Below, in pieces: positions 1 to 51,901 of a DNA stretch of 51,901 nt. The stretch covers positions 1 through 51,901 of the forward strand of contig CAZQGT010000001.1 in the NCBI GenBank assembly GCA_964593005.1, in the 5' to 3' direction. Source of the stretch: an uncultured Planctomycetales bacterium (lineage in GTDB: Bacteria > Omnitrophota > Gorgyraeia > Gygaellales > Profunditerraquicolaceae). The notes under the pieces were generated by a model. The model saw only the letters and a list, made by a program, of their open reading frames with translations, made no database searches and had not been told where the DNA came from. Every line of letters starts with the position of its first letter. Position 1 is the stretch's first letter. The position numbers were made by a program, and so were the translations under genes.

Positions 1-1166
1 AGCATTTAAACTGGTCTTTGGCAGATAATTTAGGCAACAACCTGCTTAATCCCGGAGAAACCCCCGAAGATAACCTTCAGTTTTTAGCTGTGTTAGTTGC
101 GGTCTTGAGGGCAGTATACACCCATGGGGATTTATTACGCGCTTCAGTTGCCTTAGCCGGCAACGAACACCGCTTAGGCGCTAATGAAGCCCCTCCGGCA
201 ATTATCAGCGTTTTCTTAGGCGAACAGTTAACCAGGGTACTGGATATGCTGGAAAAAGGGGCAAAAGCCAAGGTTTCCAAACGCGACATTATTGATTTGG
301 GTATTGCGCGTTTGCCTAAATTCAACAAGGATTCTACCGACAGGAACCGGACTTCGCCTTTTGCCTTTACCGGAGTTAAATTTGAATTTCGCGCGGTCGG
401 TTCTTCACAAAATATCTCAACTTCAATTGCGGTAATTAATACTATTATCGCTGAGAGCCTGGATTATGTTTCAGCTGAGATTAAGAAAGTTACCTCAACG
501 GGAAAAGATTTTAATTCCGCTGCTTTAAAGGTGATCAGCGCTATAGTTAAAGAAACCAAAGATATCCGTTTTGAAGGCAATAATTATTCGCAGGAGTGGT
601 TAAGGGAGGCGAAGAAGAGGGGACTGGCGAATGTTGCCTCAACCTACAAGGCTTTGGAGGCTTTAACGGAAAACAGGAATATTGCCCTTTTTGAAAAGTA
701 CAAAGTATTATCAAAAGAGGAGCTTCTTGCCCGTTACCATATTTGGATCCATATGTATAACTTGACCCTAGAGATTGAAGCCAATACTTTGAATGAAATG
801 GTGAATGCCTCGGTTGTCCCGGCGGGCTATAAATATGAGAAACTCCTTGCCCGCACGCTTAATGAATTAGTGGGTTTGAAAAAAACAGCCGGGCTTAAAG
901 TTAATCCGGCTGCACTTGAAGACAAGAAAGTGCACTTAAGCGATATTGTCTCCAAGATTTATTATGTCAGGCGTAATACCGCTGAAATGGTCAATTTGCT
1001 TGAAAAGGCGAAAAAAGTAAGCGATGAAAAACGCGCGGAACTTTATTTTGAAGAACTTAAGCCATTAATGGAGCATATCCGCAGGCATGTGGATGCCTTA
1101 GAGTGTGTTGTCCCGGATGATACCTGGGATTTGCCTAAGTATAGAGAGATGTTATTCATTAAGTAA
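1..1166 (+). CDS. glnN: Glutamine synthetase type III, C-terminal part (5' end outside window)
   Basis: The frame is open from the window edge, with no stop upstream of the TTG at 18. It contains DRNRTSPFAFTGVKFEFRAVGSSQNIS, which matches the signature block I recall for GSIII-type glutamine synthetases. A strong hairpin terminator follows. Confidence 0.85.
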   Translation, partial: HLNWSLADNLGNNLLNPGETPEDNLQFLAVLVAVLRAVYTHGDLLRASVALAGNEHRLGANEAPPAIISVFLGEQLTRVLDMLEKGAKAKVSKRDIIDLGIARLPKFNKDSTDRNRTSPFAFTGVKFEFRAVGSSQNISTSIAVINTIIAESLDYVSAEIKKVTSTGKDFNSAALKVISAIVKETKDIRFEGNNYSQEWLREAKKRGLANVASTYKALEALTENRNIALFEKYKVLSKEELLARYHIWIHMYNLTLEIEANTLNEMVNASVVPAGYKYEKLLARTLNELVGLKKTAGLKVNPAALEDKKVHLSDIVSKIYYVRRNTAEMVNLLEKAKKVSDEKRAELYFEELKPLMEHIRRHVDALECVVPDDTWDLPKYREMLFIK

Positions 1167-1174
1167 AAGGGAGC

Positions 1175-1203
1175 AAGTACGCCTCTATAGAGGCGTACTT
1201 TTA
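1175..1203 (+). terminator. Rho-independent terminator after glnN
   Basis: AAGTACGCCTCT / AGAGGCGTACTT is a near-perfect inverted repeat, followed by a T-rich tail. Confidence 0.7.
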
Positions 1204-1234
1204 TAAATAAGGCTGCTTAATATTTATACAAAAA

Positions 1235-1483
1235 ATGATGGATGACGAGGCAAGAGAGATAGAGAAGGCGCTTTTAGAGTTAGACCGGATTTTCCTGAAG
1301 GGCAAAGAAGGCAGGATTTATCATGTTATGCTGGATGCGCTGGATAAATCGTTAATCACTAATACCCTGGCGATAACTTTTGGAAACCAGATAAAGGCAG
1401 CCAGGTTACTGGGGATAAATAGAAATACCCTGCGCGCTAAAATCAAGAAGCTGGGGATTTCTTTGGATGAGGTTAAGACATGA
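1235..1483 (+). CDS. Small Fis-family (HTH_8) DNA-binding protein
   Basis: 82 aa. The C-terminal GNQIKAARLLGINRNTLRAKIKKLGI is the classic Fis/NtrC-type helix-turn-helix. Its stop overlaps the gltB start (ATGA at 1480-1483). Confidence 0.75.
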   Translation: MMDDEAREIEKALLELDRIFLKGKEGRIYHVMLDALDKSLITNTLAITFGNQIKAARLLGINRNTLRAKIKKLGISLDEVKT

Positions 1484-4400
1484 AAGCTCAAGGTTTATAC
1501 GAACCTGCGTTTGAACATGATGCCTGTGGTGTAGGGTTTGTTTGCGATATTAAAGGCCGGAAATCAAATACCATAGTAAAGCAGGGTATTGAGGTTTTAC
1601 ACCGCCTTTCGCATCGCGGGGCAGTGGGCGCGGATCCCAAGACTGGTGATGGAGCGGGGATTTTAATTCAGATCCCCCACGCTTTTTTTAAGAAGATCAG
1701 CCGGAGTGTTAAAATCAGCTTGCCTGAACCCGGCGGGTATGGCACGGGCCTGGTATTTCTACCTCAGGATCCCGAAGAGCGTGATTTCTGCAAGCAGGTT
1801 TTTATGGAAATAACCAGCCAGGAAGGCCAGGTTCTTTTAGGCTGGCGAAATGTGCCGATAGACGACTCGGATATCGGGGAAGGCGCTAAGAAGACACAGC
1901 CTGTTTTTGAGCAGGTTTTCATCGCCAGGGGTAGGAATATAGATGACGAAATGATTTTTGAAAGAAAACTATATGTAATCAGGAGGAGAGTTGAGAATGC
2001 CATACTTGATTCTGAACTAAAGCAAAAAAACTCGTTTTACATAACCAATATTTCCTGCCGCACTCTCTCCTATAAAGGTTTGCTTATGCCGAAACAGATA
2101 GACAATTTCTTCCTGGACTTAAAATGCGATGGGGTAGAAAGCGCCCTATGCTTGGTGCATTCACGTTATTCAACCAATACGTTTCCTACCTGGAACCTGG
2201 CCCAGCCTTTCCGTTTTTTGGCGCATAACGGAGAAATTAATACATTGCGCGGTAATGTTAACGGGGTAAGAGCCAGGGAGCGCCTGCTTGCCAGCGAGTT
2301 ATTCGGTATGGACATTGAGAAGTTAAAGCCCATTATAATTGAGGGGGGCAGCGACTCCGCGGCAATTGATAACCTATTTGAACTTCTGGTTTTATCCGGT
2401 AGGTCACTTGAACATGCGATGATGATGCTGATTCCTGCAGCATGGGAGCATGACCGGTTTATGAATAAAGAGCTAAGGGATTTTTATAAATACCATGCCT
2501 GTTTTATGGAGCCCTGGGATGGCCCGGCGGCAGTGGCGTTTACAGACGGAAAAAATATCGGAGCGATCCTGGATAGGAATGGCCTGCGGCCTGCGCGCTA
2601 TATCGTAACAAAAAAAGACTTTGTGGTTATGGCAAGCGAAGTCGGGGTTTTAGATATAGCGCCTGAAGATATCAAGGTTTCCGGCAGGCTTGAGCCGGGC
2701 AAGATGTTTTTTATCAATACCGAATCCGGCCGGATAATTGAAGACTCCGAGATTAAACAGGCTGTATCAAGCCGTTCTGCATATGGTAAATGGAACGAAG
2801 ACGCTATGGTGGATTTGGATAAGCTTGTGGCAAGCGCTCAATCAACGAGGACGCCGCATGGCTTGCTGGAAAACTTCAAAGCCTTCGGTTATTCAAGAGA
2901 AGACCTGAAGATGATTATCAAGCCTATGGCCGTGGAAGCCAAAGAGCCTGTAGGCTCTATGGGCAGTGATATCCCGCACGCCTTTTTATCTTCTAAACCG
3001 CAGGTACTCTATACTTATTTTAAGCAGTTGTTTGCTCAGGTAACTAACCCCCCTATAGACTCAATAAGGGAAAAGCTTGTGATGAGCCTGGAGAGTTTTA
3101 TCGGGCCGGAGCAAAATATACTGGAGGAGAGCCCCAGGCATAGTCATAAACTCCGGGTAAGAAATCCTATTCTTACAAATGCAGAACTTGAAAAAATACG
3201 CGATATCAGCATAAACAGTTTCAAGGCCAAGACCATCTATACTTTTTTTGATGCCTCAAGCGGCAGGGATGGTTTTGTGCGCAGCCTGGAGAGGGTTTGT
3301 TTTGAAGCGGAATATGCGATAGAGCAGGGTTATTCATTCATTATTTTAAGCGACCGCGGAACAGATAAGGATAATATTGCCTTGCCCGCGCTTTTGGCAA
3401 CAAGTGCTATTCATCAATACCTGGTGAAGAAAACCATACGTTCGCAGGTGGCTTTAATTGTGGAAAGCGCAGAGCCGAAAGAGGTGCATCATTTCGCCCT
3501 GCTTTTTGGTTTTGGCGCGGATTGCGTAAATCCTTATCTTGCGTATGAGGCGGTAAATTATCTTATCGCGGAAAAAGAGATTAAGCTGGATTCTGAGGAC
3601 GCCCTGAAGAATTACAATAAAGCGTTGACTGACGGGATCTTAAAGATTCTTTCTAAGATGGGTATATCTACGCTTAGAAGCTACCGCGGCGCGCAGATAT
3701 TTGAGGCCCTGGGCTTGAGCAGTGAATTCGTGGAGAAATATTTCACCGGCACCGTGTCGCGTATCGGAGGAGTAGGCCTTGAAGGCATAATAGAAGAAAC
3801 CATCCAGAGGCACAAGGATACTTATGCCGAAAGAGCCGCCGGTGAAGTTTATTTGACAAGCGGAGGAGTATACCAGTGGAAAAGGGATGGAGAATTCCAC
3901 CTCTGGAATCCGCAGAGCATATCCGCTTTACAAGATGCTACGCGCAATGCGGATTATAATAAATACATGGAGTTTGCGGATTTGATTAATAACCAATCAG
4001 GAAATCCGGTTACTTTAAGAAGCCTGCTTAATTTTAAGAAAACAAATCCTGTGCCTATTGAGGATGTTGAGCCGGCAGAGAAAATCTTAAAGCGTTTTGT
4101 TACAGGGGCAATGAGTTTTGGTTCAATAAGCGGTTCGGCGCATGAGACAATTGCTATCGCCATGAACCGCATAGGAGGTAAATCTAATACCGGAGAAGGC
4201 GGAGAGGACCCCAACAGGTTTATTACTTTACCTAACGGCGATTCCAGAAGGAGCGCCATAAAACAAGTTGCCTCCGGCAGGTTTGGGGTAACTATAAATT
4301 ATTTAGTTAACGCCGATGAAATACAGATAAAGATTGCTCAGGGGGCTAAACCTGGAGAAGGAGGGCAGTTGCCCGGGCATAAGGTAAGCGGGATAATTGC

Positions 4401-5994
4401 CCGGACCAGGTATACAACTCCGGGGGTAACATTGATTTCGCCTCCTCCGCATCATGATATATATTCTATTGAAGATCTTGCCCAGCTTATCTTTGATTTA
4501 AAAAATGCAAATCCCAAAGCCCGGGTGAGCGTAAAGCTTGTTTCTGAAGTGGGGGTAGGTACTGTTGCAGCCGGCGTGGCAAAGGGGCACGCGGATATGA
4601 TTCTTATTTCGGGAGGGGATGGCGGAACAGGCGCATCTCCCAGAAGCTCAATAAGATATGCCGGGTTACCATGGGAATTGGGTCTTTCAGAAACACACCA
4701 GACGCTATTGTTGAATAATCTGCGCTCAAGAGTGCGCTTGCAGGCTGATGGACAAATGCGCACTGGAAGGGACGTGGCAATCGCTGCCTTGTTGGGGGCG
4801 GAGGAATATGGTTTTTGTTCGGCAATACTGGTTGTAATCGGATGCGTGATGTTACGGCATTGCCATCTTAATAATTGTTCAGTTGGCGTGGCTACACAAG
4901 ATGATATACTGCAAAAAAGGTTTAGCGGCAGGCCGGAGTATATTGTCAATTACTTTAATTTCATAGTCGCTGAGCTGCGTGAAATTATGGCAAGCCTGGG
5001 GTTAAGGAGCATAGATGAAATGATCGGTAGGACGGATCTTTTGGAATTAAACCGGGGAATTGTCCCTGCGAAGGCCAGCCAGATAGATTATTCGCGGATC
5101 CTTTACAGGCCGGAGCTCTCCGAAGATGTCGGACGTTATTACAAAGTTAAACAAGACAGCTCGTTGGATTCGGTCTTGGATAGAAAGTTGATTGAGATAT
5201 GGGAGGATCGTGTTAAGAAAAACCTCCCGGTAAAGATTGCGCTTGGTGTCAATAACACTGATAGGGCTGTGGGCGCGATGTTAAGCGGAGAGGTTTGTAA
5301 GAGATGCGGAGAAGGGGTATTACTGGAGGATTCCATAGTTTGTAAATTTGACGGTATTGCCGGGCAAAGTTTCGGCGCATTTTTAGCAAAGGGGATTACC
5401 TTTGAATTAGAGGGTATGGCTAATGATTATGTGGGAAAAGGGATTTCCGGAGGGAAGATTATCATATACCCTAATAGAAAAGTTGACTATAAATCGGACG
5501 AGAATATAATTGCGGGAAACACTTCTTTTTATGGGGCCATATCAGGGGAGGCCTATATAAGCGGCGTAGCAGGAGAAAGGTTTTGTGTGAGGAATTCCGG
5601 TTTATACGCTGTTGTTGAAGGAGTGGGCGACCATGGCTGTGAATATATGACTGGCGGCAGGGTGATTATTTTGGGGAAGACAGGGAATAATTTTGCCGCC
5701 GGCATGTCTGGCGGAATAGCCTATGTGTATGATGAAGACGCCACATTTAAACAAAGATGTAACCTGGATATGGTTGAATTGGAGAGAATAAAAGAATCTG
5801 ATAAAGATACAATATACCATTTGCTTAGCAACCACTTTAAGTATACAAAGAGCATTAAGGCCAAAATTATTTTAGATAACCTTCATGATCAACTTAGGAA
5901 ATTTGTCAGGGTTATGCCGGTAGAGTATAAGCGTATTTTAGAAGGGGCCAAGATTGAGAAGAAACTTGATATCGCGGAGGATCTCGATGGGTGA
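1480..5994 (+). CDS. gltB: Glutamate synthase large subunit
   Basis: 1504 aa. It has an N-terminal Ntn-amidotransferase start (FEHDACGVGFV), the central FMN/3Fe-4S region (GAMSFGSIS, SNTGEGGE, KIAQGAKPGEGGQLPG, ISPPPHHDIYSIEDL) and the C-terminal GXGXG beta-helix domain. Confidence 0.97.
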   Translation: MKAQGLYEPAFEHDACGVGFVCDIKGRKSNTIVKQGIEVLHRLSHRGAVGADPKTGDGAGILIQIPHAFFKKISRSVKISLPEPGGYGTGLVFLPQDPEERDFCKQVFMEITSQEGQVLLGWRNVPIDDSDIGEGAKKTQPVFEQVFIARGRNIDDEMIFERKLYVIRRRVENAILDSELKQKNSFYITNISCRTLSYKGLLMPKQIDNFFLDLKCDGVESALCLVHSRYSTNTFPTWNLAQPFRFLAHNGEINTLRGNVNGVRARERLLASELFGMDIEKLKPIIIEGGSDSAAIDNLFELLVLSGRSLEHAMMMLIPAAWEHDRFMNKELRDFYKYHACFMEPWDGPAAVAFTDGKNIGAILDRNGLRPARYIVTKKDFVVMASEVGVLDIAPEDIKVSGRLEPGKMFFINTESGRIIEDSEIKQAVSSRSAYGKWNEDAMVDLDKLVASAQSTRTPHGLLENFKAFGYSREDLKMIIKPMAVEAKEPVGSMGSDIPHAFLSSKPQVLYTYFKQLFAQVTNPPIDSIREKLVMSLESFIGPEQNILEESPRHSHKLRVRNPILTNAELEKIRDISINSFKAKTIYTFFDASSGRDGFVRSLERVCFEAEYAIEQGYSFIILSDRGTDKDNIALPALLATSAIHQYLVKKTIRSQVALIVESAEPKEVHHFALLFGFGADCVNPYLAYEAVNYLIAEKEIKLDSEDALKNYNKALTDGILKILSKMGISTLRSYRGAQIFEALGLSSEFVEKYFTGTVSRIGGVGLEGIIEETIQRHKDTYAERAAGEVYLTSGGVYQWKRDGEFHLWNPQSISALQDATRNADYNKYMEFADLINNQSGNPVTLRSLLNFKKTNPVPIEDVEPAEKILKRFVTGAMSFGSISGSAHETIAIAMNRIGGKSNTGEGGEDPNRFITLPNGDSRRSAIKQVASGRFGVTINYLVNADEIQIKIAQGAKPGEGGQLPGHKVSGIIARTRYTTPGVTLISPPPHHDIYSIEDLAQLIFDLKNANPKARVSVKLVSEVGVGTVAAGVAKGHADMILISGGDGGTGASPRSSIRYAGLPWELGLSETHQTLLLNNLRSRVRLQADGQMRTGRDVAIAALLGAEEYGFCSAILVVIGCVMLRHCHLNNCSVGVATQDDILQKRFSGRPEYIVNYFNFIVAELREIMASLGLRSIDEMIGRTDLLELNRGIVPAKASQIDYSRILYRPELSEDVGRYYKVKQDSSLDSVLDRKLIEIWEDRVKKNLPVKIALGVNNTDRAVGAMLSGEVCKRCGEGVLLEDSIVCKFDGIAGQSFGAFLAKGITFELEGMANDYVGKGISGGKIIIYPNRKVDYKSDENIIAGNTSFYGAISGEAYISGVAGERFCVRNSGLYAVVEGVGDHGCEYMTGGRVIILGKTGNNFAAGMSGGIAYVYDEDATFKQRCNLDMVELERIKESDKDTIYHLLSNHFKYTKSIKAKIILDNLHDQLRKFVRVMPVEYKRILEGAKIEKKLDIAEDLDG

Positions 5995-7432
5995 GGAACG
6001 GGGTTTCCTGAAATTAGGCCGGCAGGCAGGTTGTTACAGGCAGGTTTGCGAGCGGGTTAAAGATTTCAAAGATGTTTATAGGATACGCTCGGAAAGCCAA
6101 TCGCAGGAACAGGCAAGCCGCTGTATGGATTGCTCAACTCCTTTTTGCCATTGGGCATGTCCGATAGGTAATTATATCCCGGAGTGGAATGACCATATGT
6201 TTGGGGGGAACTGGAAACAGGCGCTCAGCTTATTGGAGGCATCCAACAATCTTCCTGAAATAACCGGCCGGGTTTGTCCGGCTTTATGTGAATATTCCTG
6301 TGTTCTCGGGTTGAATGATCAGCCGGTTACCATAAGAGAAAATGAACTAGCGATTATAGAGGCAGGATTTAAGAATGGATTAATTAAACCATATCATATA
6401 GAGAGCAGGACCGGGAAAAAGGTTGCGGTTATAGGTTCAGGGCCTTCGGGTTTATCCTGCGCAGCACAACTTAACAGGGCAGGGCATAATGTAACTGTTT
6501 TTGAACGGGATAATAAGCCGGGAGGGATTTTGCGTTACGGTATCCCGGATTTTAAATTGGAAAAAAACATTTTAGACAGGCGTCTTGATATCTGGAGAGA
6601 AGAAGGGGTTGTTTTTAAAACAGGCATAAATATAGGCGTAAATTATTCTGTGGATAAGCTCCTGTCTGATTTTGATGCGCTATGTCTGGCAGGTGGCTGC
6701 CGCGTTCCAAGAGACCTTAAGGTTGAAGGAAGACAGTTAAAGGGTATATATTTTGCCATGGATTATCTTACTCAATCTAACCGGAGGGTTGCCGGAGATA
6801 AGATTCCGGAAGAAGAATTAATTGATGCTAAAGGCAAAAAAGTGGTAGTTATCGGCGGAGGAGATAGTGGCTCTGATTGCGTGGGTACTGCTCATCGCCA
6901 AGGCGCCTCTTGCGTAGTGCAAATTGAAGTTTTGCCTCGGCCAGCTGAATGCAGGGATTCATCGCAACCTTGGCCAAACTACCCTTTGATTTTAAAAATA
7001 TCAACAAGCCATGAAGAGGGCGGAGAGCGGCAATGGCAGGTATTAACCAAGCGTTTCATAGGGCAAAAGAATCATGTTAAGAAAATCTCTTGTGTAAAAG
7101 TTGAATTTTTCCCTGCAAACGGTAAAGCCTGCCCTGTTATGCGGGAGATTCCCGGGAGTGAGTTTGAAATCAGCGTCGACTTGGTCATTCTTGCCGTAGG
7201 TTTTCTCCATCCTGAACAATCAGGCCTGCTTAATGAACTTAAGGTTGAATTTGACAGCCGCGGAAATGTTATGACCGATAAGAATTATGCGACTTCGCTT
7301 AAGAATGTGTTTTCCGCAGGGGATATGAGGCGCGGGCAGTCGCTGGTAGTTTGGGCTATCGCCGAAGGAAGGCGCTGCGCCTATTTTATGGATAAATATT
7401 TAATGGGGCAGAGTAATTTACCGGTTATATAA
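5987..7432 (+). CDS. gltD: Glutamate synthase small subunit (NAD(P)H-dependent)
   Basis: Cys clusters (RCMDCSTPFCHWACP, RVCPALCEYSC), dinucleotide folds (VAVIGSGPSGLSCA, VVVIGGGDSGSDC) and a C-terminal AGDMRRGQSLVVWAI motif. The ATG at 5987 overlaps the gltB stop (ATGGGTGA). The TTG at 5954 in the ORF track looks like an over-extension. Confidence 0.95.
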   Translation: MGEERGFLKLGRQAGCYRQVCERVKDFKDVYRIRSESQSQEQASRCMDCSTPFCHWACPIGNYIPEWNDHMFGGNWKQALSLLEASNNLPEITGRVCPALCEYSCVLGLNDQPVTIRENELAIIEAGFKNGLIKPYHIESRTGKKVAVIGSGPSGLSCAAQLNRAGHNVTVFERDNKPGGILRYGIPDFKLEKNILDRRLDIWREEGVVFKTGINIGVNYSVDKLLSDFDALCLAGGCRVPRDLKVEGRQLKGIYFAMDYLTQSNRRVAGDKIPEEELIDAKGKKVVVIGGGDSGSDCVGTAHRQGASCVVQIEVLPRPAECRDSSQPWPNYPLILKISTSHEEGGERQWQVLTKRFIGQKNHVKKISCVKVEFFPANGKACPVMREIPGSEFEISVDLVILAVGFLHPEQSGLLNELKVEFDSRGNVMTDKNYATSLKNVFSAGDMRRGQSLVVWAIAEGRRCAYFMDKYLMGQSNLPVI

Positions 7433-7444
7433 AGGAGCGCGAAA

Positions 7445-10012
7445 ATGATAAGCACGGGTATAAGAGGTTTAGATAGTGTAATTACCGGTTTAAGGCTGGG
7501 GGATAATGTAGTCTGGCAGATAGACGATATGGATGATTATGCCAACCTTGTAAAACCTTTTGTGCGCCAGGCCTTAAAAGAAAAAAAGAGGATCGTCTAT
7601 ATGAGGTTCGCAACACATAAAGAGTTGATTAAGCCATCCAGGCAGATAAAGCGGTATGAGCTTAATGCCCAGGCCGGGTTTGAATCCTTTACCGCCAAAG
7701 TAAATAATATTATTACGCAAGAAGGCGAAGGGGCCTATTATGTATTTGATTGCTTATCAGAGCTGCTCTCTGCCTGGGCAACAGACCTTATGATAGGCAA
7801 CTTTTTTATGGTAACCTGTCCGTATCTTTATGAACTCAAGACAGTAACCTATTTTTCTATTCTCCGGAATAACCATTCGTTTAAATCCATAGCCCGTATA
7901 CGCGAAACAACCCAACTGCTTATGGATGTATACCATTGCGAGGGGAATTTTTATATCCATCCCCTTAAAGTGTGGAACCGGTATTCTCCGACTATGTTCC
8001 TCCCATATCAAAAGGAAGGGGATAACTTTGTTCCGATTACCGACAGCGTTAATGCCGTTGAAATATTATCGCATATCCGCAGGAGGGGAGCGGAGAATGC
8101 CAAGAGAAACCTGGATTACTGGGACCGCCTATTTTTAGAAGTGGAGTCTCTGGTAAAGAACAAATCTTTGCTGAAGCAGAAGAAAGAAATGGTAAAGCGG
8201 CTTTGCAATTTAATGCTTTCCAAGAATAAAAAAATACTCTCGCTTGCGGTAAGTAACTTTTCACTGGAGGAACTGGTTGAGATAAAATCCCGCTTAATCG
8301 GTACGGGCTTTATCGGCGGCAAGACTGTAGGAATGCTGTTAGCCCGCAAGATACTTTCAAAGGATAAGCTGCTTAACTGGGATAAACTTTCAGAGCCGCA
8401 TGACTCTTTCTATATAGGTTCAGATATATTCTATTCGTTTATTGTGCACAACCGATGGTGGAAGCTGCATATGCAGCAGAAAAGTGAAGCGGGGTATTTT
8501 AATATCGCCAAGGTACTTAAAGAAAAAATGCTTTATGGCGTATTTCCTGAAGAGATAATGGAGCGTTTTCAGCAAATCGTGGAATATTTTGGTTCCTCCC
8601 CGATGATCATCCGCTCAAGCTCCCTTTTGGAGGATGATTTTGGCAATGCCTTCGCTGGTAAATACGAAAGCATCTTTTTAGCCAACCAGGGCAGCCCGGA
8701 ACAAAGATATATCCAATTTGCCGAGGCGGTAAAGAAGATATATGCCAGTACTATGAATGAAGACGCTCTGGTATACAGAAAACAGAGAGGGCTGGATAAG
8801 TCAGATGAGCAGATGGCCCTTCTGGTGCAGCGTGTTTCCGGTGCGCACCACAAAAACTACTTTTTCCCGGATTTGGCCGGAGTGGGCGTTTCTTACAACA
8901 CCTATGTTTGGAATAAAAACATTGATCCTGAAGCAGGGATGCTTAGACTTGTATTCGGCTTAGGTACTAGGGCAGTTAACCGGGTTGAAGGGGACTATCC
9001 AAGGATGGCGGCATTAAGCGAGCCGTTGCGCAGGCCTTATGCGGAGAAGGATGATATAAGGAAATATTCGCAGCATATGGTAGACATTATTAATACAAAA
9101 GATAATACTTTTCAGGCTATACCTTTTGAGAAGCTGATTAGCGAAAAATCTTTTTCAAATGTTGAGCTGGTGGCTGTTAAAGATGATGAGGCTAAGCGTA
9201 TGATGGAAGAGAGGGGGATGGGAGATAAGGATTATTGGATATTGACCCTTGATAAAGTCCTTGAAAATAAACCGCTGGTAAATTCATTGAAATCAATATT
9301 AGGGCTACTTGAGTTAACTTATCACTATCCCGTGGAAATCGAATTTACAATAAATTTTACAAAGAATAATTCTTTTAAGATAAACCTGTTGCAATGCAGG
9401 CCGCTGCAGACGCGGGGGCTGGGCCTTAAAGTTGAGATGCCTGAGCAGGTGAATAAAAATGACCTGCTTTTTGATTCTCAGGGTTATTTTCTGGGAGGCA
9501 ATATTTCTCAGAAGATTGATTGGGTTATCTATGTTGACCCTGAAAAGTATAATAAACTACTGCTATCGGATAAATATGAGATTGCCCATATTGTCGGGAA
9601 TTTGAACAGGATGATAAAAGATAAAGAAGAGTTGCCCACCCTGCTTATGGGCCCGGGAAGATGGGGGACGACTACTCCGTCTTTGGGAGTACCGGTTAAA
9701 TTTGCCGAGATAAATAATGTTGCCGTGCTTGCAGAGGTGGCTTTTTCAGCCGGTAACCTTATGCCTGAGTTGTCCTTCGGGACGCATTTCTTCCAGGACT
9801 TGGTGGAAACAAATATATTTTACGTAGCTTTATTTCCCGAGAAGGATGATTCGCTGCTTAACCTCTCCTGGTTCAAACAACTAAAGAATTTATTCAGCGA
9901 GCTTATGCCTGAATCTGTGAAATACGAAGAGATCATCGGGGTTTATGATGTCAGCAATAGATCTTTAAGGGTAATGTCGGATGTGGTGTCGCAAAGGGTA
10001 ATTTGCCTTTAA
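7445..10012 (+). CDS. PEP/pyruvate-binding (PPDK_N-type ATP-grasp) domain protein with an N-terminal RecA/KaiC-like domain lacking a P-loop
   Basis: AAGGAG RBS 6 nt upstream of the ATG. IGGKTVGMLLARKIL and IIRSSSLLEDDFGNAFAGKYESIF match the nucleotide-binding domain of PEP synthase/PPDK. I saw no phosphohistidine TSH swivel motif. The N-terminus GIRGLDSVITGLRLGDNVVW resembles KaiC/RecA-like proteins but has no GxxxxGK[ST]. Confidence 0.8.
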   Translation: MISTGIRGLDSVITGLRLGDNVVWQIDDMDDYANLVKPFVRQALKEKKRIVYMRFATHKELIKPSRQIKRYELNAQAGFESFTAKVNNIITQEGEGAYYVFDCLSELLSAWATDLMIGNFFMVTCPYLYELKTVTYFSILRNNHSFKSIARIRETTQLLMDVYHCEGNFYIHPLKVWNRYSPTMFLPYQKEGDNFVPITDSVNAVEILSHIRRRGAENAKRNLDYWDRLFLEVESLVKNKSLLKQKKEMVKRLCNLMLSKNKKILSLAVSNFSLEELVEIKSRLIGTGFIGGKTVGMLLARKILSKDKLLNWDKLSEPHDSFYIGSDIFYSFIVHNRWWKLHMQQKSEAGYFNIAKVLKEKMLYGVFPEEIMERFQQIVEYFGSSPMIIRSSSLLEDDFGNAFAGKYESIFLANQGSPEQRYIQFAEAVKKIYASTMNEDALVYRKQRGLDKSDEQMALLVQRVSGAHHKNYFFPDLAGVGVSYNTYVWNKNIDPEAGMLRLVFGLGTRAVNRVEGDYPRMAALSEPLRRPYAEKDDIRKYSQHMVDIINTKDNTFQAIPFEKLISEKSFSNVELVAVKDDEAKRMMEERGMGDKDYWILTLDKVLENKPLVNSLKSILGLLELTYHYPVEIEFTINFTKNNSFKINLLQCRPLQTRGLGLKVEMPEQVNKNDLLFDSQGYFLGGNISQKIDWVIYVDPEKYNKLLLSDKYEIAHIVGNLNRMIKDKEELPTLLMGPGRWGTTTPSLGVPVKFAEINNVAVLAEVAFSAGNLMPELSFGTHFFQDLVETNIFYVALFPEKDDSLLNLSWFKQLKNLFSELMPESVKYEEIIGVYDVSNRSLRVMSDVVSQRVICL

Positions 10013-10071
10013 GCAGAAAAATGTAACTTATAATTAATCCAACTCGGTTTTCTTTAAAAAAAGGGGGGTAA

Positions 10072-11673
10072 ATGTCTAAATATATTTTTATAACTGGCGG
10101 GGTTATTTCAAGCCTGGGTAAGGGTATTGCCTCTGCTTCTATAGGCAAAGTTCTTGAATCCCGCGGGTTAAAAGTTGCCCTTATGAAACTGGACCCCTAT
10201 ATTAATGTTGACCCGGGGACAATGAATCCATACCAGCATGGGGAGGTTTATGTCACTGAGGATGGTTCAGAAACAGATTTAGACCTCGGGCATTATGAGC
10301 GTTTTACCAACACAATTTCATCAAAATTCAGCAATATAACCACTGGGCAGATCTACAATTCGGTTATTTCCCGGGAGAGAAAAGGCGATTATCTGGGGAA
10401 AACTATCCAGGTTATCCCGCATATTACAGATGCGATAAAGGAGAGGATAAAGAAATGCGCCCTGGTTTCTAAGGCCGATATAATCATTGTGGAAATTGGC
10501 GGCACTGTGGGGGATATTGAAAGCCTGCCTTTTTTGGAGGCATCCAGGTAATTCAGGCTGGATATGGGGTATGATAATGTCCTCTATATTCACTTAACTC
10601 TTGTCCCGTATATCAAAGCAGCCGGTGAAGTAAAAACAAAGCCTACTCAGCATAGTGTCGGCACTTTGCGCGAGATAGGGATTATTCCGGATGTATTGAT
10701 CTGCCGGACTGAAGAGCCTCTGACCGACAGCGTTAAAGAGAAAATATCTTTATTCTGTAATGTGAGAAAGGAATCTGTTATTGAATCCCCGGATATGGAT
10801 TCTATATACCAGGTCCCTTTAGTTTTTAAGAACCAAATTCTTGATGAGATCATCCTGAGCCATTTTAAATTGATCTGTAAGTTTTCAGATCTTAAGGATT
10901 GGGAGAGGGGCGTAGTTAACAGAGTGCTTAATCCGAAAAATAAAGTTACCATTGCCGTAATTGGCAAATATATTGAATTGCAGGATGCCTATAAATCCAT
11001 ATATGAAGCTTTAATCCACGCCGGCATTCATAATGATGCCAGGATAGAAATAAAAAGAATTGATTCCGAGAGCCTGGAAAAGGGTAGAATTGAAAGAATG
11101 TTGGAAGGCGTGTCAGGAATACTGGTCCCCGGAGGTTTTGGTTATCGGGGTATTGAAGGCAAGATCAAGGCAATCAAATTCGCCAGGCAAAACAGGATCC
11201 CCTTTTTAGGTATTTGCCTGGGGATGCAATGCGCGGTAATTGAATTTGCCAGGAATGTATGCGGCTTTGCAGCCGCTAATTCAACGGAGTTTAAGCAGAC
11301 AAAATACCCGGTAATCAGCCTTCTGGAGGAGCAGAAGAAATATAGTGATTTAGGGGGTACGATGCGTTTAGGCGCTTACCCTTGCAAAGTTAGAAAAAGC
11401 AGCCTTGCTTTTAAGGTTTATAACAAAGGGTTAATCTCTGAGCGGCACAGGCATAGGTATGAGTTTAATAATCAATATAAGAAAATATTTGAGAAAAAAG
11501 GCATGGTATTCTCCGGTATTTACCCGCAGAAGGGGTTGGTGGAGATAGTGGAATTGAAAAATCACCCCTATTTTATTGCGGTACAATTTCATCCGGAATT
11601 TAAGTCTAAGCCGGATAAATCCCACCCCTTGTTCAGGGAATTCATCAAAGCAGCTTTGTTTTACAAAGCATAA
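10072..11673 (+). pseudogene. pyrG: CTP synthase interrupted by a single in-frame TAA (10549-10551)
   Basis: The two track ORFs (10072-10551 and 10564-11673) are in the same frame. The read-through gives [53 protein letters not shown]. The stop sits where PyrG proteins have the conserved Gln of EAIRQ. The GATase domain downstream is intact (GICLGMQ, HRHRYEFN). Confidence 0.9.
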
Positions 11674-11696
11674 TATTCTTATTGGATAGAGTTAAA

Positions 11697-11730
11697 ATAC
11701 GCCCCGGCTGATAACCAGGGCGTATTTTTT
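11697..11730 (+). terminator. Rho-independent terminator after pyrG
   Basis: ATACGCCC...GGGCGTAT is an 8-bp perfect stem (plus 2 inner pairs), followed by TTTTTT. Confidence 0.7.
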
Positions 11731-11731
11731 G

Positions 11732-11760
11732 TTGACAAAAAACTCCGCCGGAACTAGTAT
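11732..11760 (+). promoter_or_regulatory. Putative sigma70-type promoter (TTGACA-17-TAGTAT)
   Basis: Perfect -35 hexamer at 11732-11737, a 17-nt spacer, then TAGTAT at 11755-11760. Identified by eye only. Confidence 0.35.
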
Positions 11761-11780
11761 TGAATAAAAGAAAGGTTTAT

Positions 11781-12776
11781 GTGTTTATAAATAAGAAAAA
11801 TAAATTCAGTGCGGAATTTATTTTTTCCGCAACGGTTATCATTTGTACTCTTCCTGTATTTAACCTTTATGCCGAAGAGGATGCGCTGAAGAATCAAATC
11901 CAGAAAGAGGTTATGGATGGGGCAGGGGAGGATTCCAGCTCAGACGCTTCTATTTATCGCCAAAAACTAGGCAAAGCAATTGTTGAAGAAGAAGAGTTTT
12001 ATAACCATGATTTAGATACCTATACCCGCTATATGCCTTCCCGGCCCGCAGGCGCTCAATCCGGAAAGATCGGAATTGTTGATTCAGCATCTGAATATAG
12101 CTATACCTTAAAAGCTTTTGGGCAATTGCCCGTGGAGTTTGCTTTAGGGGCGAAATATATCGGGATAACCAATGCTACGGCAGTAGAGCTTCCATCGCGT
12201 TTGACTTCAGTATTCATAGGAGCAGAAACTACCCTGCCTTTTTTTAGTCTAAAGGATACTTATTTTACAATAGGATTGGCTCCGTCGTTTCATACGGATA
12301 ATTGGAGTATTCGTTCCTCTGCCATGAGCATTGCCCAGAGGTATTTCTTTATCCATCAGTTCAGCGATAAATTAACTTTTATTGCCGGTGTCTCAATAAC
12401 TCCGCATGAGAGCGACCCGGTTATGCCGATGCTGGGTTTTATCTATAAACCCACCGATAAATTGACGTTTAATATTGTCCCTAAACAGCCGGAAGTAACC
12501 TATGCTTTGAATGAAAAGCTCACCATTTTTGGCCAGGCGGATATAACAATGGATGAATATAAGGTGAATAAAGATGGGCTAAAGAATACGGTTCTGGAAT
12601 ATAACGAAATGCATGCCGGGGCTGGCCTGAGATATATGCTAAATAAATATATTCAGGGCAATATATCTGTTGGCGGGGTGTTTAACCGTTCAATTAAATA
12701 CCGCCAAGATTACCATGGCAAGGTAACGGTAAAAAACGGTATGTATTCTGAATTTCGGGTGGATATAAGCATGTAG
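11781..12776 (+). CDS. Secreted protein, putative outer-membrane beta-barrel
   Basis: Signal-peptide-like N-terminus (FIFSATVIICTLPVFNLYA/EE), then alternating hydrophobic/polar strands through to the C-terminus. I prefer the GTG at 11781 (AAAGG 5 nt upstream) to the track's TTG at 11760, which overlaps the putative -10 box. No family recognised. Confidence 0.55.
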   Translation: MFINKKNKFSAEFIFSATVIICTLPVFNLYAEEDALKNQIQKEVMDGAGEDSSSDASIYRQKLGKAIVEEEEFYNHDLDTYTRYMPSRPAGAQSGKIGIVDSASEYSYTLKAFGQLPVEFALGAKYIGITNATAVELPSRLTSVFIGAETTLPFFSLKDTYFTIGLAPSFHTDNWSIRSSAMSIAQRYFFIHQFSDKLTFIAGVSITPHESDPVMPMLGFIYKPTDKLTFNIVPKQPEVTYALNEKLTIFGQADITMDEYKVNKDGLKNTVLEYNEMHAGAGLRYMLNKYIQGNISVGGVFNRSIKYRQDYHGKVTVKNGMYSEFRVDISM

Positions 12777-12795
12777 ACAGAGGTTTAAATAGTGC

Positions 12796-12824
12796 TTGTA
12801 ATAAAACTATATTAGTAGTATATT
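12796..12824 (+). promoter_or_regulatory. Putative promoter (TTGTAA-17-TATATT) upstream of the small basic ORF
   Basis: Hexamers at 12796-12801 and 12819-12824. Identified by eye only. Confidence 0.35.
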
Positions 12825-12842
12825 TTTTATGGAGGTGTAGCG

Positions 12843-12953
12843 ATGAAAGCAAAAAAAGCAAGTAAGAAAACAAAGGCAAAGAAAGTCAACAAAACCACAA
12901 AAGGGAAGAAAAAGCTTTCCCGCTATTGCCGATCAGGCAGGGTTTTGTGGTAA
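12843..12953 (+). CDS. 36-aa extremely basic peptide (MKAKKASKKTKAKKVNKTTKGKKKLSRYCRSGRVLW); candidate precursor peptide or small nucleic-acid-binding protein
   Basis: Not in the ORF track because it is too short. GGAGG at 12831-12835 sits 7 nt before the ATG. It has 14 Lys, 3 Arg and no acidic residues, with a distinct C-terminal SRYCRSGRVLW. It lies immediately upstream of an rSAM-SPASM gene. Confidence 0.45.
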   Translation: MKAKKASKKTKAKKVNKTTKGKKKLSRYCRSGRVLW

Positions 12954-13285
12954 AGATTAATTCTTTCGTATTTTTTTAGAGGTCGATTACTATTAAGATA
13001 ATTCCGCCAGTAGTTTTATTCCATAAATTAAGCAGGTATATAGGTATATCTACAGCTACGGGAGACTTTTACGAGCTCTCCCCGGAAACTTATCGCCTGT
13101 TAAAGGAATGGAATAAGCGCATTTCTCTTTTAGCAGATCATCCTTCCAAAAAAGAAATATCCGCCTTAGCCAGGAAATTCAATATACCCGCCGGAATAAC
13201 AAAACTTTTCCCTTTTTCTGAAAAAGAGATATCATTTGCAACCGACAGAAATGCATCTTCCGGCCTCACTGATTTAACCCTTAAT

Positions 13286-14494
13286 TTGACATCAAGCTGC
13301 AATCTGCGCTGTGTTTATTGTTGGAATGACCACGGGAAATATTCTAATCGGAGATTTACAGGCAAGAAAAGAGGGGGTTTCAGCAATAATAAGCGTGATG
13401 AATTTATGTCTCCCGAAGTTGCTTTGAGGGCAGTAGATATTTTGGTTAAGGCCCGCGGCAGAGATAAGAATCTGGTAGTTGACTTTTATGGCGGCGAACC
13501 ATTAATGAATCTAGAGACATTAATGGCGACAGTTGATTATTGCAGAAGCAATCAGCGGAGATGGGGTTTAGAATTCCACTATTTGTTGGCGACAAATGGG
13601 ACCCTTTTGACTCCGCAGGTAGCCGAGGTATTGATTAGCAAGGGAGTACAAATTGCTGTAAGTATTGACGGACCTAAAGCAGTACACGACCATAACCGGC
13701 CTTTTATAAATCAGGATGGTAGTTTTGATATAATTAAAGGGAATCTTAAAAAAATGCCCAGGGAAATAATGAAAAGGCTGGTAGGGAGGACAACAGTTAC
13801 CCCACTTTTCCCTGATATGGTTAAATTGTATGAGAATCTCAGAAGGTTGGGGTTTGAGAGGATTGAGCTTTTTGAAAGCGAAGATGCCTGTCATAGGTTC
13901 CTTCCCGGGCAAGAAACAAGTTTTTTTAGCACGGAAGAAAATTATAGGCTTTTGTGTAAAACGTACGAGAAGCTGGCATTGCGTTATATTGATGATGTTG
14001 TTTTGGGGAACCTGAATTACGGTAAAACGTTCTTTAACCGGTTTTTTAAATTAATGCAAAGGCTTTATTATAACCATGAAGTTTCAGGAGGATGTCCGGC
14101 TGCCAAAGGCCAGATTGCGGTTAGTATTGACGGCAAGATTTATCCGTGTACCTCTTTTTTAGGAGTGGATGAATTCGAATTAGGGGATGTGAAAAGAGGT
14201 ATTGACGACAGGAAACTGCAGGCGTTTATAGGAAGAATAAATAAACGCTTTGAGCATTGCCGCAATGACTGTGATTTGTTCAGCCTTTGTCGTTCAACAG
14301 GCTCCTGCTTGAACGTGAACTATTTTTTTAATGGCGATCCCGCCGTACCTCATAAAAAAAGCTGCGGGCTGTTTGCTGAGAAATTATCTTTAGCCGCTGC
14401 AAGCCTGGCTATTCTTTCAGAAAAAATACCCCATCGGCTGGAAAGGCTATTTGGTTTTGACCCGGTAGGCAGAAGAGGCAATAAACTATATTAA
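13286..14494 (+). CDS. Radical SAM / SPASM-domain enzyme (peptide-maturase or anSME-like); true start probably upstream
   Basis: rSAM motif CNLRCVYC. The SPASM-type C-terminus reads CPAAKGQIAVSIDGKIYPC ... HCRNDCDLFSLCRSTGSC. The coordinates use the first canonical start (TTG at 13286), but the frame is open back to 12980. Confidence 0.85.
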   Translation: MTSSCNLRCVYCWNDHGKYSNRRFTGKKRGGFSNNKRDEFMSPEVALRAVDILVKARGRDKNLVVDFYGGEPLMNLETLMATVDYCRSNQRRWGLEFHYLLATNGTLLTPQVAEVLISKGVQIAVSIDGPKAVHDHNRPFINQDGSFDIIKGNLKKMPREIMKRLVGRTTVTPLFPDMVKLYENLRRLGFERIELFESEDACHRFLPGQETSFFSTEENYRLLCKTYEKLALRYIDDVVLGNLNYGKTFFNRFFKLMQRLYYNHEVSGGCPAAKGQIAVSIDGKIYPCTSFLGVDEFELGDVKRGIDDRKLQAFIGRINKRFEHCRNDCDLFSLCRSTGSCLNVNYFFNGDPAVPHKKSCGLFAEKLSLAAASLAILSEKIPHRLERLFGFDPVGRRGNKLY

Positions 14495-14522
14495 TACAAC
14501 TTGTTGTTTAAGTATAAAAATT

Positions 14523-14557
14523 AGCCCCGGCTGATATTGATAACCGGGGCTTTTTTG
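14523..14557 (+). terminator. Rho-independent terminator after the rSAM-SPASM gene
   Basis: AGCCCCGG...CCGGGGCT is an 8-bp perfect GC-rich stem with a 13-nt loop, followed by TTTTTT. Confidence 0.7.
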
Positions 14558-14567
14558 GCGAATTGTA

Positions 14568-14595
14568 TTGAAAGTTTATCACCGCATGTTAGAAT
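14568..14595 (+). promoter_or_regulatory. Putative promoter (TTGAAA-16-TAGAAT) heading the long rSAM operon
   Basis: Hexamers at 14568-14573 and 14590-14595, about 35 nt upstream of the ATG at 14631. Identified by eye only. Confidence 0.4.
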
Positions 14596-14630
14596 AAACC
14601 TAACGTTTAATATTTATAACAAATAAACAG

Positions 14631-16196
14631 ATGAAAATAAAAAAAATAATATTAGTCAGACCTCCCAGGTATCTTTGGCCATTTATCAATGAATCAGATA
14701 ATTTTCTCCTGCCTCTTGGGCTGCCTTGTTTGGCCGCGGAGATAAGATTAAAACTTCCGGATCTGGAAGTAAAAATCATTGATTGCCCCCCGCTTAAAAT
14801 AGGATGGGATAGCTTAGCTAAGTTGATAAAAGAAGAAAAACCGGATATTGTTGGAGCGGGAGAAGAAGCCCTTTATTCCCATGAGGCTCTCAGGCTGTTT
14901 AAGCTGACAAAGGAGATCGATACTTCTATAATTACAGTTGCCGGAGGGCATTTTTTTTCCTGGATGGTGGAATACGGATTAAACAGCTCTGTTATAGATT
15001 TTATCGTAAGGTTTGAAGGTGAAGAGACAATTGTAGAGTTAATCAAGGCGCTTAAGGAAAATAAAGACTTATGCCAAGTCAATGGCATAGCTTTTAAAAA
15101 TAACAGCCAGATAATCAGGACAGCCTCCAGGCCGTTGATAAAAGACCTTAATACGCTTGCTTTGCCAGCGTTTGACCTTATGCCGATGGGTAAATATTCT
15201 CCTTTTGGCTATCTCTGGCCACAAAGCGTGACATTGGAGCACTCCCGGGGTTGCGTGGACAGGTGCAATTTTTGCTCCCTGTGGACATTTTGGGGGCAGC
15301 ATTTAAAAACAGACATAGAGAAGGGGGAGCTGGATGTATCTCCAAGATATAGGACAAAAAGCGTAGAAAGGACGCTGGAGGAAGTGGATATTGCCTATAA
15401 AAGGTACAATAGAAAATATATTCTTTGGGCAGATCCGACTTTTAATGTTGATCTTAAATGGACAAATGATTTTTGTGAAGGACTGTTGAAAAGGGGCTAT
15501 AAAGATTTGCATTGGTGGGCTTTTTTAAGGGCAGATTATTTGCTACGCGATGAAAAGGCAGGAGTTTTAAAGAAAATGGTTATGGCCGGGCTAACCCACC
15601 CGCTTATCGGCGTGGAGCGCGGTTGTACCGAAGACCTTAGGAAGATCAAGAAATCAGTTTATACCCGTGATTTAATAAAAGAGGTTTTTCTTATTTTTAA
15701 GAATAAATACCCGCAAGTATTCCGGCAGGGAACTTTTGTTACCTGCTTGCCTTTTGATACCAGGGAATCCATGCTTGATTTGGTAAAATACGCTGTTGAA
15801 ATAGACATAGATTACCCGGCTTTCCATCCTGTAGCTCCGGTTCCCGGGACATTCCTTTATCAGGAAGCGATAAAGAATGATTCTTTAGAGGTAAAAGATT
15901 TTAAGCGGTATGATTGGTCTACTCCCATAATGCGTTCAGATAATGGATTGTCAATGGAAGAATTTGCCAGGCTGAACATGGAGCTTAACAAACGGTATAT
16001 ATTATATCGGCCGCATTGGTTAATCAGGGGGTTATTCTCTCCATATAAGCATAAGAGGGGGCTTTACTGGTGGTTTCTCCGAAATACAATGAAAATGCTT
16101 TTCCTTGGCGTGATGGATACCATTTTAGGAAAAGAGAAGTTTAATGGAATCACAGGTTTTATGCGCCTTAAAAAACCTAAATGGTATGATTCATAA
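14631..16196 (+). CDS. B12-binding-domain radical SAM protein (class B rSAM) 1
   Basis: N-terminal Rossmann-like cobalamin-domain pattern (KIILVRPP, PDIVGAG, ITVAGGHFFS, FEGEETIVEL), then SRGCVDRCNFC. Confidence 0.88.
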   Translation: MKIKKIILVRPPRYLWPFINESDNFLLPLGLPCLAAEIRLKLPDLEVKIIDCPPLKIGWDSLAKLIKEEKPDIVGAGEEALYSHEALRLFKLTKEIDTSIITVAGGHFFSWMVEYGLNSSVIDFIVRFEGEETIVELIKALKENKDLCQVNGIAFKNNSQIIRTASRPLIKDLNTLALPAFDLMPMGKYSPFGYLWPQSVTLEHSRGCVDRCNFCSLWTFWGQHLKTDIEKGELDVSPRYRTKSVERTLEEVDIAYKRYNRKYILWADPTFNVDLKWTNDFCEGLLKRGYKDLHWWAFLRADYLLRDEKAGVLKKMVMAGLTHPLIGVERGCTEDLRKIKKSVYTRDLIKEVFLIFKNKYPQVFRQGTFVTCLPFDTRESMLDLVKYAVEIDIDYPAFHPVAPVPGTFLYQEAIKNDSLEVKDFKRYDWSTPIMRSDNGLSMEEFARLNMELNKRYILYRPHWLIRGLFSPYKHKRGLYWWFLRNTMKMLFLGVMDTILGKEKFNGITGFMRLKKPKWYDS

Positions 16197-16223
16197 TTTA
16201 GTCATATTTTCTGAAAGGCAGAT

Positions 16224-17627
16224 TTGGCAGAAGTATTCCTAGTAAATCCTTTAGCAACCATAAATAGGCAACATGTTCATTTTCTTCGCGACTGGTGTGG
16301 CGGAGAACTACCCGGGTCAGTGGTTTACCCGCCGCTAGACTTAGCGTATGTAGCGGCGTTGCTGCAGCAAAATAATATAAGTGTAAGTCTAATTGACGCC
16401 AACGCGTCGCATATGCCCCATAAAACAATCGTTGAGATGATAGTAAAACAGAGGCCCAAGTTTGTGGGTATTCCTTCGGCCTGGGGAAGCATCAAAGATG
16501 ACCTGTTGCTTGCAAAAATGATTAAAGAAAGAAATCCCGCCGTTAAAATAATTATTTCAGGGCCGAATGTTACTGTAGATCCGGCAATAGCGTTAGATTC
16601 AGGATGTGTAGATTATGTCATTTTAGGGGAACTCGAAAAACCTTTTTTAGAGATCATAAAAGGCCGGGTTATCCGTAACGTGGCCTATAAAATAAATAAC
16701 GAGGTTGTTGTTACTGATAGGGATTTGCTTGAAGATTTAGATTCGCTCCCATTCCCCGCCAGGGACTTACTGCCGAACAAAAGATACCAGGCGCCTTTTA
16801 CAGCAAGAAATCCGTTTACCCTGATGAATACGAGCAGGGGGTGTCCTTATAAATGTAATTTTTGCCAGGTTAATATTTGGTATATGAATAAGGTTCGATT
16901 CCGTTCTGTTGCTAACGTTCTAGGAGAAATAGATGAGATAGCCAGAAGATCTAGAATTAAAGAGATAATATTCAGAGATCAAACCTTGACTATTAACAGG
17001 CAAAGGCTTCTTTTGATTTGCCGCGGTCTTGTTGAAGGTAAATATAATCTTTCCTGGAGATGTTTTTCTTGCGTGGATACCATAGACAGTGAATTGTTGA
17101 ACGCGATGAAAGAAGCGGGATGCCATCAGATTTGTTATGGTCTGGAGAGTGGATCGCAGAAAGTCTTGGATTTAAGCGGAAAAGGGATTACTTTGGAGCA
17201 GATAAAAAATGCCGTAAAATTAACCAAAAAAGCCGGTATTGAGGTTTCGGGGGCATTTATGTTTGGTATGTATGGAGATACAAAAGAGACTATTGAAGAT
17301 ACGCTCAAGCTTGCTTTAAGCCTGGATCTTGATTTTGCCCAGTTCCAGTTAGCGTTTCCGGTTCCTTCTACAGAATTTTATACCCAACGTAATAAAATAA
17401 ACAGCTGCTCAAATATTTTGCCAGATTCTTTGCGCTGGTATGGATGGGATCAGCCGGATGATACCGGTAAGATTTTACAGAATAAATTAAAAGAGGCATA
17501 TAAACGGTTTTATTTAAGAAGAAAATATCTTTACAGGCAACTGAAAAGTTTAAAAAACCCTAAGCGGTTTGCGTTTCAGGTAGGTACGGCTTTAGATTTT
17601 CTGGGGGTTTTGGCAAAAAGGGGTTAA
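16224..17627 (+). CDS. B12-binding-domain radical SAM protein 2
   Basis: TTG start. FLVNPL, PKFVGIPS, IIISGPNVT and ILGELEKPFLEI, then SRGCPYKCNFC. Confidence 0.88.
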   Translation: MAEVFLVNPLATINRQHVHFLRDWCGGELPGSVVYPPLDLAYVAALLQQNNISVSLIDANASHMPHKTIVEMIVKQRPKFVGIPSAWGSIKDDLLLAKMIKERNPAVKIIISGPNVTVDPAIALDSGCVDYVILGELEKPFLEIIKGRVIRNVAYKINNEVVVTDRDLLEDLDSLPFPARDLLPNKRYQAPFTARNPFTLMNTSRGCPYKCNFCQVNIWYMNKVRFRSVANVLGEIDEIARRSRIKEIIFRDQTLTINRQRLLLICRGLVEGKYNLSWRCFSCVDTIDSELLNAMKEAGCHQICYGLESGSQKVLDLSGKGITLEQIKNAVKLTKKAGIEVSGAFMFGMYGDTKETIEDTLKLALSLDLDFAQFQLAFPVPSTEFYTQRNKINSCSNILPDSLRWYGWDQPDDTGKILQNKLKEAYKRFYLRRKYLYRQLKSLKNPKRFAFQVGTALDFLGVLAKRG

Positions 17628-17661
17628 TATTTTTTCGGCTAAAAATTCTAAAATAAATATA

Positions 17662-18351
17662 ATGATGAATTGGGTTAGGGATAAGATTTGGGGTTGGCCC
17701 GGAGGGCTGGCTTGGAAAATAAGCTCTGTATTCATTATGGGGTCCATAAAGAAGAAATATGAATTTTTTATTTCCTTAATGCAGCCTAAGCCTGATGACA
17801 GGATTCTTGATGTCGGAGTCGGCTCACACGTATTCTTAGGTACAAATTTCCTAGAGCAATGGTATAAATATCCAGAGAATATCATAGCTTTAGCTTGTGG
17901 CAAGGCCGAAGAATACGATAATTTCCCGCAAGATTTCCCTAAAGTAAAACTTATTTTTGGCGATGGGAGGGCGATTCCGTTTCCTGACGATTATTTTGAT
18001 ATCGTATTTTGTAATGCAGTAGTAGAGCATGCCGGCAAGGCTGAGGATCAAAAGAAATTAATCCGTGAAACCATCCGGGTTGGCAAAAAGGCATTCATTA
18101 CTACTCCAAATTTTTGGTTTCCTATGGATACGCATACCTTGTTGCCTTTTGTCCATTATCTGCCGATAAGGGCGCGTTTTTGGGTATATAAAATATTTGG
18201 TAAGGAATATTTTGCTGACATCAATAGGTTAAACCTTCTTACGGTAAAAGAGTTTCTTTCTTTTTTTCCGGAAGAAACTAAAGTAACGCTTATAAAGCAG
18301 AGGTTTCTAGGGTTAGTTTCAGGGTTTATTGCAATAGCCAATAAGCAGTAA
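17662..18351 (+). CDS. Class I SAM-dependent methyltransferase
   Basis: Motif I ILDVGVGSH; FDIVFCNAVVEHAG matches the Methyltransf_11-like pattern. Confidence 0.8.
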   Translation: MMNWVRDKIWGWPGGLAWKISSVFIMGSIKKKYEFFISLMQPKPDDRILDVGVGSHVFLGTNFLEQWYKYPENIIALACGKAEEYDNFPQDFPKVKLIFGDGRAIPFPDDYFDIVFCNAVVEHAGKAEDQKKLIRETIRVGKKAFITTPNFWFPMDTHTLLPFVHYLPIRARFWVYKIFGKEYFADINRLNLLTVKEFLSFFPEETKVTLIKQRFLGLVSGFIAIANKQ

Positions 18352-18413
18352 TTATCTTTTGTGCTAAAATGCAGCTATATATTAATGACAGATACGCAGA
18401 CAAGGATTGAGAA

Positions 18414-19586
18414 ATGAAACTTTCTATTCCAACCAATTGGCAGCAGGATTTGATTCCTAGATTAGAAAAAGAGAATATTGATGAGTTGTATGGAAAACTT
18501 GCCTGTGATTTTGTAGGTGGAGGCAGGGCTTCTTTCCTGATACCGCATGTTTCTAGAAAACAAGCCGCTCTCCATGTTAAAGAGGCCCATCAAAACGGTT
18601 TGAAGTTTAGTTATCTTTTAAACACTACCTGTTTAGGTAATTTAGAGTGGACTGCTTCGGGACAAAAAAAGATACGCCAGCTTTTTGATTGGTTAGTATC
18701 TATTAAAGTAGACCAGGTTACCGTAGCTATCCCCTATCTTTTGGAATTAGCAAAGAAGTGTTATCCTCAACTGAAAGTGGCAATATCAACACAGGCGGGT
18801 ATAGATACGGTTGAGAGGGCACGATTTTGGAATGATTTAGGGGCGGATAAGCTTACCTTAAGCGTGGTTGATGTTAACCGTAACTTCGGACTGTTAAAGA
18901 GAATAAGGAAAAATGTGAAATGCGAGCTTCAGCTGATCGCCAACCTTCTTTGCCTGTACAGGTGCCCTTTTTATAAGTATCATTCGGTTTTAAATGCCCA
19001 CGCATCTCAGTCAGGTTATCGGCTGAAAGGTTTTGTTATTGATTATTGTTCTTTAAAATGTACGTCCTATCGGCTCAGCCATCCCGTAGAGTTTATTCGC
19101 TCTCTCTGGATCAGGCCGGAAGATACCCATTATTATGAAGATGTGGGTATAGATAGCATAAAGCTGGTGGATAGAGGTATGAATAGTGAGGCAATTTCCT
19201 TAATCACTAATGCTTATTCTAAAAGGAGATATGATGGCAACCTTTTAGACTTGATGCCTCATGCAACCAAGAATATTATGTTTCAGGATTCGGGTTTACT
19301 GCATAAACTAAGGTATTTTCTCAGGCCGTTTTTGGTAAACATCTTTAAGCTTCAAAAAGGCAGGGGCCTTTTTTCCGGAACCCGTATTTATATTGATAAT
19401 AATAAATTAGACGGTTTTATTAATCATTTTTTGAGTAATGACTGTTCTTTACGTTCCTGCCAGGAATGCACATATTGCCAAAATGTATCTAATGAAGTTC
19501 TTAAAATTTATCCTGATGATCAGCTTAAGCGTATGGATAAATACATATCCGAGCTTGTTTCAGGGGATATGTTTAAATACTTTTAA
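18414..19586 (+). CDS. Peptidase-U32-family protein (family that includes the O2-independent hydroxylases UbiU/UbiV, RlhA, TrhP)
   Basis: The layout matches the U32 TIM-barrel pattern: GGGRASF..., GLKFSYLLNT, VDQVTVAIPYLLELAKKCYPQLKVAISTQAGIDTVERARFWNDLGADKLTLSVVDVN, followed by a Cys cluster (CLYRCPFYKYH). Confidence 0.65.
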   Translation: MKLSIPTNWQQDLIPRLEKENIDELYGKLACDFVGGGRASFLIPHVSRKQAALHVKEAHQNGLKFSYLLNTTCLGNLEWTASGQKKIRQLFDWLVSIKVDQVTVAIPYLLELAKKCYPQLKVAISTQAGIDTVERARFWNDLGADKLTLSVVDVNRNFGLLKRIRKNVKCELQLIANLLCLYRCPFYKYHSVLNAHASQSGYRLKGFVIDYCSLKCTSYRLSHPVEFIRSLWIRPEDTHYYEDVGIDSIKLVDRGMNSEAISLITNAYSKRRYDGNLLDLMPHATKNIMFQDSGLLHKLRYFLRPFLVNIFKLQKGRGLFSGTRIYIDNNKLDGFINHFLSNDCSLRSCQECTYCQNVSNEVLKIYPDDQLKRMDKYISELVSGDMFKYF

Positions 19587-19607
19587 CCCTCATATTTAAA
19601 CGGGACT

Positions 19608-21125
19608 ATGGCGAAAGTTTATTTAATATATTTTGATATTAACACTAATATGCCGCCAGGGCTGAACCATGGTTTAGCTTCTTTAGCCGCGGTTTTACGC
19701 AAAAATGGCCACAGCATTGGATTTTACCATTTAATCAGAGAGGATAATCCTGAAACCGTGGTTGATAAAGTCTTAAAATTTAGCCCGGATATAGTCGGGT
19801 TTTCGTTTGCGACTAACCAGAGGAAACACCTTGATATATATTCTAAGGCTATCTCACGCAGAAGCAAAGTGCTCCAGGTGGCAGGGGGGATTCACCCTAC
19901 TCTGGATCCTGTTGATGTATTCAAGGTGGATTCAATCCAGGGGGTTTGTATTGGAGAAGGAGAGTATACTTTTCCTGCTCTGCTGGAAAAAATAGATTCG
20001 CAGGAACCTGTTTCGGGTATTCCGGGGTTCTACTGGCGAATTGACGGCGGGCTGATAAGACAAAACCCTATTCCCCCGATTGAGCCGGATCTTTCAAGAT
20101 TGCCTTTTCCCGACTATTCTATTTTTGAAACCGGGAAAATAAATAAATATAATTCAGGCTGGATGCCTATGATGATAAGCAGGGGTTGTCCGCATAATTG
20201 CTCTTATTGCTGTAATCATGCCATACGTTCCGTTTATCCTAATCCCAAAGATCACCTGAGATTTTTACCGGTTGAATACGCGATTAAAATGATCAAAAAT
20301 AACTTATCCAAATATTCAGGTATTCAAGGCATTGAATTCTGGGATGATAATTTGACTTTAGATAAAAGATGGTTTGAAGAATTCTCCAGGTTATATGAAC
20401 GTGAAGTTAAACTGCCTTTTATATGTTATTCCCGGGCCGAATATATAACGGAAGATATATGTTTAACATTAAAAAAATCAGGGTGCGTCCTTGTAAAAAT
20501 GGGGGTAGAGAGCGGGAACGAAGAGTTCAGAAGAAATATCCTGAATCGCAGCGTAAGCAACAACCAGATTATTAAGGCGTTTAAGTTATTGAAAGATTTT
20601 GATATTCAGAGGCTTTCTTTTTCTGTTTTAGGTTTTCCTTTTGAAACCAAAGAACTAATGGAAGAAACGTTATTACTGAATAAACGCTTAAAACCAGATA
20701 TAGGAATTGTATTTTATTTCTTCCCATTTCCTAAAACAGAGCTGCATTCTGTTTGCAGGAGATCGAACTTATTAATAGAATCCAGCAAAAGATTGACTAA
20801 TTTTCTTGAACAGCCTGCAATCAAACCCTTATATTATAAACAAAAAGAATGTATAAAGGTAAACTATAGAATCAGGACTTATTTTTTATCCCGGATCATA
20901 ACAAGAAACCTCCCATTTTGCTCTGAGTTTATCTCGGAAGCGCTGTATTTCTTATTGAATATCTATCCGTTATCATTTTTCTTCCGCCTTCTTATGAATA
21001 GCGCGATATCCAGGAGAGTTGGGCTTAAGAGTTATTACAGCCAGTCAATGGTGGTTAACAGGAAACGCAATATTAAACAATTATTACAAGAAGATGTTTT
21101 AGAAAAAGAACCGGTTAAGCTTTAA
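19608..21125 (+). CDS. B12-binding-domain radical SAM protein 3
   Basis: KVYLIYFD, PDIVGFSF, LQVAGGIHPT and CIGEGEYTFPAL, then SRGCPHNCSYC. Confidence 0.88.
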   Translation: MAKVYLIYFDINTNMPPGLNHGLASLAAVLRKNGHSIGFYHLIREDNPETVVDKVLKFSPDIVGFSFATNQRKHLDIYSKAISRRSKVLQVAGGIHPTLDPVDVFKVDSIQGVCIGEGEYTFPALLEKIDSQEPVSGIPGFYWRIDGGLIRQNPIPPIEPDLSRLPFPDYSIFETGKINKYNSGWMPMMISRGCPHNCSYCCNHAIRSVYPNPKDHLRFLPVEYAIKMIKNNLSKYSGIQGIEFWDDNLTLDKRWFEEFSRLYEREVKLPFICYSRAEYITEDICLTLKKSGCVLVKMGVESGNEEFRRNILNRSVSNNQIIKAFKLLKDFDIQRLSFSVLGFPFETKELMEETLLLNKRLKPDIGIVFYFFPFPKTELHSVCRRSNLLIESSKRLTNFLEQPAIKPLYYKQKECIKVNYRIRTYFLSRIITRNLPFCSEFISEALYFLLNIYPLSFFFRLLMNSAISRRVGLKSYYSQSMVVNRKRNIKQLLQEDVLEKEPVKL

Positions 21126-21200
21126 TGACGTAAAATAAAAGAGCTCAAGACGAATTTGAGTATTCTCCCATCTCTAAAATTGTTATTATAACTATTTTAG

Positions 21201-21428
21201 GCATTTTATATTTTTAGCTGGCTTGTTTCCAACCCGGTGCGGGCAGGCAGCATAGACGGCTTAGTTTATTATAAGTATGCGGGTATAGACGGTATAAAGC
21301 TGTTAGGCAGGGGCATGACAAGAGAAGGATTTCTTTAATTACTAACGCCTATTCTAATAGGCAATATGAGGGCAATCTTCCGGACTCAATACCACATGTG
21401 AGCAAGAACATTATGTTTCAGGAAGATA
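21201..21428 (+). pseudogene. Chimeric gene remnant: an N-terminal fragment of a GT-C paralogue fused in frame to an internal fragment of a U32 paralogue
   Basis: 21201-21266 (AFYIFSWLVSNPVRAGSIDGLVYY) resembles 27481-27555 of the GT-C gene (FLYFSWFVSSPVRAAKIDSFILYN). 21267-21423 aligns at DNA level with 19131-19288 of the U32 gene, with a 1-nt deletion near 21330. The shifted frame still reads ISLITNAYSNRQYEGNLPDSIPHVSKNIMFQE versus ISLITNAYSKRRYDGNLLDLMPHATKNIMFQD. There is no start codon, and a stop lies at 21336. Confidence 0.8.
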
Positions 21429-21447
21429 TGTTAAATATTATCAAAAT

Positions 21448-23208
21448 ATGAAGTTAGCGAGAACTTATTTTCCTAAGATTAATTGGTTTATTTTTGCGTT
21501 GATTGTTTACTTTTGCCTGTCCGTATATTCATCTCCCCGAATAGGCCTAGGAAGCGGTGAGTTTAATATGGACATCTCTTCGCCGTTCTACCCTTTGGTA
21601 GTTACTGATATTGTTAAGGATGGCGATGTGCTTGTAGATGAATATGCCGTACCAGTACCTGGATTTTTCTCCGGTGCGCGTATTAACCGGATAGGGCCGC
21701 TAGAGATGATTCGGACAGTAGTTGAACCGGAGTATTTATTACGTATTTCAAAAGCGGTATTTCCCGTTATGAAAAACAAATACACCGGGGCCCTGGCACA
21801 TTATTATGTAAATTTTTTCAATCTTTTCGGTAACAATAAAGTATTCCTGGTTCATTTTGCCAGCATTTTTTTAGGGGCGGTAATTATTATTTTAACTGCC
21901 TATCTTTCCTATCTCTTCCTGGGAAGAAAAGTCGCTATTACTTGCGCCTTATTATTATCTACAAATCCACTATTCATTATTTTTAAGCGGCTTCCGGCAT
22001 TCCCAGAGCATTTTACAGAATTATTTTCCATCGGCATTCTAACTATCTTGCTGCTTTTCTTAAAAACGCAGAGAAATAGATACTTTTACTTTTTATCATT
22101 TTTAGTCGGCTTAGCTATATATCAAAAAGTGACTATTTTCTGGACGTTATCGGCTATTTTTGTTATAGCCTTTGTTTTTCGTCTTGGAATAAAGTTGCGC
22201 TTAAAACAATTGATACTTGGTTTTATCTTTTTTCTGATCGGTATTTTCCCACTGATTTTATATAATTTCCTAGATTCAGGGACAATAAGCTTTTCAACCA
22301 GTTTTTTCCTGGGGGATGATTTTCTGAAAGGGCTAACGCTAAGGATATCCGATTGGTTTGGCAGGTTTATTTATATTTTTGGAGACCCAATAGGTTTTTT
22401 CCGCTACTTGTTTTATGGGGTAAGGGCGCCGGCAGTTAATTATTTTTTCTATGTTTTACTGTTTGCTTCTTTTTTGTTCCCCGTTTTTACCCTGTTGAAG
22501 AAAAAACCATGGATTGAGCAAAAAAAAGTGGCATTCTTCCCGCTGCTGTTGGTATTAATGCTCTTTTCCATGAGCATTATTAATCGGAGCGGGTTTGATT
22601 TTACGCACACCTTTTTATTAGTTCCTGTTGTTGCAATAGTTGAATCTACATTTTTGGTCCATCTTCTAGAAATATTAGAAAAAATAATTATAAAATATAT
22701 TAAACTCCCTTTTAAACGGTATCTCTACTTTATTTTAATAATCCTGGTGCTTCTGTTTCAAACAAGTCAGGTGTGTGAATATTATTTCGAAGAAAGTAAA
22801 GATAGCAGTCCTGTGATGATTATGGTTGATGCGCATAAGGAGCTTGTCAAATATCTGCTCAATGAGAAGATCACTCATCCTGTTACTACAAATTTCAATC
22901 TTATGGGTATCGTAGAATTTTTAAGTCAAGAAAAGGTTATGCCGATTTACTATTGGATAGTGTGGAAAGACGCAGAAGTTAAAGACAATGCCCTTGGGCG
23001 AATAATTTTAAAAAATTTAAATGGTTATTATATTTTAAAGGTTGGATTTAAAGTTGATATATTTAACGTCTTCCCGGAACCAAGCGTTGCTAATTTCCTG
23101 GAGGTTGCAGAGAAAAACAATGTTAAGCCTGTCCTTTTAAGGAATATTCATTCAAGAAATGGTACGCTTATGTTTTCTATATATAAACTAGGTGCTGTTA
23201 ATATCTAA
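21448..23208 (+). CDS. Polytopic membrane protein, ArnT/PMT-like GT-C glycosyltransferase candidate
   Basis: 586 aa with many hydrophobic helices. The N-terminal third shows the GT39/GT83-like pattern (FLGAVIIILTAYLSYLFLGRKVAITCALLLSTNPLFIIF). It has a soluble C-terminal domain. Confidence 0.5.
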   Translation: MKLARTYFPKINWFIFALIVYFCLSVYSSPRIGLGSGEFNMDISSPFYPLVVTDIVKDGDVLVDEYAVPVPGFFSGARINRIGPLEMIRTVVEPEYLLRISKAVFPVMKNKYTGALAHYYVNFFNLFGNNKVFLVHFASIFLGAVIIILTAYLSYLFLGRKVAITCALLLSTNPLFIIFKRLPAFPEHFTELFSIGILTILLLFLKTQRNRYFYFLSFLVGLAIYQKVTIFWTLSAIFVIAFVFRLGIKLRLKQLILGFIFFLIGIFPLILYNFLDSGTISFSTSFFLGDDFLKGLTLRISDWFGRFIYIFGDPIGFFRYLFYGVRAPAVNYFFYVLLFASFLFPVFTLLKKKPWIEQKKVAFFPLLLVLMLFSMSIINRSGFDFTHTFLLVPVVAIVESTFLVHLLEILEKIIIKYIKLPFKRYLYFILIILVLLFQTSQVCEYYFEESKDSSPVMIMVDAHKELVKYLLNEKITHPVTTNFNLMGIVEFLSQEKVMPIYYWIVWKDAEVKDNALGRIILKNLNGYYILKVGFKVDIFNVFPEPSVANFLEVAEKNNVKPVLLRNIHSRNGTLMFSIYKLGAVNI

Positions 23209-23235
23209 ATATTAATTTGTAAAAAGGTGCGAGTA

Positions 23236-24636
23236 ATGAAAGTATTGCTAGTAAGGCCTGATAGGTCGGGTATGCATTTAGATACGAGGGATCATTTGAA
23301 ACGCTTTGGCGATTTACATCAACCATTGGGGCTTCTTTATTTAGCGGCGATGTTAGCTGAAGAAAAAATAACGGTGAATATTTGTGATGAAATTGTCGGA
23401 GATAATTTTAGCGAAATGGTCAATATTTTTAATCCTGATATCGTAGGGATTACAGTTACTTCGCCGTTAATGTCAAGGGTCGTTGAGCTCACGGCAATTG
23501 CGAAGAAAAATGGGATTAGGGTGATAATTGGGGGTCCCCATGTATCAGCATTGCCGAGGGAAAGTCTTAAAGAAAGCGGCGCAGATGCTGCTGTGATAGG
23601 GGAAGGGGAGCATACAATTGTTGAATTGTGCAATAAGAATGATTGGTCTGGCATTAAAGGAATTGCCTACCGGAAAAACGGAGAGCTGATCCTTAATCTA
23701 TTACGTGAACCTATAGAGAATCTTGATATGTTGCCTTTTCCTGCGCGGCACATTCTTGATTTTAGTAAATATCATAGTGATGTTGAATTTGGGCTTCCGC
23801 TTAAAAAGAACGAAAAGCTAATGCGTATACTCTCTAGCCGTGGTTGTCCTCACCAATGCACATATTGTGCCTCTCATTGTGTATTTGGGCGCAAACTAAG
23901 ATTAAGAAGCGCAAGAAATATATTAGTTGAGGTAGAAGAAGCAAGGCAAAGATGGGGCGTTAATGTTTTTATGTTCGCCGATGACGCATTCACGTCCAAC
24001 TCTTCACGGCTGCGTGAAATCTCCCAATTAATCATAGATAAAAGATTGGATATACGATGGGGTTGTTTTTCAAGGGTCGGTTTAACTCCGGAAATAATGC
24101 AATTAATGAAAAAATCCGGCTGTAGGATAATTGGGTTTGGAGTAGAGACAGGAAGTCCGGATATATTGAAGGCTATTAAAAAAAATATAAAAATTAAGGA
24201 AGTCATTGATACTTTTAAGAATGCGAAAAAGCTAGACATTAAAACAAAGGCTTTTTTTATTGTTGGTTTGCCCGGAGAGGGAGAAAAAGAATTCAAAGAA
24301 AGCATGGAATTGGCTTGCAAGGTCAATCCGACCTACTTGTGGGCTTCTATTTTTGTTCCGCTCCCAGGCAGTAGCATATATAAAGAAATGGATGAATCTG
24401 AAAAAATTCATATAGATTGGGGCAAAAGTTCGTTTTTTTACACCAAAGACAGAGTTTTGATGAATAGGCATAGAAGATTGATAAGGCGGTTTTACCTTCG
24501 CCCGATTTATATATTAAATATGTTGAGATATTTCTCTCCTGAAGATTTGATATATTTCTTAAGAATGCTAAAAACTTATTTTATTATCCGTTTACAAGAG
24601 AACAGATTCATGAGAAAACTTAATCATAACCTATGA
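23236..24636 (+). CDS. B12-binding-domain radical SAM protein 4
   Basis: KVLLVRPD, PDIVGITV, VIIGGPHVSA and VIGEGEHTIVEL, then SRGCPHQCTYC. I prefer the ATG at 23236 (AAGGTG 6 nt upstream) to the GTG at 23227. Confidence 0.88.
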   Translation: MKVLLVRPDRSGMHLDTRDHLKRFGDLHQPLGLLYLAAMLAEEKITVNICDEIVGDNFSEMVNIFNPDIVGITVTSPLMSRVVELTAIAKKNGIRVIIGGPHVSALPRESLKESGADAAVIGEGEHTIVELCNKNDWSGIKGIAYRKNGELILNLLREPIENLDMLPFPARHILDFSKYHSDVEFGLPLKKNEKLMRILSSRGCPHQCTYCASHCVFGRKLRLRSARNILVEVEEARQRWGVNVFMFADDAFTSNSSRLREISQLIIDKRLDIRWGCFSRVGLTPEIMQLMKKSGCRIIGFGVETGSPDILKAIKKNIKIKEVIDTFKNAKKLDIKTKAFFIVGLPGEGEKEFKESMELACKVNPTYLWASIFVPLPGSSIYKEMDESEKIHIDWGKSSFFYTKDRVLMNRHRRLIRRFYLRPIYILNMLRYFSPEDLIYFLRMLKTYFIIRLQENRFMRKLNHNL

Positions 24637-26027
24637 AGATTTGCCTAGTGTATCCGAGAACATTCCTCCAGAATAATAGTTTTTTAATTCCTCTGGGCAT
24701 TGTTTTGCTTGCTACTATCATAAAGAAACAAGGATATGACGTGATTGTCCTGGATTCGTCTTTTGATAATGATTTAAAAGAAACAAAGCATAAGATAAAA
24801 GAGTGTAGGCCTGACGTGGTTGGTGTTTCGGCTAGCTCTGATTTATACTCTAACGCAAAAGAGATAGTTAATTTCTCAAAAACGATTGGTGCTATAACAG
24901 TGGCGGGGGGGCCATACCCTACGCTTGTCCCGGAGGAGGTAATATTAGATTGCAATTCCCTTGATTTTGTAGTGAGCCAGGAAGCGGAGTTTACTTTTCT
25001 AGAGCTACTTAATGCATTGAAATTGGGAGGAAGCTTGGATGTAGTTAACGGGATTACCTATAGAAAAGAAGGCAAGGTTAAGACTAATAGCGTAAGAGAG
25101 CCTATATCCAATTTGGATGAATTACCTTTTGCAGACAGGGAAGTTTTGCCTACCCACAATCAATATATAGCTAGCGGAGTTATAGGGTTAATGACGAGCA
25201 GGGGGTGCCCGTATAATTGCGGGTTTTGCCAGCCAGCATTAAACAAAATTACTGCTAAGTTTAGAAGAAGAAGCCCGGAAAATGTTGCTGAAGAGATCAC
25301 CATGCTTTATAAGAAATATAAGAAGAATGAATTTCATATTGATGATGAAACTTTTGCTTTGGATAAGGATTGGATAAAGGGGTTGGTAGAAGAACTCAGA
25401 TGTAGAAAATTAAAAGGAGTGCTTCGATTCTATGTCCTTAGCCGCGTAGATTCTTTTGATAAGGAAGCCGCAGATCTATTTAAACAGTTGGGTGTTAAGG
25501 CTGTTGGTTTTGGTGTTGAAACAGGATCTCAGGAGATTTTAGATGCCCTGCATAAGGATATTACCATTGGACAAATTAAGAACGCTTTCAAATTAGCCAA
25601 CGTTTTCAAAATTAAAACGCACGCCTTTTTAATGCTGGGAACGCGTTATGAAACCGTGGGGACATTACAAGCTACCGCAGAGCTTGTTCACGAAATACAG
25701 CCGGACAGCATTGGCATAGCTTTATTTACTCCTCAAGTTGGAACATTTCTTTATTCAGAATTAGGCAGCAAAGAATTAATTAATAATATGCCATTTGAAT
25801 ATTTTGATTTTTATCAATACTCTGGAAATGATCTGCCGTGTAAGTCAGAAACATTGACTTATAAGCAGGTAATTAATTTCCGGAATAAGTTGCTAAAGGA
25901 AAGAAGATTGCGTTTTATTATCAATAATACAAGAGAGGTAGTATTTGATTTCTGGAATAATCGTTCGATTGAGCAAATTATTATGCGAGCAAAATACTTT
26001 ATGAAAAAAAGGCATTATTATGGGTAA
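24633..26027 (+). CDS. B12-binding-domain radical SAM protein 5
   Basis: KICLVYPR, PDVVGVSA, ITVAGGPYPT and VSQEAEFTFLEL, then SRGCPYNCGFC. ATGA overlap with the previous gene. Confidence 0.88.
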   Translation: MKICLVYPRTFLQNNSFLIPLGIVLLATIIKKQGYDVIVLDSSFDNDLKETKHKIKECRPDVVGVSASSDLYSNAKEIVNFSKTIGAITVAGGPYPTLVPEEVILDCNSLDFVVSQEAEFTFLELLNALKLGGSLDVVNGITYRKEGKVKTNSVREPISNLDELPFADREVLPTHNQYIASGVIGLMTSRGCPYNCGFCQPALNKITAKFRRRSPENVAEEITMLYKKYKKNEFHIDDETFALDKDWIKGLVEELRCRKLKGVLRFYVLSRVDSFDKEAADLFKQLGVKAVGFGVETGSQEILDALHKDITIGQIKNAFKLANVFKIKTHAFLMLGTRYETVGTLQATAELVHEIQPDSIGIALFTPQVGTFLYSELGSKELINNMPFEYFDFYQYSGNDLPCKSETLTYKQVINFRNKLLKERRLRFIINNTREVVFDFWNNRSIEQIIMRAKYFMKKRHYYG

Positions 26028-26072
26028 GTCCTGAACCCGTGCTGGTTGCTATCAAATATATAGGGTAAACTT

Positions 26073-26639
26073 ATGTCGCTTCTCAATGTTCTTTTTAGGA
26101 GAGAAAGAATTAAACAAGCCTCGCGTTATATCTTAGATGATTCTGTTGTATGCGACATTGGTTGTGGAATAAATGCAGAGTTTCTATTATCCGTAGAGCA
26201 TAGGATTAGAAAAGGTATAGGCATTGATTTTCGAATTAAGAATACCAAGTTTAGAAATATTGAATTGTTAAAGTTTGATTTGGAGAAACCTTCCAAACTA
26301 GAATTTAATGATAACCAATTTGATCATGTTGTGTTATTAGCGATATTAGAGCATCTTAGGCGCCCTGAAATGATAGTAAAAGAAGCGTATCGAATTTTGG
26401 CACCCGGGGGGTCTTTAATAGTTACTTCTCCCGTTCCTCTAAGTAAAAATATCCTAAGATTATTGTTATTAACGCCGTTTTTTGATGACGAGGAAGAGGC
26501 TTCAAAACATAAGGGTTACTTTTCAGGGAAAGCGCTCAAAGAGATATTCTTGGATGCAGGTTTTGTTAATATAACATTCAAGAAATTCGAATTTGGTTTT
26601 AATAGTATAGTTGCAGGATATAAGCAAAGTAAAGTGTAA
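26073..26639 (+). CDS. Class I SAM-dependent methyltransferase
   Basis: Motif I VCDIGCGINAE; FDHVVLLAILEHL; LAPGGSLIVTSP. Confidence 0.8.
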   Translation: MSLLNVLFRRERIKQASRYILDDSVVCDIGCGINAEFLLSVEHRIRKGIGIDFRIKNTKFRNIELLKFDLEKPSKLEFNDNQFDHVVLLAILEHLRRPEMIVKEAYRILAPGGSLIVTSPVPLSKNILRLLLLTPFFDDEEEASKHKGYFSGKALKEIFLDAGFVNITFKKFEFGFNSIVAGYKQSKV

Positions 26640-26674
26640 TTTTATTGGTTGTTTAATTAAATCTACTTTATGTA

Positions 26675-27385
26675 ATGTCTAAACCCAGTGTTTCAATAGT
26701 AATACCGGTTTTTAATGAAGAGTCATCGCTTCTTAGCGTTATAAAAGAAGTAAATGACGTAATGCGTCTTTCAAGGTATGTTTATAAGGTTATAGTAGTA
26801 AACGATGGTTCTACTGATGGCAGTTCCGTGGCTCTCGATCAATTAAATAATGAAGGAGTAATTATTCTTGTTTTGAATTTACATCGGGAGGGATACGGGA
26901 AATCATTAAAGGTAGGTTTTAGCCTTGCCGATACAGATCTTATTGTATTTATTGATGCGGATAAAACATATCTGCCTGCAGAAATCATCGGGTTAATCGA
27001 ATCTTTAGCTAAGCAGGAAAACGCTTTAGCCTGTTTTGGTTCACGGTTTAGTAATAAAACCAAAAGTAAAATCGGATTAATACGTTACTTAGGAAATGTA
27101 TTTCTTGCCAGATTAGCAACATTATTATTCAACCGATATATAACTGATGCCTGTAGCGGGTTGCGTGTATTCAAACGTGAATTATTGGGTTTAATTGATT
27201 ATCAATCCCTATCTGATGATCTGGATTTTTCTCCACAGTTCACGGCAAGATGTTTAAAAAGAAAGATTAATTTTATTGAGGTCCCCATAAGTTATAATAA
27301 GCGGCAGGGCAAATCAAAAATCAACTTATTAAAACACGGGTATAAATTTACAATAAGTATTCTAAAAGAGCGTTTCATAAAATAA
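26675..27385 (+). CDS. GT2 glycosyltransferase, polyprenyl-phosphate sugar synthase-like (DPM1/ArnC/GtrB type)
   Basis: 236 aa. VSIVIPVFNEE, VIVVNDGSTDGS and FIDADKTY. The small soluble-type size is typical of polyprenyl-P-hexose synthases. Confidence 0.75.
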   Translation: MSKPSVSIVIPVFNEESSLLSVIKEVNDVMRLSRYVYKVIVVNDGSTDGSSVALDQLNNEGVIILVLNLHREGYGKSLKVGFSLADTDLIVFIDADKTYLPAEIIGLIESLAKQENALACFGSRFSNKTKSKIGLIRYLGNVFLARLATLLFNRYITDACSGLRVFKRELLGLIDYQSLSDDLDFSPQFTARCLKRKINFIEVPISYNKRQGKSKINLLKHGYKFTISILKERFIK

Positions 27386-27425
27386 AATTCCGGGTAAAGT
27401 TAGCTTGTAAGCCAATATTCTAAAT

Positions 27426-28952
27426 ATGCAAGGTAGACCAAAAATTATCCCATTACCATTATTAGCAATATTGATTATGTTCGGTATCTTTTTGTATTTT
27501 AGCTGGTTTGTTTCTAGCCCGGTACGGGCGGCCAAGATAGATAGCTTTATTTTGTACAATACGGATGAAGTCTTCCGGTTTTATCTAGTCCGCTTATCAT
27601 TGCAAAGCGTGTTCGTATTTGTTAATTCATATGTCAGGCCAATATACATGATAATTGCCGCAATATTCTACAACTTACTTTCAGCTGGAATGCTTTCTTT
27701 GCGCTTGATGAATGTTTTATTTTCTTGCGCCTCGCTCTATATAATTTGGAAGTTATTAAACAAAATTGGAATTAAAGATAGCGTTTCGACCTTGGCTATC
27801 TTAGGTATCGCAACAAACCCGATTTATTTCCTGAATTCGATTTCTGTGCAGGCAGTAAATATGTTTTGTTTCTTTTTGGTAACAGCTACGTATTTATTCT
27901 ATTGCAAGAAATACCTGCTGTCTGTTATTGCCACGTCATTGTTGCCCCTAATAAGGCCGGAGGGGTATTTAAGTTTGTTCATATTGCCAATTTTTCTGTT
28001 AAAGGAGAATAGGCAGAACATTAAATATGCCATTTTGTTATTTTTACCGCTAATCGTTTGGGGGTTAGCAAATGTTTTATTGCTTGGGGATGGTCTCTTA
28101 AGCAGGCTATTTTATCAATCCTTGTTGGCGTCGCATAACGTTTTTGGCAAGTTCCCCTTAGGGCAAACATTATCAATGCGCCCAACCTTTACCATAACCC
28201 CGCTCGAGTTCTTATTATCTTCAGGCTACCCAGTCTTTTTATTATTTTTAATCGGTTTTGGCATTAAATTATTTGATAAAAGATATTCATTTATTTCTGT
28301 ATCTTTCCTCGCTTATTTTTTCTTCTATAGCGCTATGACTATAGTCGTAAATCTGGGTTTTGAGAAAATAAACGTTCACGGCATTATGGCGTTGGTATCA
28401 ACTCCGATTGTTCCGTTTTTAGTTTTATTTGCAGTTATTCCGGCAACAATATTAGAAAGGTGTAAGTCCACCGGAAGGTTCGTTGTAGTCCTTTTTACAG
28501 CCATTTTCATTTTAAGTAATTTAATTCAAATAACCGCATTCCGTCAGGACCCTGCCTTGCGCTGGCGGGCCATATTTAATCTTAAAGAAGAAAATGTTTT
28601 AAAGGATACGGCTAAATGGCTGGGTGAATATGCGAAAGAGAACGATACGGAGAGGCTGTATATATCTGTTGATGAAGCAACTCACAAATTTACCAATATT
28701 TTCCTTATTTATTTGCCCCCTGGGATAAAATTTTATATGCTTTCTGTTGAAGATAAGAATATTTCACTTATAGACTTAGAAACTATTAAGGTTTTGCCGT
28801 TTCGGCGCGAAGGTTCGGTTTATCTTAGCCGGAATAAGGGCTTGACTGATCTTGGCGGCCAAATTAAATGTAAACTAATTAAAGGGTTCGGCGATATTTC
28901 TTTATATTTTTATGCGTTAGAAAAGGCAGGAGATATTCAGCCAGGCATATGA
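27426..28952 (+). CDS. Polytopic membrane protein, ArnT/PMT-like GT-C glycosyltransferase candidate
   Basis: 508 aa and multi-pass. LRLMNVLFSCASLYIIWKLLNKIGIKDSVSTLAILGIATNPIYF matches the GT39-type helix pattern. Confidence 0.55.
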   Translation: MQGRPKIIPLPLLAILIMFGIFLYFSWFVSSPVRAAKIDSFILYNTDEVFRFYLVRLSLQSVFVFVNSYVRPIYMIIAAIFYNLLSAGMLSLRLMNVLFSCASLYIIWKLLNKIGIKDSVSTLAILGIATNPIYFLNSISVQAVNMFCFFLVTATYLFYCKKYLLSVIATSLLPLIRPEGYLSLFILPIFLLKENRQNIKYAILLFLPLIVWGLANVLLLGDGLLSRLFYQSLLASHNVFGKFPLGQTLSMRPTFTITPLEFLLSSGYPVFLLFLIGFGIKLFDKRYSFISVSFLAYFFFYSAMTIVVNLGFEKINVHGIMALVSTPIVPFLVLFAVIPATILERCKSTGRFVVVLFTAIFILSNLIQITAFRQDPALRWRAIFNLKEENVLKDTAKWLGEYAKENDTERLYISVDEATHKFTNIFLIYLPPGIKFYMLSVEDKNISLIDLETIKVLPFRREGSVYLSRNKGLTDLGGQIKCKLIKGFGDISLYFYALEKAGDIQPGI

Positions 28953-30607
28953 AAATAGACTGTTTGTTGGTGCATACACCGAAGATCCATAATTTTTACA
29001 AATTGATAGGCAGTCATATGTATTGTATGTTAATGCCAATGGGGCTGTTTGCTATAGGCGATATGGTAGCAAAAGAAGGGTTAAGGGTACAGATTATGCA
29101 TTTAGGGGTTGAGAAAATAGAAGACCCTATGTTTTCATTTAAAGATTATTTGCGGCTTGTCCGTCCCAAGGTCGTCGGGTTAAGTTTACATTGGCATCTT
29201 CAGTCCTATGATGTTATCCAGCTGGCCAAAGAGGCTAAGTCTTTTTCCCCTGATATTTTTGTTGTCCTGGGCGGATTTACAGCCAGTTATTTTCATAGGG
29301 AAATAATGGATGAGTTTAGTTGTGTTGACGCGATTATCAGGGGTGATGGCGAGGTACCTTTTCTAGAATTAAGCAGAGAAGTAGCCATCCGGGGCAGGGA
29401 TTTATCTAAGGTGCCAAATTTGACATGGCGGGATGAAGGGGAAACCAGGGCTAACCGCATAAATTATGTCGCTAAGGATGAAGACTTGAGTAATTTAAAT
29501 TTTACAAATATGGAATTGTTGAAAAACTATCCTGCGTACAGGGATATCTCTACGCTGCGCCCTTACTGGATAAATGGATTGTCTAAAATGAGCAACTTGG
29601 CGCTTTGTTATCCTAAGTATAAGGCATTTCCCATATCCATATCTAGAGGTTGTCCTGTCAATTGTACTTATTGCGGCGGGGGGAGCGACGCCCAGGAGTT
29701 AATAAATGGCAGAAGAGGGATAGCTGTGCGTTCAGTAGAGAAGGTCGTGGGCTCTATAAAAGAAGTAAGAAGATATGGTTATGATACCATCCACATTAAT
29801 TATCTTCCCTTTGGTGGTAAGCCGTACTATTTTCAGGAGTTGTTTTATGCTATAAAGGACGAAGGAATAAAAATAAATTGTATAATGGAGTGTTGGTCCT
29901 TGCCGCCTAAAGAAGTTATTGCTGCGTATAAGAAGACATTTACAGACCACAGGTTTTCAATAATAATTTCTCCCGAATCCGCTTCGGAGAATACAAGAAA
30001 AGCCTGCAAGGGTTTTTATTTTAGTAATGAGGAGTTATTTGAATTCCTCACTTTTACCAAGGAGGCCGAAATATCAGTATCGTTATTCTTTAATATTGGC
30101 CTGCCGGGTGAAACTCTCGGGGATTTTAAAAGGACTTCAGATTTTCAGAGAAAACTGGTAAATAGGTTTGGGCGGCATGTTAGTTGTCAGACTGCGACTG
30201 CTGAAATAGATCCTGCTTCACCTGCTTGCAATAATCCCGGGAAGTTTGGTATAACAAGGCCCAGTCTATCTTTTCAAGACTATTTTAATACGCACAGCCT
30301 AAGGAATAATTCACCATTTTCAGCTTACAGAATAGCTTGTTGTACGCGGGCCAATAATAAAATTCTGAAATCAGAAAGAATGAACATAGATTTATCCAAG
30401 AAGCAGATACAGGGCATTGTTTGTAACGAATTCTGCCCGCTCTCAAATCTTATATGCGTTAAATTTAGAATAAATAACCTTGTTTTTGCCCGGAAGGCAA
30501 TCAATTTGTTATCAAGGGTTTGCTGCAATGCCGCATTTCTCTACTGGAAGCTGCGTTCTTTAATAACTAAGTGCAATAACAAACATAGTAATTTAATACA
30601 GGCATAA
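28949..30607 (+). CDS. B12-binding-domain radical SAM protein 6, with a Cys-rich C-terminal extension
   Basis: CLLVHTPK, PKVVGLSL, VVLGGFTASY and IRGDGEVPFLEL, then SRGCPVNCTYC. The last ~150 aa carry about 10 Cys (ACNNPG, IACCTR, VCNEFCPLSNLIC, RVCCNA). Confidence 0.85.
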   Translation: MKIDCLLVHTPKIHNFYKLIGSHMYCMLMPMGLFAIGDMVAKEGLRVQIMHLGVEKIEDPMFSFKDYLRLVRPKVVGLSLHWHLQSYDVIQLAKEAKSFSPDIFVVLGGFTASYFHREIMDEFSCVDAIIRGDGEVPFLELSREVAIRGRDLSKVPNLTWRDEGETRANRINYVAKDEDLSNLNFTNMELLKNYPAYRDISTLRPYWINGLSKMSNLALCYPKYKAFPISISRGCPVNCTYCGGGSDAQELINGRRGIAVRSVEKVVGSIKEVRRYGYDTIHINYLPFGGKPYYFQELFYAIKDEGIKINCIMECWSLPPKEVIAAYKKTFTDHRFSIIISPESASENTRKACKGFYFSNEELFEFLTFTKEAEISVSLFFNIGLPGETLGDFKRTSDFQRKLVNRFGRHVSCQTATAEIDPASPACNNPGKFGITRPSLSFQDYFNTHSLRNNSPFSAYRIACCTRANNKILKSERMNIDLSKKQIQGIVCNEFCPLSNLICVKFRINNLVFARKAINLLSRVCCNAAFLYWKLRSLITKCNNKHSNLIQA

Positions 30608-31254
30608 TGGATTTCGTTAATAAAACAAGAGTCTATAATAAAATTCCTCGTTTTTATGATACGTGGATTAATTTTTGGAGCGGCCTGGTTGGCGGTGGCA
30701 ATCAAATGAGAAACTGCGCGATATCCTTACTTGCCTTAGTTCCTGAAGACAGGGTCATTGACATATGCTGTGGTTCGGGGGATTTGGCTTTAATGATACG
30801 TAGCAAAGTGAAAAACGGAGAGGTTATAGGTTTGGATGCTTCACCGGCGTTGCTTAGGCTAGCAAGGCTCAAAGATACATTATCGCAGGTTATATTTTTA
30901 GAAGCAAATGCTTTAAGTATATCTTATCCAGATGAGTATTTTGATAAGGTGGTAATTTGCGGCGCCTTGCATGAAATGTCAAGAAAGATAAGGCAGAAGG
31001 TATTAAGGGAAATGTATAGGGTGACGAAACGAGGGGGGAGAGTTCTTGTCGTGGAACCAGCTTATCCACGGAAATCAAAGAAGGCGAAGCTAATTTTTCA
31101 CCTTCTGTTTAATTTCCTGAATCCTGAAAGTATAACCCTGAATGATATGCTTAAGGTGGGGGTGGTTAAGGAAATAGAGGAGAGTGGTTTGCTTGTGGTT
31201 GAGCAGAAATTCAGTAATTTGGGGATTATGCAGCATATTTTATCAAAGAAATAA
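30607..31254 (+). CDS. Class I SAM-dependent methyltransferase (UbiE/COQ5-like pattern)
   Basis: VIDICCGSGDLAL, FDKVVICGALHEM, GGRVLVVEP. TAATG overlap with the previous gene. Confidence 0.8.
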   Translation: MDFVNKTRVYNKIPRFYDTWINFWSGLVGGGNQMRNCAISLLALVPEDRVIDICCGSGDLALMIRSKVKNGEVIGLDASPALLRLARLKDTLSQVIFLEANALSISYPDEYFDKVVICGALHEMSRKIRQKVLREMYRVTKRGGRVLVVEPAYPRKSKKAKLIFHLLFNFLNPESITLNDMLKVGVVKEIEESGLLVVEQKFSNLGIMQHILSKK

Positions 31255-31329
31255 GAAAATATCCTTCTTCTTTGATCGCGTATTGGATTGTGTTAAGATT
31301 ATTAAATGGAACAGAAAAGTTGAACATTT

Positions 31330-31968
31330 ATGATAGATATGCGTCCGGTCCTACGATTGTTTGAGAGAAAGTTCCTAAACCTTTTCCCGAGATACCTGTC
31401 TTTGCCTACAAAGTTATTCCCACATTTGTTTGATGAAATGGATTTATTTTTCTTGCCGAGGATTACAGGTAAAAGAATACTGGATATAGGTACCGGTCTC
31501 TCTCCATACCCTATAAGATTTGTAAAAGAAAGGCCCGAGGTAAGCTCAATGGTAGGTTTGGATATATCTGAGAATTTACTCCGAAAAGCTAAGAATTTAG
31601 CAAGAGATCAAAATGTGGGCAATCAAATAAAATTTGTGAGGGCAGATGCCCATGCGTTAAGTTTTTCGAATGATACCTTTGATTGCATTTTTAGCATAGG
31701 TTCCCTTAACTTATGGAACAATCCCATACTTGTGTTAAATGACGCCTACCGTGTTTTAAAACCAGGCGGAAAGTTTTTTCTTTTGGACCAATGTAGAGCA
31801 AAGTCCATGGAAGAGATAGTGGAAGCCTTATTTAAGCGCGGATTTTTTGGAATTGGATTAGTTGCTTATTCGGAAAATGAAATCCGGTATTTTATCAGAA
31901 AAAGCGCATTCAAAGATTGTGATATAAAAATAGAAAACATGGTTATTTATATCGAGATGAAAAAATAG
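31330..31968 (+). CDS. Class I SAM-dependent methyltransferase
   Basis: ILDIGTGLSPYP, FDCIFSIGSLNLW, LKPGGKFFLLD. Confidence 0.8.
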   Translation: MIDMRPVLRLFERKFLNLFPRYLSLPTKLFPHLFDEMDLFFLPRITGKRILDIGTGLSPYPIRFVKERPEVSSMVGLDISENLLRKAKNLARDQNVGNQIKFVRADAHALSFSNDTFDCIFSIGSLNLWNNPILVLNDAYRVLKPGGKFFLLDQCRAKSMEEIVEALFKRGFFGIGLVAYSENEIRYFIRKSAFKDCDIKIENMVIYIEMKK

Positions 31969-32010
31969 ATTAAGATAGACGTAAGCTAGCTAATGAATGG
32001 AGATTGAAAT

Positions 32011-33522
32011 ATGTCTTTATTTAAAGTGGTATTGATAAATCCTGATTCGCCATTAAGGCAGGCTACTGGCAACCTTAAGAGGTTTGTTACTCCTGTGCCC
32101 CCTTTGGGGATCGCCTGCATTGCCGCTGTTTTAGAGAAGAATGGCATGGAAGTGGTAGTTTTTGACCAGGTTGCAAATAGCATGAGCAATGCAGAGCTTG
32201 CCCAGAGGGTTAGAGAAGAATCTCCCGGTCTTATAGGGATCTCCTGCCTTACTCCGGTTATGAATAATGTTAAGGCGCTTGTAGGCCAGATCAGGTCCTT
32301 CTCCAGGAATATCCCGATTGTCCTGGGGAATACCCATGCTACTGTATTTGCAGATGAGCTATTAAAACATGGGATAGCAGACATCATTGTTTCCGGAGAA
32401 GGGGAAGATAGCATGCTCGAAGTCTCTCTGGCAATTAAAGGAAATAAAAGCCTGGAGGGTATTAAGGGAATCAGCTTCGTCCGGGGTAGGCTAAATTACC
32501 ATAATCCGCCAAGAGAATCTGCCAGAGACCTGGATGAATTTCCCTATCCTGCTTGGCATTTGCTTAATTTAAAAGATTACGAGAAATGCCCCTTGCTTTG
32601 TCTTGATGAGGGGCTTACTGTGCCGATCCAGGCCTCCAGAGGCTGTTTTTATCATTGCACTTTTTGTTCTCAGGACCAGATATTTAAGAAATTCCGATAT
32701 CGGCAAGTAGATAAGGTGATAAATGAAATAGAATATTTTTACCAGCGTTTCGGGGTCAGCCGTTTTGTATTTATTGATGCGAACTTCCCTTTTTCAAAAG
32801 AATACGGGTTAAAGTTTTGTGATGAATTTATCAGGCGCGGTTTGCACAAGAAAATAAAATGGCTTACCGAAACACGGGTAGACCTTGTAGACCTTGAGTT
32901 GTTAAAGAGGATGAAAGAGGCTGGCCTGCATTTAATAATGTATGGATTTGAAGTAGGCAACCAGGGAATTCTTGATAGCATACAAAAGAAAACTACGCTT
33001 GGCCATGCGAGAAGGGCAATGGAATTAACTAAAAAAACCGGGATATATACATTGGGTTTATTCATTTTGGGGATGCCCGGCGAAACCCGGCAGACATGCG
33101 AAGAGACAATAAGGTTTGCCAAGGAGTTGGATTGTGATGTTGCCAAGTTTAATATTGCCGTGCCTTTGCCGGGGTCAAAGTTTTTTGAAGATTATAAGGA
33201 AAAAATTAAGAATAAAGACCCTGAAACATTTACAAGCTGGTATGATTGGGTGCCTTTTTCCGGAAAGCTGCTTTATGTCCCCGAAGGGATGACAGATTAT
33301 GAGCTGAAGAATTTACAGCGCAAAGCGATGTTTGAGTTCTACTTGAGGCCACGCTTGATTCTAAGGCATGTCCTCAATGGCACAATTTCATTCAGAAATA
33401 TGTGGCATGGGGCGAATATATTAATTAGCGGTTTCTTCAGGATGGCAGTTTGTTCCTTTATGAACTTGCCGGTCCTAAGGAATCTTAAAAATAAAAATTC
33501 TAGGTTCGAAAATTACGGATAA
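32011..33522 (+). CDS. B12-binding-domain radical SAM protein 7
   Basis: KVVLINPD, PGLIGISC, IVLGNTHATV and VSGEGEDSMLEV, then SRGCFYHCTFC. Confidence 0.88.
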   Translation: MSLFKVVLINPDSPLRQATGNLKRFVTPVPPLGIACIAAVLEKNGMEVVVFDQVANSMSNAELAQRVREESPGLIGISCLTPVMNNVKALVGQIRSFSRNIPIVLGNTHATVFADELLKHGIADIIVSGEGEDSMLEVSLAIKGNKSLEGIKGISFVRGRLNYHNPPRESARDLDEFPYPAWHLLNLKDYEKCPLLCLDEGLTVPIQASRGCFYHCTFCSQDQIFKKFRYRQVDKVINEIEYFYQRFGVSRFVFIDANFPFSKEYGLKFCDEFIRRGLHKKIKWLTETRVDLVDLELLKRMKEAGLHLIMYGFEVGNQGILDSIQKKTTLGHARRAMELTKKTGIYTLGLFILGMPGETRQTCEETIRFAKELDCDVAKFNIAVPLPGSKFFEDYKEKIKNKDPETFTSWYDWVPFSGKLLYVPEGMTDYELKNLQRKAMFEFYLRPRLILRHVLNGTISFRNMWHGANILISGFFRMAVCSFMNLPVLRNLKNKNSRFENYG

Positions 33523-33523
33523 G

Positions 33524-34945
33524 ATGAATGTCCTTTTGATTTCTGTCCCTACAATTAGGATCAGGTATAATATAAGCGGTGTTTTTCCTTTGCCTCCTTT
33601 GGGCCTGGCATACATCGCTGCAATTTTGAAAAACAGCGGTTTTGCCGTAGAGATATTAGATATGGATGTTTTGAGAATTAAATTAAGCGATCTTTCTTCG
33701 CGCTTAAAGGGATGCGATTATCCGGTTGTCGGGGTGAGCTGCCGCAGTATTTTTAGTTTGGGGGATGCTATCAGAATAATAAAGGAAATTAAATCGGTAT
33801 TACCCGGCAGTACGGTTATAGGGGGAGGGCCGGGTTTTATGTTTTCGCCGGAAATAATCTTTAAGCATATGCCGGGTTGCGACATAATTGTCCATGGCGA
33901 AGGCGAAGATACCATGTTAAATTTATGCAGTAGGTTAAAAACAGGAAACAAAGATTTGAGCGCTTTAGAAGGTATTTCTTACCGGAGTGGAGAGCAGATT
34001 ATTTCCAGGTCAAGGCAGCATTATTTGGACCTTGATAAACTTCCGCTTCCTGCCAGGACGTTATTGCCGAATAGCTGCTATAGAATGCATCCTCCGTTTG
34101 GGGTTTATCCTCCCGCGACTTTAATGGAAACAAGCAGGGGGTGTGAGTATGGCTGTACTTTTTGCTCTTTACGCAGGCCGGTAAAAGGAAGGTCAGTGCA
34201 TCAGGTGATAGATGAAATTCAGGGATTGATCAGGGAATATGGGGTAAAAGAAGTACAGTTTATAGACCCTAATTTTACTTATGACCAAAAAAGGATAATG
34301 GATTTATGCCGCCAATTAATAGACAGGAAAATTAAAGTCAGATGGACCTGTAAAACCCGGATTGACTTAGTATCTGAAGAGTTACTTAAGGCGATGTCTC
34401 AGGCGGGTTGCTATATGATTTCCTACGGAGTGGAATCAGGGTCCCAGAAGATTCTGGATACACTGGACAAGGGAATTACCATTGAAGAGACAGAGCGGGT
34501 TTTTCGTTTAACCAGGCAGGCAAAGATTAAGACCCTGGCTTATGTAATCATCGGCTCTCCCGGAGAGGATGATAATACGGTTAAGCAAACCACGGATTTT
34601 CTTATAAAGCTAAAGGCAGATTTTGTTTTATTCGGTGAACTATTGCCTGGGCTTAATTCTATTTTGGTTAAGCAGACAATAGGCAAGAAGATGTTCAGCG
34701 AAGAAGACCTGTTTGATTTTTATGTATTCGGAAAGAATATATTTGATAGAAATAACTTTAGCCATATCTCTCAGGTTAAGATTAAAAAGTGGCTGATAAT
34801 GGCATATAAGTCATTTTATTTAAGGCCGGGTTATTTTATTCAATGTCTCATAAAATTAAGGAATGCGCAGGAATTAGTTTGTTTGGCCAAAGGCGCCTGC
34901 CTTTTGCTCCTTGATACATTTAAGAAAAAATCCAAGGTTTTTTAA
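33524..34945 (+). CDS. B12-binding-domain radical SAM protein 8
   Basis: NVLLISVP, YPVVGVSC, TVIGGGPGFM and VHGEGEDTMLNL, then SRGCEYGCTFC. Confidence 0.88.
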   Translation: MNVLLISVPTIRIRYNISGVFPLPPLGLAYIAAILKNSGFAVEILDMDVLRIKLSDLSSRLKGCDYPVVGVSCRSIFSLGDAIRIIKEIKSVLPGSTVIGGGPGFMFSPEIIFKHMPGCDIIVHGEGEDTMLNLCSRLKTGNKDLSALEGISYRSGEQIISRSRQHYLDLDKLPLPARTLLPNSCYRMHPPFGVYPPATLMETSRGCEYGCTFCSLRRPVKGRSVHQVIDEIQGLIREYGVKEVQFIDPNFTYDQKRIMDLCRQLIDRKIKVRWTCKTRIDLVSEELLKAMSQAGCYMISYGVESGSQKILDTLDKGITIEETERVFRLTRQAKIKTLAYVIIGSPGEDDNTVKQTTDFLIKLKADFVLFGELLPGLNSILVKQTIGKKMFSEEDLFDFYVFGKNIFDRNNFSHISQVKIKKWLIMAYKSFYLRPGYFIQCLIKLRNAQELVCLAKGACLLLLDTFKKKSKVF

Positions 34946-34961
34946 TGAATCCATAATAAAA

Positions 34962-36458
34962 ATGAAGAAAAATACGGTTATTTATTTATTCCTCATAATC
35001 TTATCAGCTTTCTGCCTGAGGTTATTTAATCTGGGGGCAAAGTGTTTATGGTTTGATGAAGCCCTGGATGTCTATTATGTCTGGACTGAAGGCCTGCTTT
35101 TTCCCTCCGTGGCTTCAATCTCTCCCGCCTATAGTATACTTTTATATTTTTGGAAGGGGGTTGCGGGTAATGAATTTATGCTCAGATTGCCCTCTGCCAT
35201 TTTTAGCCTAAGTTCGGTTTATTTCATTTATTTATTTGCCTCTCTCGTATTTAACAAGAAAACAGGGTTGATAAGCGCGTTTATCCTGGCAATTTCTCCC
35301 TTTAGCTTGTATTATGCGCAAGAATGCAGGCCGTATTCTTTATCTTGCCTGCTGGTTTTATTAACTTCCTATTTTTTTGTAAAATGCCTGAAAATTAACA
35401 GAGTTGTTCATTGGGTTTGTTTTATATTTTTTTCGCTGCTAGGGGTATATACGCACTATGTTACGTTTTTGATTTTTTTTCTTGCAGATGTTTTCCTGTT
35501 AGTTAATTTCAAAAAATACAGCTATTTGAGAAAAAGGTGGTATATTGCAAACGCGGTTGTTTTAATCCTTGCCTTGCCTGCAGTTAAAATAATATTTTCA
35601 ACTCCATATCTTTATACTAATTGGTGGGTTCCTTCTGCAGGATGGCACTCCATTCCAATTACCTTGAAGAATTTTTCTATAGGGTATAATGCCCCGCTAT
35701 CTTTATATTCCAGCGCCTTTTTCGTATTTGCATTTTTGTTCGCATACGGAGCCATAAAATCCAGGAAAAATGAATTTTTCTGGTTTTTTATCGACTGTTT
35801 ATTCCTTCCGTTGTTTGCAGCGCTTTTGTTTTCGCTGCTGAAACCGTCTTATTATATAGACAGGCATCTAATTCCGTTTTCCGTATTTTTTTATATCTTA
35901 GCAGCATACGGGGCCTCTGTGATAAGAAGAAAGTACCTGTTCTCGTTCGTATTGGCGGGAATTTTGGCGGTTTCGTTAATAGCAATAAAGAATTATTACG
36001 CAAATTATCTGCCAAATTCTTTTATCCATCATATAGGAGTCCAGGAAGAAAAAGATGCAAGAAAATTGTCAGGTTATATTATGGATAATTTTAAACCCGG
36101 GGATGCGCTATGTTTCAGCGACGAAAATGCAATTCCCCAGCTTTGGTATTATCTCGGCCCGCATTATTTAAGGGGGACTTATAACACGGGCATTTTCAAG
36201 GAACTGGATAAGAAAATAATATTGGAATACGATAAAAAAGAAGATATAATCCTGGCATTTTCTTTTCTTAAGCCCAGTTCCCCGGGCTGCCATAAGCCGG
36301 TTAGTTTTTCTTTAGAGGGCTGCAACAGGATTTGGCTGGTTGCTTGTTATAACGAGAAGGAGTTAGTAGGGGCCCTGGACCGAAAATTTACCAGAAAAAG
36401 CTTGGTTAGTTTTAAAGGGGTAAGGGCATATCTTTTTCTTGTAGAGCAAAAGTTATAA
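34962..36458 (+). CDS. GT39-type (ArnT/PMT_2-like) GT-C membrane glycosyltransferase
   Basis: LRLFNLGAKCLWFDEA (first-loop acidic motif) and LRLPSAIFSLSSVYFIYLFASLVFNKKTGLISAFILAISPFSLYYAQECRPY are the best GT39-like match among the four paralogues. I prefer the ATG at 34962 (MKKNTVIYLF) to the TTG at 34911. Confidence 0.7.
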   Translation: MKKNTVIYLFLIILSAFCLRLFNLGAKCLWFDEALDVYYVWTEGLLFPSVASISPAYSILLYFWKGVAGNEFMLRLPSAIFSLSSVYFIYLFASLVFNKKTGLISAFILAISPFSLYYAQECRPYSLSCLLVLLTSYFFVKCLKINRVVHWVCFIFFSLLGVYTHYVTFLIFFLADVFLLVNFKKYSYLRKRWYIANAVVLILALPAVKIIFSTPYLYTNWWVPSAGWHSIPITLKNFSIGYNAPLSLYSSAFFVFAFLFAYGAIKSRKNEFFWFFIDCLFLPLFAALLFSLLKPSYYIDRHLIPFSVFFYILAAYGASVIRRKYLFSFVLAGILAVSLIAIKNYYANYLPNSFIHHIGVQEEKDARKLSGYIMDNFKPGDALCFSDENAIPQLWYYLGPHYLRGTYNTGIFKELDKKIILEYDKKEDIILAFSFLKPSSPGCHKPVSFSLEGCNRIWLVACYNEKELVGALDRKFTRKSLVSFKGVRAYLFLVEQKL

Positions 36459-36490
36459 TTTAGCGGAGGGGTCCGTATATTTTATCAAGC

Positions 36491-37054
36491 TTAATGATTA
36501 TTCCCCCAAGCTATTTTGAACTCCTCAGCCCTTTTGCCCCTTGATTCCACAGTTTCCCTGCCGCTTTTGAACCCTGTCAAACCGAGATTCCAGGCTTTAT
36601 GTATGATATCAAATATCTCTTCTTGTGTGGCGTTATTGGGGATATACTCCTGAAGATTCCTGAGCAGTAAATCGGCAAACGCCCGGTTTGCCAGTTCATA
36701 CAACTGATGAGAAGATAGTATGTCCTGCCAGCTACAATCTTTAAAATCAGGGTACAGTCGCCGCACATCTTCATAGGCTTCAGGGCTTAAACCGTATGTC
36801 CCGAATCCGCGTGCATCAGGGTGCATATATGCAGGAGGGATATCTTCCGGCGGAGAAGTCGGTTCAGGGCTCTCCAAATATGTTAAACCAAGTCTTAAAT
36901 ACCCCCATAATTGATCGTTTACATATAGGAATTGAGACGTAAATAACAACGGCTTGGCTGGCGTTAGATATTCAGTTGATAAGGGTTTAGCCCATAGAGT
37001 TGTTATTAATAAGAAGGGTAGAACTATGCCTGTAATCCACATCCCCTTAAACAT
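36491..37054 (-). CDS. Hypothetical secreted protein (the only minus-strand gene in the island)
   Basis: 187 aa with a signal-peptide-like N-terminus (WITGIVLPFLLITTLWA). GAGG lies 5 nt upstream of the ATG. No family recognised with confidence. Confidence 0.6.
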   Translation of the reverse strand: MFKGMWITGIVLPFLLITTLWAKPLSTEYLTPAKPLLFTSQFLYVNDQLWGYLRLGLTYLESPEPTSPPEDIPPAYMHPDARGFGTYGLSPEAYEDVRRLYPDFKDCSWQDILSSHQLYELANRAFADLLLRNLQEYIPNNATQEEIFDIIHKAWNLGLTGFKSGRETVESRGKRAEEFKIAWGNNH

Positions 37055-37530
37055 AGGGACCTCATCTTAAGAACTCCGGCATTAGCAACGTATGCCAGGG
37101 CGGATGAGCTTCTCCTATGCCTAAAAGGAGTGATTACAAAAAACCCCAAAAAGGCAAGTTATTTTAGGGTTTTTAAACGCTCTTTGGTAGCTCCACTATC
37201 CCGCAGGGGACTGGAAGCTTTGCGTCCCAGCATTGCTGCTAGTTTGCCTTTGTCAGTAGCTAAAAGCGCCTGATTGTTTTACATCTTTACTTCTAAGAGA
37301 AGTATGCACTATTTTTTATTAATTTGCAAATTTATTATCAAAAGAAGAGTCCGTTTCTATGTATAACAAGGGCAGGGGATGTCTGGCCTAGCGGATTGAT
37401 AAACTGCTATTATTCTAAGGCGGTAATGGTATAATTAAAAATATAAATAGCTGTACGATATTTTACCAGGGCTTTCTGCGGCTTGATAAATGCGCAATTT
37501 TACCCATGTAGCTATAAGATCCGCCAAGCC

Positions 37531-37559
37531 TTGACAATAGGTATTTTTTGTGTTAAAAA
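37531..37559 (+). promoter_or_regulatory. Putative promoter (TTGACA-17-TAAAAA) for the repeat-protein gene
   Basis: Perfect -35 at 37531-37536 and an A/T-rich -10-like hexamer at 37554-37559. Identified by eye only. Confidence 0.3.
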
Positions 37560-37589
37560 AGTTTTATTCATTAGGGAAGCTTATCCTGA

Positions 37590-39287
37590 ATGCCCAAGGT
37601 AGAAAGATTAAAAATTAGAAATAAAACTTTCCTTCAGAAACCCGGATTAAATTACCCCTTTTTTACTGCTACCGCATTATTCCTTTATTTTAGTTTATGT
37701 TTTCCTATTATATCTAATTTATGCGTTGCCGGAGCACAAGAATACCCGTTCAGCAGGGAAGAGGCATTGGAGGCCAGGCGCGAAGATGCGGCTATCAATA
37801 AAATATTGCTGCAACAAAAGCAGGATCAGAAGGCTGTAGCAGAAAAGGCGCTTGCCGAAGCCAATAAACAAATTGCTATTGATAACAAAACCCGGATTCA
37901 GCAAGAGGAAGCGCAAAAGATAATTAAGAAAAAGATGGCCGAGGCTGATAAGAAACAGGCCGCCCTGGATAAAAAAGCCCAGCTTCAAAAAGAGCGCGAA
38001 AAGGAGTTAGCTGATAAAAAAGCAGTTATTCAGCTTAAAGAACAGGCGATCCTGGATAGAAAAACCATAGTTCAACAGGAGTGCGAGAATAGCGCGGCTG
38101 ATAAAAAAACTGCCATTGAAATTAAGAAACAGGCAGACTTGAACAAAAAGGCCCAGCTTCAGCAGGAAAGTCAACAGGCGCTTATTGATGGCCGGAGAAA
38201 TTTTGACCAAACGCAAAAAGCTGCAATGGATAAGAAAATCCAGCTTCAGCAGGAACGTGAATTAAATCGTGTTGAAAAACAAGCATCCATAGAAAATAAA
38301 AAACAAGCTGCTTTAGATAAAAAAGCCCGCCTTCAGCAAGAGCGTGAAAAGAAGATAGCAGATAAGAAGGCAGCGGTTGAGTTTAAAAAACAGGCCGCCC
38401 TGGATAAAAAAGCCCAGTTTCAGAAAGAGCGTGAAGAAAAGCTTGCTAAGCAGCTTCAGGAGCGCCAGCAGAAAATTGCCGATCAAAAGGCAATAGCAGA
38501 AAAGAAAAAACAAGCTGCTTTAGATAAGAAAACCAGCCTTCAGCAGGAGCTTCAGCAAAAAATTGCCGACCAAAAGGCGATCCAGGATAAAAGGCGGCAA
38601 GGGTTGAATGTTGATGGCCAGCTTGAAGAAAGCCGAAAGCTGGAAGCAGCCGACCAAAAGGCGATAGCCGAGCAGAAAAAGTTATCCGCTTTAGATAAAA
38701 AAACCCGCCTCCAGCAGGAGCGCCAGCAGAAAATTGCCGATCAGAATGCCCTGAGAGATTTTAAGAAGCAAGCCGCCCTGGATAAAAAAGCCCAGCTTCA
38801 GAAAGAGCGTGAAGAAAAGCTTGCTAAACAGCAGCAAGATCGCCAGCATATGATTGCTGAGCAAAAAGAAGCCGCCGAATCAAAGAAGAGGATAGCTTTA
38901 GACAGGAAAATTAAGCAGCTTCAGGAGCGCCAGCAGAAAATTGCCGACCAGAAGGCCTTAGCCGAGCAGAAAAAGCTATCCGCCTTAGAGAAAAATTCCC
39001 AGCTTCAAAAAGAGCGCCAGCAATATATTGCCGATCAAAAAGCGCTTGTCCAAGTTAAGAGGCAAGCCAGTTTAGAGAGGGAAGCCCTGATTCAAAAAGA
39101 GCGTGAGCAAAGAATTATTAAAGAGCGCCAAGAAACTGAAAAGAAAATAGCCGACCAAAAAGCAGCTGAAGAAGCCAGGGAAAAGATTGCCTTATTTAAA
39201 AAGGTCCAGCTTCAACAAGCTCGCGCGCAAAGAATAGTAGAACAAAAAGCAGCCGAGGAAACCGGGCAAAAATTTGCCGCTGAATAA
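37590..39287 (+). CDS. Membrane-anchored Lys/Gln/Glu/Ala-rich tandem-repeat protein (TolA-domain-II-like or ER/K-type long helix)
   Basis: N-terminal hydrophobic anchor or signal (FFTATALFLYFSLCFPIISNLCVAGA), then about 450 aa of roughly 29-aa repeats (KKQAALDKKAQLQKEREEKLADQKAxAE...). No recognisable globular C-terminal domain. Confidence 0.75.
   Translation: MPKVERLKIRNKTFLQKPGLNYPFFTATALFLYFSLCFPIISNLCVAGAQEYPFSREEALEARREDAAINKILLQQKQDQKAVAEKALAEANKQIAIDNKTRIQQEEAQKIIKKKMAEADKKQAALDKKAQLQKEREKELADKKAVIQLKEQAILDRKTIVQQECENSAADKKTAIEIKKQADLNKKAQLQQESQQALIDGRRNFDQTQKAAMDKKIQLQQERELNRVEKQASIENKKQAALDKKARLQQEREKKIADKKAAVEFKKQAALDKKAQFQKEREEKLAKQLQERQQKIADQKAIAEKKKQAALDKKTSLQQELQQKIADQKAIQDKRRQGLNVDGQLEESRKLEAADQKAIAEQKKLSALDKKTRLQQERQQKIADQNALRDFKKQAALDKKAQLQKEREEKLAKQQQDRQHMIAEQKEAAESKKRIALDRKIKQLQERQQKIADQKALAEQKKLSALEKNSQLQKERQQYIADQKALVQVKRQASLEREALIQKEREQRIIKERQETEKKIADQKAAEEAREKIALFKKVQLQQARAQRIVEQKAAEETGQKFAAE
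37941..39255 (+). repeat. In-frame tandem repeats of roughly 87 bp, with higher-order 378-bp near-identity
   Basis: GCCGCCCTGGATAAAAAAGCCCAG[T/C]TTCAGAAAGAGCGTGAAGAAAAGCTTGCTAA[G/A]CAGC occurs at 38394 and 38772. CAGGAGCGCCAGCAGAAAATTGCCGA recurs at about 38458, 38716 and 38921. Confidence 0.8.
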
Positions 39288-39335
39288 AATAAACCGAACA
39301 TATTATTATCTGTAATTAAATCGTTTGAATGTTTT

Positions 39336-41129
39336 ATGAATAACGATAAGAATGTTATTTACAATAAGTACGTATATTTTTTAATAGGCGCTATCACTGT
39401 TTTTTATTTAATAAATAATTACATTTGGTTAAGCTTAAATGCTTATCCTCATGGTCCGGATGAATTTTCCCATCTACTTATCGCTCAAAACTTCTTTAAT
39501 GGCATTGTTTCAGCTCGGGCAGAATTTCTGGCCGAATATTTTAGATTAAGTTTAAATTCAATCTGGCCGCCGCTGTTCCATTTTACCTCTGCTGTTTTAT
39601 GTTGTTTGACAGGTTTTTCCAGTGTTTCCCCTTTGATAATAAACCTTATTTATTTAGTGATATTGTTATTTTCTGTTTATTCTATAGGGTATAAGCTTTA
39701 TAACAAGCAAGTCGGTATTTTAGCTATCATGCTTTTATCCTTGTATCCTATGGTTTTTAGATATTCCAGATTCTTTGGCCTCGATTTCCCTCAGATCTCC
39801 GTGCTCTGCCTGAGTATTTATTTTTTGATTTGTACAGAGTTTTTCTTAAGTAAGAAGTTCTCTATATTATTCGGCATTTCCCTTGGCGCAGGTTTGCTTA
39901 TAAAATCAGCTTTTATATTATTTTTGGCTGGGCCATTGGTTTGTATAATACTGCAATCTGTTTTTTTAAAGGGGCAAAAAAGCAAGTATCTGTATGCCAG
40001 GGCGGTTAATTTATTTCTTTCATTAGCGGTTGGGGCATTTATATCCTTAAGTTGGTATTTGCCTAGCTATTCCGCAACGCTCATAAGATTAAAAACCTTT
40101 TTTCGTACCTTCGCACACCATCCTTCTGTTGGTCAAGCTATAGACAAGACTTCTGCCGTATTTAGGATTGACAAATTTTTTGACTATTTGCGTATTTTAG
40201 TTAATGAACAGATATCTTTCTTATTCTTTATAATTTTGATTTTAGCGTTATTTTTCTTCCTCAAGAAACGTTCCTACAAGCTGTTTCTTGTTTGTTGGTA
40301 TGTTGTTCCATATATGATGCTTTCCCTGTCTTTTCAAAAAGAAGGGCGTTTTATGCTTTCTGCATTGCCGGCAATAGCCCTAATTTCAGCAGCAGGTTTA
40401 CAAGAATTGTTTTCTTATAGATTTAGTTCTCGTTTAAAACACCCTTTTTTTATATTAATAATTTTTCTTGGTTTAATGCAATTTTTTGATGTTTCATATA
40501 ACTATGACCGTAAAGATAAAACATTTCCCTTCAGGACCCCTGTAGGCCTTATGCACGTATTCTGTTGTTCAGCTACCGAGCAAAATGGCTGGGAGCTTTA
40601 TGGCCCTCCGTTTAAGAAGGATTGGAAAATAGACAAGATAGCTGTTTCTATAATTCAAGACTCCCGCGATAAATTTAAGCCTGGGCCTGTTTTAGTGGGG
40701 TTAATCGGCGAGGATGCTTATGTTAAGCGGGTATTTGATTTTCCAAATGTTTTGAATTATTACCTTGTACGGCAGGCTCCCGGGCAGGCTTTTGCAGTTG
40801 TAAATTTTTTGCCTACTCCGAGGCAAGGCGACCGGATTTTTGTTGAGGATCTGGATTCTCTGAATTACGTTGTTTTTATTTCAGGTGTTAAAAGTTGGCC
40901 TGAATTTAACGATTTTTGGCCGGCCTTAAATAAATTTAAGGCTAGGGCAAAGTCTCTGAATAAACTATACAAGGATTTGTATGGTATTGAAAAACCGTAT
41001 GATTTCAAAGATGCGGCCGGCAAATTGAGCAGATTTTTAGTTGAAAAAGATCAGCGTTTTTCATTATTTGACAAGATTAAATTGCCCGACGGTTATTATG
41101 CATATATTTATGCGCGGTTGGGGGATTAG
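39336..41129 (+). CDS. GT39-type (ArnT/PMT_2-like) GT-C membrane glycosyltransferase
   Basis: 597 aa. YPHGPDEFSHLLIAQ (first-loop acidic motif) and LIYLVILLFSVYSIGYKLYNKQVGILAIMLLSLYPMVFRYSRF. Multi-pass, with a C-terminal soluble domain. Confidence 0.65.
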   Translation: MNNDKNVIYNKYVYFLIGAITVFYLINNYIWLSLNAYPHGPDEFSHLLIAQNFFNGIVSARAEFLAEYFRLSLNSIWPPLFHFTSAVLCCLTGFSSVSPLIINLIYLVILLFSVYSIGYKLYNKQVGILAIMLLSLYPMVFRYSRFFGLDFPQISVLCLSIYFLICTEFFLSKKFSILFGISLGAGLLIKSAFILFLAGPLVCIILQSVFLKGQKSKYLYARAVNLFLSLAVGAFISLSWYLPSYSATLIRLKTFFRTFAHHPSVGQAIDKTSAVFRIDKFFDYLRILVNEQISFLFFIILILALFFFLKKRSYKLFLVCWYVVPYMMLSLSFQKEGRFMLSALPAIALISAAGLQELFSYRFSSRLKHPFFILIIFLGLMQFFDVSYNYDRKDKTFPFRTPVGLMHVFCCSATEQNGWELYGPPFKKDWKIDKIAVSIIQDSRDKFKPGPVLVGLIGEDAYVKRVFDFPNVLNYYLVRQAPGQAFAVVNFLPTPRQGDRIFVEDLDSLNYVVFISGVKSWPEFNDFWPALNKFKARAKSLNKLYKDLYGIEKPYDFKDAAGKLSRFLVEKDQRFSLFDKIKLPDGYYAYIYARLGD

Positions 41130-41162
41130 TTTAATGTATATAATATTAGGTAACTTTAGACG

Positions 41163-42023
41163 ATGCGCAATAGGTTAAAATCCAAGATAGCATATTTGTA
41201 TGTTTTTTTTATCGCAATGGCTTTATTGCATGGTGTTAGGTTAATAAGAAAGGCCTGTGATTACAGGGAGGCTGACCCCGGCTATGCCAAAAAAGAAGTA
41301 GTTTTAGAGAATGGCGCGTTAAGGCTGGTTTTTAGTAATGGTTATATCACTGCACATTGTGGTCAGCTGCAGTTTACTGAAAATAGCGGAGTGGCCTGTT
41401 TTTTTTCCGTAAAGGGCATACCTTATGCCAGTTTCAAAGGAGTATGGGAAATAGAGAAAATTAGCCAGGTTGAATTATCCGCTGCCTCTGAATGGCCCGG
41501 CCTTCCCATTAAGCAGAATTGGCATTTTTCACTTAAAGACGGTAAAATCAGCTGGCAGGTTAATTTGGAAAGCAGTGAAGATATAGTTATAAACCACATA
41601 GGACTGGTTTTTTCTTTTAAGGATATTTACCGGAAATGGGCCAGCTTTTACGAGCACGGAGAAATGCCGGTATTAGATGTCCTGCAGCAGAAGCAAAATA
41701 TTAACTCTCAGTTTGCTTTAAATCCATTAGGTTTGGTTGCCAATGGTAAAGAAAAGAAATATTTTTCTGCTATAGGGTTAAATTTTAAAGAGGATGTATT
41801 TTTAAAGGAAGTCTTGCTGTCCAGCCGCAGGGATATGTTTTCCAAGGCCATGTTTTCATGTGTATCTATCGGCGGGGAAGAGGCGCTTAAAATACATAAG
41901 AATGAAAAAATTATTTTGTCTTCAGGGGAAGCCTGCATATTTAATAAGCAAAAAGAATTATCAGAATATTTTATAGAGGTAAAAACAGATGAGGAACAAT
42001 TGTCCGCTAGAAGTATTATTTAA
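41163..42023 (+). CDS. Hypothetical protein with an N-terminal membrane anchor
   Basis: 286 aa. IAYLYVFFIAMALLHGV anchor. No family recognised. Confidence 0.55.
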   Translation: MRNRLKSKIAYLYVFFIAMALLHGVRLIRKACDYREADPGYAKKEVVLENGALRLVFSNGYITAHCGQLQFTENSGVACFFSVKGIPYASFKGVWEIEKISQVELSAASEWPGLPIKQNWHFSLKDGKISWQVNLESSEDIVINHIGLVFSFKDIYRKWASFYEHGEMPVLDVLQQKQNINSQFALNPLGLVANGKEKKYFSAIGLNFKEDVFLKEVLLSSRRDMFSKAMFSCVSIGGEEALKIHKNEKIILSSGEACIFNKQKELSEYFIEVKTDEEQLSARSII

Positions 42024-42037
42024 CTTTCTTTTAGGAA

Positions 42038-42970
42038 ATGTTTAGAAAGCAGACTTTTTGCCCAAAATTATGGAATGAGATTTTTATTAATAAAGATGGC
42101 GGAGTTTTCTCCTGTTGCCATAAAAAACCAAGAATAATTGGGAGTATTTATCAGGAGGGGCTGGACGTTCTTTGCAATAACCAGGTTATACAAAACTTGC
42201 GCCGGGAGTCATTGTCCGGTAAATTAAGTTGTTATGGCGGCTGCAGTTTGTTGCCGAAAGACAAGAGCTTTTCTTTGAAAACCAGCAGTGAAATTGGATA
42301 TAAAGACCTAAGGAGGTTAAAAATATCCTTTGGAGATATGTGCAATATCAGCTGTGTAATGTGCCATCGCAGCAATATAGATACGGAGTCTTTAGATTTT
42401 GATAAGGTAAAAGAGCAGGTAGATCTTAGTCCGTTTAACAGTATAGAAATCCAGGGAGGGGAACCGCTTTTTATTGAGGCGGCAAGAAAGTTTTTCGATT
42501 ATGCTTCTTCCATGGATAAAAAGGTATCGTTTTTAACTAACGGGCTGTTGATTGATGATGAGTGGTCTAGAAAGATCGCATTGCACTCCGCGTTTATCTA
42601 TTTTTCATTGAATGCGGCTACCAAAGAAACACACGAGTCTATTAACAGGGGCTCTAAATGGGAATTGGTGCTTGAGAATATCCAGAGGGTGCGCAGAGCC
42701 CGAAGCGCATTAAATACTCCGGTTAAGATTATGGGCCATATGACTATAATTCCCAGAAACCTGGCAGAGATAGCTTTATTTATCAGGATGTTCCAGGAAT
42801 TTGGGTTTGATTCAATAAACTTTGGTTACGATATCCGGGTTCCCTTGTACTTAAAGCTCCATCCTTCTAAGAAAAAAGAGATTAGTTTAGAGATAAGGGA
42901 AGCCCTGAGAAATTCCCGGGTTTTGCCTTTAGTGGATAGCTACCGGTTAAAATTGCTGGGCTTAATTTGA
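42038..42970 (+). CDS. Radical SAM enzyme with an N-terminal Cys-rich SPASM-like segment
   Basis: CNISCVMC cluster motif at about residue 102. It is preceded by FCPKLWNEIFINKDGGVFSCC ... CYGGC, which resembles the SPASM/twitch C...DG.V..C pattern but sits N-terminal to the core. Confidence 0.75.
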   Translation: MFRKQTFCPKLWNEIFINKDGGVFSCCHKKPRIIGSIYQEGLDVLCNNQVIQNLRRESLSGKLSCYGGCSLLPKDKSFSLKTSSEIGYKDLRRLKISFGDMCNISCVMCHRSNIDTESLDFDKVKEQVDLSPFNSIEIQGGEPLFIEAARKFFDYASSMDKKVSFLTNGLLIDDEWSRKIALHSAFIYFSLNAATKETHESINRGSKWELVLENIQRVRRARSALNTPVKIMGHMTIIPRNLAEIALFIRMFQEFGFDSINFGYDIRVPLYLKLHPSKKKEISLEIREALRNSRVLPLVDSYRLKLLGLI

Positions 42971-42983
42971 TTATGGGAAATCT

Positions 42984-43754
42984 ATGAAGACCGTTTGTCG
43001 TAAATACATAAATATTCTGCGTGAATTTACCCTTTTTGTTTTTAAATCCAGGGAACAGGGTACTCTCCTCGGGTTTGTCTGGACGCTATTGCACCCGCTG
43101 CTGATGTTAATAATCCTGTATATGCTTTTTTCCAAGAGGCTGGGGAAGGGGATTGAGCATTATGAGATTTATCTTTTGATCGGAATAATTCAGTGGAATT
43201 TTCTGAGCACGGGTACTCATGAGGGGCTGAAAAGCATTATGAAAAACCGTTCAATTTTACGCAATATGTATATTCCCAGGACGGCAATTGTTGTCAGTTC
43301 AGTTTTAGCGGTATTCATTTCTTTTCTTATAGAGTTATTAATTTTGGGAGGCTTTATCATATTCTCCGGCTTAGGTTTTTCCCCGGTCTTATTATTATTG
43401 CCGTTTGTGGCTTTAATTCAGCTGATTTTGGTAATAAGCATATCTTTGGTGCTTGCCTGTTTGAATGTCTACTTTAAAGATACGGGTTATATCTGGAATA
43501 TTATACTCAAGATTGGTTTCTTTATAACTCCGGTGTTTTATTCTATTCCTATGTTTATTTCTAAAGCAAAGATGACCGTATATTTTCTCAATCCTATGAC
43601 TCAGCTTATGATATTTATGCGCCAGATTATAATATTCAAAACTTTGCCTTCCTTATTGAATATGTTGGTTGTTTTCCTTGCAGTTTTAATTTTTTTAGCA
43701 GCATGCTATTCAGTTTTTAAGAAACTGGAAGACGGGATTGTAGAAAGGCTTTAA
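42984..43754 (+). CDS. ABC-2 type polysaccharide/polyol-phosphate exporter permease (Wzm/TagG-like)
   Basis: 256 aa with six hydrophobic helices. The N-terminal FKSREQGTLLGFVWTLLHPLLMLIILYMLFS pattern is typical of ABC-2 permeases. It is directly followed by its ATPase. Confidence 0.8.
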   Translation: MKTVCRKYINILREFTLFVFKSREQGTLLGFVWTLLHPLLMLIILYMLFSKRLGKGIEHYEIYLLIGIIQWNFLSTGTHEGLKSIMKNRSILRNMYIPRTAIVVSSVLAVFISFLIELLILGGFIIFSGLGFSPVLLLLPFVALIQLILVISISLVLACLNVYFKDTGYIWNIILKIGFFITPVFYSIPMFISKAKMTVYFLNPMTQLMIFMRQIIIFKTLPSLLNMLVVFLAVLIFLAACYSVFKKLEDGIVERL

Positions 43755-43762
43755 CCAGATTG

Positions 43763-44494
43763 ATGATTAAATTATCCCAGGTATCTAAACAGTTTGTAAT
43801 CCACCCCCGAAGAAGTTTACTTGCTTCTCTCAGGGGTTTTAGCAGGGGGGTAAATAACCTGCCTGTGCATCAAACTATATGCGCTTTGGATAAAGTCAGC
43901 CTTTCTATTAAGAAAGGGCAGACCCTGGGGGTTATTGGTCCTAATGGTTCAGGTAAAAGCACCTTATTAAGGATAGTCGCCGGAATATATAAACCTACTT
44001 CCGGGGTTTATAAGATTGAGGGAGAGGTTGCCTCTGTTTTGCAGACGAGCATTAATCTTTTTCCGGAGATTTCTATTAAAGAAAATATATTTTTGTTCGG
44101 GGCAATAATGGGTTTGGAGAGAGGGGATATCTTTAAGAAGTATAAAGAAATAATCGCCTTCGCCGGATTAGATGAGTATGTTGATGCTGAAGCAAGAATT
44201 CTTTCAGAGGGGATGAAGGAGCGTTTGGCTTTCAGCATTGGCATGCAGACATGCAAAGACATTTTGTTGTTAGATGAGGTGATATTAGCCGGAGATAGTA
44301 AATTCCGAAAGAGGTGTTTTGAGGTGATGATGAGGTTTAAGAAAGAGCAGAAAACAATCGTATTGGCATCCCACGACTTAAAAATAGTAAATGAGCTTTG
44401 CGACGAAGCCCTTTTGTTGAACAGGGGGAGAGTTTTGGCTTTTGGTAAAACTAAAGAAGTCGTAGACAGTTATTTAAAATTATTGGAGAAATGA
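43763..44494 (+). CDS. ABC exporter ATP-binding protein (Wzt/TagH-like, short form)
   Basis: Walker A GPNGSGKST, signature LSEGMKERLAFS, Walker B ILLLDE. No C-terminal carbohydrate-binding extension. Confidence 0.9.
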   Translation: MIKLSQVSKQFVIHPRRSLLASLRGFSRGVNNLPVHQTICALDKVSLSIKKGQTLGVIGPNGSGKSTLLRIVAGIYKPTSGVYKIEGEVASVLQTSINLFPEISIKENIFLFGAIMGLERGDIFKKYKEIIAFAGLDEYVDAEARILSEGMKERLAFSIGMQTCKDILLLDEVILAGDSKFRKRCFEVMMRFKKEQKTIVLASHDLKIVNELCDEALLLNRGRVLAFGKTKEVVDSYLKLLEK

Positions 44495-45450
44495 TAGTAC
44501 GGCAAGAGAGTTTGTATGCGCTATGGGATATAACCCGCGAATGCAATTTTAATTGCAGTTATTGCTGCTCTCCCAGGAAGAATTCCCGCTTTGCCAGGAT
44601 ATCCGGACGCAGGTTATCTGAAGCGCTTGGAGAAAACGGGAAAAACTGGACCATCCATATTTCAGGAGGAGAGCCTTTTTTATACCCGGGATTTATTGAG
44701 ATATGCAGGGAATTGACAAAAGAATTTCAGATTAAGGTTAATTCTAATTTAAGCCTTAATTCAGAGGTGGTTGAGTTTTCCAACTCTATAAATCCTTCCA
44801 GGGTCGAATTGATTGAGACAAGCTTGCATATAGAAGAAAGGGAGCGGCTGGGTAACCTTGAAGATTTTATCAGAAATGTTTTATCATTGAAGAGCAGGGG
44901 GTTTAAGGTTGGGGTAAAGGCTGTGTTGCATCCTGCGCTTATAGAAAGGTTCCAGGGGGATCGTCAATACCTGGAGTCAAGAGGGGTTAAGCTGTTTCCA
45001 AAGCCATTTAAAGGAAGTTATTCAGGGAAAATATACCCAAAAGCTTATCCCGCCCAGATAAAAGAATTCTTGTTGAGCAATACCCCTGGTAACCCATTTT
45101 ACCCATTTTGTTTTAAAGGCATTAATTGCAGGGCCGGAAAAACATTTATACGCATTAATTTAGACGGAGTAGTTACCCGTTGCTTAGATGATTCGGCTGT
45201 ATTGGGCAATATTAATGATGGTTTCAGATTAAAAGACGCGCCTGCGCCTTGCAGGTCTTACCGCTGCAGTTGTTTTGGGTACGATTTAATTACAAGAAAA
45301 CCTTTTGGTAAATCTGAGTCCAATTATAATTTATTCTGCCATTTTTTATCCAATTTGAAATATATGAGCATAAGAAGATTTCTATCCCGCACTTTCCCTT
45401 TTATACGTAGAAAAGAGGATAACCTAGAAAAACCTTATGAACCCCGTTGA
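44491..45450 (+). CDS. Radical SAM enzyme with a C-terminal SPASM/twitch-like Cys motif
   Basis: CNFNCSYC near the N-terminus; the C-terminus reads CRAGKTFIRINLDGVVTRC ... PCRSYRCSC. Confidence 0.8.
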   Translation: MIVRQESLYALWDITRECNFNCSYCCSPRKNSRFARISGRRLSEALGENGKNWTIHISGGEPFLYPGFIEICRELTKEFQIKVNSNLSLNSEVVEFSNSINPSRVELIETSLHIEERERLGNLEDFIRNVLSLKSRGFKVGVKAVLHPALIERFQGDRQYLESRGVKLFPKPFKGSYSGKIYPKAYPAQIKEFLLSNTPGNPFYPFCFKGINCRAGKTFIRINLDGVVTRCLDDSAVLGNINDGFRLKDAPAPCRSYRCSCFGYDLITRKPFGKSESNYNLFCHFLSNLKYMSIRRFLSRTFPFIRRKEDNLEKPYEPR

Positions 45451-46297
45451 TTTCAGCGTTATTGTGCCCTTTCTTAATAAAGAAGATACCATTGAAGCTT
45501 GTATTAAGGGCCTTTTGGATCAGGATTATCCCAAAGACAGGTATGAAATTATCTGCATAGATAATAACTCAATTGATAACTCCAGCCCGGTTGTTCATAA
45601 ATATCCGTCGGTTATATTAATCCAGGAAAGAGAGCAGGGGGCTTATATAGCAAGAAACTCCGGGGTATTGAAATCCAGGGGGGATTTTCTTGTTTTTTCC
45701 GATGCCGATGTAAAAGCCCCGAGAAATTGGTTGAGCAATATAAAGCTTGCTGTTGACAAGGGAGGGTTTGATATACTGCTTGGCTGGTATTTGCCTGCTG
45801 GTTCTGCCCGGCTGCTTAAAATTCACAGCCTTCTTGTCTGCGCAAGGCTGAAAATTGCCGTTGATAGCAAGCAGCCGGATATGATTACAGCCAGTGCCTC
45901 TAACCTGGTTATCCGCAGGAGGGTATTTGAAAAAGAGGGCCTTTTTATGAGGTTGCCGCGCAGCGAAGATAAATATTTTGTTTTACGGTGTTTTGAAAAA
46001 GGGTACAACATTGGTTTTGACGCAGGCATTAATGTATTAAGAAATGATATCACTTGTTTAGGTGTGGCCTTGCTGAAAAATTTTACTTATGGTTACGCTA
46101 ATGCATTGTACATAGACCGTCCGCTGCCTCTTGTTGAAGGGATTATCTGGGAATTCATAATCAAATATTTCCCGGTAGGGCCAGGTTTATTATTATTTCC
46201 ATTTTTTTATTATACGGGATATTGTTGCGGCCGGATCAGGCGCATATATGAGATTGCCTTGAAGAAAATAGCTCACAGGCCAAAGCCCGGCGAATGA
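45437..46297 (+). CDS. GT2 family glycosyltransferase
   Basis: FSVIVPFLNKEDTI, IICIDNNSIDNS, VFSDADVKAP. Confidence 0.85.
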   Translation: MNPVDFSVIVPFLNKEDTIEACIKGLLDQDYPKDRYEIICIDNNSIDNSSPVVHKYPSVILIQEREQGAYIARNSGVLKSRGDFLVFSDADVKAPRNWLSNIKLAVDKGGFDILLGWYLPAGSARLLKIHSLLVCARLKIAVDSKQPDMITASASNLVIRRRVFEKEGLFMRLPRSEDKYFVLRCFEKGYNIGFDAGINVLRNDITCLGVALLKNFTYGYANALYIDRPLPLVEGIIWEFIIKYFPVGPGLLLFPFFYYTGYCCGRIRRIYEIALKKIAHRPKPGE

Positions 46298-47283
46298 AGG
46301 AACCTATAGTGACTCCTCCACTTTTAAAAACCATAAGCGTTATAATCCCTGCTGAATCTGTTTGTGCCAGCGCTCCAGTTTTGGATTGTTTAAAGGAAAT
46401 TGATTATCCGCGGGAAAATATTGAAATAATTATAAGTATTGGTAATTGGCCATCAACTCAGAGGAATCAGGCTGCCAGGCTTGCAAAAGGGGAGATATTA
46501 TATTTTTTTAACCGGGATACTCAACTGCAGCCGGATGTATTTAAGAAGATGGCGTTAATAATAAATAGGGATACGCGCATAGCCGGCGTAGGAGGGGTTG
46601 ATATTACTCCTCCAGGCAATAACTATATGCAGCACCTCTTTGGCTATGCCATGAGTTCATTTTTTGCGCATTGGAAGATGAGGGCCAGGTATGTGCAGGT
46701 AGGCAGGGAGAAGGTTGCCTGCGAGAATGAGCTTTTATTAAGCAATATGGCTATTAAAAAGTATGTTTTCTTAGAGGCAGGCGGGTTTAATGAGGGCTTA
46801 TACCCTAACGAAGAGAATGAGTTAATCAACAGGATTTCAAAGAGGGGGTATAAATTTATTTATAGCCCGGATATTAAGATTTACAGGGATAGAAGGAAGA
46901 ATCTGTTCAGGTTTATGAGGCAGTTCTATTCTTATGGTGGCGGGAGGTTAAACCAAATGAAAATAGAAGGTGTACTTAAAAACATCAAGTTTTTAATGCC
47001 CCTATCCTTTTTCGTTTACTGCCTTTCCTTATTTTTACTGGGCAATTCATGGGTATTTTTCATTCCGCTTATCGTTTATATAAGTTTAGCAGTAGTAGAT
47101 AGTTTATATCTTTCTGTGAAACATAGAAAAAACCTGTTAATTTTACCTGCCATATATCTAGCAATGCATTTTTCCTATGCTTTTGGTATGTTGTCCGGAA
47201 TCTGCAGAAATATAACAAGGCAAAAGACAAAAAGAGCCCTTCCGGAAAATAATAAAATACTTTACATAAAAGAACTGGGATAA
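46294..47283 (+). CDS. GT2-like glycosyltransferase with C-terminal transmembrane helices
   Basis: ISVIIPAES start and QRNQAARLAKGEILYFFNRDTQLQPD (the DxD position reads NRD). Two or three C-terminal hydrophobic helices. Confidence 0.65.
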   Translation: MKEPIVTPPLLKTISVIIPAESVCASAPVLDCLKEIDYPRENIEIIISIGNWPSTQRNQAARLAKGEILYFFNRDTQLQPDVFKKMALIINRDTRIAGVGGVDITPPGNNYMQHLFGYAMSSFFAHWKMRARYVQVGREKVACENELLLSNMAIKKYVFLEAGGFNEGLYPNEENELINRISKRGYKFIYSPDIKIYRDRRKNLFRFMRQFYSYGGGRLNQMKIEGVLKNIKFLMPLSFFVYCLSLFLLGNSWVFFIPLIVYISLAVVDSLYLSVKHRKNLLILPAIYLAMHFSYAFGMLSGICRNITRQKTKRALPENNKILYIKELG

Positions 47284-47332
47284 TATTCCCGCGGTGTCTC
47301 TAAGGCGGGCTGCTTAACGGAGACTATTTGGT

Positions 47333-47361
47333 TTGGAATTATGATTAAACTGTTATATAAT
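47333..47361 (+). promoter_or_regulatory. Putative promoter (TTGGAA-17-TATAAT) for the MoxR operon
   Basis: Consensus -10 at 47356-47361. Identified by eye only. Confidence 0.4.
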
Positions 47362-47410
47362 AACAACAAATACCTTTCCTTTTAGGCGATCATAAATTAA
47401 GGAGGCGACA

Positions 47411-48337
47411 ATGAGCAATGAGGCCATTAATAAGCTGGTAGCGAATATAGAAAAAGTCATTGTGGGTAAGACAGAGGCGGTAAAAATGCTGGTTATAGGG
47501 CTTTTGACTAACGGCCATATCCTGATTGAAGATATCCCCGGGATGGGCAAGACAATGCTCGCTTTGACATTAGCTAAATCTATCAGCGCAGAATTTAAAA
47601 GGATACAGGCTACTCCGGATTTGTTGCCTACCGATATAACCGGCGGTTTTGTTTATAGCCCTAAAACCGGAGAGTTTGATTTCAAAAGAGGCCCCGTGTT
47701 CACGCATATACTTTTGGTTGACGAAATTAATAGGACTACGCCGCGCACCCAATCGGCGCTCTTAGAATGTATGCAAGAGTATAAGGTTACTGTTGAGGGC
47801 TTGACATACGCATTGCCTGCCCCCTTTATGACTATCGCTACGCAAAACCCAATTGAATATCAGGGGACATATTCTCTGCCTGAAGCCCAGATAGACAGGT
47901 TTTTGATGAAGATAAACATAGGCTATCCTTCTTTGGTTGAGGAGATAAAGGTTATTTCCGAGCAAAAGATTAAGCATCCCGTGGAAAGTGTTATGCCGGT
48001 TATGACGCTTGAAGACGTTGTGAAGCTGCAGGAGCAGGTGAAAAAAGTACAGGTTTCTTCAGAAGTATTGGAATATATCGTTAAGCTGGTTTCTTCAACC
48101 CGTAAATCTGAAGTAGTAAAGCAGGGTGCCAGCCCGCGTGCCTCGATTGCGATTATGAAAGCAAGCTGCGCCTGGGCATTTATTGAAGGCAGGGATTATG
48201 TCATCCCCGATGATGTTATTAAGCTCCTGCCCCGTGTTTTAAAACACAGGATTATATTGCATCCAAAAGCGGTAATTTCCGGGATGACTCCGGAGTTAGT
48301 TATTGAAGGCATATTGAAACAAATCCCGATTTCCTGA
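47411..48337 (+). CDS. MoxR-family AAA+ ATPase
   Basis: AAGGAGG RBS. GHILIEDIPGMGKT Walker A, LLVDEINR Walker B, ATQNPIEYQGTYSLPEAQIDRF. Confidence 0.92.
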   Translation: MSNEAINKLVANIEKVIVGKTEAVKMLVIGLLTNGHILIEDIPGMGKTMLALTLAKSISAEFKRIQATPDLLPTDITGGFVYSPKTGEFDFKRGPVFTHILLVDEINRTTPRTQSALLECMQEYKVTVEGLTYALPAPFMTIATQNPIEYQGTYSLPEAQIDRFLMKINIGYPSLVEEIKVISEQKIKHPVESVMPVMTLEDVVKLQEQVKKVQVSSEVLEYIVKLVSSTRKSEVVKQGASPRASIAIMKASCAWAFIEGRDYVIPDDVIKLLPRVLKHRIILHPKAVISGMTPELVIEGILKQIPIS

Positions 48338-48344
48338 CCTAAGT

Positions 48345-49571
48345 ATGTATAAGAAATTTTTGGGAAAGTGGATTCTTTTCCTCGTTCTTCTGGGCTTTAG
48401 CCTGTTTATGAGCCTGAAGACCCCCTATGTCGTTTTCTCCTTTTTCTTTTGGATCCTTCTTTCTATTTTGACAGTAAGTTTATTATGGCTGGCCCTGGTC
48501 TATCTTTTTAAGAAATTATATTTAGAAAGAAAGATAACCCTAAAACTAGAAGAGGATGATATCCTGGAGATTTCCTTAGGCATAAAGAATAAAAACTTTC
48601 TGCCTGTTTTTGATGTTGTATTAGAAGATTATTTGAGCTGTACTTATGAACAGGAAAGGCAAAAGTTTATTTTGCCGGGTTTATTAATGCCCAACTCATC
48701 CAGTACTCTTACTTACCGATGCCTTTGTCCGCTCCGGGGCAGGTATGAAGTAGGCCCGATAACCGCTTATTTCTTTGATCCGCTTGGGCTATTTTATTTT
48801 AAACAGGTATATCCGGTATATTCGGAAGTGTATGTTTATCCGCGGACTTTTAAAATACATAAATTTCCGGCTTTAAATAAAGGGATTTCCCCCTGGCTTG
48901 GCGTTGAAACATCACGCGTCAGCGGGGATGATGATGAATTTTTCGGTGTACGCGAGTATAAAAGGGGAGACCCGTTAAAAAAGATACACTGGATGGTCTC
49001 TGCGCGTAAAAACCAGTTGATTGTGAAAGAGTTCCAACGCCAAAGTTTTTTCAGGGCGACGATAATGTTTAACCTGGAAAAAGAAGATAACTTTGGAGAA
49101 GGTAAAGAATCCGTCGAAGAGTATACGATAAAAATTGTTGCTTCAATCGCAAAATACCTTATTAATCTAGGTGTATCTGTTGAGGTTATTTCCCATGCGG
49201 GCGAGGTGGTGCATATTCCTTTTAACAAAGGGGAAGACCATTTGGAGGAAATCCTTAAATTTTTGACTGTTGCTCAGGCGGAGAGCAGGATAACCCTGCT
49301 TGAGTTGTTTGCCACTTTCCAGCGCAATATCTTAGAGGACTCCAGTTTGATTGTCGTGATGACCGATAAAAACAAGGCATTTTTGCCGGCAATGCTCTCT
49401 TTGGGGGTGAGGAATGTTTCTTTAGTGCCTATATTCCTTAAGTCTTCAACATTTCTCCAAAATGATCCTGCTCAAAAGAATGCCAAAGATGAAATCCTTG
49501 ATATATCCGAGCACATAAGCCTTAATCCTATTTATATCGCTTGTAAAGATAATTTAGAAGAGAAATTTTAA
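48345..49571 (+). CDS. DUF58-family protein (MoxR-associated, vWA-like)
   Basis: Two N-terminal TM helices and the DUF58 signature DDDEFFGVREYKRGDPLKKIHW. Confidence 0.85.
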   Translation: MYKKFLGKWILFLVLLGFSLFMSLKTPYVVFSFFFWILLSILTVSLLWLALVYLFKKLYLERKITLKLEEDDILEISLGIKNKNFLPVFDVVLEDYLSCTYEQERQKFILPGLLMPNSSSTLTYRCLCPLRGRYEVGPITAYFFDPLGLFYFKQVYPVYSEVYVYPRTFKIHKFPALNKGISPWLGVETSRVSGDDDEFFGVREYKRGDPLKKIHWMVSARKNQLIVKEFQRQSFFRATIMFNLEKEDNFGEGKESVEEYTIKIVASIAKYLINLGVSVEVISHAGEVVHIPFNKGEDHLEEILKFLTVAQAESRITLLELFATFQRNILEDSSLIVVMTDKNKAFLPAMLSLGVRNVSLVPIFLKSSTFLQNDPAQKNAKDEILDISEHISLNPIYIACKDNLEEKF

Positions 49572-49580
49572 CTTTAGGAT

Positions 49581-51901
49581 ATGGAAACCAAAGAACGTTA
49601 TTTTAATTTAGAATATTTTCTTACATTTTTGCTTTTTATTCCGCTGTTGTTTCTATTCCCCGAAGAAGCAGCGCCTCTGCGCATTTTTATTCTCGGCGGC
49701 ATTATCCTGGGGGCAGCAGTTGCCTATATCAGCCGCGATCAGCTTCATTCTTTCAGGAGATTTCTTACCCTGGCAGTCAGTTTATTAATTTTAGCCGGTA
49801 CAGCTTATTTTGTACTCAAGTCAACTTTTCTTTATAGAGATGTAATCGTTATTTGCATTAAAAGCCTCTCGCTTTTAATAGTTGCCAATAGTTTCAGCTC
49901 ATGCCTGCCTAGCCATCTTAATTCCATGCAGATTTTTAGTATTCTCTTATTTTTCTGCATATGCGCCTTGACTAAAGGTTACAGCAACCTATTTTTAATT
50001 TTGTCATCAGGGTTTATTTTTAATCTTTTGGCAGTGGTGAGAATAAAATTTTATGGCCTTTTCAGGAATTCACAGAAAACAGAGGATAAATACCAGGGCG
50101 TCAACGCCCTTTTTATTATCGTGCTTATTTTGTCCGGGTTGCTGGCATGGGCTTTATTTATGAACCTGCCATTAGGCAAAATTAAGGCGTTGGAACAGTT
50201 GAAAGAAGAAGACTTGATTTTAACTGAGGATAAGAAAGGCCCGCCTTTGCCGGAGGAGCAGATTCAGAAGGAGTTGACCAAGTTAACATTTAAGCTTTCT
50301 TCCCCCGAGGAAATGCGCCGGGTGCTGGCAGCGATCCAGGATTTGCTGATTAAAGAAAAGCCGTTTGCTTTTGAGGTGAGTAAGGCGCAGAAAGATATAT
50401 CGGAAACGCTTAACAACCCCGTTTTAGCCAGGGAGGAGAAGGCCGGAGAATTACGCAGTTCCATCAAGGTGTATGTGGGCGCCAAGATTTCAAATAACTT
50501 AACGCGGATGAAAAACGAGGTTAATCGGGTTATTGAAGATAACCGCATAGGTCTTAAGCAAAGGTTTATTATATTAAGTTCAGTTAATAAATTGGAATAC
50601 AGCAATTCTTTAGCGGGGATTAATCAGTACGATGAGCAGATGCGCAACGCCATTAATAATGCGCCTATTTCTGATGAGGCAAGGAAGCAGCTAAAGCAGC
50701 TTAATAATCAACTCAGGGAGTGGAAGGCATATCAGATTTATTCCAAGAAATTTGATTCTTTCCAGAAGAAAATTAATGCCCTGGATGAAAATAAAAAAGA
50801 GGATTTTAGCGAATTGGCCCGGCAAATTAGTGATGTAAATACAGCTTCCGAAGCTAACACGGTAGACGGCTTAATAGAGAAAATACGCCAGGTTGCCCTT
50901 TTGGAAGAAGATAAGCTTATTGATGAAGCAAAGCAGCTGCTTAAATTAAAGAGAATTATGCTTGCCTCCAAAGAAATCAGCCAGTTGCGGAAGAAACTGG
51001 AGGAATCTGGAGAGTCCGTAGACAGACCTCCGGAACTTGAAGATGCGCTTAATGCAGTTGAAGAATCCCGGGACGCAAAAGAAGTCCTGGAAAAAATAAA
51101 TAAACTCCTGAAGCGCTTAGCCGAAGACAACTATTTTAAGATTCCCAAGGAAGCAAAAGACATACTGGAGTCAAAGATAGAAAATTTGATCAAGGAATCC
51201 GTGGAGGCTTTAAAGAAACAAATCCGGGAAAGCAATCTTCCTGATTCAGGGGAGGCCCTGTTAGAGGGGCTAAAGGTAATGGACTCTGAACGCCAGAAAG
51301 AAAAAATAGCCGCTGCTTCTGCGCAAATGCAGGAGGTGCTGGAAAAGTTTTATAAGCAAGGCAGTATTACTAAAGAAACCAGGGATAATCTGATAAATGA
51401 GATAAAAAAGATGGAACAGCTTTTCCTTACAAGGGCGGAGTTGGCAGATATCGGCAAGCCAGATAATCCTATGGATAAGAGCAGGGCTCCGGATGAGAAG
51501 GAAAAATTAGCCAAGCTTTTGGAGGATTTATCTTTAAAAAATGAACAAAACGAGCGGATCAAGAAGCTTATAGAAAAGCTAAAATCCGCGCAAACAGTTT
51601 TTCAGGTTGATGATGTAATGGAAGTTCTTAATCAAGAACTCGAGGACTTAACCAAGAAAGAAGGCTCTAGGGAGATGGATAAGATCAAGGAGCTTATGCA
51701 GCAGGCAGCTGAAGCAAAGAAGATGCTCTTAAAGAATTCATCCCTGAGCAATGAACAAAAAGAGCGGATAGATAAATTGATGGATAAAATTGCTGCTGCT
51801 AAAACAATATCTCAGACAGAAGATGCGCTTGAAGAACTTAGCCGGAAACTCGAGGACTTAACCAAGAAAGAAGGCTCTAGGGAGATGGATAAGATCAAGG
51901 A
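49581..51901 (+). CDS. Large membrane protein (N-terminal multi-TM region plus long coiled-coil), 3' end outside window
   Basis: Absent from the ORF track because no stop is reached. I translated it by hand and it stays open from the ATG at 49581 to the window end. There are about 5-6 hydrophobic helices in the first 190 aa, then Glu/Lys/Leu-rich helical sequence. It occupies the position usually held by a TgpA/Bat-type partner in MoxR-DUF58 operons. Confidence 0.75.
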   Translation, partial: METKERYFNLEYFLTFLLFIPLLFLFPEEAAPLRIFILGGIILGAAVAYISRDQLHSFRRFLTLAVSLLILAGTAYFVLKSTFLYRDVIVICIKSLSLLIVANSFSSCLPSHLNSMQIFSILLFFCICALTKGYSNLFLILSSGFIFNLLAVVRIKFYGLFRNSQKTEDKYQGVNALFIIVLILSGLLAWALFMNLPLGKIKALEQLKEEDLILTEDKKGPPLPEEQIQKELTKLTFKLSSPEEMRRVLAAIQDLLIKEKPFAFEVSKAQKDISETLNNPVLAREEKAGELRSSIKVYVGAKISNNLTRMKNEVNRVIEDNRIGLKQRFIILSSVNKLEYSNSLAGINQYDEQMRNAINNAPISDEARKQLKQLNNQLREWKAYQIYSKKFDSFQKKINALDENKKEDFSELARQISDVNTASEANTVDGLIEKIRQVALLEEDKLIDEAKQLLKLKRIMLASKEISQLRKKLEESGESVDRPPELEDALNAVEESRDAKEVLEKINKLLKRLAEDNYFKIPKEAKDILESKIENLIKESVEALKKQIRESNLPDSGEALLEGLKVMDSERQKEKIAAASAQMQEVLEKFYKQGSITKETRDNLINEIKKMEQLFLTRAELADIGKPDNPMDKSRAPDEKEKLAKLLEDLSLKNEQNERIKKLIEKLKSAQTVFQVDDVMEVLNQELEDLTKKEGSREMDKIKELMQQAAEAKKMLLKNSSLSNEQKERIDKLMDKIAAAKTISQTEDALEELSRKLEDLTKKEGSREMDKIK
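51541..51901 (+). repeat. 210-bp (70-aa) in-frame tandem repeat, second copy truncated by the window end
   Basis: ATGAACAAAA at 51541 and 51751. The 53-nt stretch CTCGAGGACTTAACCAAGAAAGAAGGCTCTAGGGAGATGGATAAGATCAAGGA is identical at 51639 and 51849. Confidence 0.85.

Follow-up and report, generated by a model that had tools for sequence, protein, structure and literature searches.

A strain-variable array of B12-domain radical SAM and GT-C transferase genes in Candidatus Omnitrophota with a possible role at the cell envelope

In the 51,901-nt window (the whole stretch of DNA that was analysed), B12-domain radical SAM genes are interleaved with genes for GT-C membrane transferases at 14631–36458, which raises the question of how such an array arose and what it makes. 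A first-pass annotation had read it as a module of tailoring enzymes plus a dedicated transferase that was duplicated repeatedly. Our analysis upholds the enzyme classes, the GT-C type of the transferases and the single-unit layout, and goes against the repeated duplication.

Gene content and layout of the array

ORF calls and Pfam matches place eight B12-domain radical SAM enzymes (rSBs), four methyltransferases (MTs), one U32-family protein, one GT2 and three GT-Cs in this interval, all encoded on the forward strand and tightly packed. The gene order first described, with three cassettes (A, B and C) that each end in a GT-C, was reproduced exactly, as were the enzyme classes. Cassette A comprises the rSBs A1 (14631–16196) and A2 (16224–17627), the class I SAM methyltransferase A3 (17662–18351; Methyltransf_11), the U32 protein A4 (18414–19586; Peptidase_U32), the rSB A5 (19608–21125) and, after a 322-nt gap, the GT-C A6 (21448–23208). 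Cassette B contains the rSBs B1 (23236–24636, or from 23227 with the alternative start codon; HpnJ-like) and B2 (24633–26027; BchE-like), the class I MT B3 (26073–26639), the GT2 B4 (26675–27385) and B5 (27426–28952), a protein with about 10 transmembrane segments. Cassette C consists of the rSB C1 (28949–30607; Ta0216-like, TIGR04190), the class I MTs C2 (30607–31254) and C3 (31330–31968), the rSBs C4 (32011–33522; BchE-like) and C5 (33524–34945), and the GT-C C6 (34911–36458). The cassette junctions are tight, as had been noted: A6 and B1 are separated by 27 nt, or by 18 nt with the alternative B1 start codon, and B5 and C1 overlap by 4 nt. Except for the 322-nt gap, the remaining intergenic gaps do not exceed 75 nt.

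A terminator-like hairpin (14523–14550, with a U-run to 14556; −17.1 kcal/mol, z = −2.45) and a promoter-like TTGAAA-16-TAGAAT sequence match (14568–14595) were both located on the forward strand ahead of A1, where they had been reported. Within the array, promoter-like and terminator-like matches occurred no more often than at shuffle level, in keeping with the earlier view that there is no convincing internal terminator, and the layout would be compatible with a single transcript of about 22 kb. Beyond C6, a 187-aa secreted protein (D0, 36491–37054, reverse strand) marks a conserved right boundary and has a c-di-GMP-I-GGC riboswitch aptamer upstream (37182–37257, reverse strand; Rfam RF03167, 62.3 bits; gathering score 59). 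The genes that follow are on the forward strand: D1 (37590–39287), which encodes a Lys/Gln/Glu-rich coiled-coil repeat protein that has no Pfam match and whose N terminus carries a membrane anchor or signal sequence; the fourth GT-C, D2 (39336–41129), outside the array; and a conserved block (41163–47283) assigned from family models to an unknown protein, an N-terminal-twitch radical SAM protein, an ABC-2 permease, an ABC ATPase, an STM4011-like radical SAM protein and two MftF/EpsD-like GT2s.

None of the eight rSBs comes near the cut-off of any named family, and their top models are BchE, HpnJ and Ta0216; A1, with its CX3CX2C motif at residue 208, reaches 182 bits with the BchE model and A2 reaches 208 bits with the HpnJ model. 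The nearest solved structures are those of the protein methylase QCMT and of AprD4, an enzyme that binds no cobalamin (A2: AprD4 at 101 bits, and QCMT; C4: AprD4 second-nearest). Based on these sub-cut-off scores and structural neighbours, both methylation by the rSBs and a sugar substrate are putative. A crude hydropathy scan of the rSBs, MTs and U32 protein gave no convincing transmembrane segments, with one marginal N-terminal match in each of B2 and C5. A4 matches the TrhP and UbiU models weakly (17–24 bits), six cysteines are invariant among its U32 homologues, and a chorismate mutase gene sits between two U32 genes in the related locus L068. Based on this, we consider A4 a candidate Fe-S, prephenate-dependent hydroxylase that would operate anaerobically, independent of oxygen.

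The four membrane proteins had been proposed to share the GT-C type, and this was borne out by PMT_2 matches for A6 (29.3 bits; gathering score 26.1), C6 (48.9 bits) and D2 (43.6 bits; ArnT-like), and by structural modelling for B5. A6 is rare, with one close homologue among 5.8 billion proteins; hhalign linked it to the C6 family (96.9%) and the D2 family (96.6%). B5 has no Pfam match and belongs to a small family (46 representative clusters at E ≤ 1e-30 among 1.84 billion). Its AF2 model (pLDDT 76, pTM 0.82) has a GT-C fold, with Foldseek matches in the PDB at E ≤ 0.001 to ALG9, STT3, ALG12, PglB, ArnT, AglB, AftA and Pmt4, and to one GPI transamidase subunit; EmbB was also among the fold matches. 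First-loop acidic residues, candidates for the expected catalytic Asp/Glu, are present in B5 (invariant Asp39), C6 (WFDE) and D2 (PDE), whereas in A6 the canonical first-loop DE motif was not recognisable. The four GT-Cs represent four subfamilies, linked by profile or fold comparison only. The B4 GT2, for which no transmembrane segment was predicted, resembles polyprenyl-phosphate sugar synthases as had been suggested; its closest models are AglJ, Dol-P-hexose transferase, ArnC and PpgS, all below curated cut-offs.

Paralogue comparisons and strain variation

The gene order is visually periodic and the same enzyme classes return in each segment, as would follow if an ancestral tailoring and GT-C module had been duplicated in place two or three times, its copies delivering differently modified units. 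Comparison of the paralogues argues strongly against such an origin. When we compared position-equivalent genes as possible mutual closest relatives, there was no cassette-wise correspondence among the rSBs, MTs or GT-Cs. The rSB identities are all 21–35%, with C4–C5 (35%, within one cassette) and A2–C5 (31%) as the best pairs; the MTs share 24–30% over partial lengths only, and the GT-Cs gave no match to each other at E ≤ 1e-3 in pairwise searches or at E ≤ 1 with phmmer. Individual window rSBs score higher with rSBs from other phyla (L004 to C4, 257 bits; L005 to A2, 250 bits, and to A5, 204 bits) than in-window paralogue pairs do, the best of which reaches 209 bits. No window rSB has another as its nearest relative; all eight have closer counterparts in other phyla. 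In a neighbour-joining tree, which lacks bootstrap support and covers very deep divergences, no two window rSBs are sisters, and the arrays of L007 and L023 are monophyletic, as expected of true tandem duplicates. The segments also differ in content, with the U32 gene only in A, the GT2 only in B and two MTs only in C. The periodic spacing of the GT-Cs is statistically weak, as its criterion was chosen post hoc and 6 of 680 placements satisfied it.

The gene remnant recorded in cassette A was identified as a decayed internal piece of a second U32 gene with a broken frame (~21250–21430, forward strand). Its nucleotide identity is 72–75% to window positions 19115–19290 and to the U32 genes of L001 and L047. 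This second copy indicates that the locus formerly held part of the head block in duplicate, which would favour duplication. The remnant also lies at the left edge of a strain-specific 6.2-kb block on the forward strand (21256–27489, delimited by blastn) that holds the U32 remnant, A6, B1–B4 and the first codons of B5. The block has no counterpart in the sibling strain L047 and is 82% identical at the nucleotide level to L001, not to its own neighbours. L001 has a U32 gene immediately 5′ of an A6-type GT-C gene, after which come B1- and B2-like genes; this order accounts for the U32 scar at this position. On these nucleotide comparisons the block is an insertion with the U32 scar at its left edge, and it probably came from a divergent allele.

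Within this Candidatus Omnitrophota population, sibling strains share 90–98% identity with the window in the flanks, in the head (A1 to U32/A5) and in the tail (C4–C6), whereas their middles are non-homologous or just 56–72% identical. In blastn comparisons with L047, nucleotide identity is 90.4% over 11108–21256, 67% over 27489–31251 and 90.7% over 32023–37316, with no match in the C3 region, where L047 carries a MiaB-like radical SAM gene and a radical SAM/SPASM gene. The corresponding protein identities are 84–98% in flanks, head and tail and 56–63% for B5, C1 and C2. L050 and L055 are 94.5% identical up to 18335, 72% over the U32 gene and 97.8% from 33763 on; between these the window is almost without a match, the first 600 nt of C1 aligning at 67%. 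A5 is found in the window and L047 alleles and is absent between U32 and GT-C in L001 and L050. GC content is 0.34–0.37 in the inserted block against about 0.40 in the conserved parts. The same arrangement as in the window occurs on two independent contigs from other samples (L002 and L003), and hence it is not an assembly chimera.

The locus can thus be divided into a conserved head (A1, A2, MT and U32) closely preceded by genes for a small peptide and a PapB-like maturase, a variable middle (A5, the U32 remnant, A6, B1–B5 and C1–C3) whose exact extent varies with the allele compared, and a conserved tail (C4, C5 and C6) followed by the block with the fourth GT-C, an ABC-2 exporter, two radical SAM proteins and two GT2s. 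Cassette number differs between strains, and near-identical strains carry only two GT-Cs in the interval corresponding to the three of the window. Considering also that GT-Cs are frequently adjacent to each other in related loci, we regard repeated in-place duplication as highly improbable. The associated idea that sets of cytoplasmic tailoring enzymes are dedicated to particular GT-Cs is plausible.

Mixed arrays of rSB, U32 and GT-C genes recur in other Omnitrophota, some with an ArnC/AglJ-like GT2. A B5-type GT-C adjoins an rSB in five of six further metagenome loci and lies next to or near a C6-type GT-C in four (L060, L061, L063 and L064); L063 also carries three U32 genes and a GDSL gene, and L062, the sixth locus, combines a D2-type GT-C with an ArnC-like GT2. 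In an Omnitrophica MAG (L049/L067) the order is A1 orthologue, rSB, two PMT_2, GDSL, ArnC/AglJ-like GT2, rSB, B5-type, C6-type, rSB, GDSL, U32, Wzy_C, GT4 and Glycos_transf_4 (WecA/MraY family); in L069 it is A1 orthologue, PMT_2, rSB, small U32-like ORF, rSB, PMT_2, rSB and rSB. Neighbourhoods of rSBs and GT-Cs also occur in Nitrospirota, and L010 has a Wzx-like flippase, a PMT_2, an rSB and a second PMT_2 further downstream. L016 encodes a PMT_2-like protein with an F5/8 type C domain (below the PMT_2 gathering score), an rSB that overlaps an AglJ-like GT2 by 4 nt, and a weakly YfhO-like protein.

The conserved head and its upstream neighbours

A1 is conserved phylum-wide, with 550 homologues at E ≤ 1e-30; identities are 62–99% among the 120 listed, and the named organisms among these are nearly all Omnitrophota. 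MoxR and A1 share 90%-identity clusters with Candidatus Omnitrophica MAG proteins. Upstream of A1 on the forward strand lies a 35-aa Lys-rich ORF (12844–12951; MKAKKASKKTKAKKVNKTTKGKKKLSRYCRSGRVLW) with a GGAGG ribosome-binding site, a candidate precursor peptide as read from its sequence, which is kept in all sibling alleles. L067 and L068 share its C-terminal core KLSRYCRSGRVLW without change, and in L066 this core reads FCRCGRVLW. The next gene (12980–14494, forward strand; Pfam Radical_SAM and SPASM) encodes a PapB/SCIFF-type maturase-like protein that scores 226 bits with NCBIfam rSAM_PapB (cut-off 340) and 180–187 bits with the nif11, SCIFF and QhpD maturase models. Wherever the gene downstream of the peptide is intact, it encodes a PapB-like radical SAM/SPASM protein: the orthologue adjoins A1 in L068 (57% identity) and lies two genes upstream of A1 in L066 (43% identity), and in L067 only a fragment is present, ~650 nt downstream of the peptide.

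This context raises the alternative that the peptide itself is the substrate, cross-linked by the PapB-like enzyme, modified by the rSBs (by C-methylation or otherwise, by analogy with proteusins or bottromycin), MTs and U32 protein, and then exported and possibly glycosylated by the GT-Cs, or turned into a cofactor-like product such as PQQ or mycofactocin. Peptide, maturase and A1 occur together in four lineages (the window, L066, L067 and L068), and the core LSRYCRSGRVLW does not vary among lineages whose A1 proteins are just 69–81% and whose maturases 57% identical. Besides the maturase matches to ranthipeptide, SCIFF and QhpD-type models, the rSBs match RiPP C-methyltransferase models below threshold, and mycofactocin MftF is the best model for the GT2s D8 and D9, yet below cut-off. 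As in SCIFF/ranthipeptide systems, where the maturase is of PapB/ScfB type, a short peptide conserved phylum-wide directly precedes a PapB-like maturase; unlike in those systems, the window peptide combines an extremely high Lys content with a single Cys, the maturase falls below the equivalog cut-off, and both are tied to the array by adjacency only. In the window, the terminator-like hairpin and promoter-like site separate the maturase from A1, and the maturase frame is open from 12980, yet its first canonical start codon is at 13286. An invariant core is ill-suited to a strain-variable set of 2–8 tailoring enzymes. The rSB/GT-C arrays of L069 (motif search and gene list) and of L059–L064 and L010 (motif search only) lack peptide and maturase in the stretch examined. 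The GT-C active sites would face the periplasm, whereas the peptide has no signal sequence, and the Wzy_C, WecA-like, GT4 and GDSL neighbours suggest glycans. We therefore consider a peptide-centred pathway unlikely.

The same region of L066 and L067 contains a UbiA-family prenyltransferase gene (ChlG/DGGGP-synthase-like, below cut-off) just upstream of the A1 orthologue. This would suit a pathway in which radical SAM enzymes, UbiE-like MTs and a UbiU/V-like U32 protein modify an isoprenoid, quinone-like or other prenylated membrane lipid, to which the GT-Cs add head groups or which they use as a carrier. The top rSB models (BchE, HpnJ and HpnR, with a lipid biosynthesis B12 radical SAM model also matched), the Ubie_methyltran matches of C2 and C3, a U32 protein of L065 at 97.5 bits to the UbiU model and the chorismate mutase adjoining U32 genes all point in this direction. 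However, the supporting model matches are well below family cut-offs and generic to their superfamilies, and the window contains no UbiA, isoprenoid or quinone-core genes. Hypervariability between strains typifies surface glycans, not core lipids, as do the GT2, Wzx, Wzy_C and WecA-like genes that recur nearby, and we judge lipid tailoring improbable as the function of the array.

A possible envelope pathway and its relation to known systems

The locus most likely decorates the cell envelope through chemistry that has no earlier description. With somewhat better than even confidence, we read the array as the hypervariable centre of an envelope glycoconjugate locus, built of anciently diverged genes reshuffled between strains by block replacement, in which radical SAM enzymes would tailor lipid-linked donors for transfer by GT-Cs. 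The pathway would begin with the loading of sugars or related head groups onto polyprenyl phosphate at the cytoplasmic face, a step that B4 would perform in this allele. There, the soluble rSBs, SAM methyltransferases and U32 Fe-S protein, the last probably an oxygen-independent, prephenate-dependent hydroxylase, would remodel the lipid-linked units. After flipping across the membrane, each unit would be moved to an envelope acceptor by a GT-C with a periplasm-facing active site. Since strains differ in their sets of tailoring enzymes and GT-Cs, they would display different surface structures, varying with the allele.

Several observations weigh against this envelope-glycan reading. Nucleotide-sugar genes, a GtrA- or Wzx-type flippase and an initiating phosphoglycosyl transferase are all missing from the window, and the one polyprenyl-phosphate-sugar-synthase-like GT2 for four GT-Cs is located in the strain-specific block. 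A6 has no recognisable catalytic DE motif. Our literature searches found no class B radical SAM enzyme acting on envelope glycans, nor do we know of any precedent for one. Given the conservation of A1 and its frequent position after the peptide and maturase, together with the UbiA genes, the head may serve another pathway.

Three-component periplasmic glycosylation systems include GtrA/GtrB/GtrC, ArnC/ArnE-F/ArnT, GacI/GacL and CsbB/GtcA/YfhO. As in these, B4 adjoins GT-C-fold transferases with a first-loop acidic motif, a pairing that recurs in related loci. The window differs in having no GtrA-type flippase and four GT-Cs for one such GT2, and in interleaving eight rSBs, a U32 gene and four MTs, an arrangement that, to our knowledge, no described system shows. 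Tailoring of a donor while it is lipid-linked is known from the mycobacterial decaprenyl-phosphate-arabinose route, which uses multiple GT-C arabinosyltransferases (Emb, Aft), and from ArnD, which deformylates Und-P-Ara4FN. By analogy, several dedicated GT-Cs would draw on a lipid-linked sugar that has first been altered in the cytoplasm, and the fold matches of B5 include AftA, EmbB and ArnT. There is no orthology, the window encodes no UbiA of the DPPR-synthase type, and tailoring here would rely on radical SAM and U32 Fe-S enzymes, which fits an anaerobe, rather than on flavin/NAD epimerases or deformylases.

Known sugar-acting B12-domain radical SAM enzymes include HpnJ (ring contraction of hopanoid-linked glucosamine), GenK, GenD1 and Fms7 (aminoglycoside C-methylation) and AprD4 (C3′ deoxygenation, without cobalamin). 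The window rSBs share their domain architecture and CX3CX2C motif, and HpnJ is the best model for A2 and B1; because the scores are far below family cut-offs, none is a member of these families, which serve secondary-metabolite or hopanoid pathways and not GT-C neighbourhoods. A4 shares the U32 domain and conserved Cys ligands with the oxygen-independent hydroxylases UbiU/UbiV, TrhP and RlhA, and the chorismate mutase flanked by U32 genes in the relative would be a source of prephenate. In contrast to those enzymes, to which its similarity is very low, A4 has an extra C-terminal CxxCxxC and, judged by context, a substrate that would be neither quinone nor RNA.

Population-variable surface and polysaccharide cassettes have been described in Omnitrophota chromosomes (preprint 10.64898/2026.06.07.730766). 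The variable cargo of the window is mainly radical SAM and GT-C genes, unlike the nucleotide-sugar genes and GT-A/GT-B transferases usual in surface-polysaccharide loci. Nevertheless, like O-antigen and capsule loci and these Omnitrophota cassettes, the locus combines conserved flanks with a variable centre, and this centre has the lower GC content and recombination scar of hypervariable surface-polysaccharide loci.

Gene content and layout of the array

The first-pass annotation had described the interval 14631–36458 as three successive segments (A, B and C), and its gene order was matched gene for gene by our ORF listing and Pfam scans, with all genes on the + strand. Eight genes encode B12-domain radical SAM proteins (rSBs; A1, A2, A5, B1, B2, C1, C4 and C5, starting at 14631, 16224, 19608, 23236, 24633, 28949, 32011 and 33524, respectively), all eight of which exceed the gathering scores of PF02310 and PF04055 and carry a CX3CX2C motif. 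These are accompanied by four class I SAM methyltransferases (17662, 26073, 30607 and 31330), a U32-family protein (A4, 18414; PF01136) and a soluble GT2 (B4, 26675; best NCBIfam matches AglJ, Dol-P-hexose transferase, ArnC and PpgS). Each segment ends in a polytopic membrane protein (A6, 21448; B5, 27426; C6, 34911), and a fourth GT-C, D2, is encoded downstream at 39336 (+). Between 12980 and 47283, 11 radical SAM proteins are encoded in total. The same arrangement was present on two independent contigs from other samples and is therefore not an assembly chimera.

Intergenic spacing within the array ranges from −35 to +75 nt, with the sole exception of a 322-nt gap between A5 and A6 that holds a gene remnant. 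Both elements previously proposed upstream of the array were recovered, namely a terminator-like element (a hairpin whose G+C stem of 8 bp precedes a run of six U; −17.1 kcal/mol, z = −2.45) and a promoter-like TTGAAA-16-TAGAAT at 14568–14595. In the interior of the array, promoter-like and terminator-like matches were no more frequent than in shuffled sequence, so these scans neither support nor refute a single transcript; the whole array could possibly be expressed as one long message.

The proposal that A6, B5, C6 and D2 share a GT-C fold was upheld. A hydropathy scan identified 7 to about 12 transmembrane segments in these proteins, and their organisation follows that taken here to define a GT-C, a polytopic domain of about 8–13 transmembrane segments followed by a soluble C-terminal domain. 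PMT_2 exceeded its Pfam gathering score in A6 (29.3), C6 (48.9) and D2 (43.6). B5 had no match in Pfam, NCBIfam or a PDB sequence search; its AF2 model, built from eight homologues (pLDDT 76, pTM 0.82), combines a bundle of helices with a beta-rich domain at the C-terminus. Foldseek searches of the PDB with this model (E≤0.001) returned ALG9, STT3, ALG12, PglB, ArnT, AglB, AftA and Pmt4, the GT-C matches having probability 1.00 and TM about 0.45–0.53, with one GPI transamidase subunit also among the matches at this threshold. Profile comparisons with hhalign linked all four subfamilies (B5–C6 94.7%, C6–D2 98.8%, A6–C6 96.9% and A6–D2 96.6%). The AF2 model of A6, from three sequences, reached only pLDDT 40, and the assignment of this protein comes from profile evidence (PMT_2 and hhalign) only.

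As candidates for the expected catalytic Asp/Glu of the first extracytoplasmic loop, acidic residues are clear in C6 (WFDE, invariant in its family), D2 (PDE) and B5 (invariant D39 and a conserved NTDE). They are not clear in A6, where the alignment shows no acidic pair at this site and the candidate D64 is kept in only one homologue. A putative polyprenyl-phosphate-linked donor is suggested by gene context only, namely the AglJ/ArnC-like GT2 B4 beside B5 and similar pairs at four comparison loci (L016, L025, L049 and L062). B4 clearly resembles the polyprenyl-phosphate-sugar synthase family in sequence, with AglJ as its best match (92.5 bits; cut-off 325) and Dol-P-hexose transferase, ArnC and PpgS also below their equivalog cut-offs. 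The window contains one such GT2 gene to four GT-Cs.

The nearest NCBIfam models of the rSBs are BchE (A1, A5, B2, C4 and C5), HpnJ (A2 and B1) and Ta0216 (C1), thus at least three different models, and none of the eight proteins reached a named-family cut-off. The nearest solved structures are QCMT and AprD4, the latter of which does not bind cobalamin (PMC12931638). Given these two observations, calling the rSBs methyltransferases is an assumption, and for their reaction type the NCBIfam and PDB searches returned generic sub-threshold matches only. The U32 protein A4 matched PF01136 with 48.8 bits and has six cysteines that are invariant across six homologues. The NCBIfam models matched by the U32 proteins are those named TrhP and UbiU, and A4 scored far below the family-level cut-off of both (24 bits against 534 and 17.5 bits against 440, respectively). 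L068, an Omnitrophota relative, encodes a 95-aa type II chorismate mutase (13454–13741) that is flanked by U32-family genes and located 3′ of the A1 orthologue. Together with the six invariant cysteines, this fits a role of the U32 proteins as candidate prephenate-dependent, oxygen-independent hydroxylases.

Relationships among paralogues and between alleles

The repeated gene classes had been interpreted as iterated duplication of one cassette. Comparisons by BLASTP, phmmer, a neighbour-joining tree and a GT-C cross-search did not bear this out, as position-equivalent genes are not each other's closest relatives. In all-against-all BLASTP the rSB paralogues share only 21–35% identity, and the best pairs are C4–C5, from a single segment, and A2–C5, from non-equivalent positions. 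The methyltransferase paralogues are 24–30% identical over partial lengths (BLASTP), and the four GT-Cs did not detect one another in either all-against-all BLASTP or the GT-C cross-search. Foreign rSBs from Nitrospirota, Methanosarcinales and other MAGs match single window paralogues with up to 257 bits, compared with 209 bits at most between any two paralogues of the window. The tree of 75 sequences, calculated without bootstrap support, agrees with these bit scores: every window rSB pairs with its own allelic orthologue, beyond which each except C1 joins sequences of other genomes, and there are no sister pairs among the window paralogues.

Because of the low pairwise identity, the closer foreign genes and the tree, we reject the reading of the array as an iterated duplicated cassette. 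In contrast, true local duplication is seen in the genuine tandem rSB arrays of a Eubacteriales MAG (L007, 802–8486; five paralogues) and a Saganbacteria MAG (L023; three paralogues), each monophyletic in the same tree. A practical caution follows from this, namely that a repeated gene-class pattern in raw sequence can mimic iterated duplication. A division of labour, in which enzyme sets would serve their own GT-Cs, is plausible.

The related expectation that alleles would differ in copy number through gain or loss of homologous units also failed; they differ instead by non-homologous replacement and by a block insertion whose source is probably a divergent allele. Cluster look-ups assign the window to Candidatus Omnitrophota, and several of the comparison contigs (JGI samples 3300013136-8) represent near-identical strains. 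In the allele L047, nucleotide identity to the window is 90.4% over 11108–21256, the stretch 21256–27489 is missing entirely, identity is 67% across B5, C1 and C2, a MiaB-like radical SAM gene and a radical SAM/SPASM gene stand at the position of C3, and identity is 90.7% over C4, C5, C6 and D0. The allele L050/L055, a single 44.7-kb contig, is 94.5% identical through the end of A3 and 72% identical over the U32 gene, which is directly followed by a B5-type GT-C, two other rSBs, a MiaB-like radical SAM gene and a methyltransferase; from C5 to the window end, identity is 97.8%. A third allele, L001, has a U32 gene immediately 5′ of an A6-type GT-C, and genes resembling B1 and B2 come next; nucleotide identity here is 80–82%.

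The remnant in the A5–A6 gap (21250–21430) derives from the interior of a U32 gene, has a broken reading frame and coincides exactly with the left boundary of the extra block. In the simplest history, an L001-like block (U32-A6-B1-B2-B3-B4...) would have been fused to the 3′ side of A5 in an L047-like allele, with the spare U32 gene then decaying. Based on the allele comparison, the interval is composed of a conserved head (A1–A4), a hypervariable middle and a conserved tail (C4–C6). The GC content of the middle is 0.34–0.37 compared with about 0.40 in the conserved parts. Only the allele in the window has three cassettes, whereas its sibling strains carry two GT-Cs over this stretch. A scan of genome contigs with B1 returned relatives at ≤35% identity only, whose loci served as outgroups, and the scanned contigs thus contain no close representative of the species. 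An exact look-up of C6 gave no match, probably because of a start-codon difference.

The allele comparison marks this locus as a strain-diversity hotspot in Omnitrophota. Omnitrophota are ultra-small, possibly host-dependent cells, and their surface variation could govern attachment and phage or prey specificity.

Flanking genes and related loci

Upstream of A1, a 35-aa Lys-rich small ORF (12844–12951, +) with a strong ribosome-binding site ends in KLSRYCRSGRVLW and lies directly 5′ of a gene for a PapB-like radical SAM/SPASM protein, the putative maturase. Counterparts of the small ORF were identified in the relatives L067 (~6790–6901), L068 (~8390–8471) and L066 (1–78). The window, L067 and L068 share the core KLSRYCRSGRVLW without any change, while L066 has FCRCGRVLW; this C-terminal identity spans Omnitrophota lineages whose neighbouring proteins are only 57–81% identical. 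The conserved peptide has a single Cys. The adjacent protein, of the PapB/SCIFF type, scored 226 bits against the PapB model (cut-off 340), and the two genes look like an undescribed peptide–maturase pair. Ahead of CX3CX2C, the maturase frame (12980–13286, +) stays open over some 100 conserved codons, with no ATG, GTG or TTG before 13286; the site of the TTG used in the L050 gene call is CTC in the window and CTG in L047. The lack of a canonical start before this position implies a non-canonical start or a defective gene.

Unlike the variable genes, A1 is represented by hundreds of orthologues in Omnitrophota, with 62–99% identity for the 120 listed. In two relatives a UbiA-family prenyltransferase and a variant radical SAM gene lie between the maturase and the A1 orthologue (L066, 1683–2567; L067, 8017–8703). 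The nearest models of the UbiA-family protein are ChlG, BchG and DGGGP synthase, all below cut-off, and the variant radical SAM gene is decayed in L067. This conservation and these neighbours leave room for the head to belong to a separate pathway with the variable glycan genes appended. A conserved peptide-linked pathway would agree with the peptide and PapB-like maturase that precede A1 in four lineages, and a conserved lipid-linked one with the UbiA gene of L066 and L067; we regard the former as unlikely and the latter as equally so. Within the glycan reading, which we tentatively prefer, the putatively cross-linked peptide is a possible anchor or acceptor of envelope units.

Further upstream, a CTP synthase gene (10072–11673, +) contains an in-frame TAA at 10549–10551, at a conserved Gln position that we take to be that of EAIRQ in E. 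coli PyrG. The gene is intact (533 aa) in the sibling strains L047, L050 and L051. An alternative genetic code was discarded as the explanation, as table 11 leaves every other ORF uninterrupted and the genes of relatives are intact with Gln; the TAA reflects a nonsense variant, a pseudogene or a consensus error.

Downstream of the array, a secreted 187-aa protein, D0, that has no family match is encoded on the − strand (36491–37054). A c-di-GMP-I-GGC riboswitch aptamer (37182–37257, −; Rfam RF03167, 62.3 bits, gathering score 59) lies about 128 nt upstream of the D0 gene, in the divergent intergenic region facing a gene for a 565-aa coiled-coil protein (37590–39287, +). The latter is Lys/Gln/Glu-rich; it starts with a signal sequence or membrane anchor, behind which come some twelve degenerate copies of a repeat, KKQAALDKKAQLQ(K/Q)ERE..KIADQKA. 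In composition it is similar to TolA domain II, and it matched no family; the gene is conserved among alleles and adjoins the fourth GT-C. After this GT-C follow genes for an unknown protein, an N-terminal-twitch radical SAM protein, an ABC-2 permease, an ATPase, an STM4011-like radical SAM protein and two MftF/EpsD-like GT2s, and this whole downstream stretch, from D0 onwards, is kept in all alleles. The twitch protein D4 (42038–42970, +), directly upstream of the ABC-2 genes, has a Cys-rich SPASM/twitch-like domain N-terminal to its radical SAM core; that this order reflects a broken gene was ruled out by a match to the N-terminal-twitch model NF033640 (86.5 bits, below cut-off).

The B5-type GT-C family is small, with 46 representative clusters at E≤1e-30 among 1.84 billion. 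Six other metagenome loci were compared. At five of them a B5-type gene adjoins an rSB, and at four a C6-type GT-C is adjacent to it or close by; a D2-type GT-C and an ArnC-like GT2 are encoded at the sixth, L062. Additional genes at these loci include three U32 genes and a GDSL protein in L063 and a sulfatase-family protein in L059. The Omnitrophica MAG L067/L049 encodes, in order, an A1 orthologue, an rSB, two PMT_2 proteins, a GDSL protein, an ArnC/AglJ-like GT2, an rSB, B5- and C6-type GT-Cs, an rSB, a GDSL protein, a U32 protein, Wzy_C, a GT4 and a WecA/MraY-family transferase, which is a neighbourhood of the classical surface-glycan type. In another relative, L069, the order is A1 orthologue, PMT_2, rSB, small U32-like ORF, rSB, PMT_2, rSB and rSB.

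Outside Omnitrophota, the Nitrospirota locus L010 combines a Wzx-like flippase, a PMT_2 protein and an rSB, with a second PMT_2 further downstream. L016 encodes a PMT_2-like protein that also contains an F5/8 type C domain (PMT_2 below gathering score), a weakly YfhO-like protein and an rSB overlapping an AglJ-like GT2, and in L025 an rSB adjoins a PpgS/AglJ-like GT2. These loci identify the partnership of rSB and GT-C as recurrent, often with a polyprenyl-phosphate-sugar-synthase-like GT2 and, in Omnitrophota, with U32. Strict alternation of rSBs and GT-Cs is not recurrent, as GT-Cs are often adjacent to each other in related loci.

A possible envelope-glycan pathway and its closest analogues

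The GT-C system encoded here is an unusual one, dense in radical SAM genes and variable between strains. A crude hydropathy scan found no convincing transmembrane segment in the rSBs, methyltransferases or U32 protein, apart from one marginal N-terminal match each in B2 and C5. In the mechanism that we propose, units would be assembled on polyprenyl phosphate and the lipid-linked units remodelled by the rSBs, methyltransferases and U32 protein. The remodelled units would be flipped across the membrane, perhaps by the ABC-2 system, before the GT-Cs attach them to an acceptor in the envelope. The window has no ORF for a small GtrA- or ArnE/F-type flippase or for Wzx, and the ABC-2 transporter (42984–44494) is the sole export candidate.

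We tentatively suggest that Omnitrophota, some Nitrospirota and other anaerobes may possess an undescribed envelope-glycan pathway, in which rSBs and prephenate-dependent U32 proteins would rebuild polyprenyl-phosphate-linked units that GT-Cs install outside. The chemistry of the units would then comprise C-methylation, deoxygenation, ring contraction or hydroxylation without oxygen, and swapping sets of enzymes and GT-Cs at the strain level would diversify the cell surface.

Searches of the literature for clusters combining rSB with GT-C, rSB with polysaccharide and U32 with rSB retrieved nothing relevant. A preprint describes population-variable polysaccharide cassettes in Omnitrophota, without such a combination of rSB, U32 and GT-C genes (10.64898/2026.06.07.730766). 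The S-layer of the anammox organism Kuenenia, which carries a heavily methylated O-glycan, was dropped as a parallel, since the organism studied here belongs to Omnitrophota and the paper names no gene cluster (PMC5088730).

If the mechanism is true, it would bring radical SAM chemistry into bacterial envelope glycobiology, as an anaerobic counterpart of the oxygen- or NAD-dependent tailoring of sugars in model organisms. It would likewise provide a role for part of the very large uncharacterised pool of “B12-binding radical SAM” genes and for many orphan PMT_2-type GT-Cs of uncultured phyla. To our knowledge, no described system mixes B12-domain radical SAM enzymes and U32 proteins among GT-Cs. 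The closest analogies are with the three-component periplasmic glycosylation systems, composed of a GT2 synthase, a flippase and a GT-C; with pathways in which a lipid-linked donor is tailored before GT-C transfer, as for mycobacterial decaprenyl-phosphate-arabinose and Ara4N; and with the hypervariable O-antigen and capsule loci.
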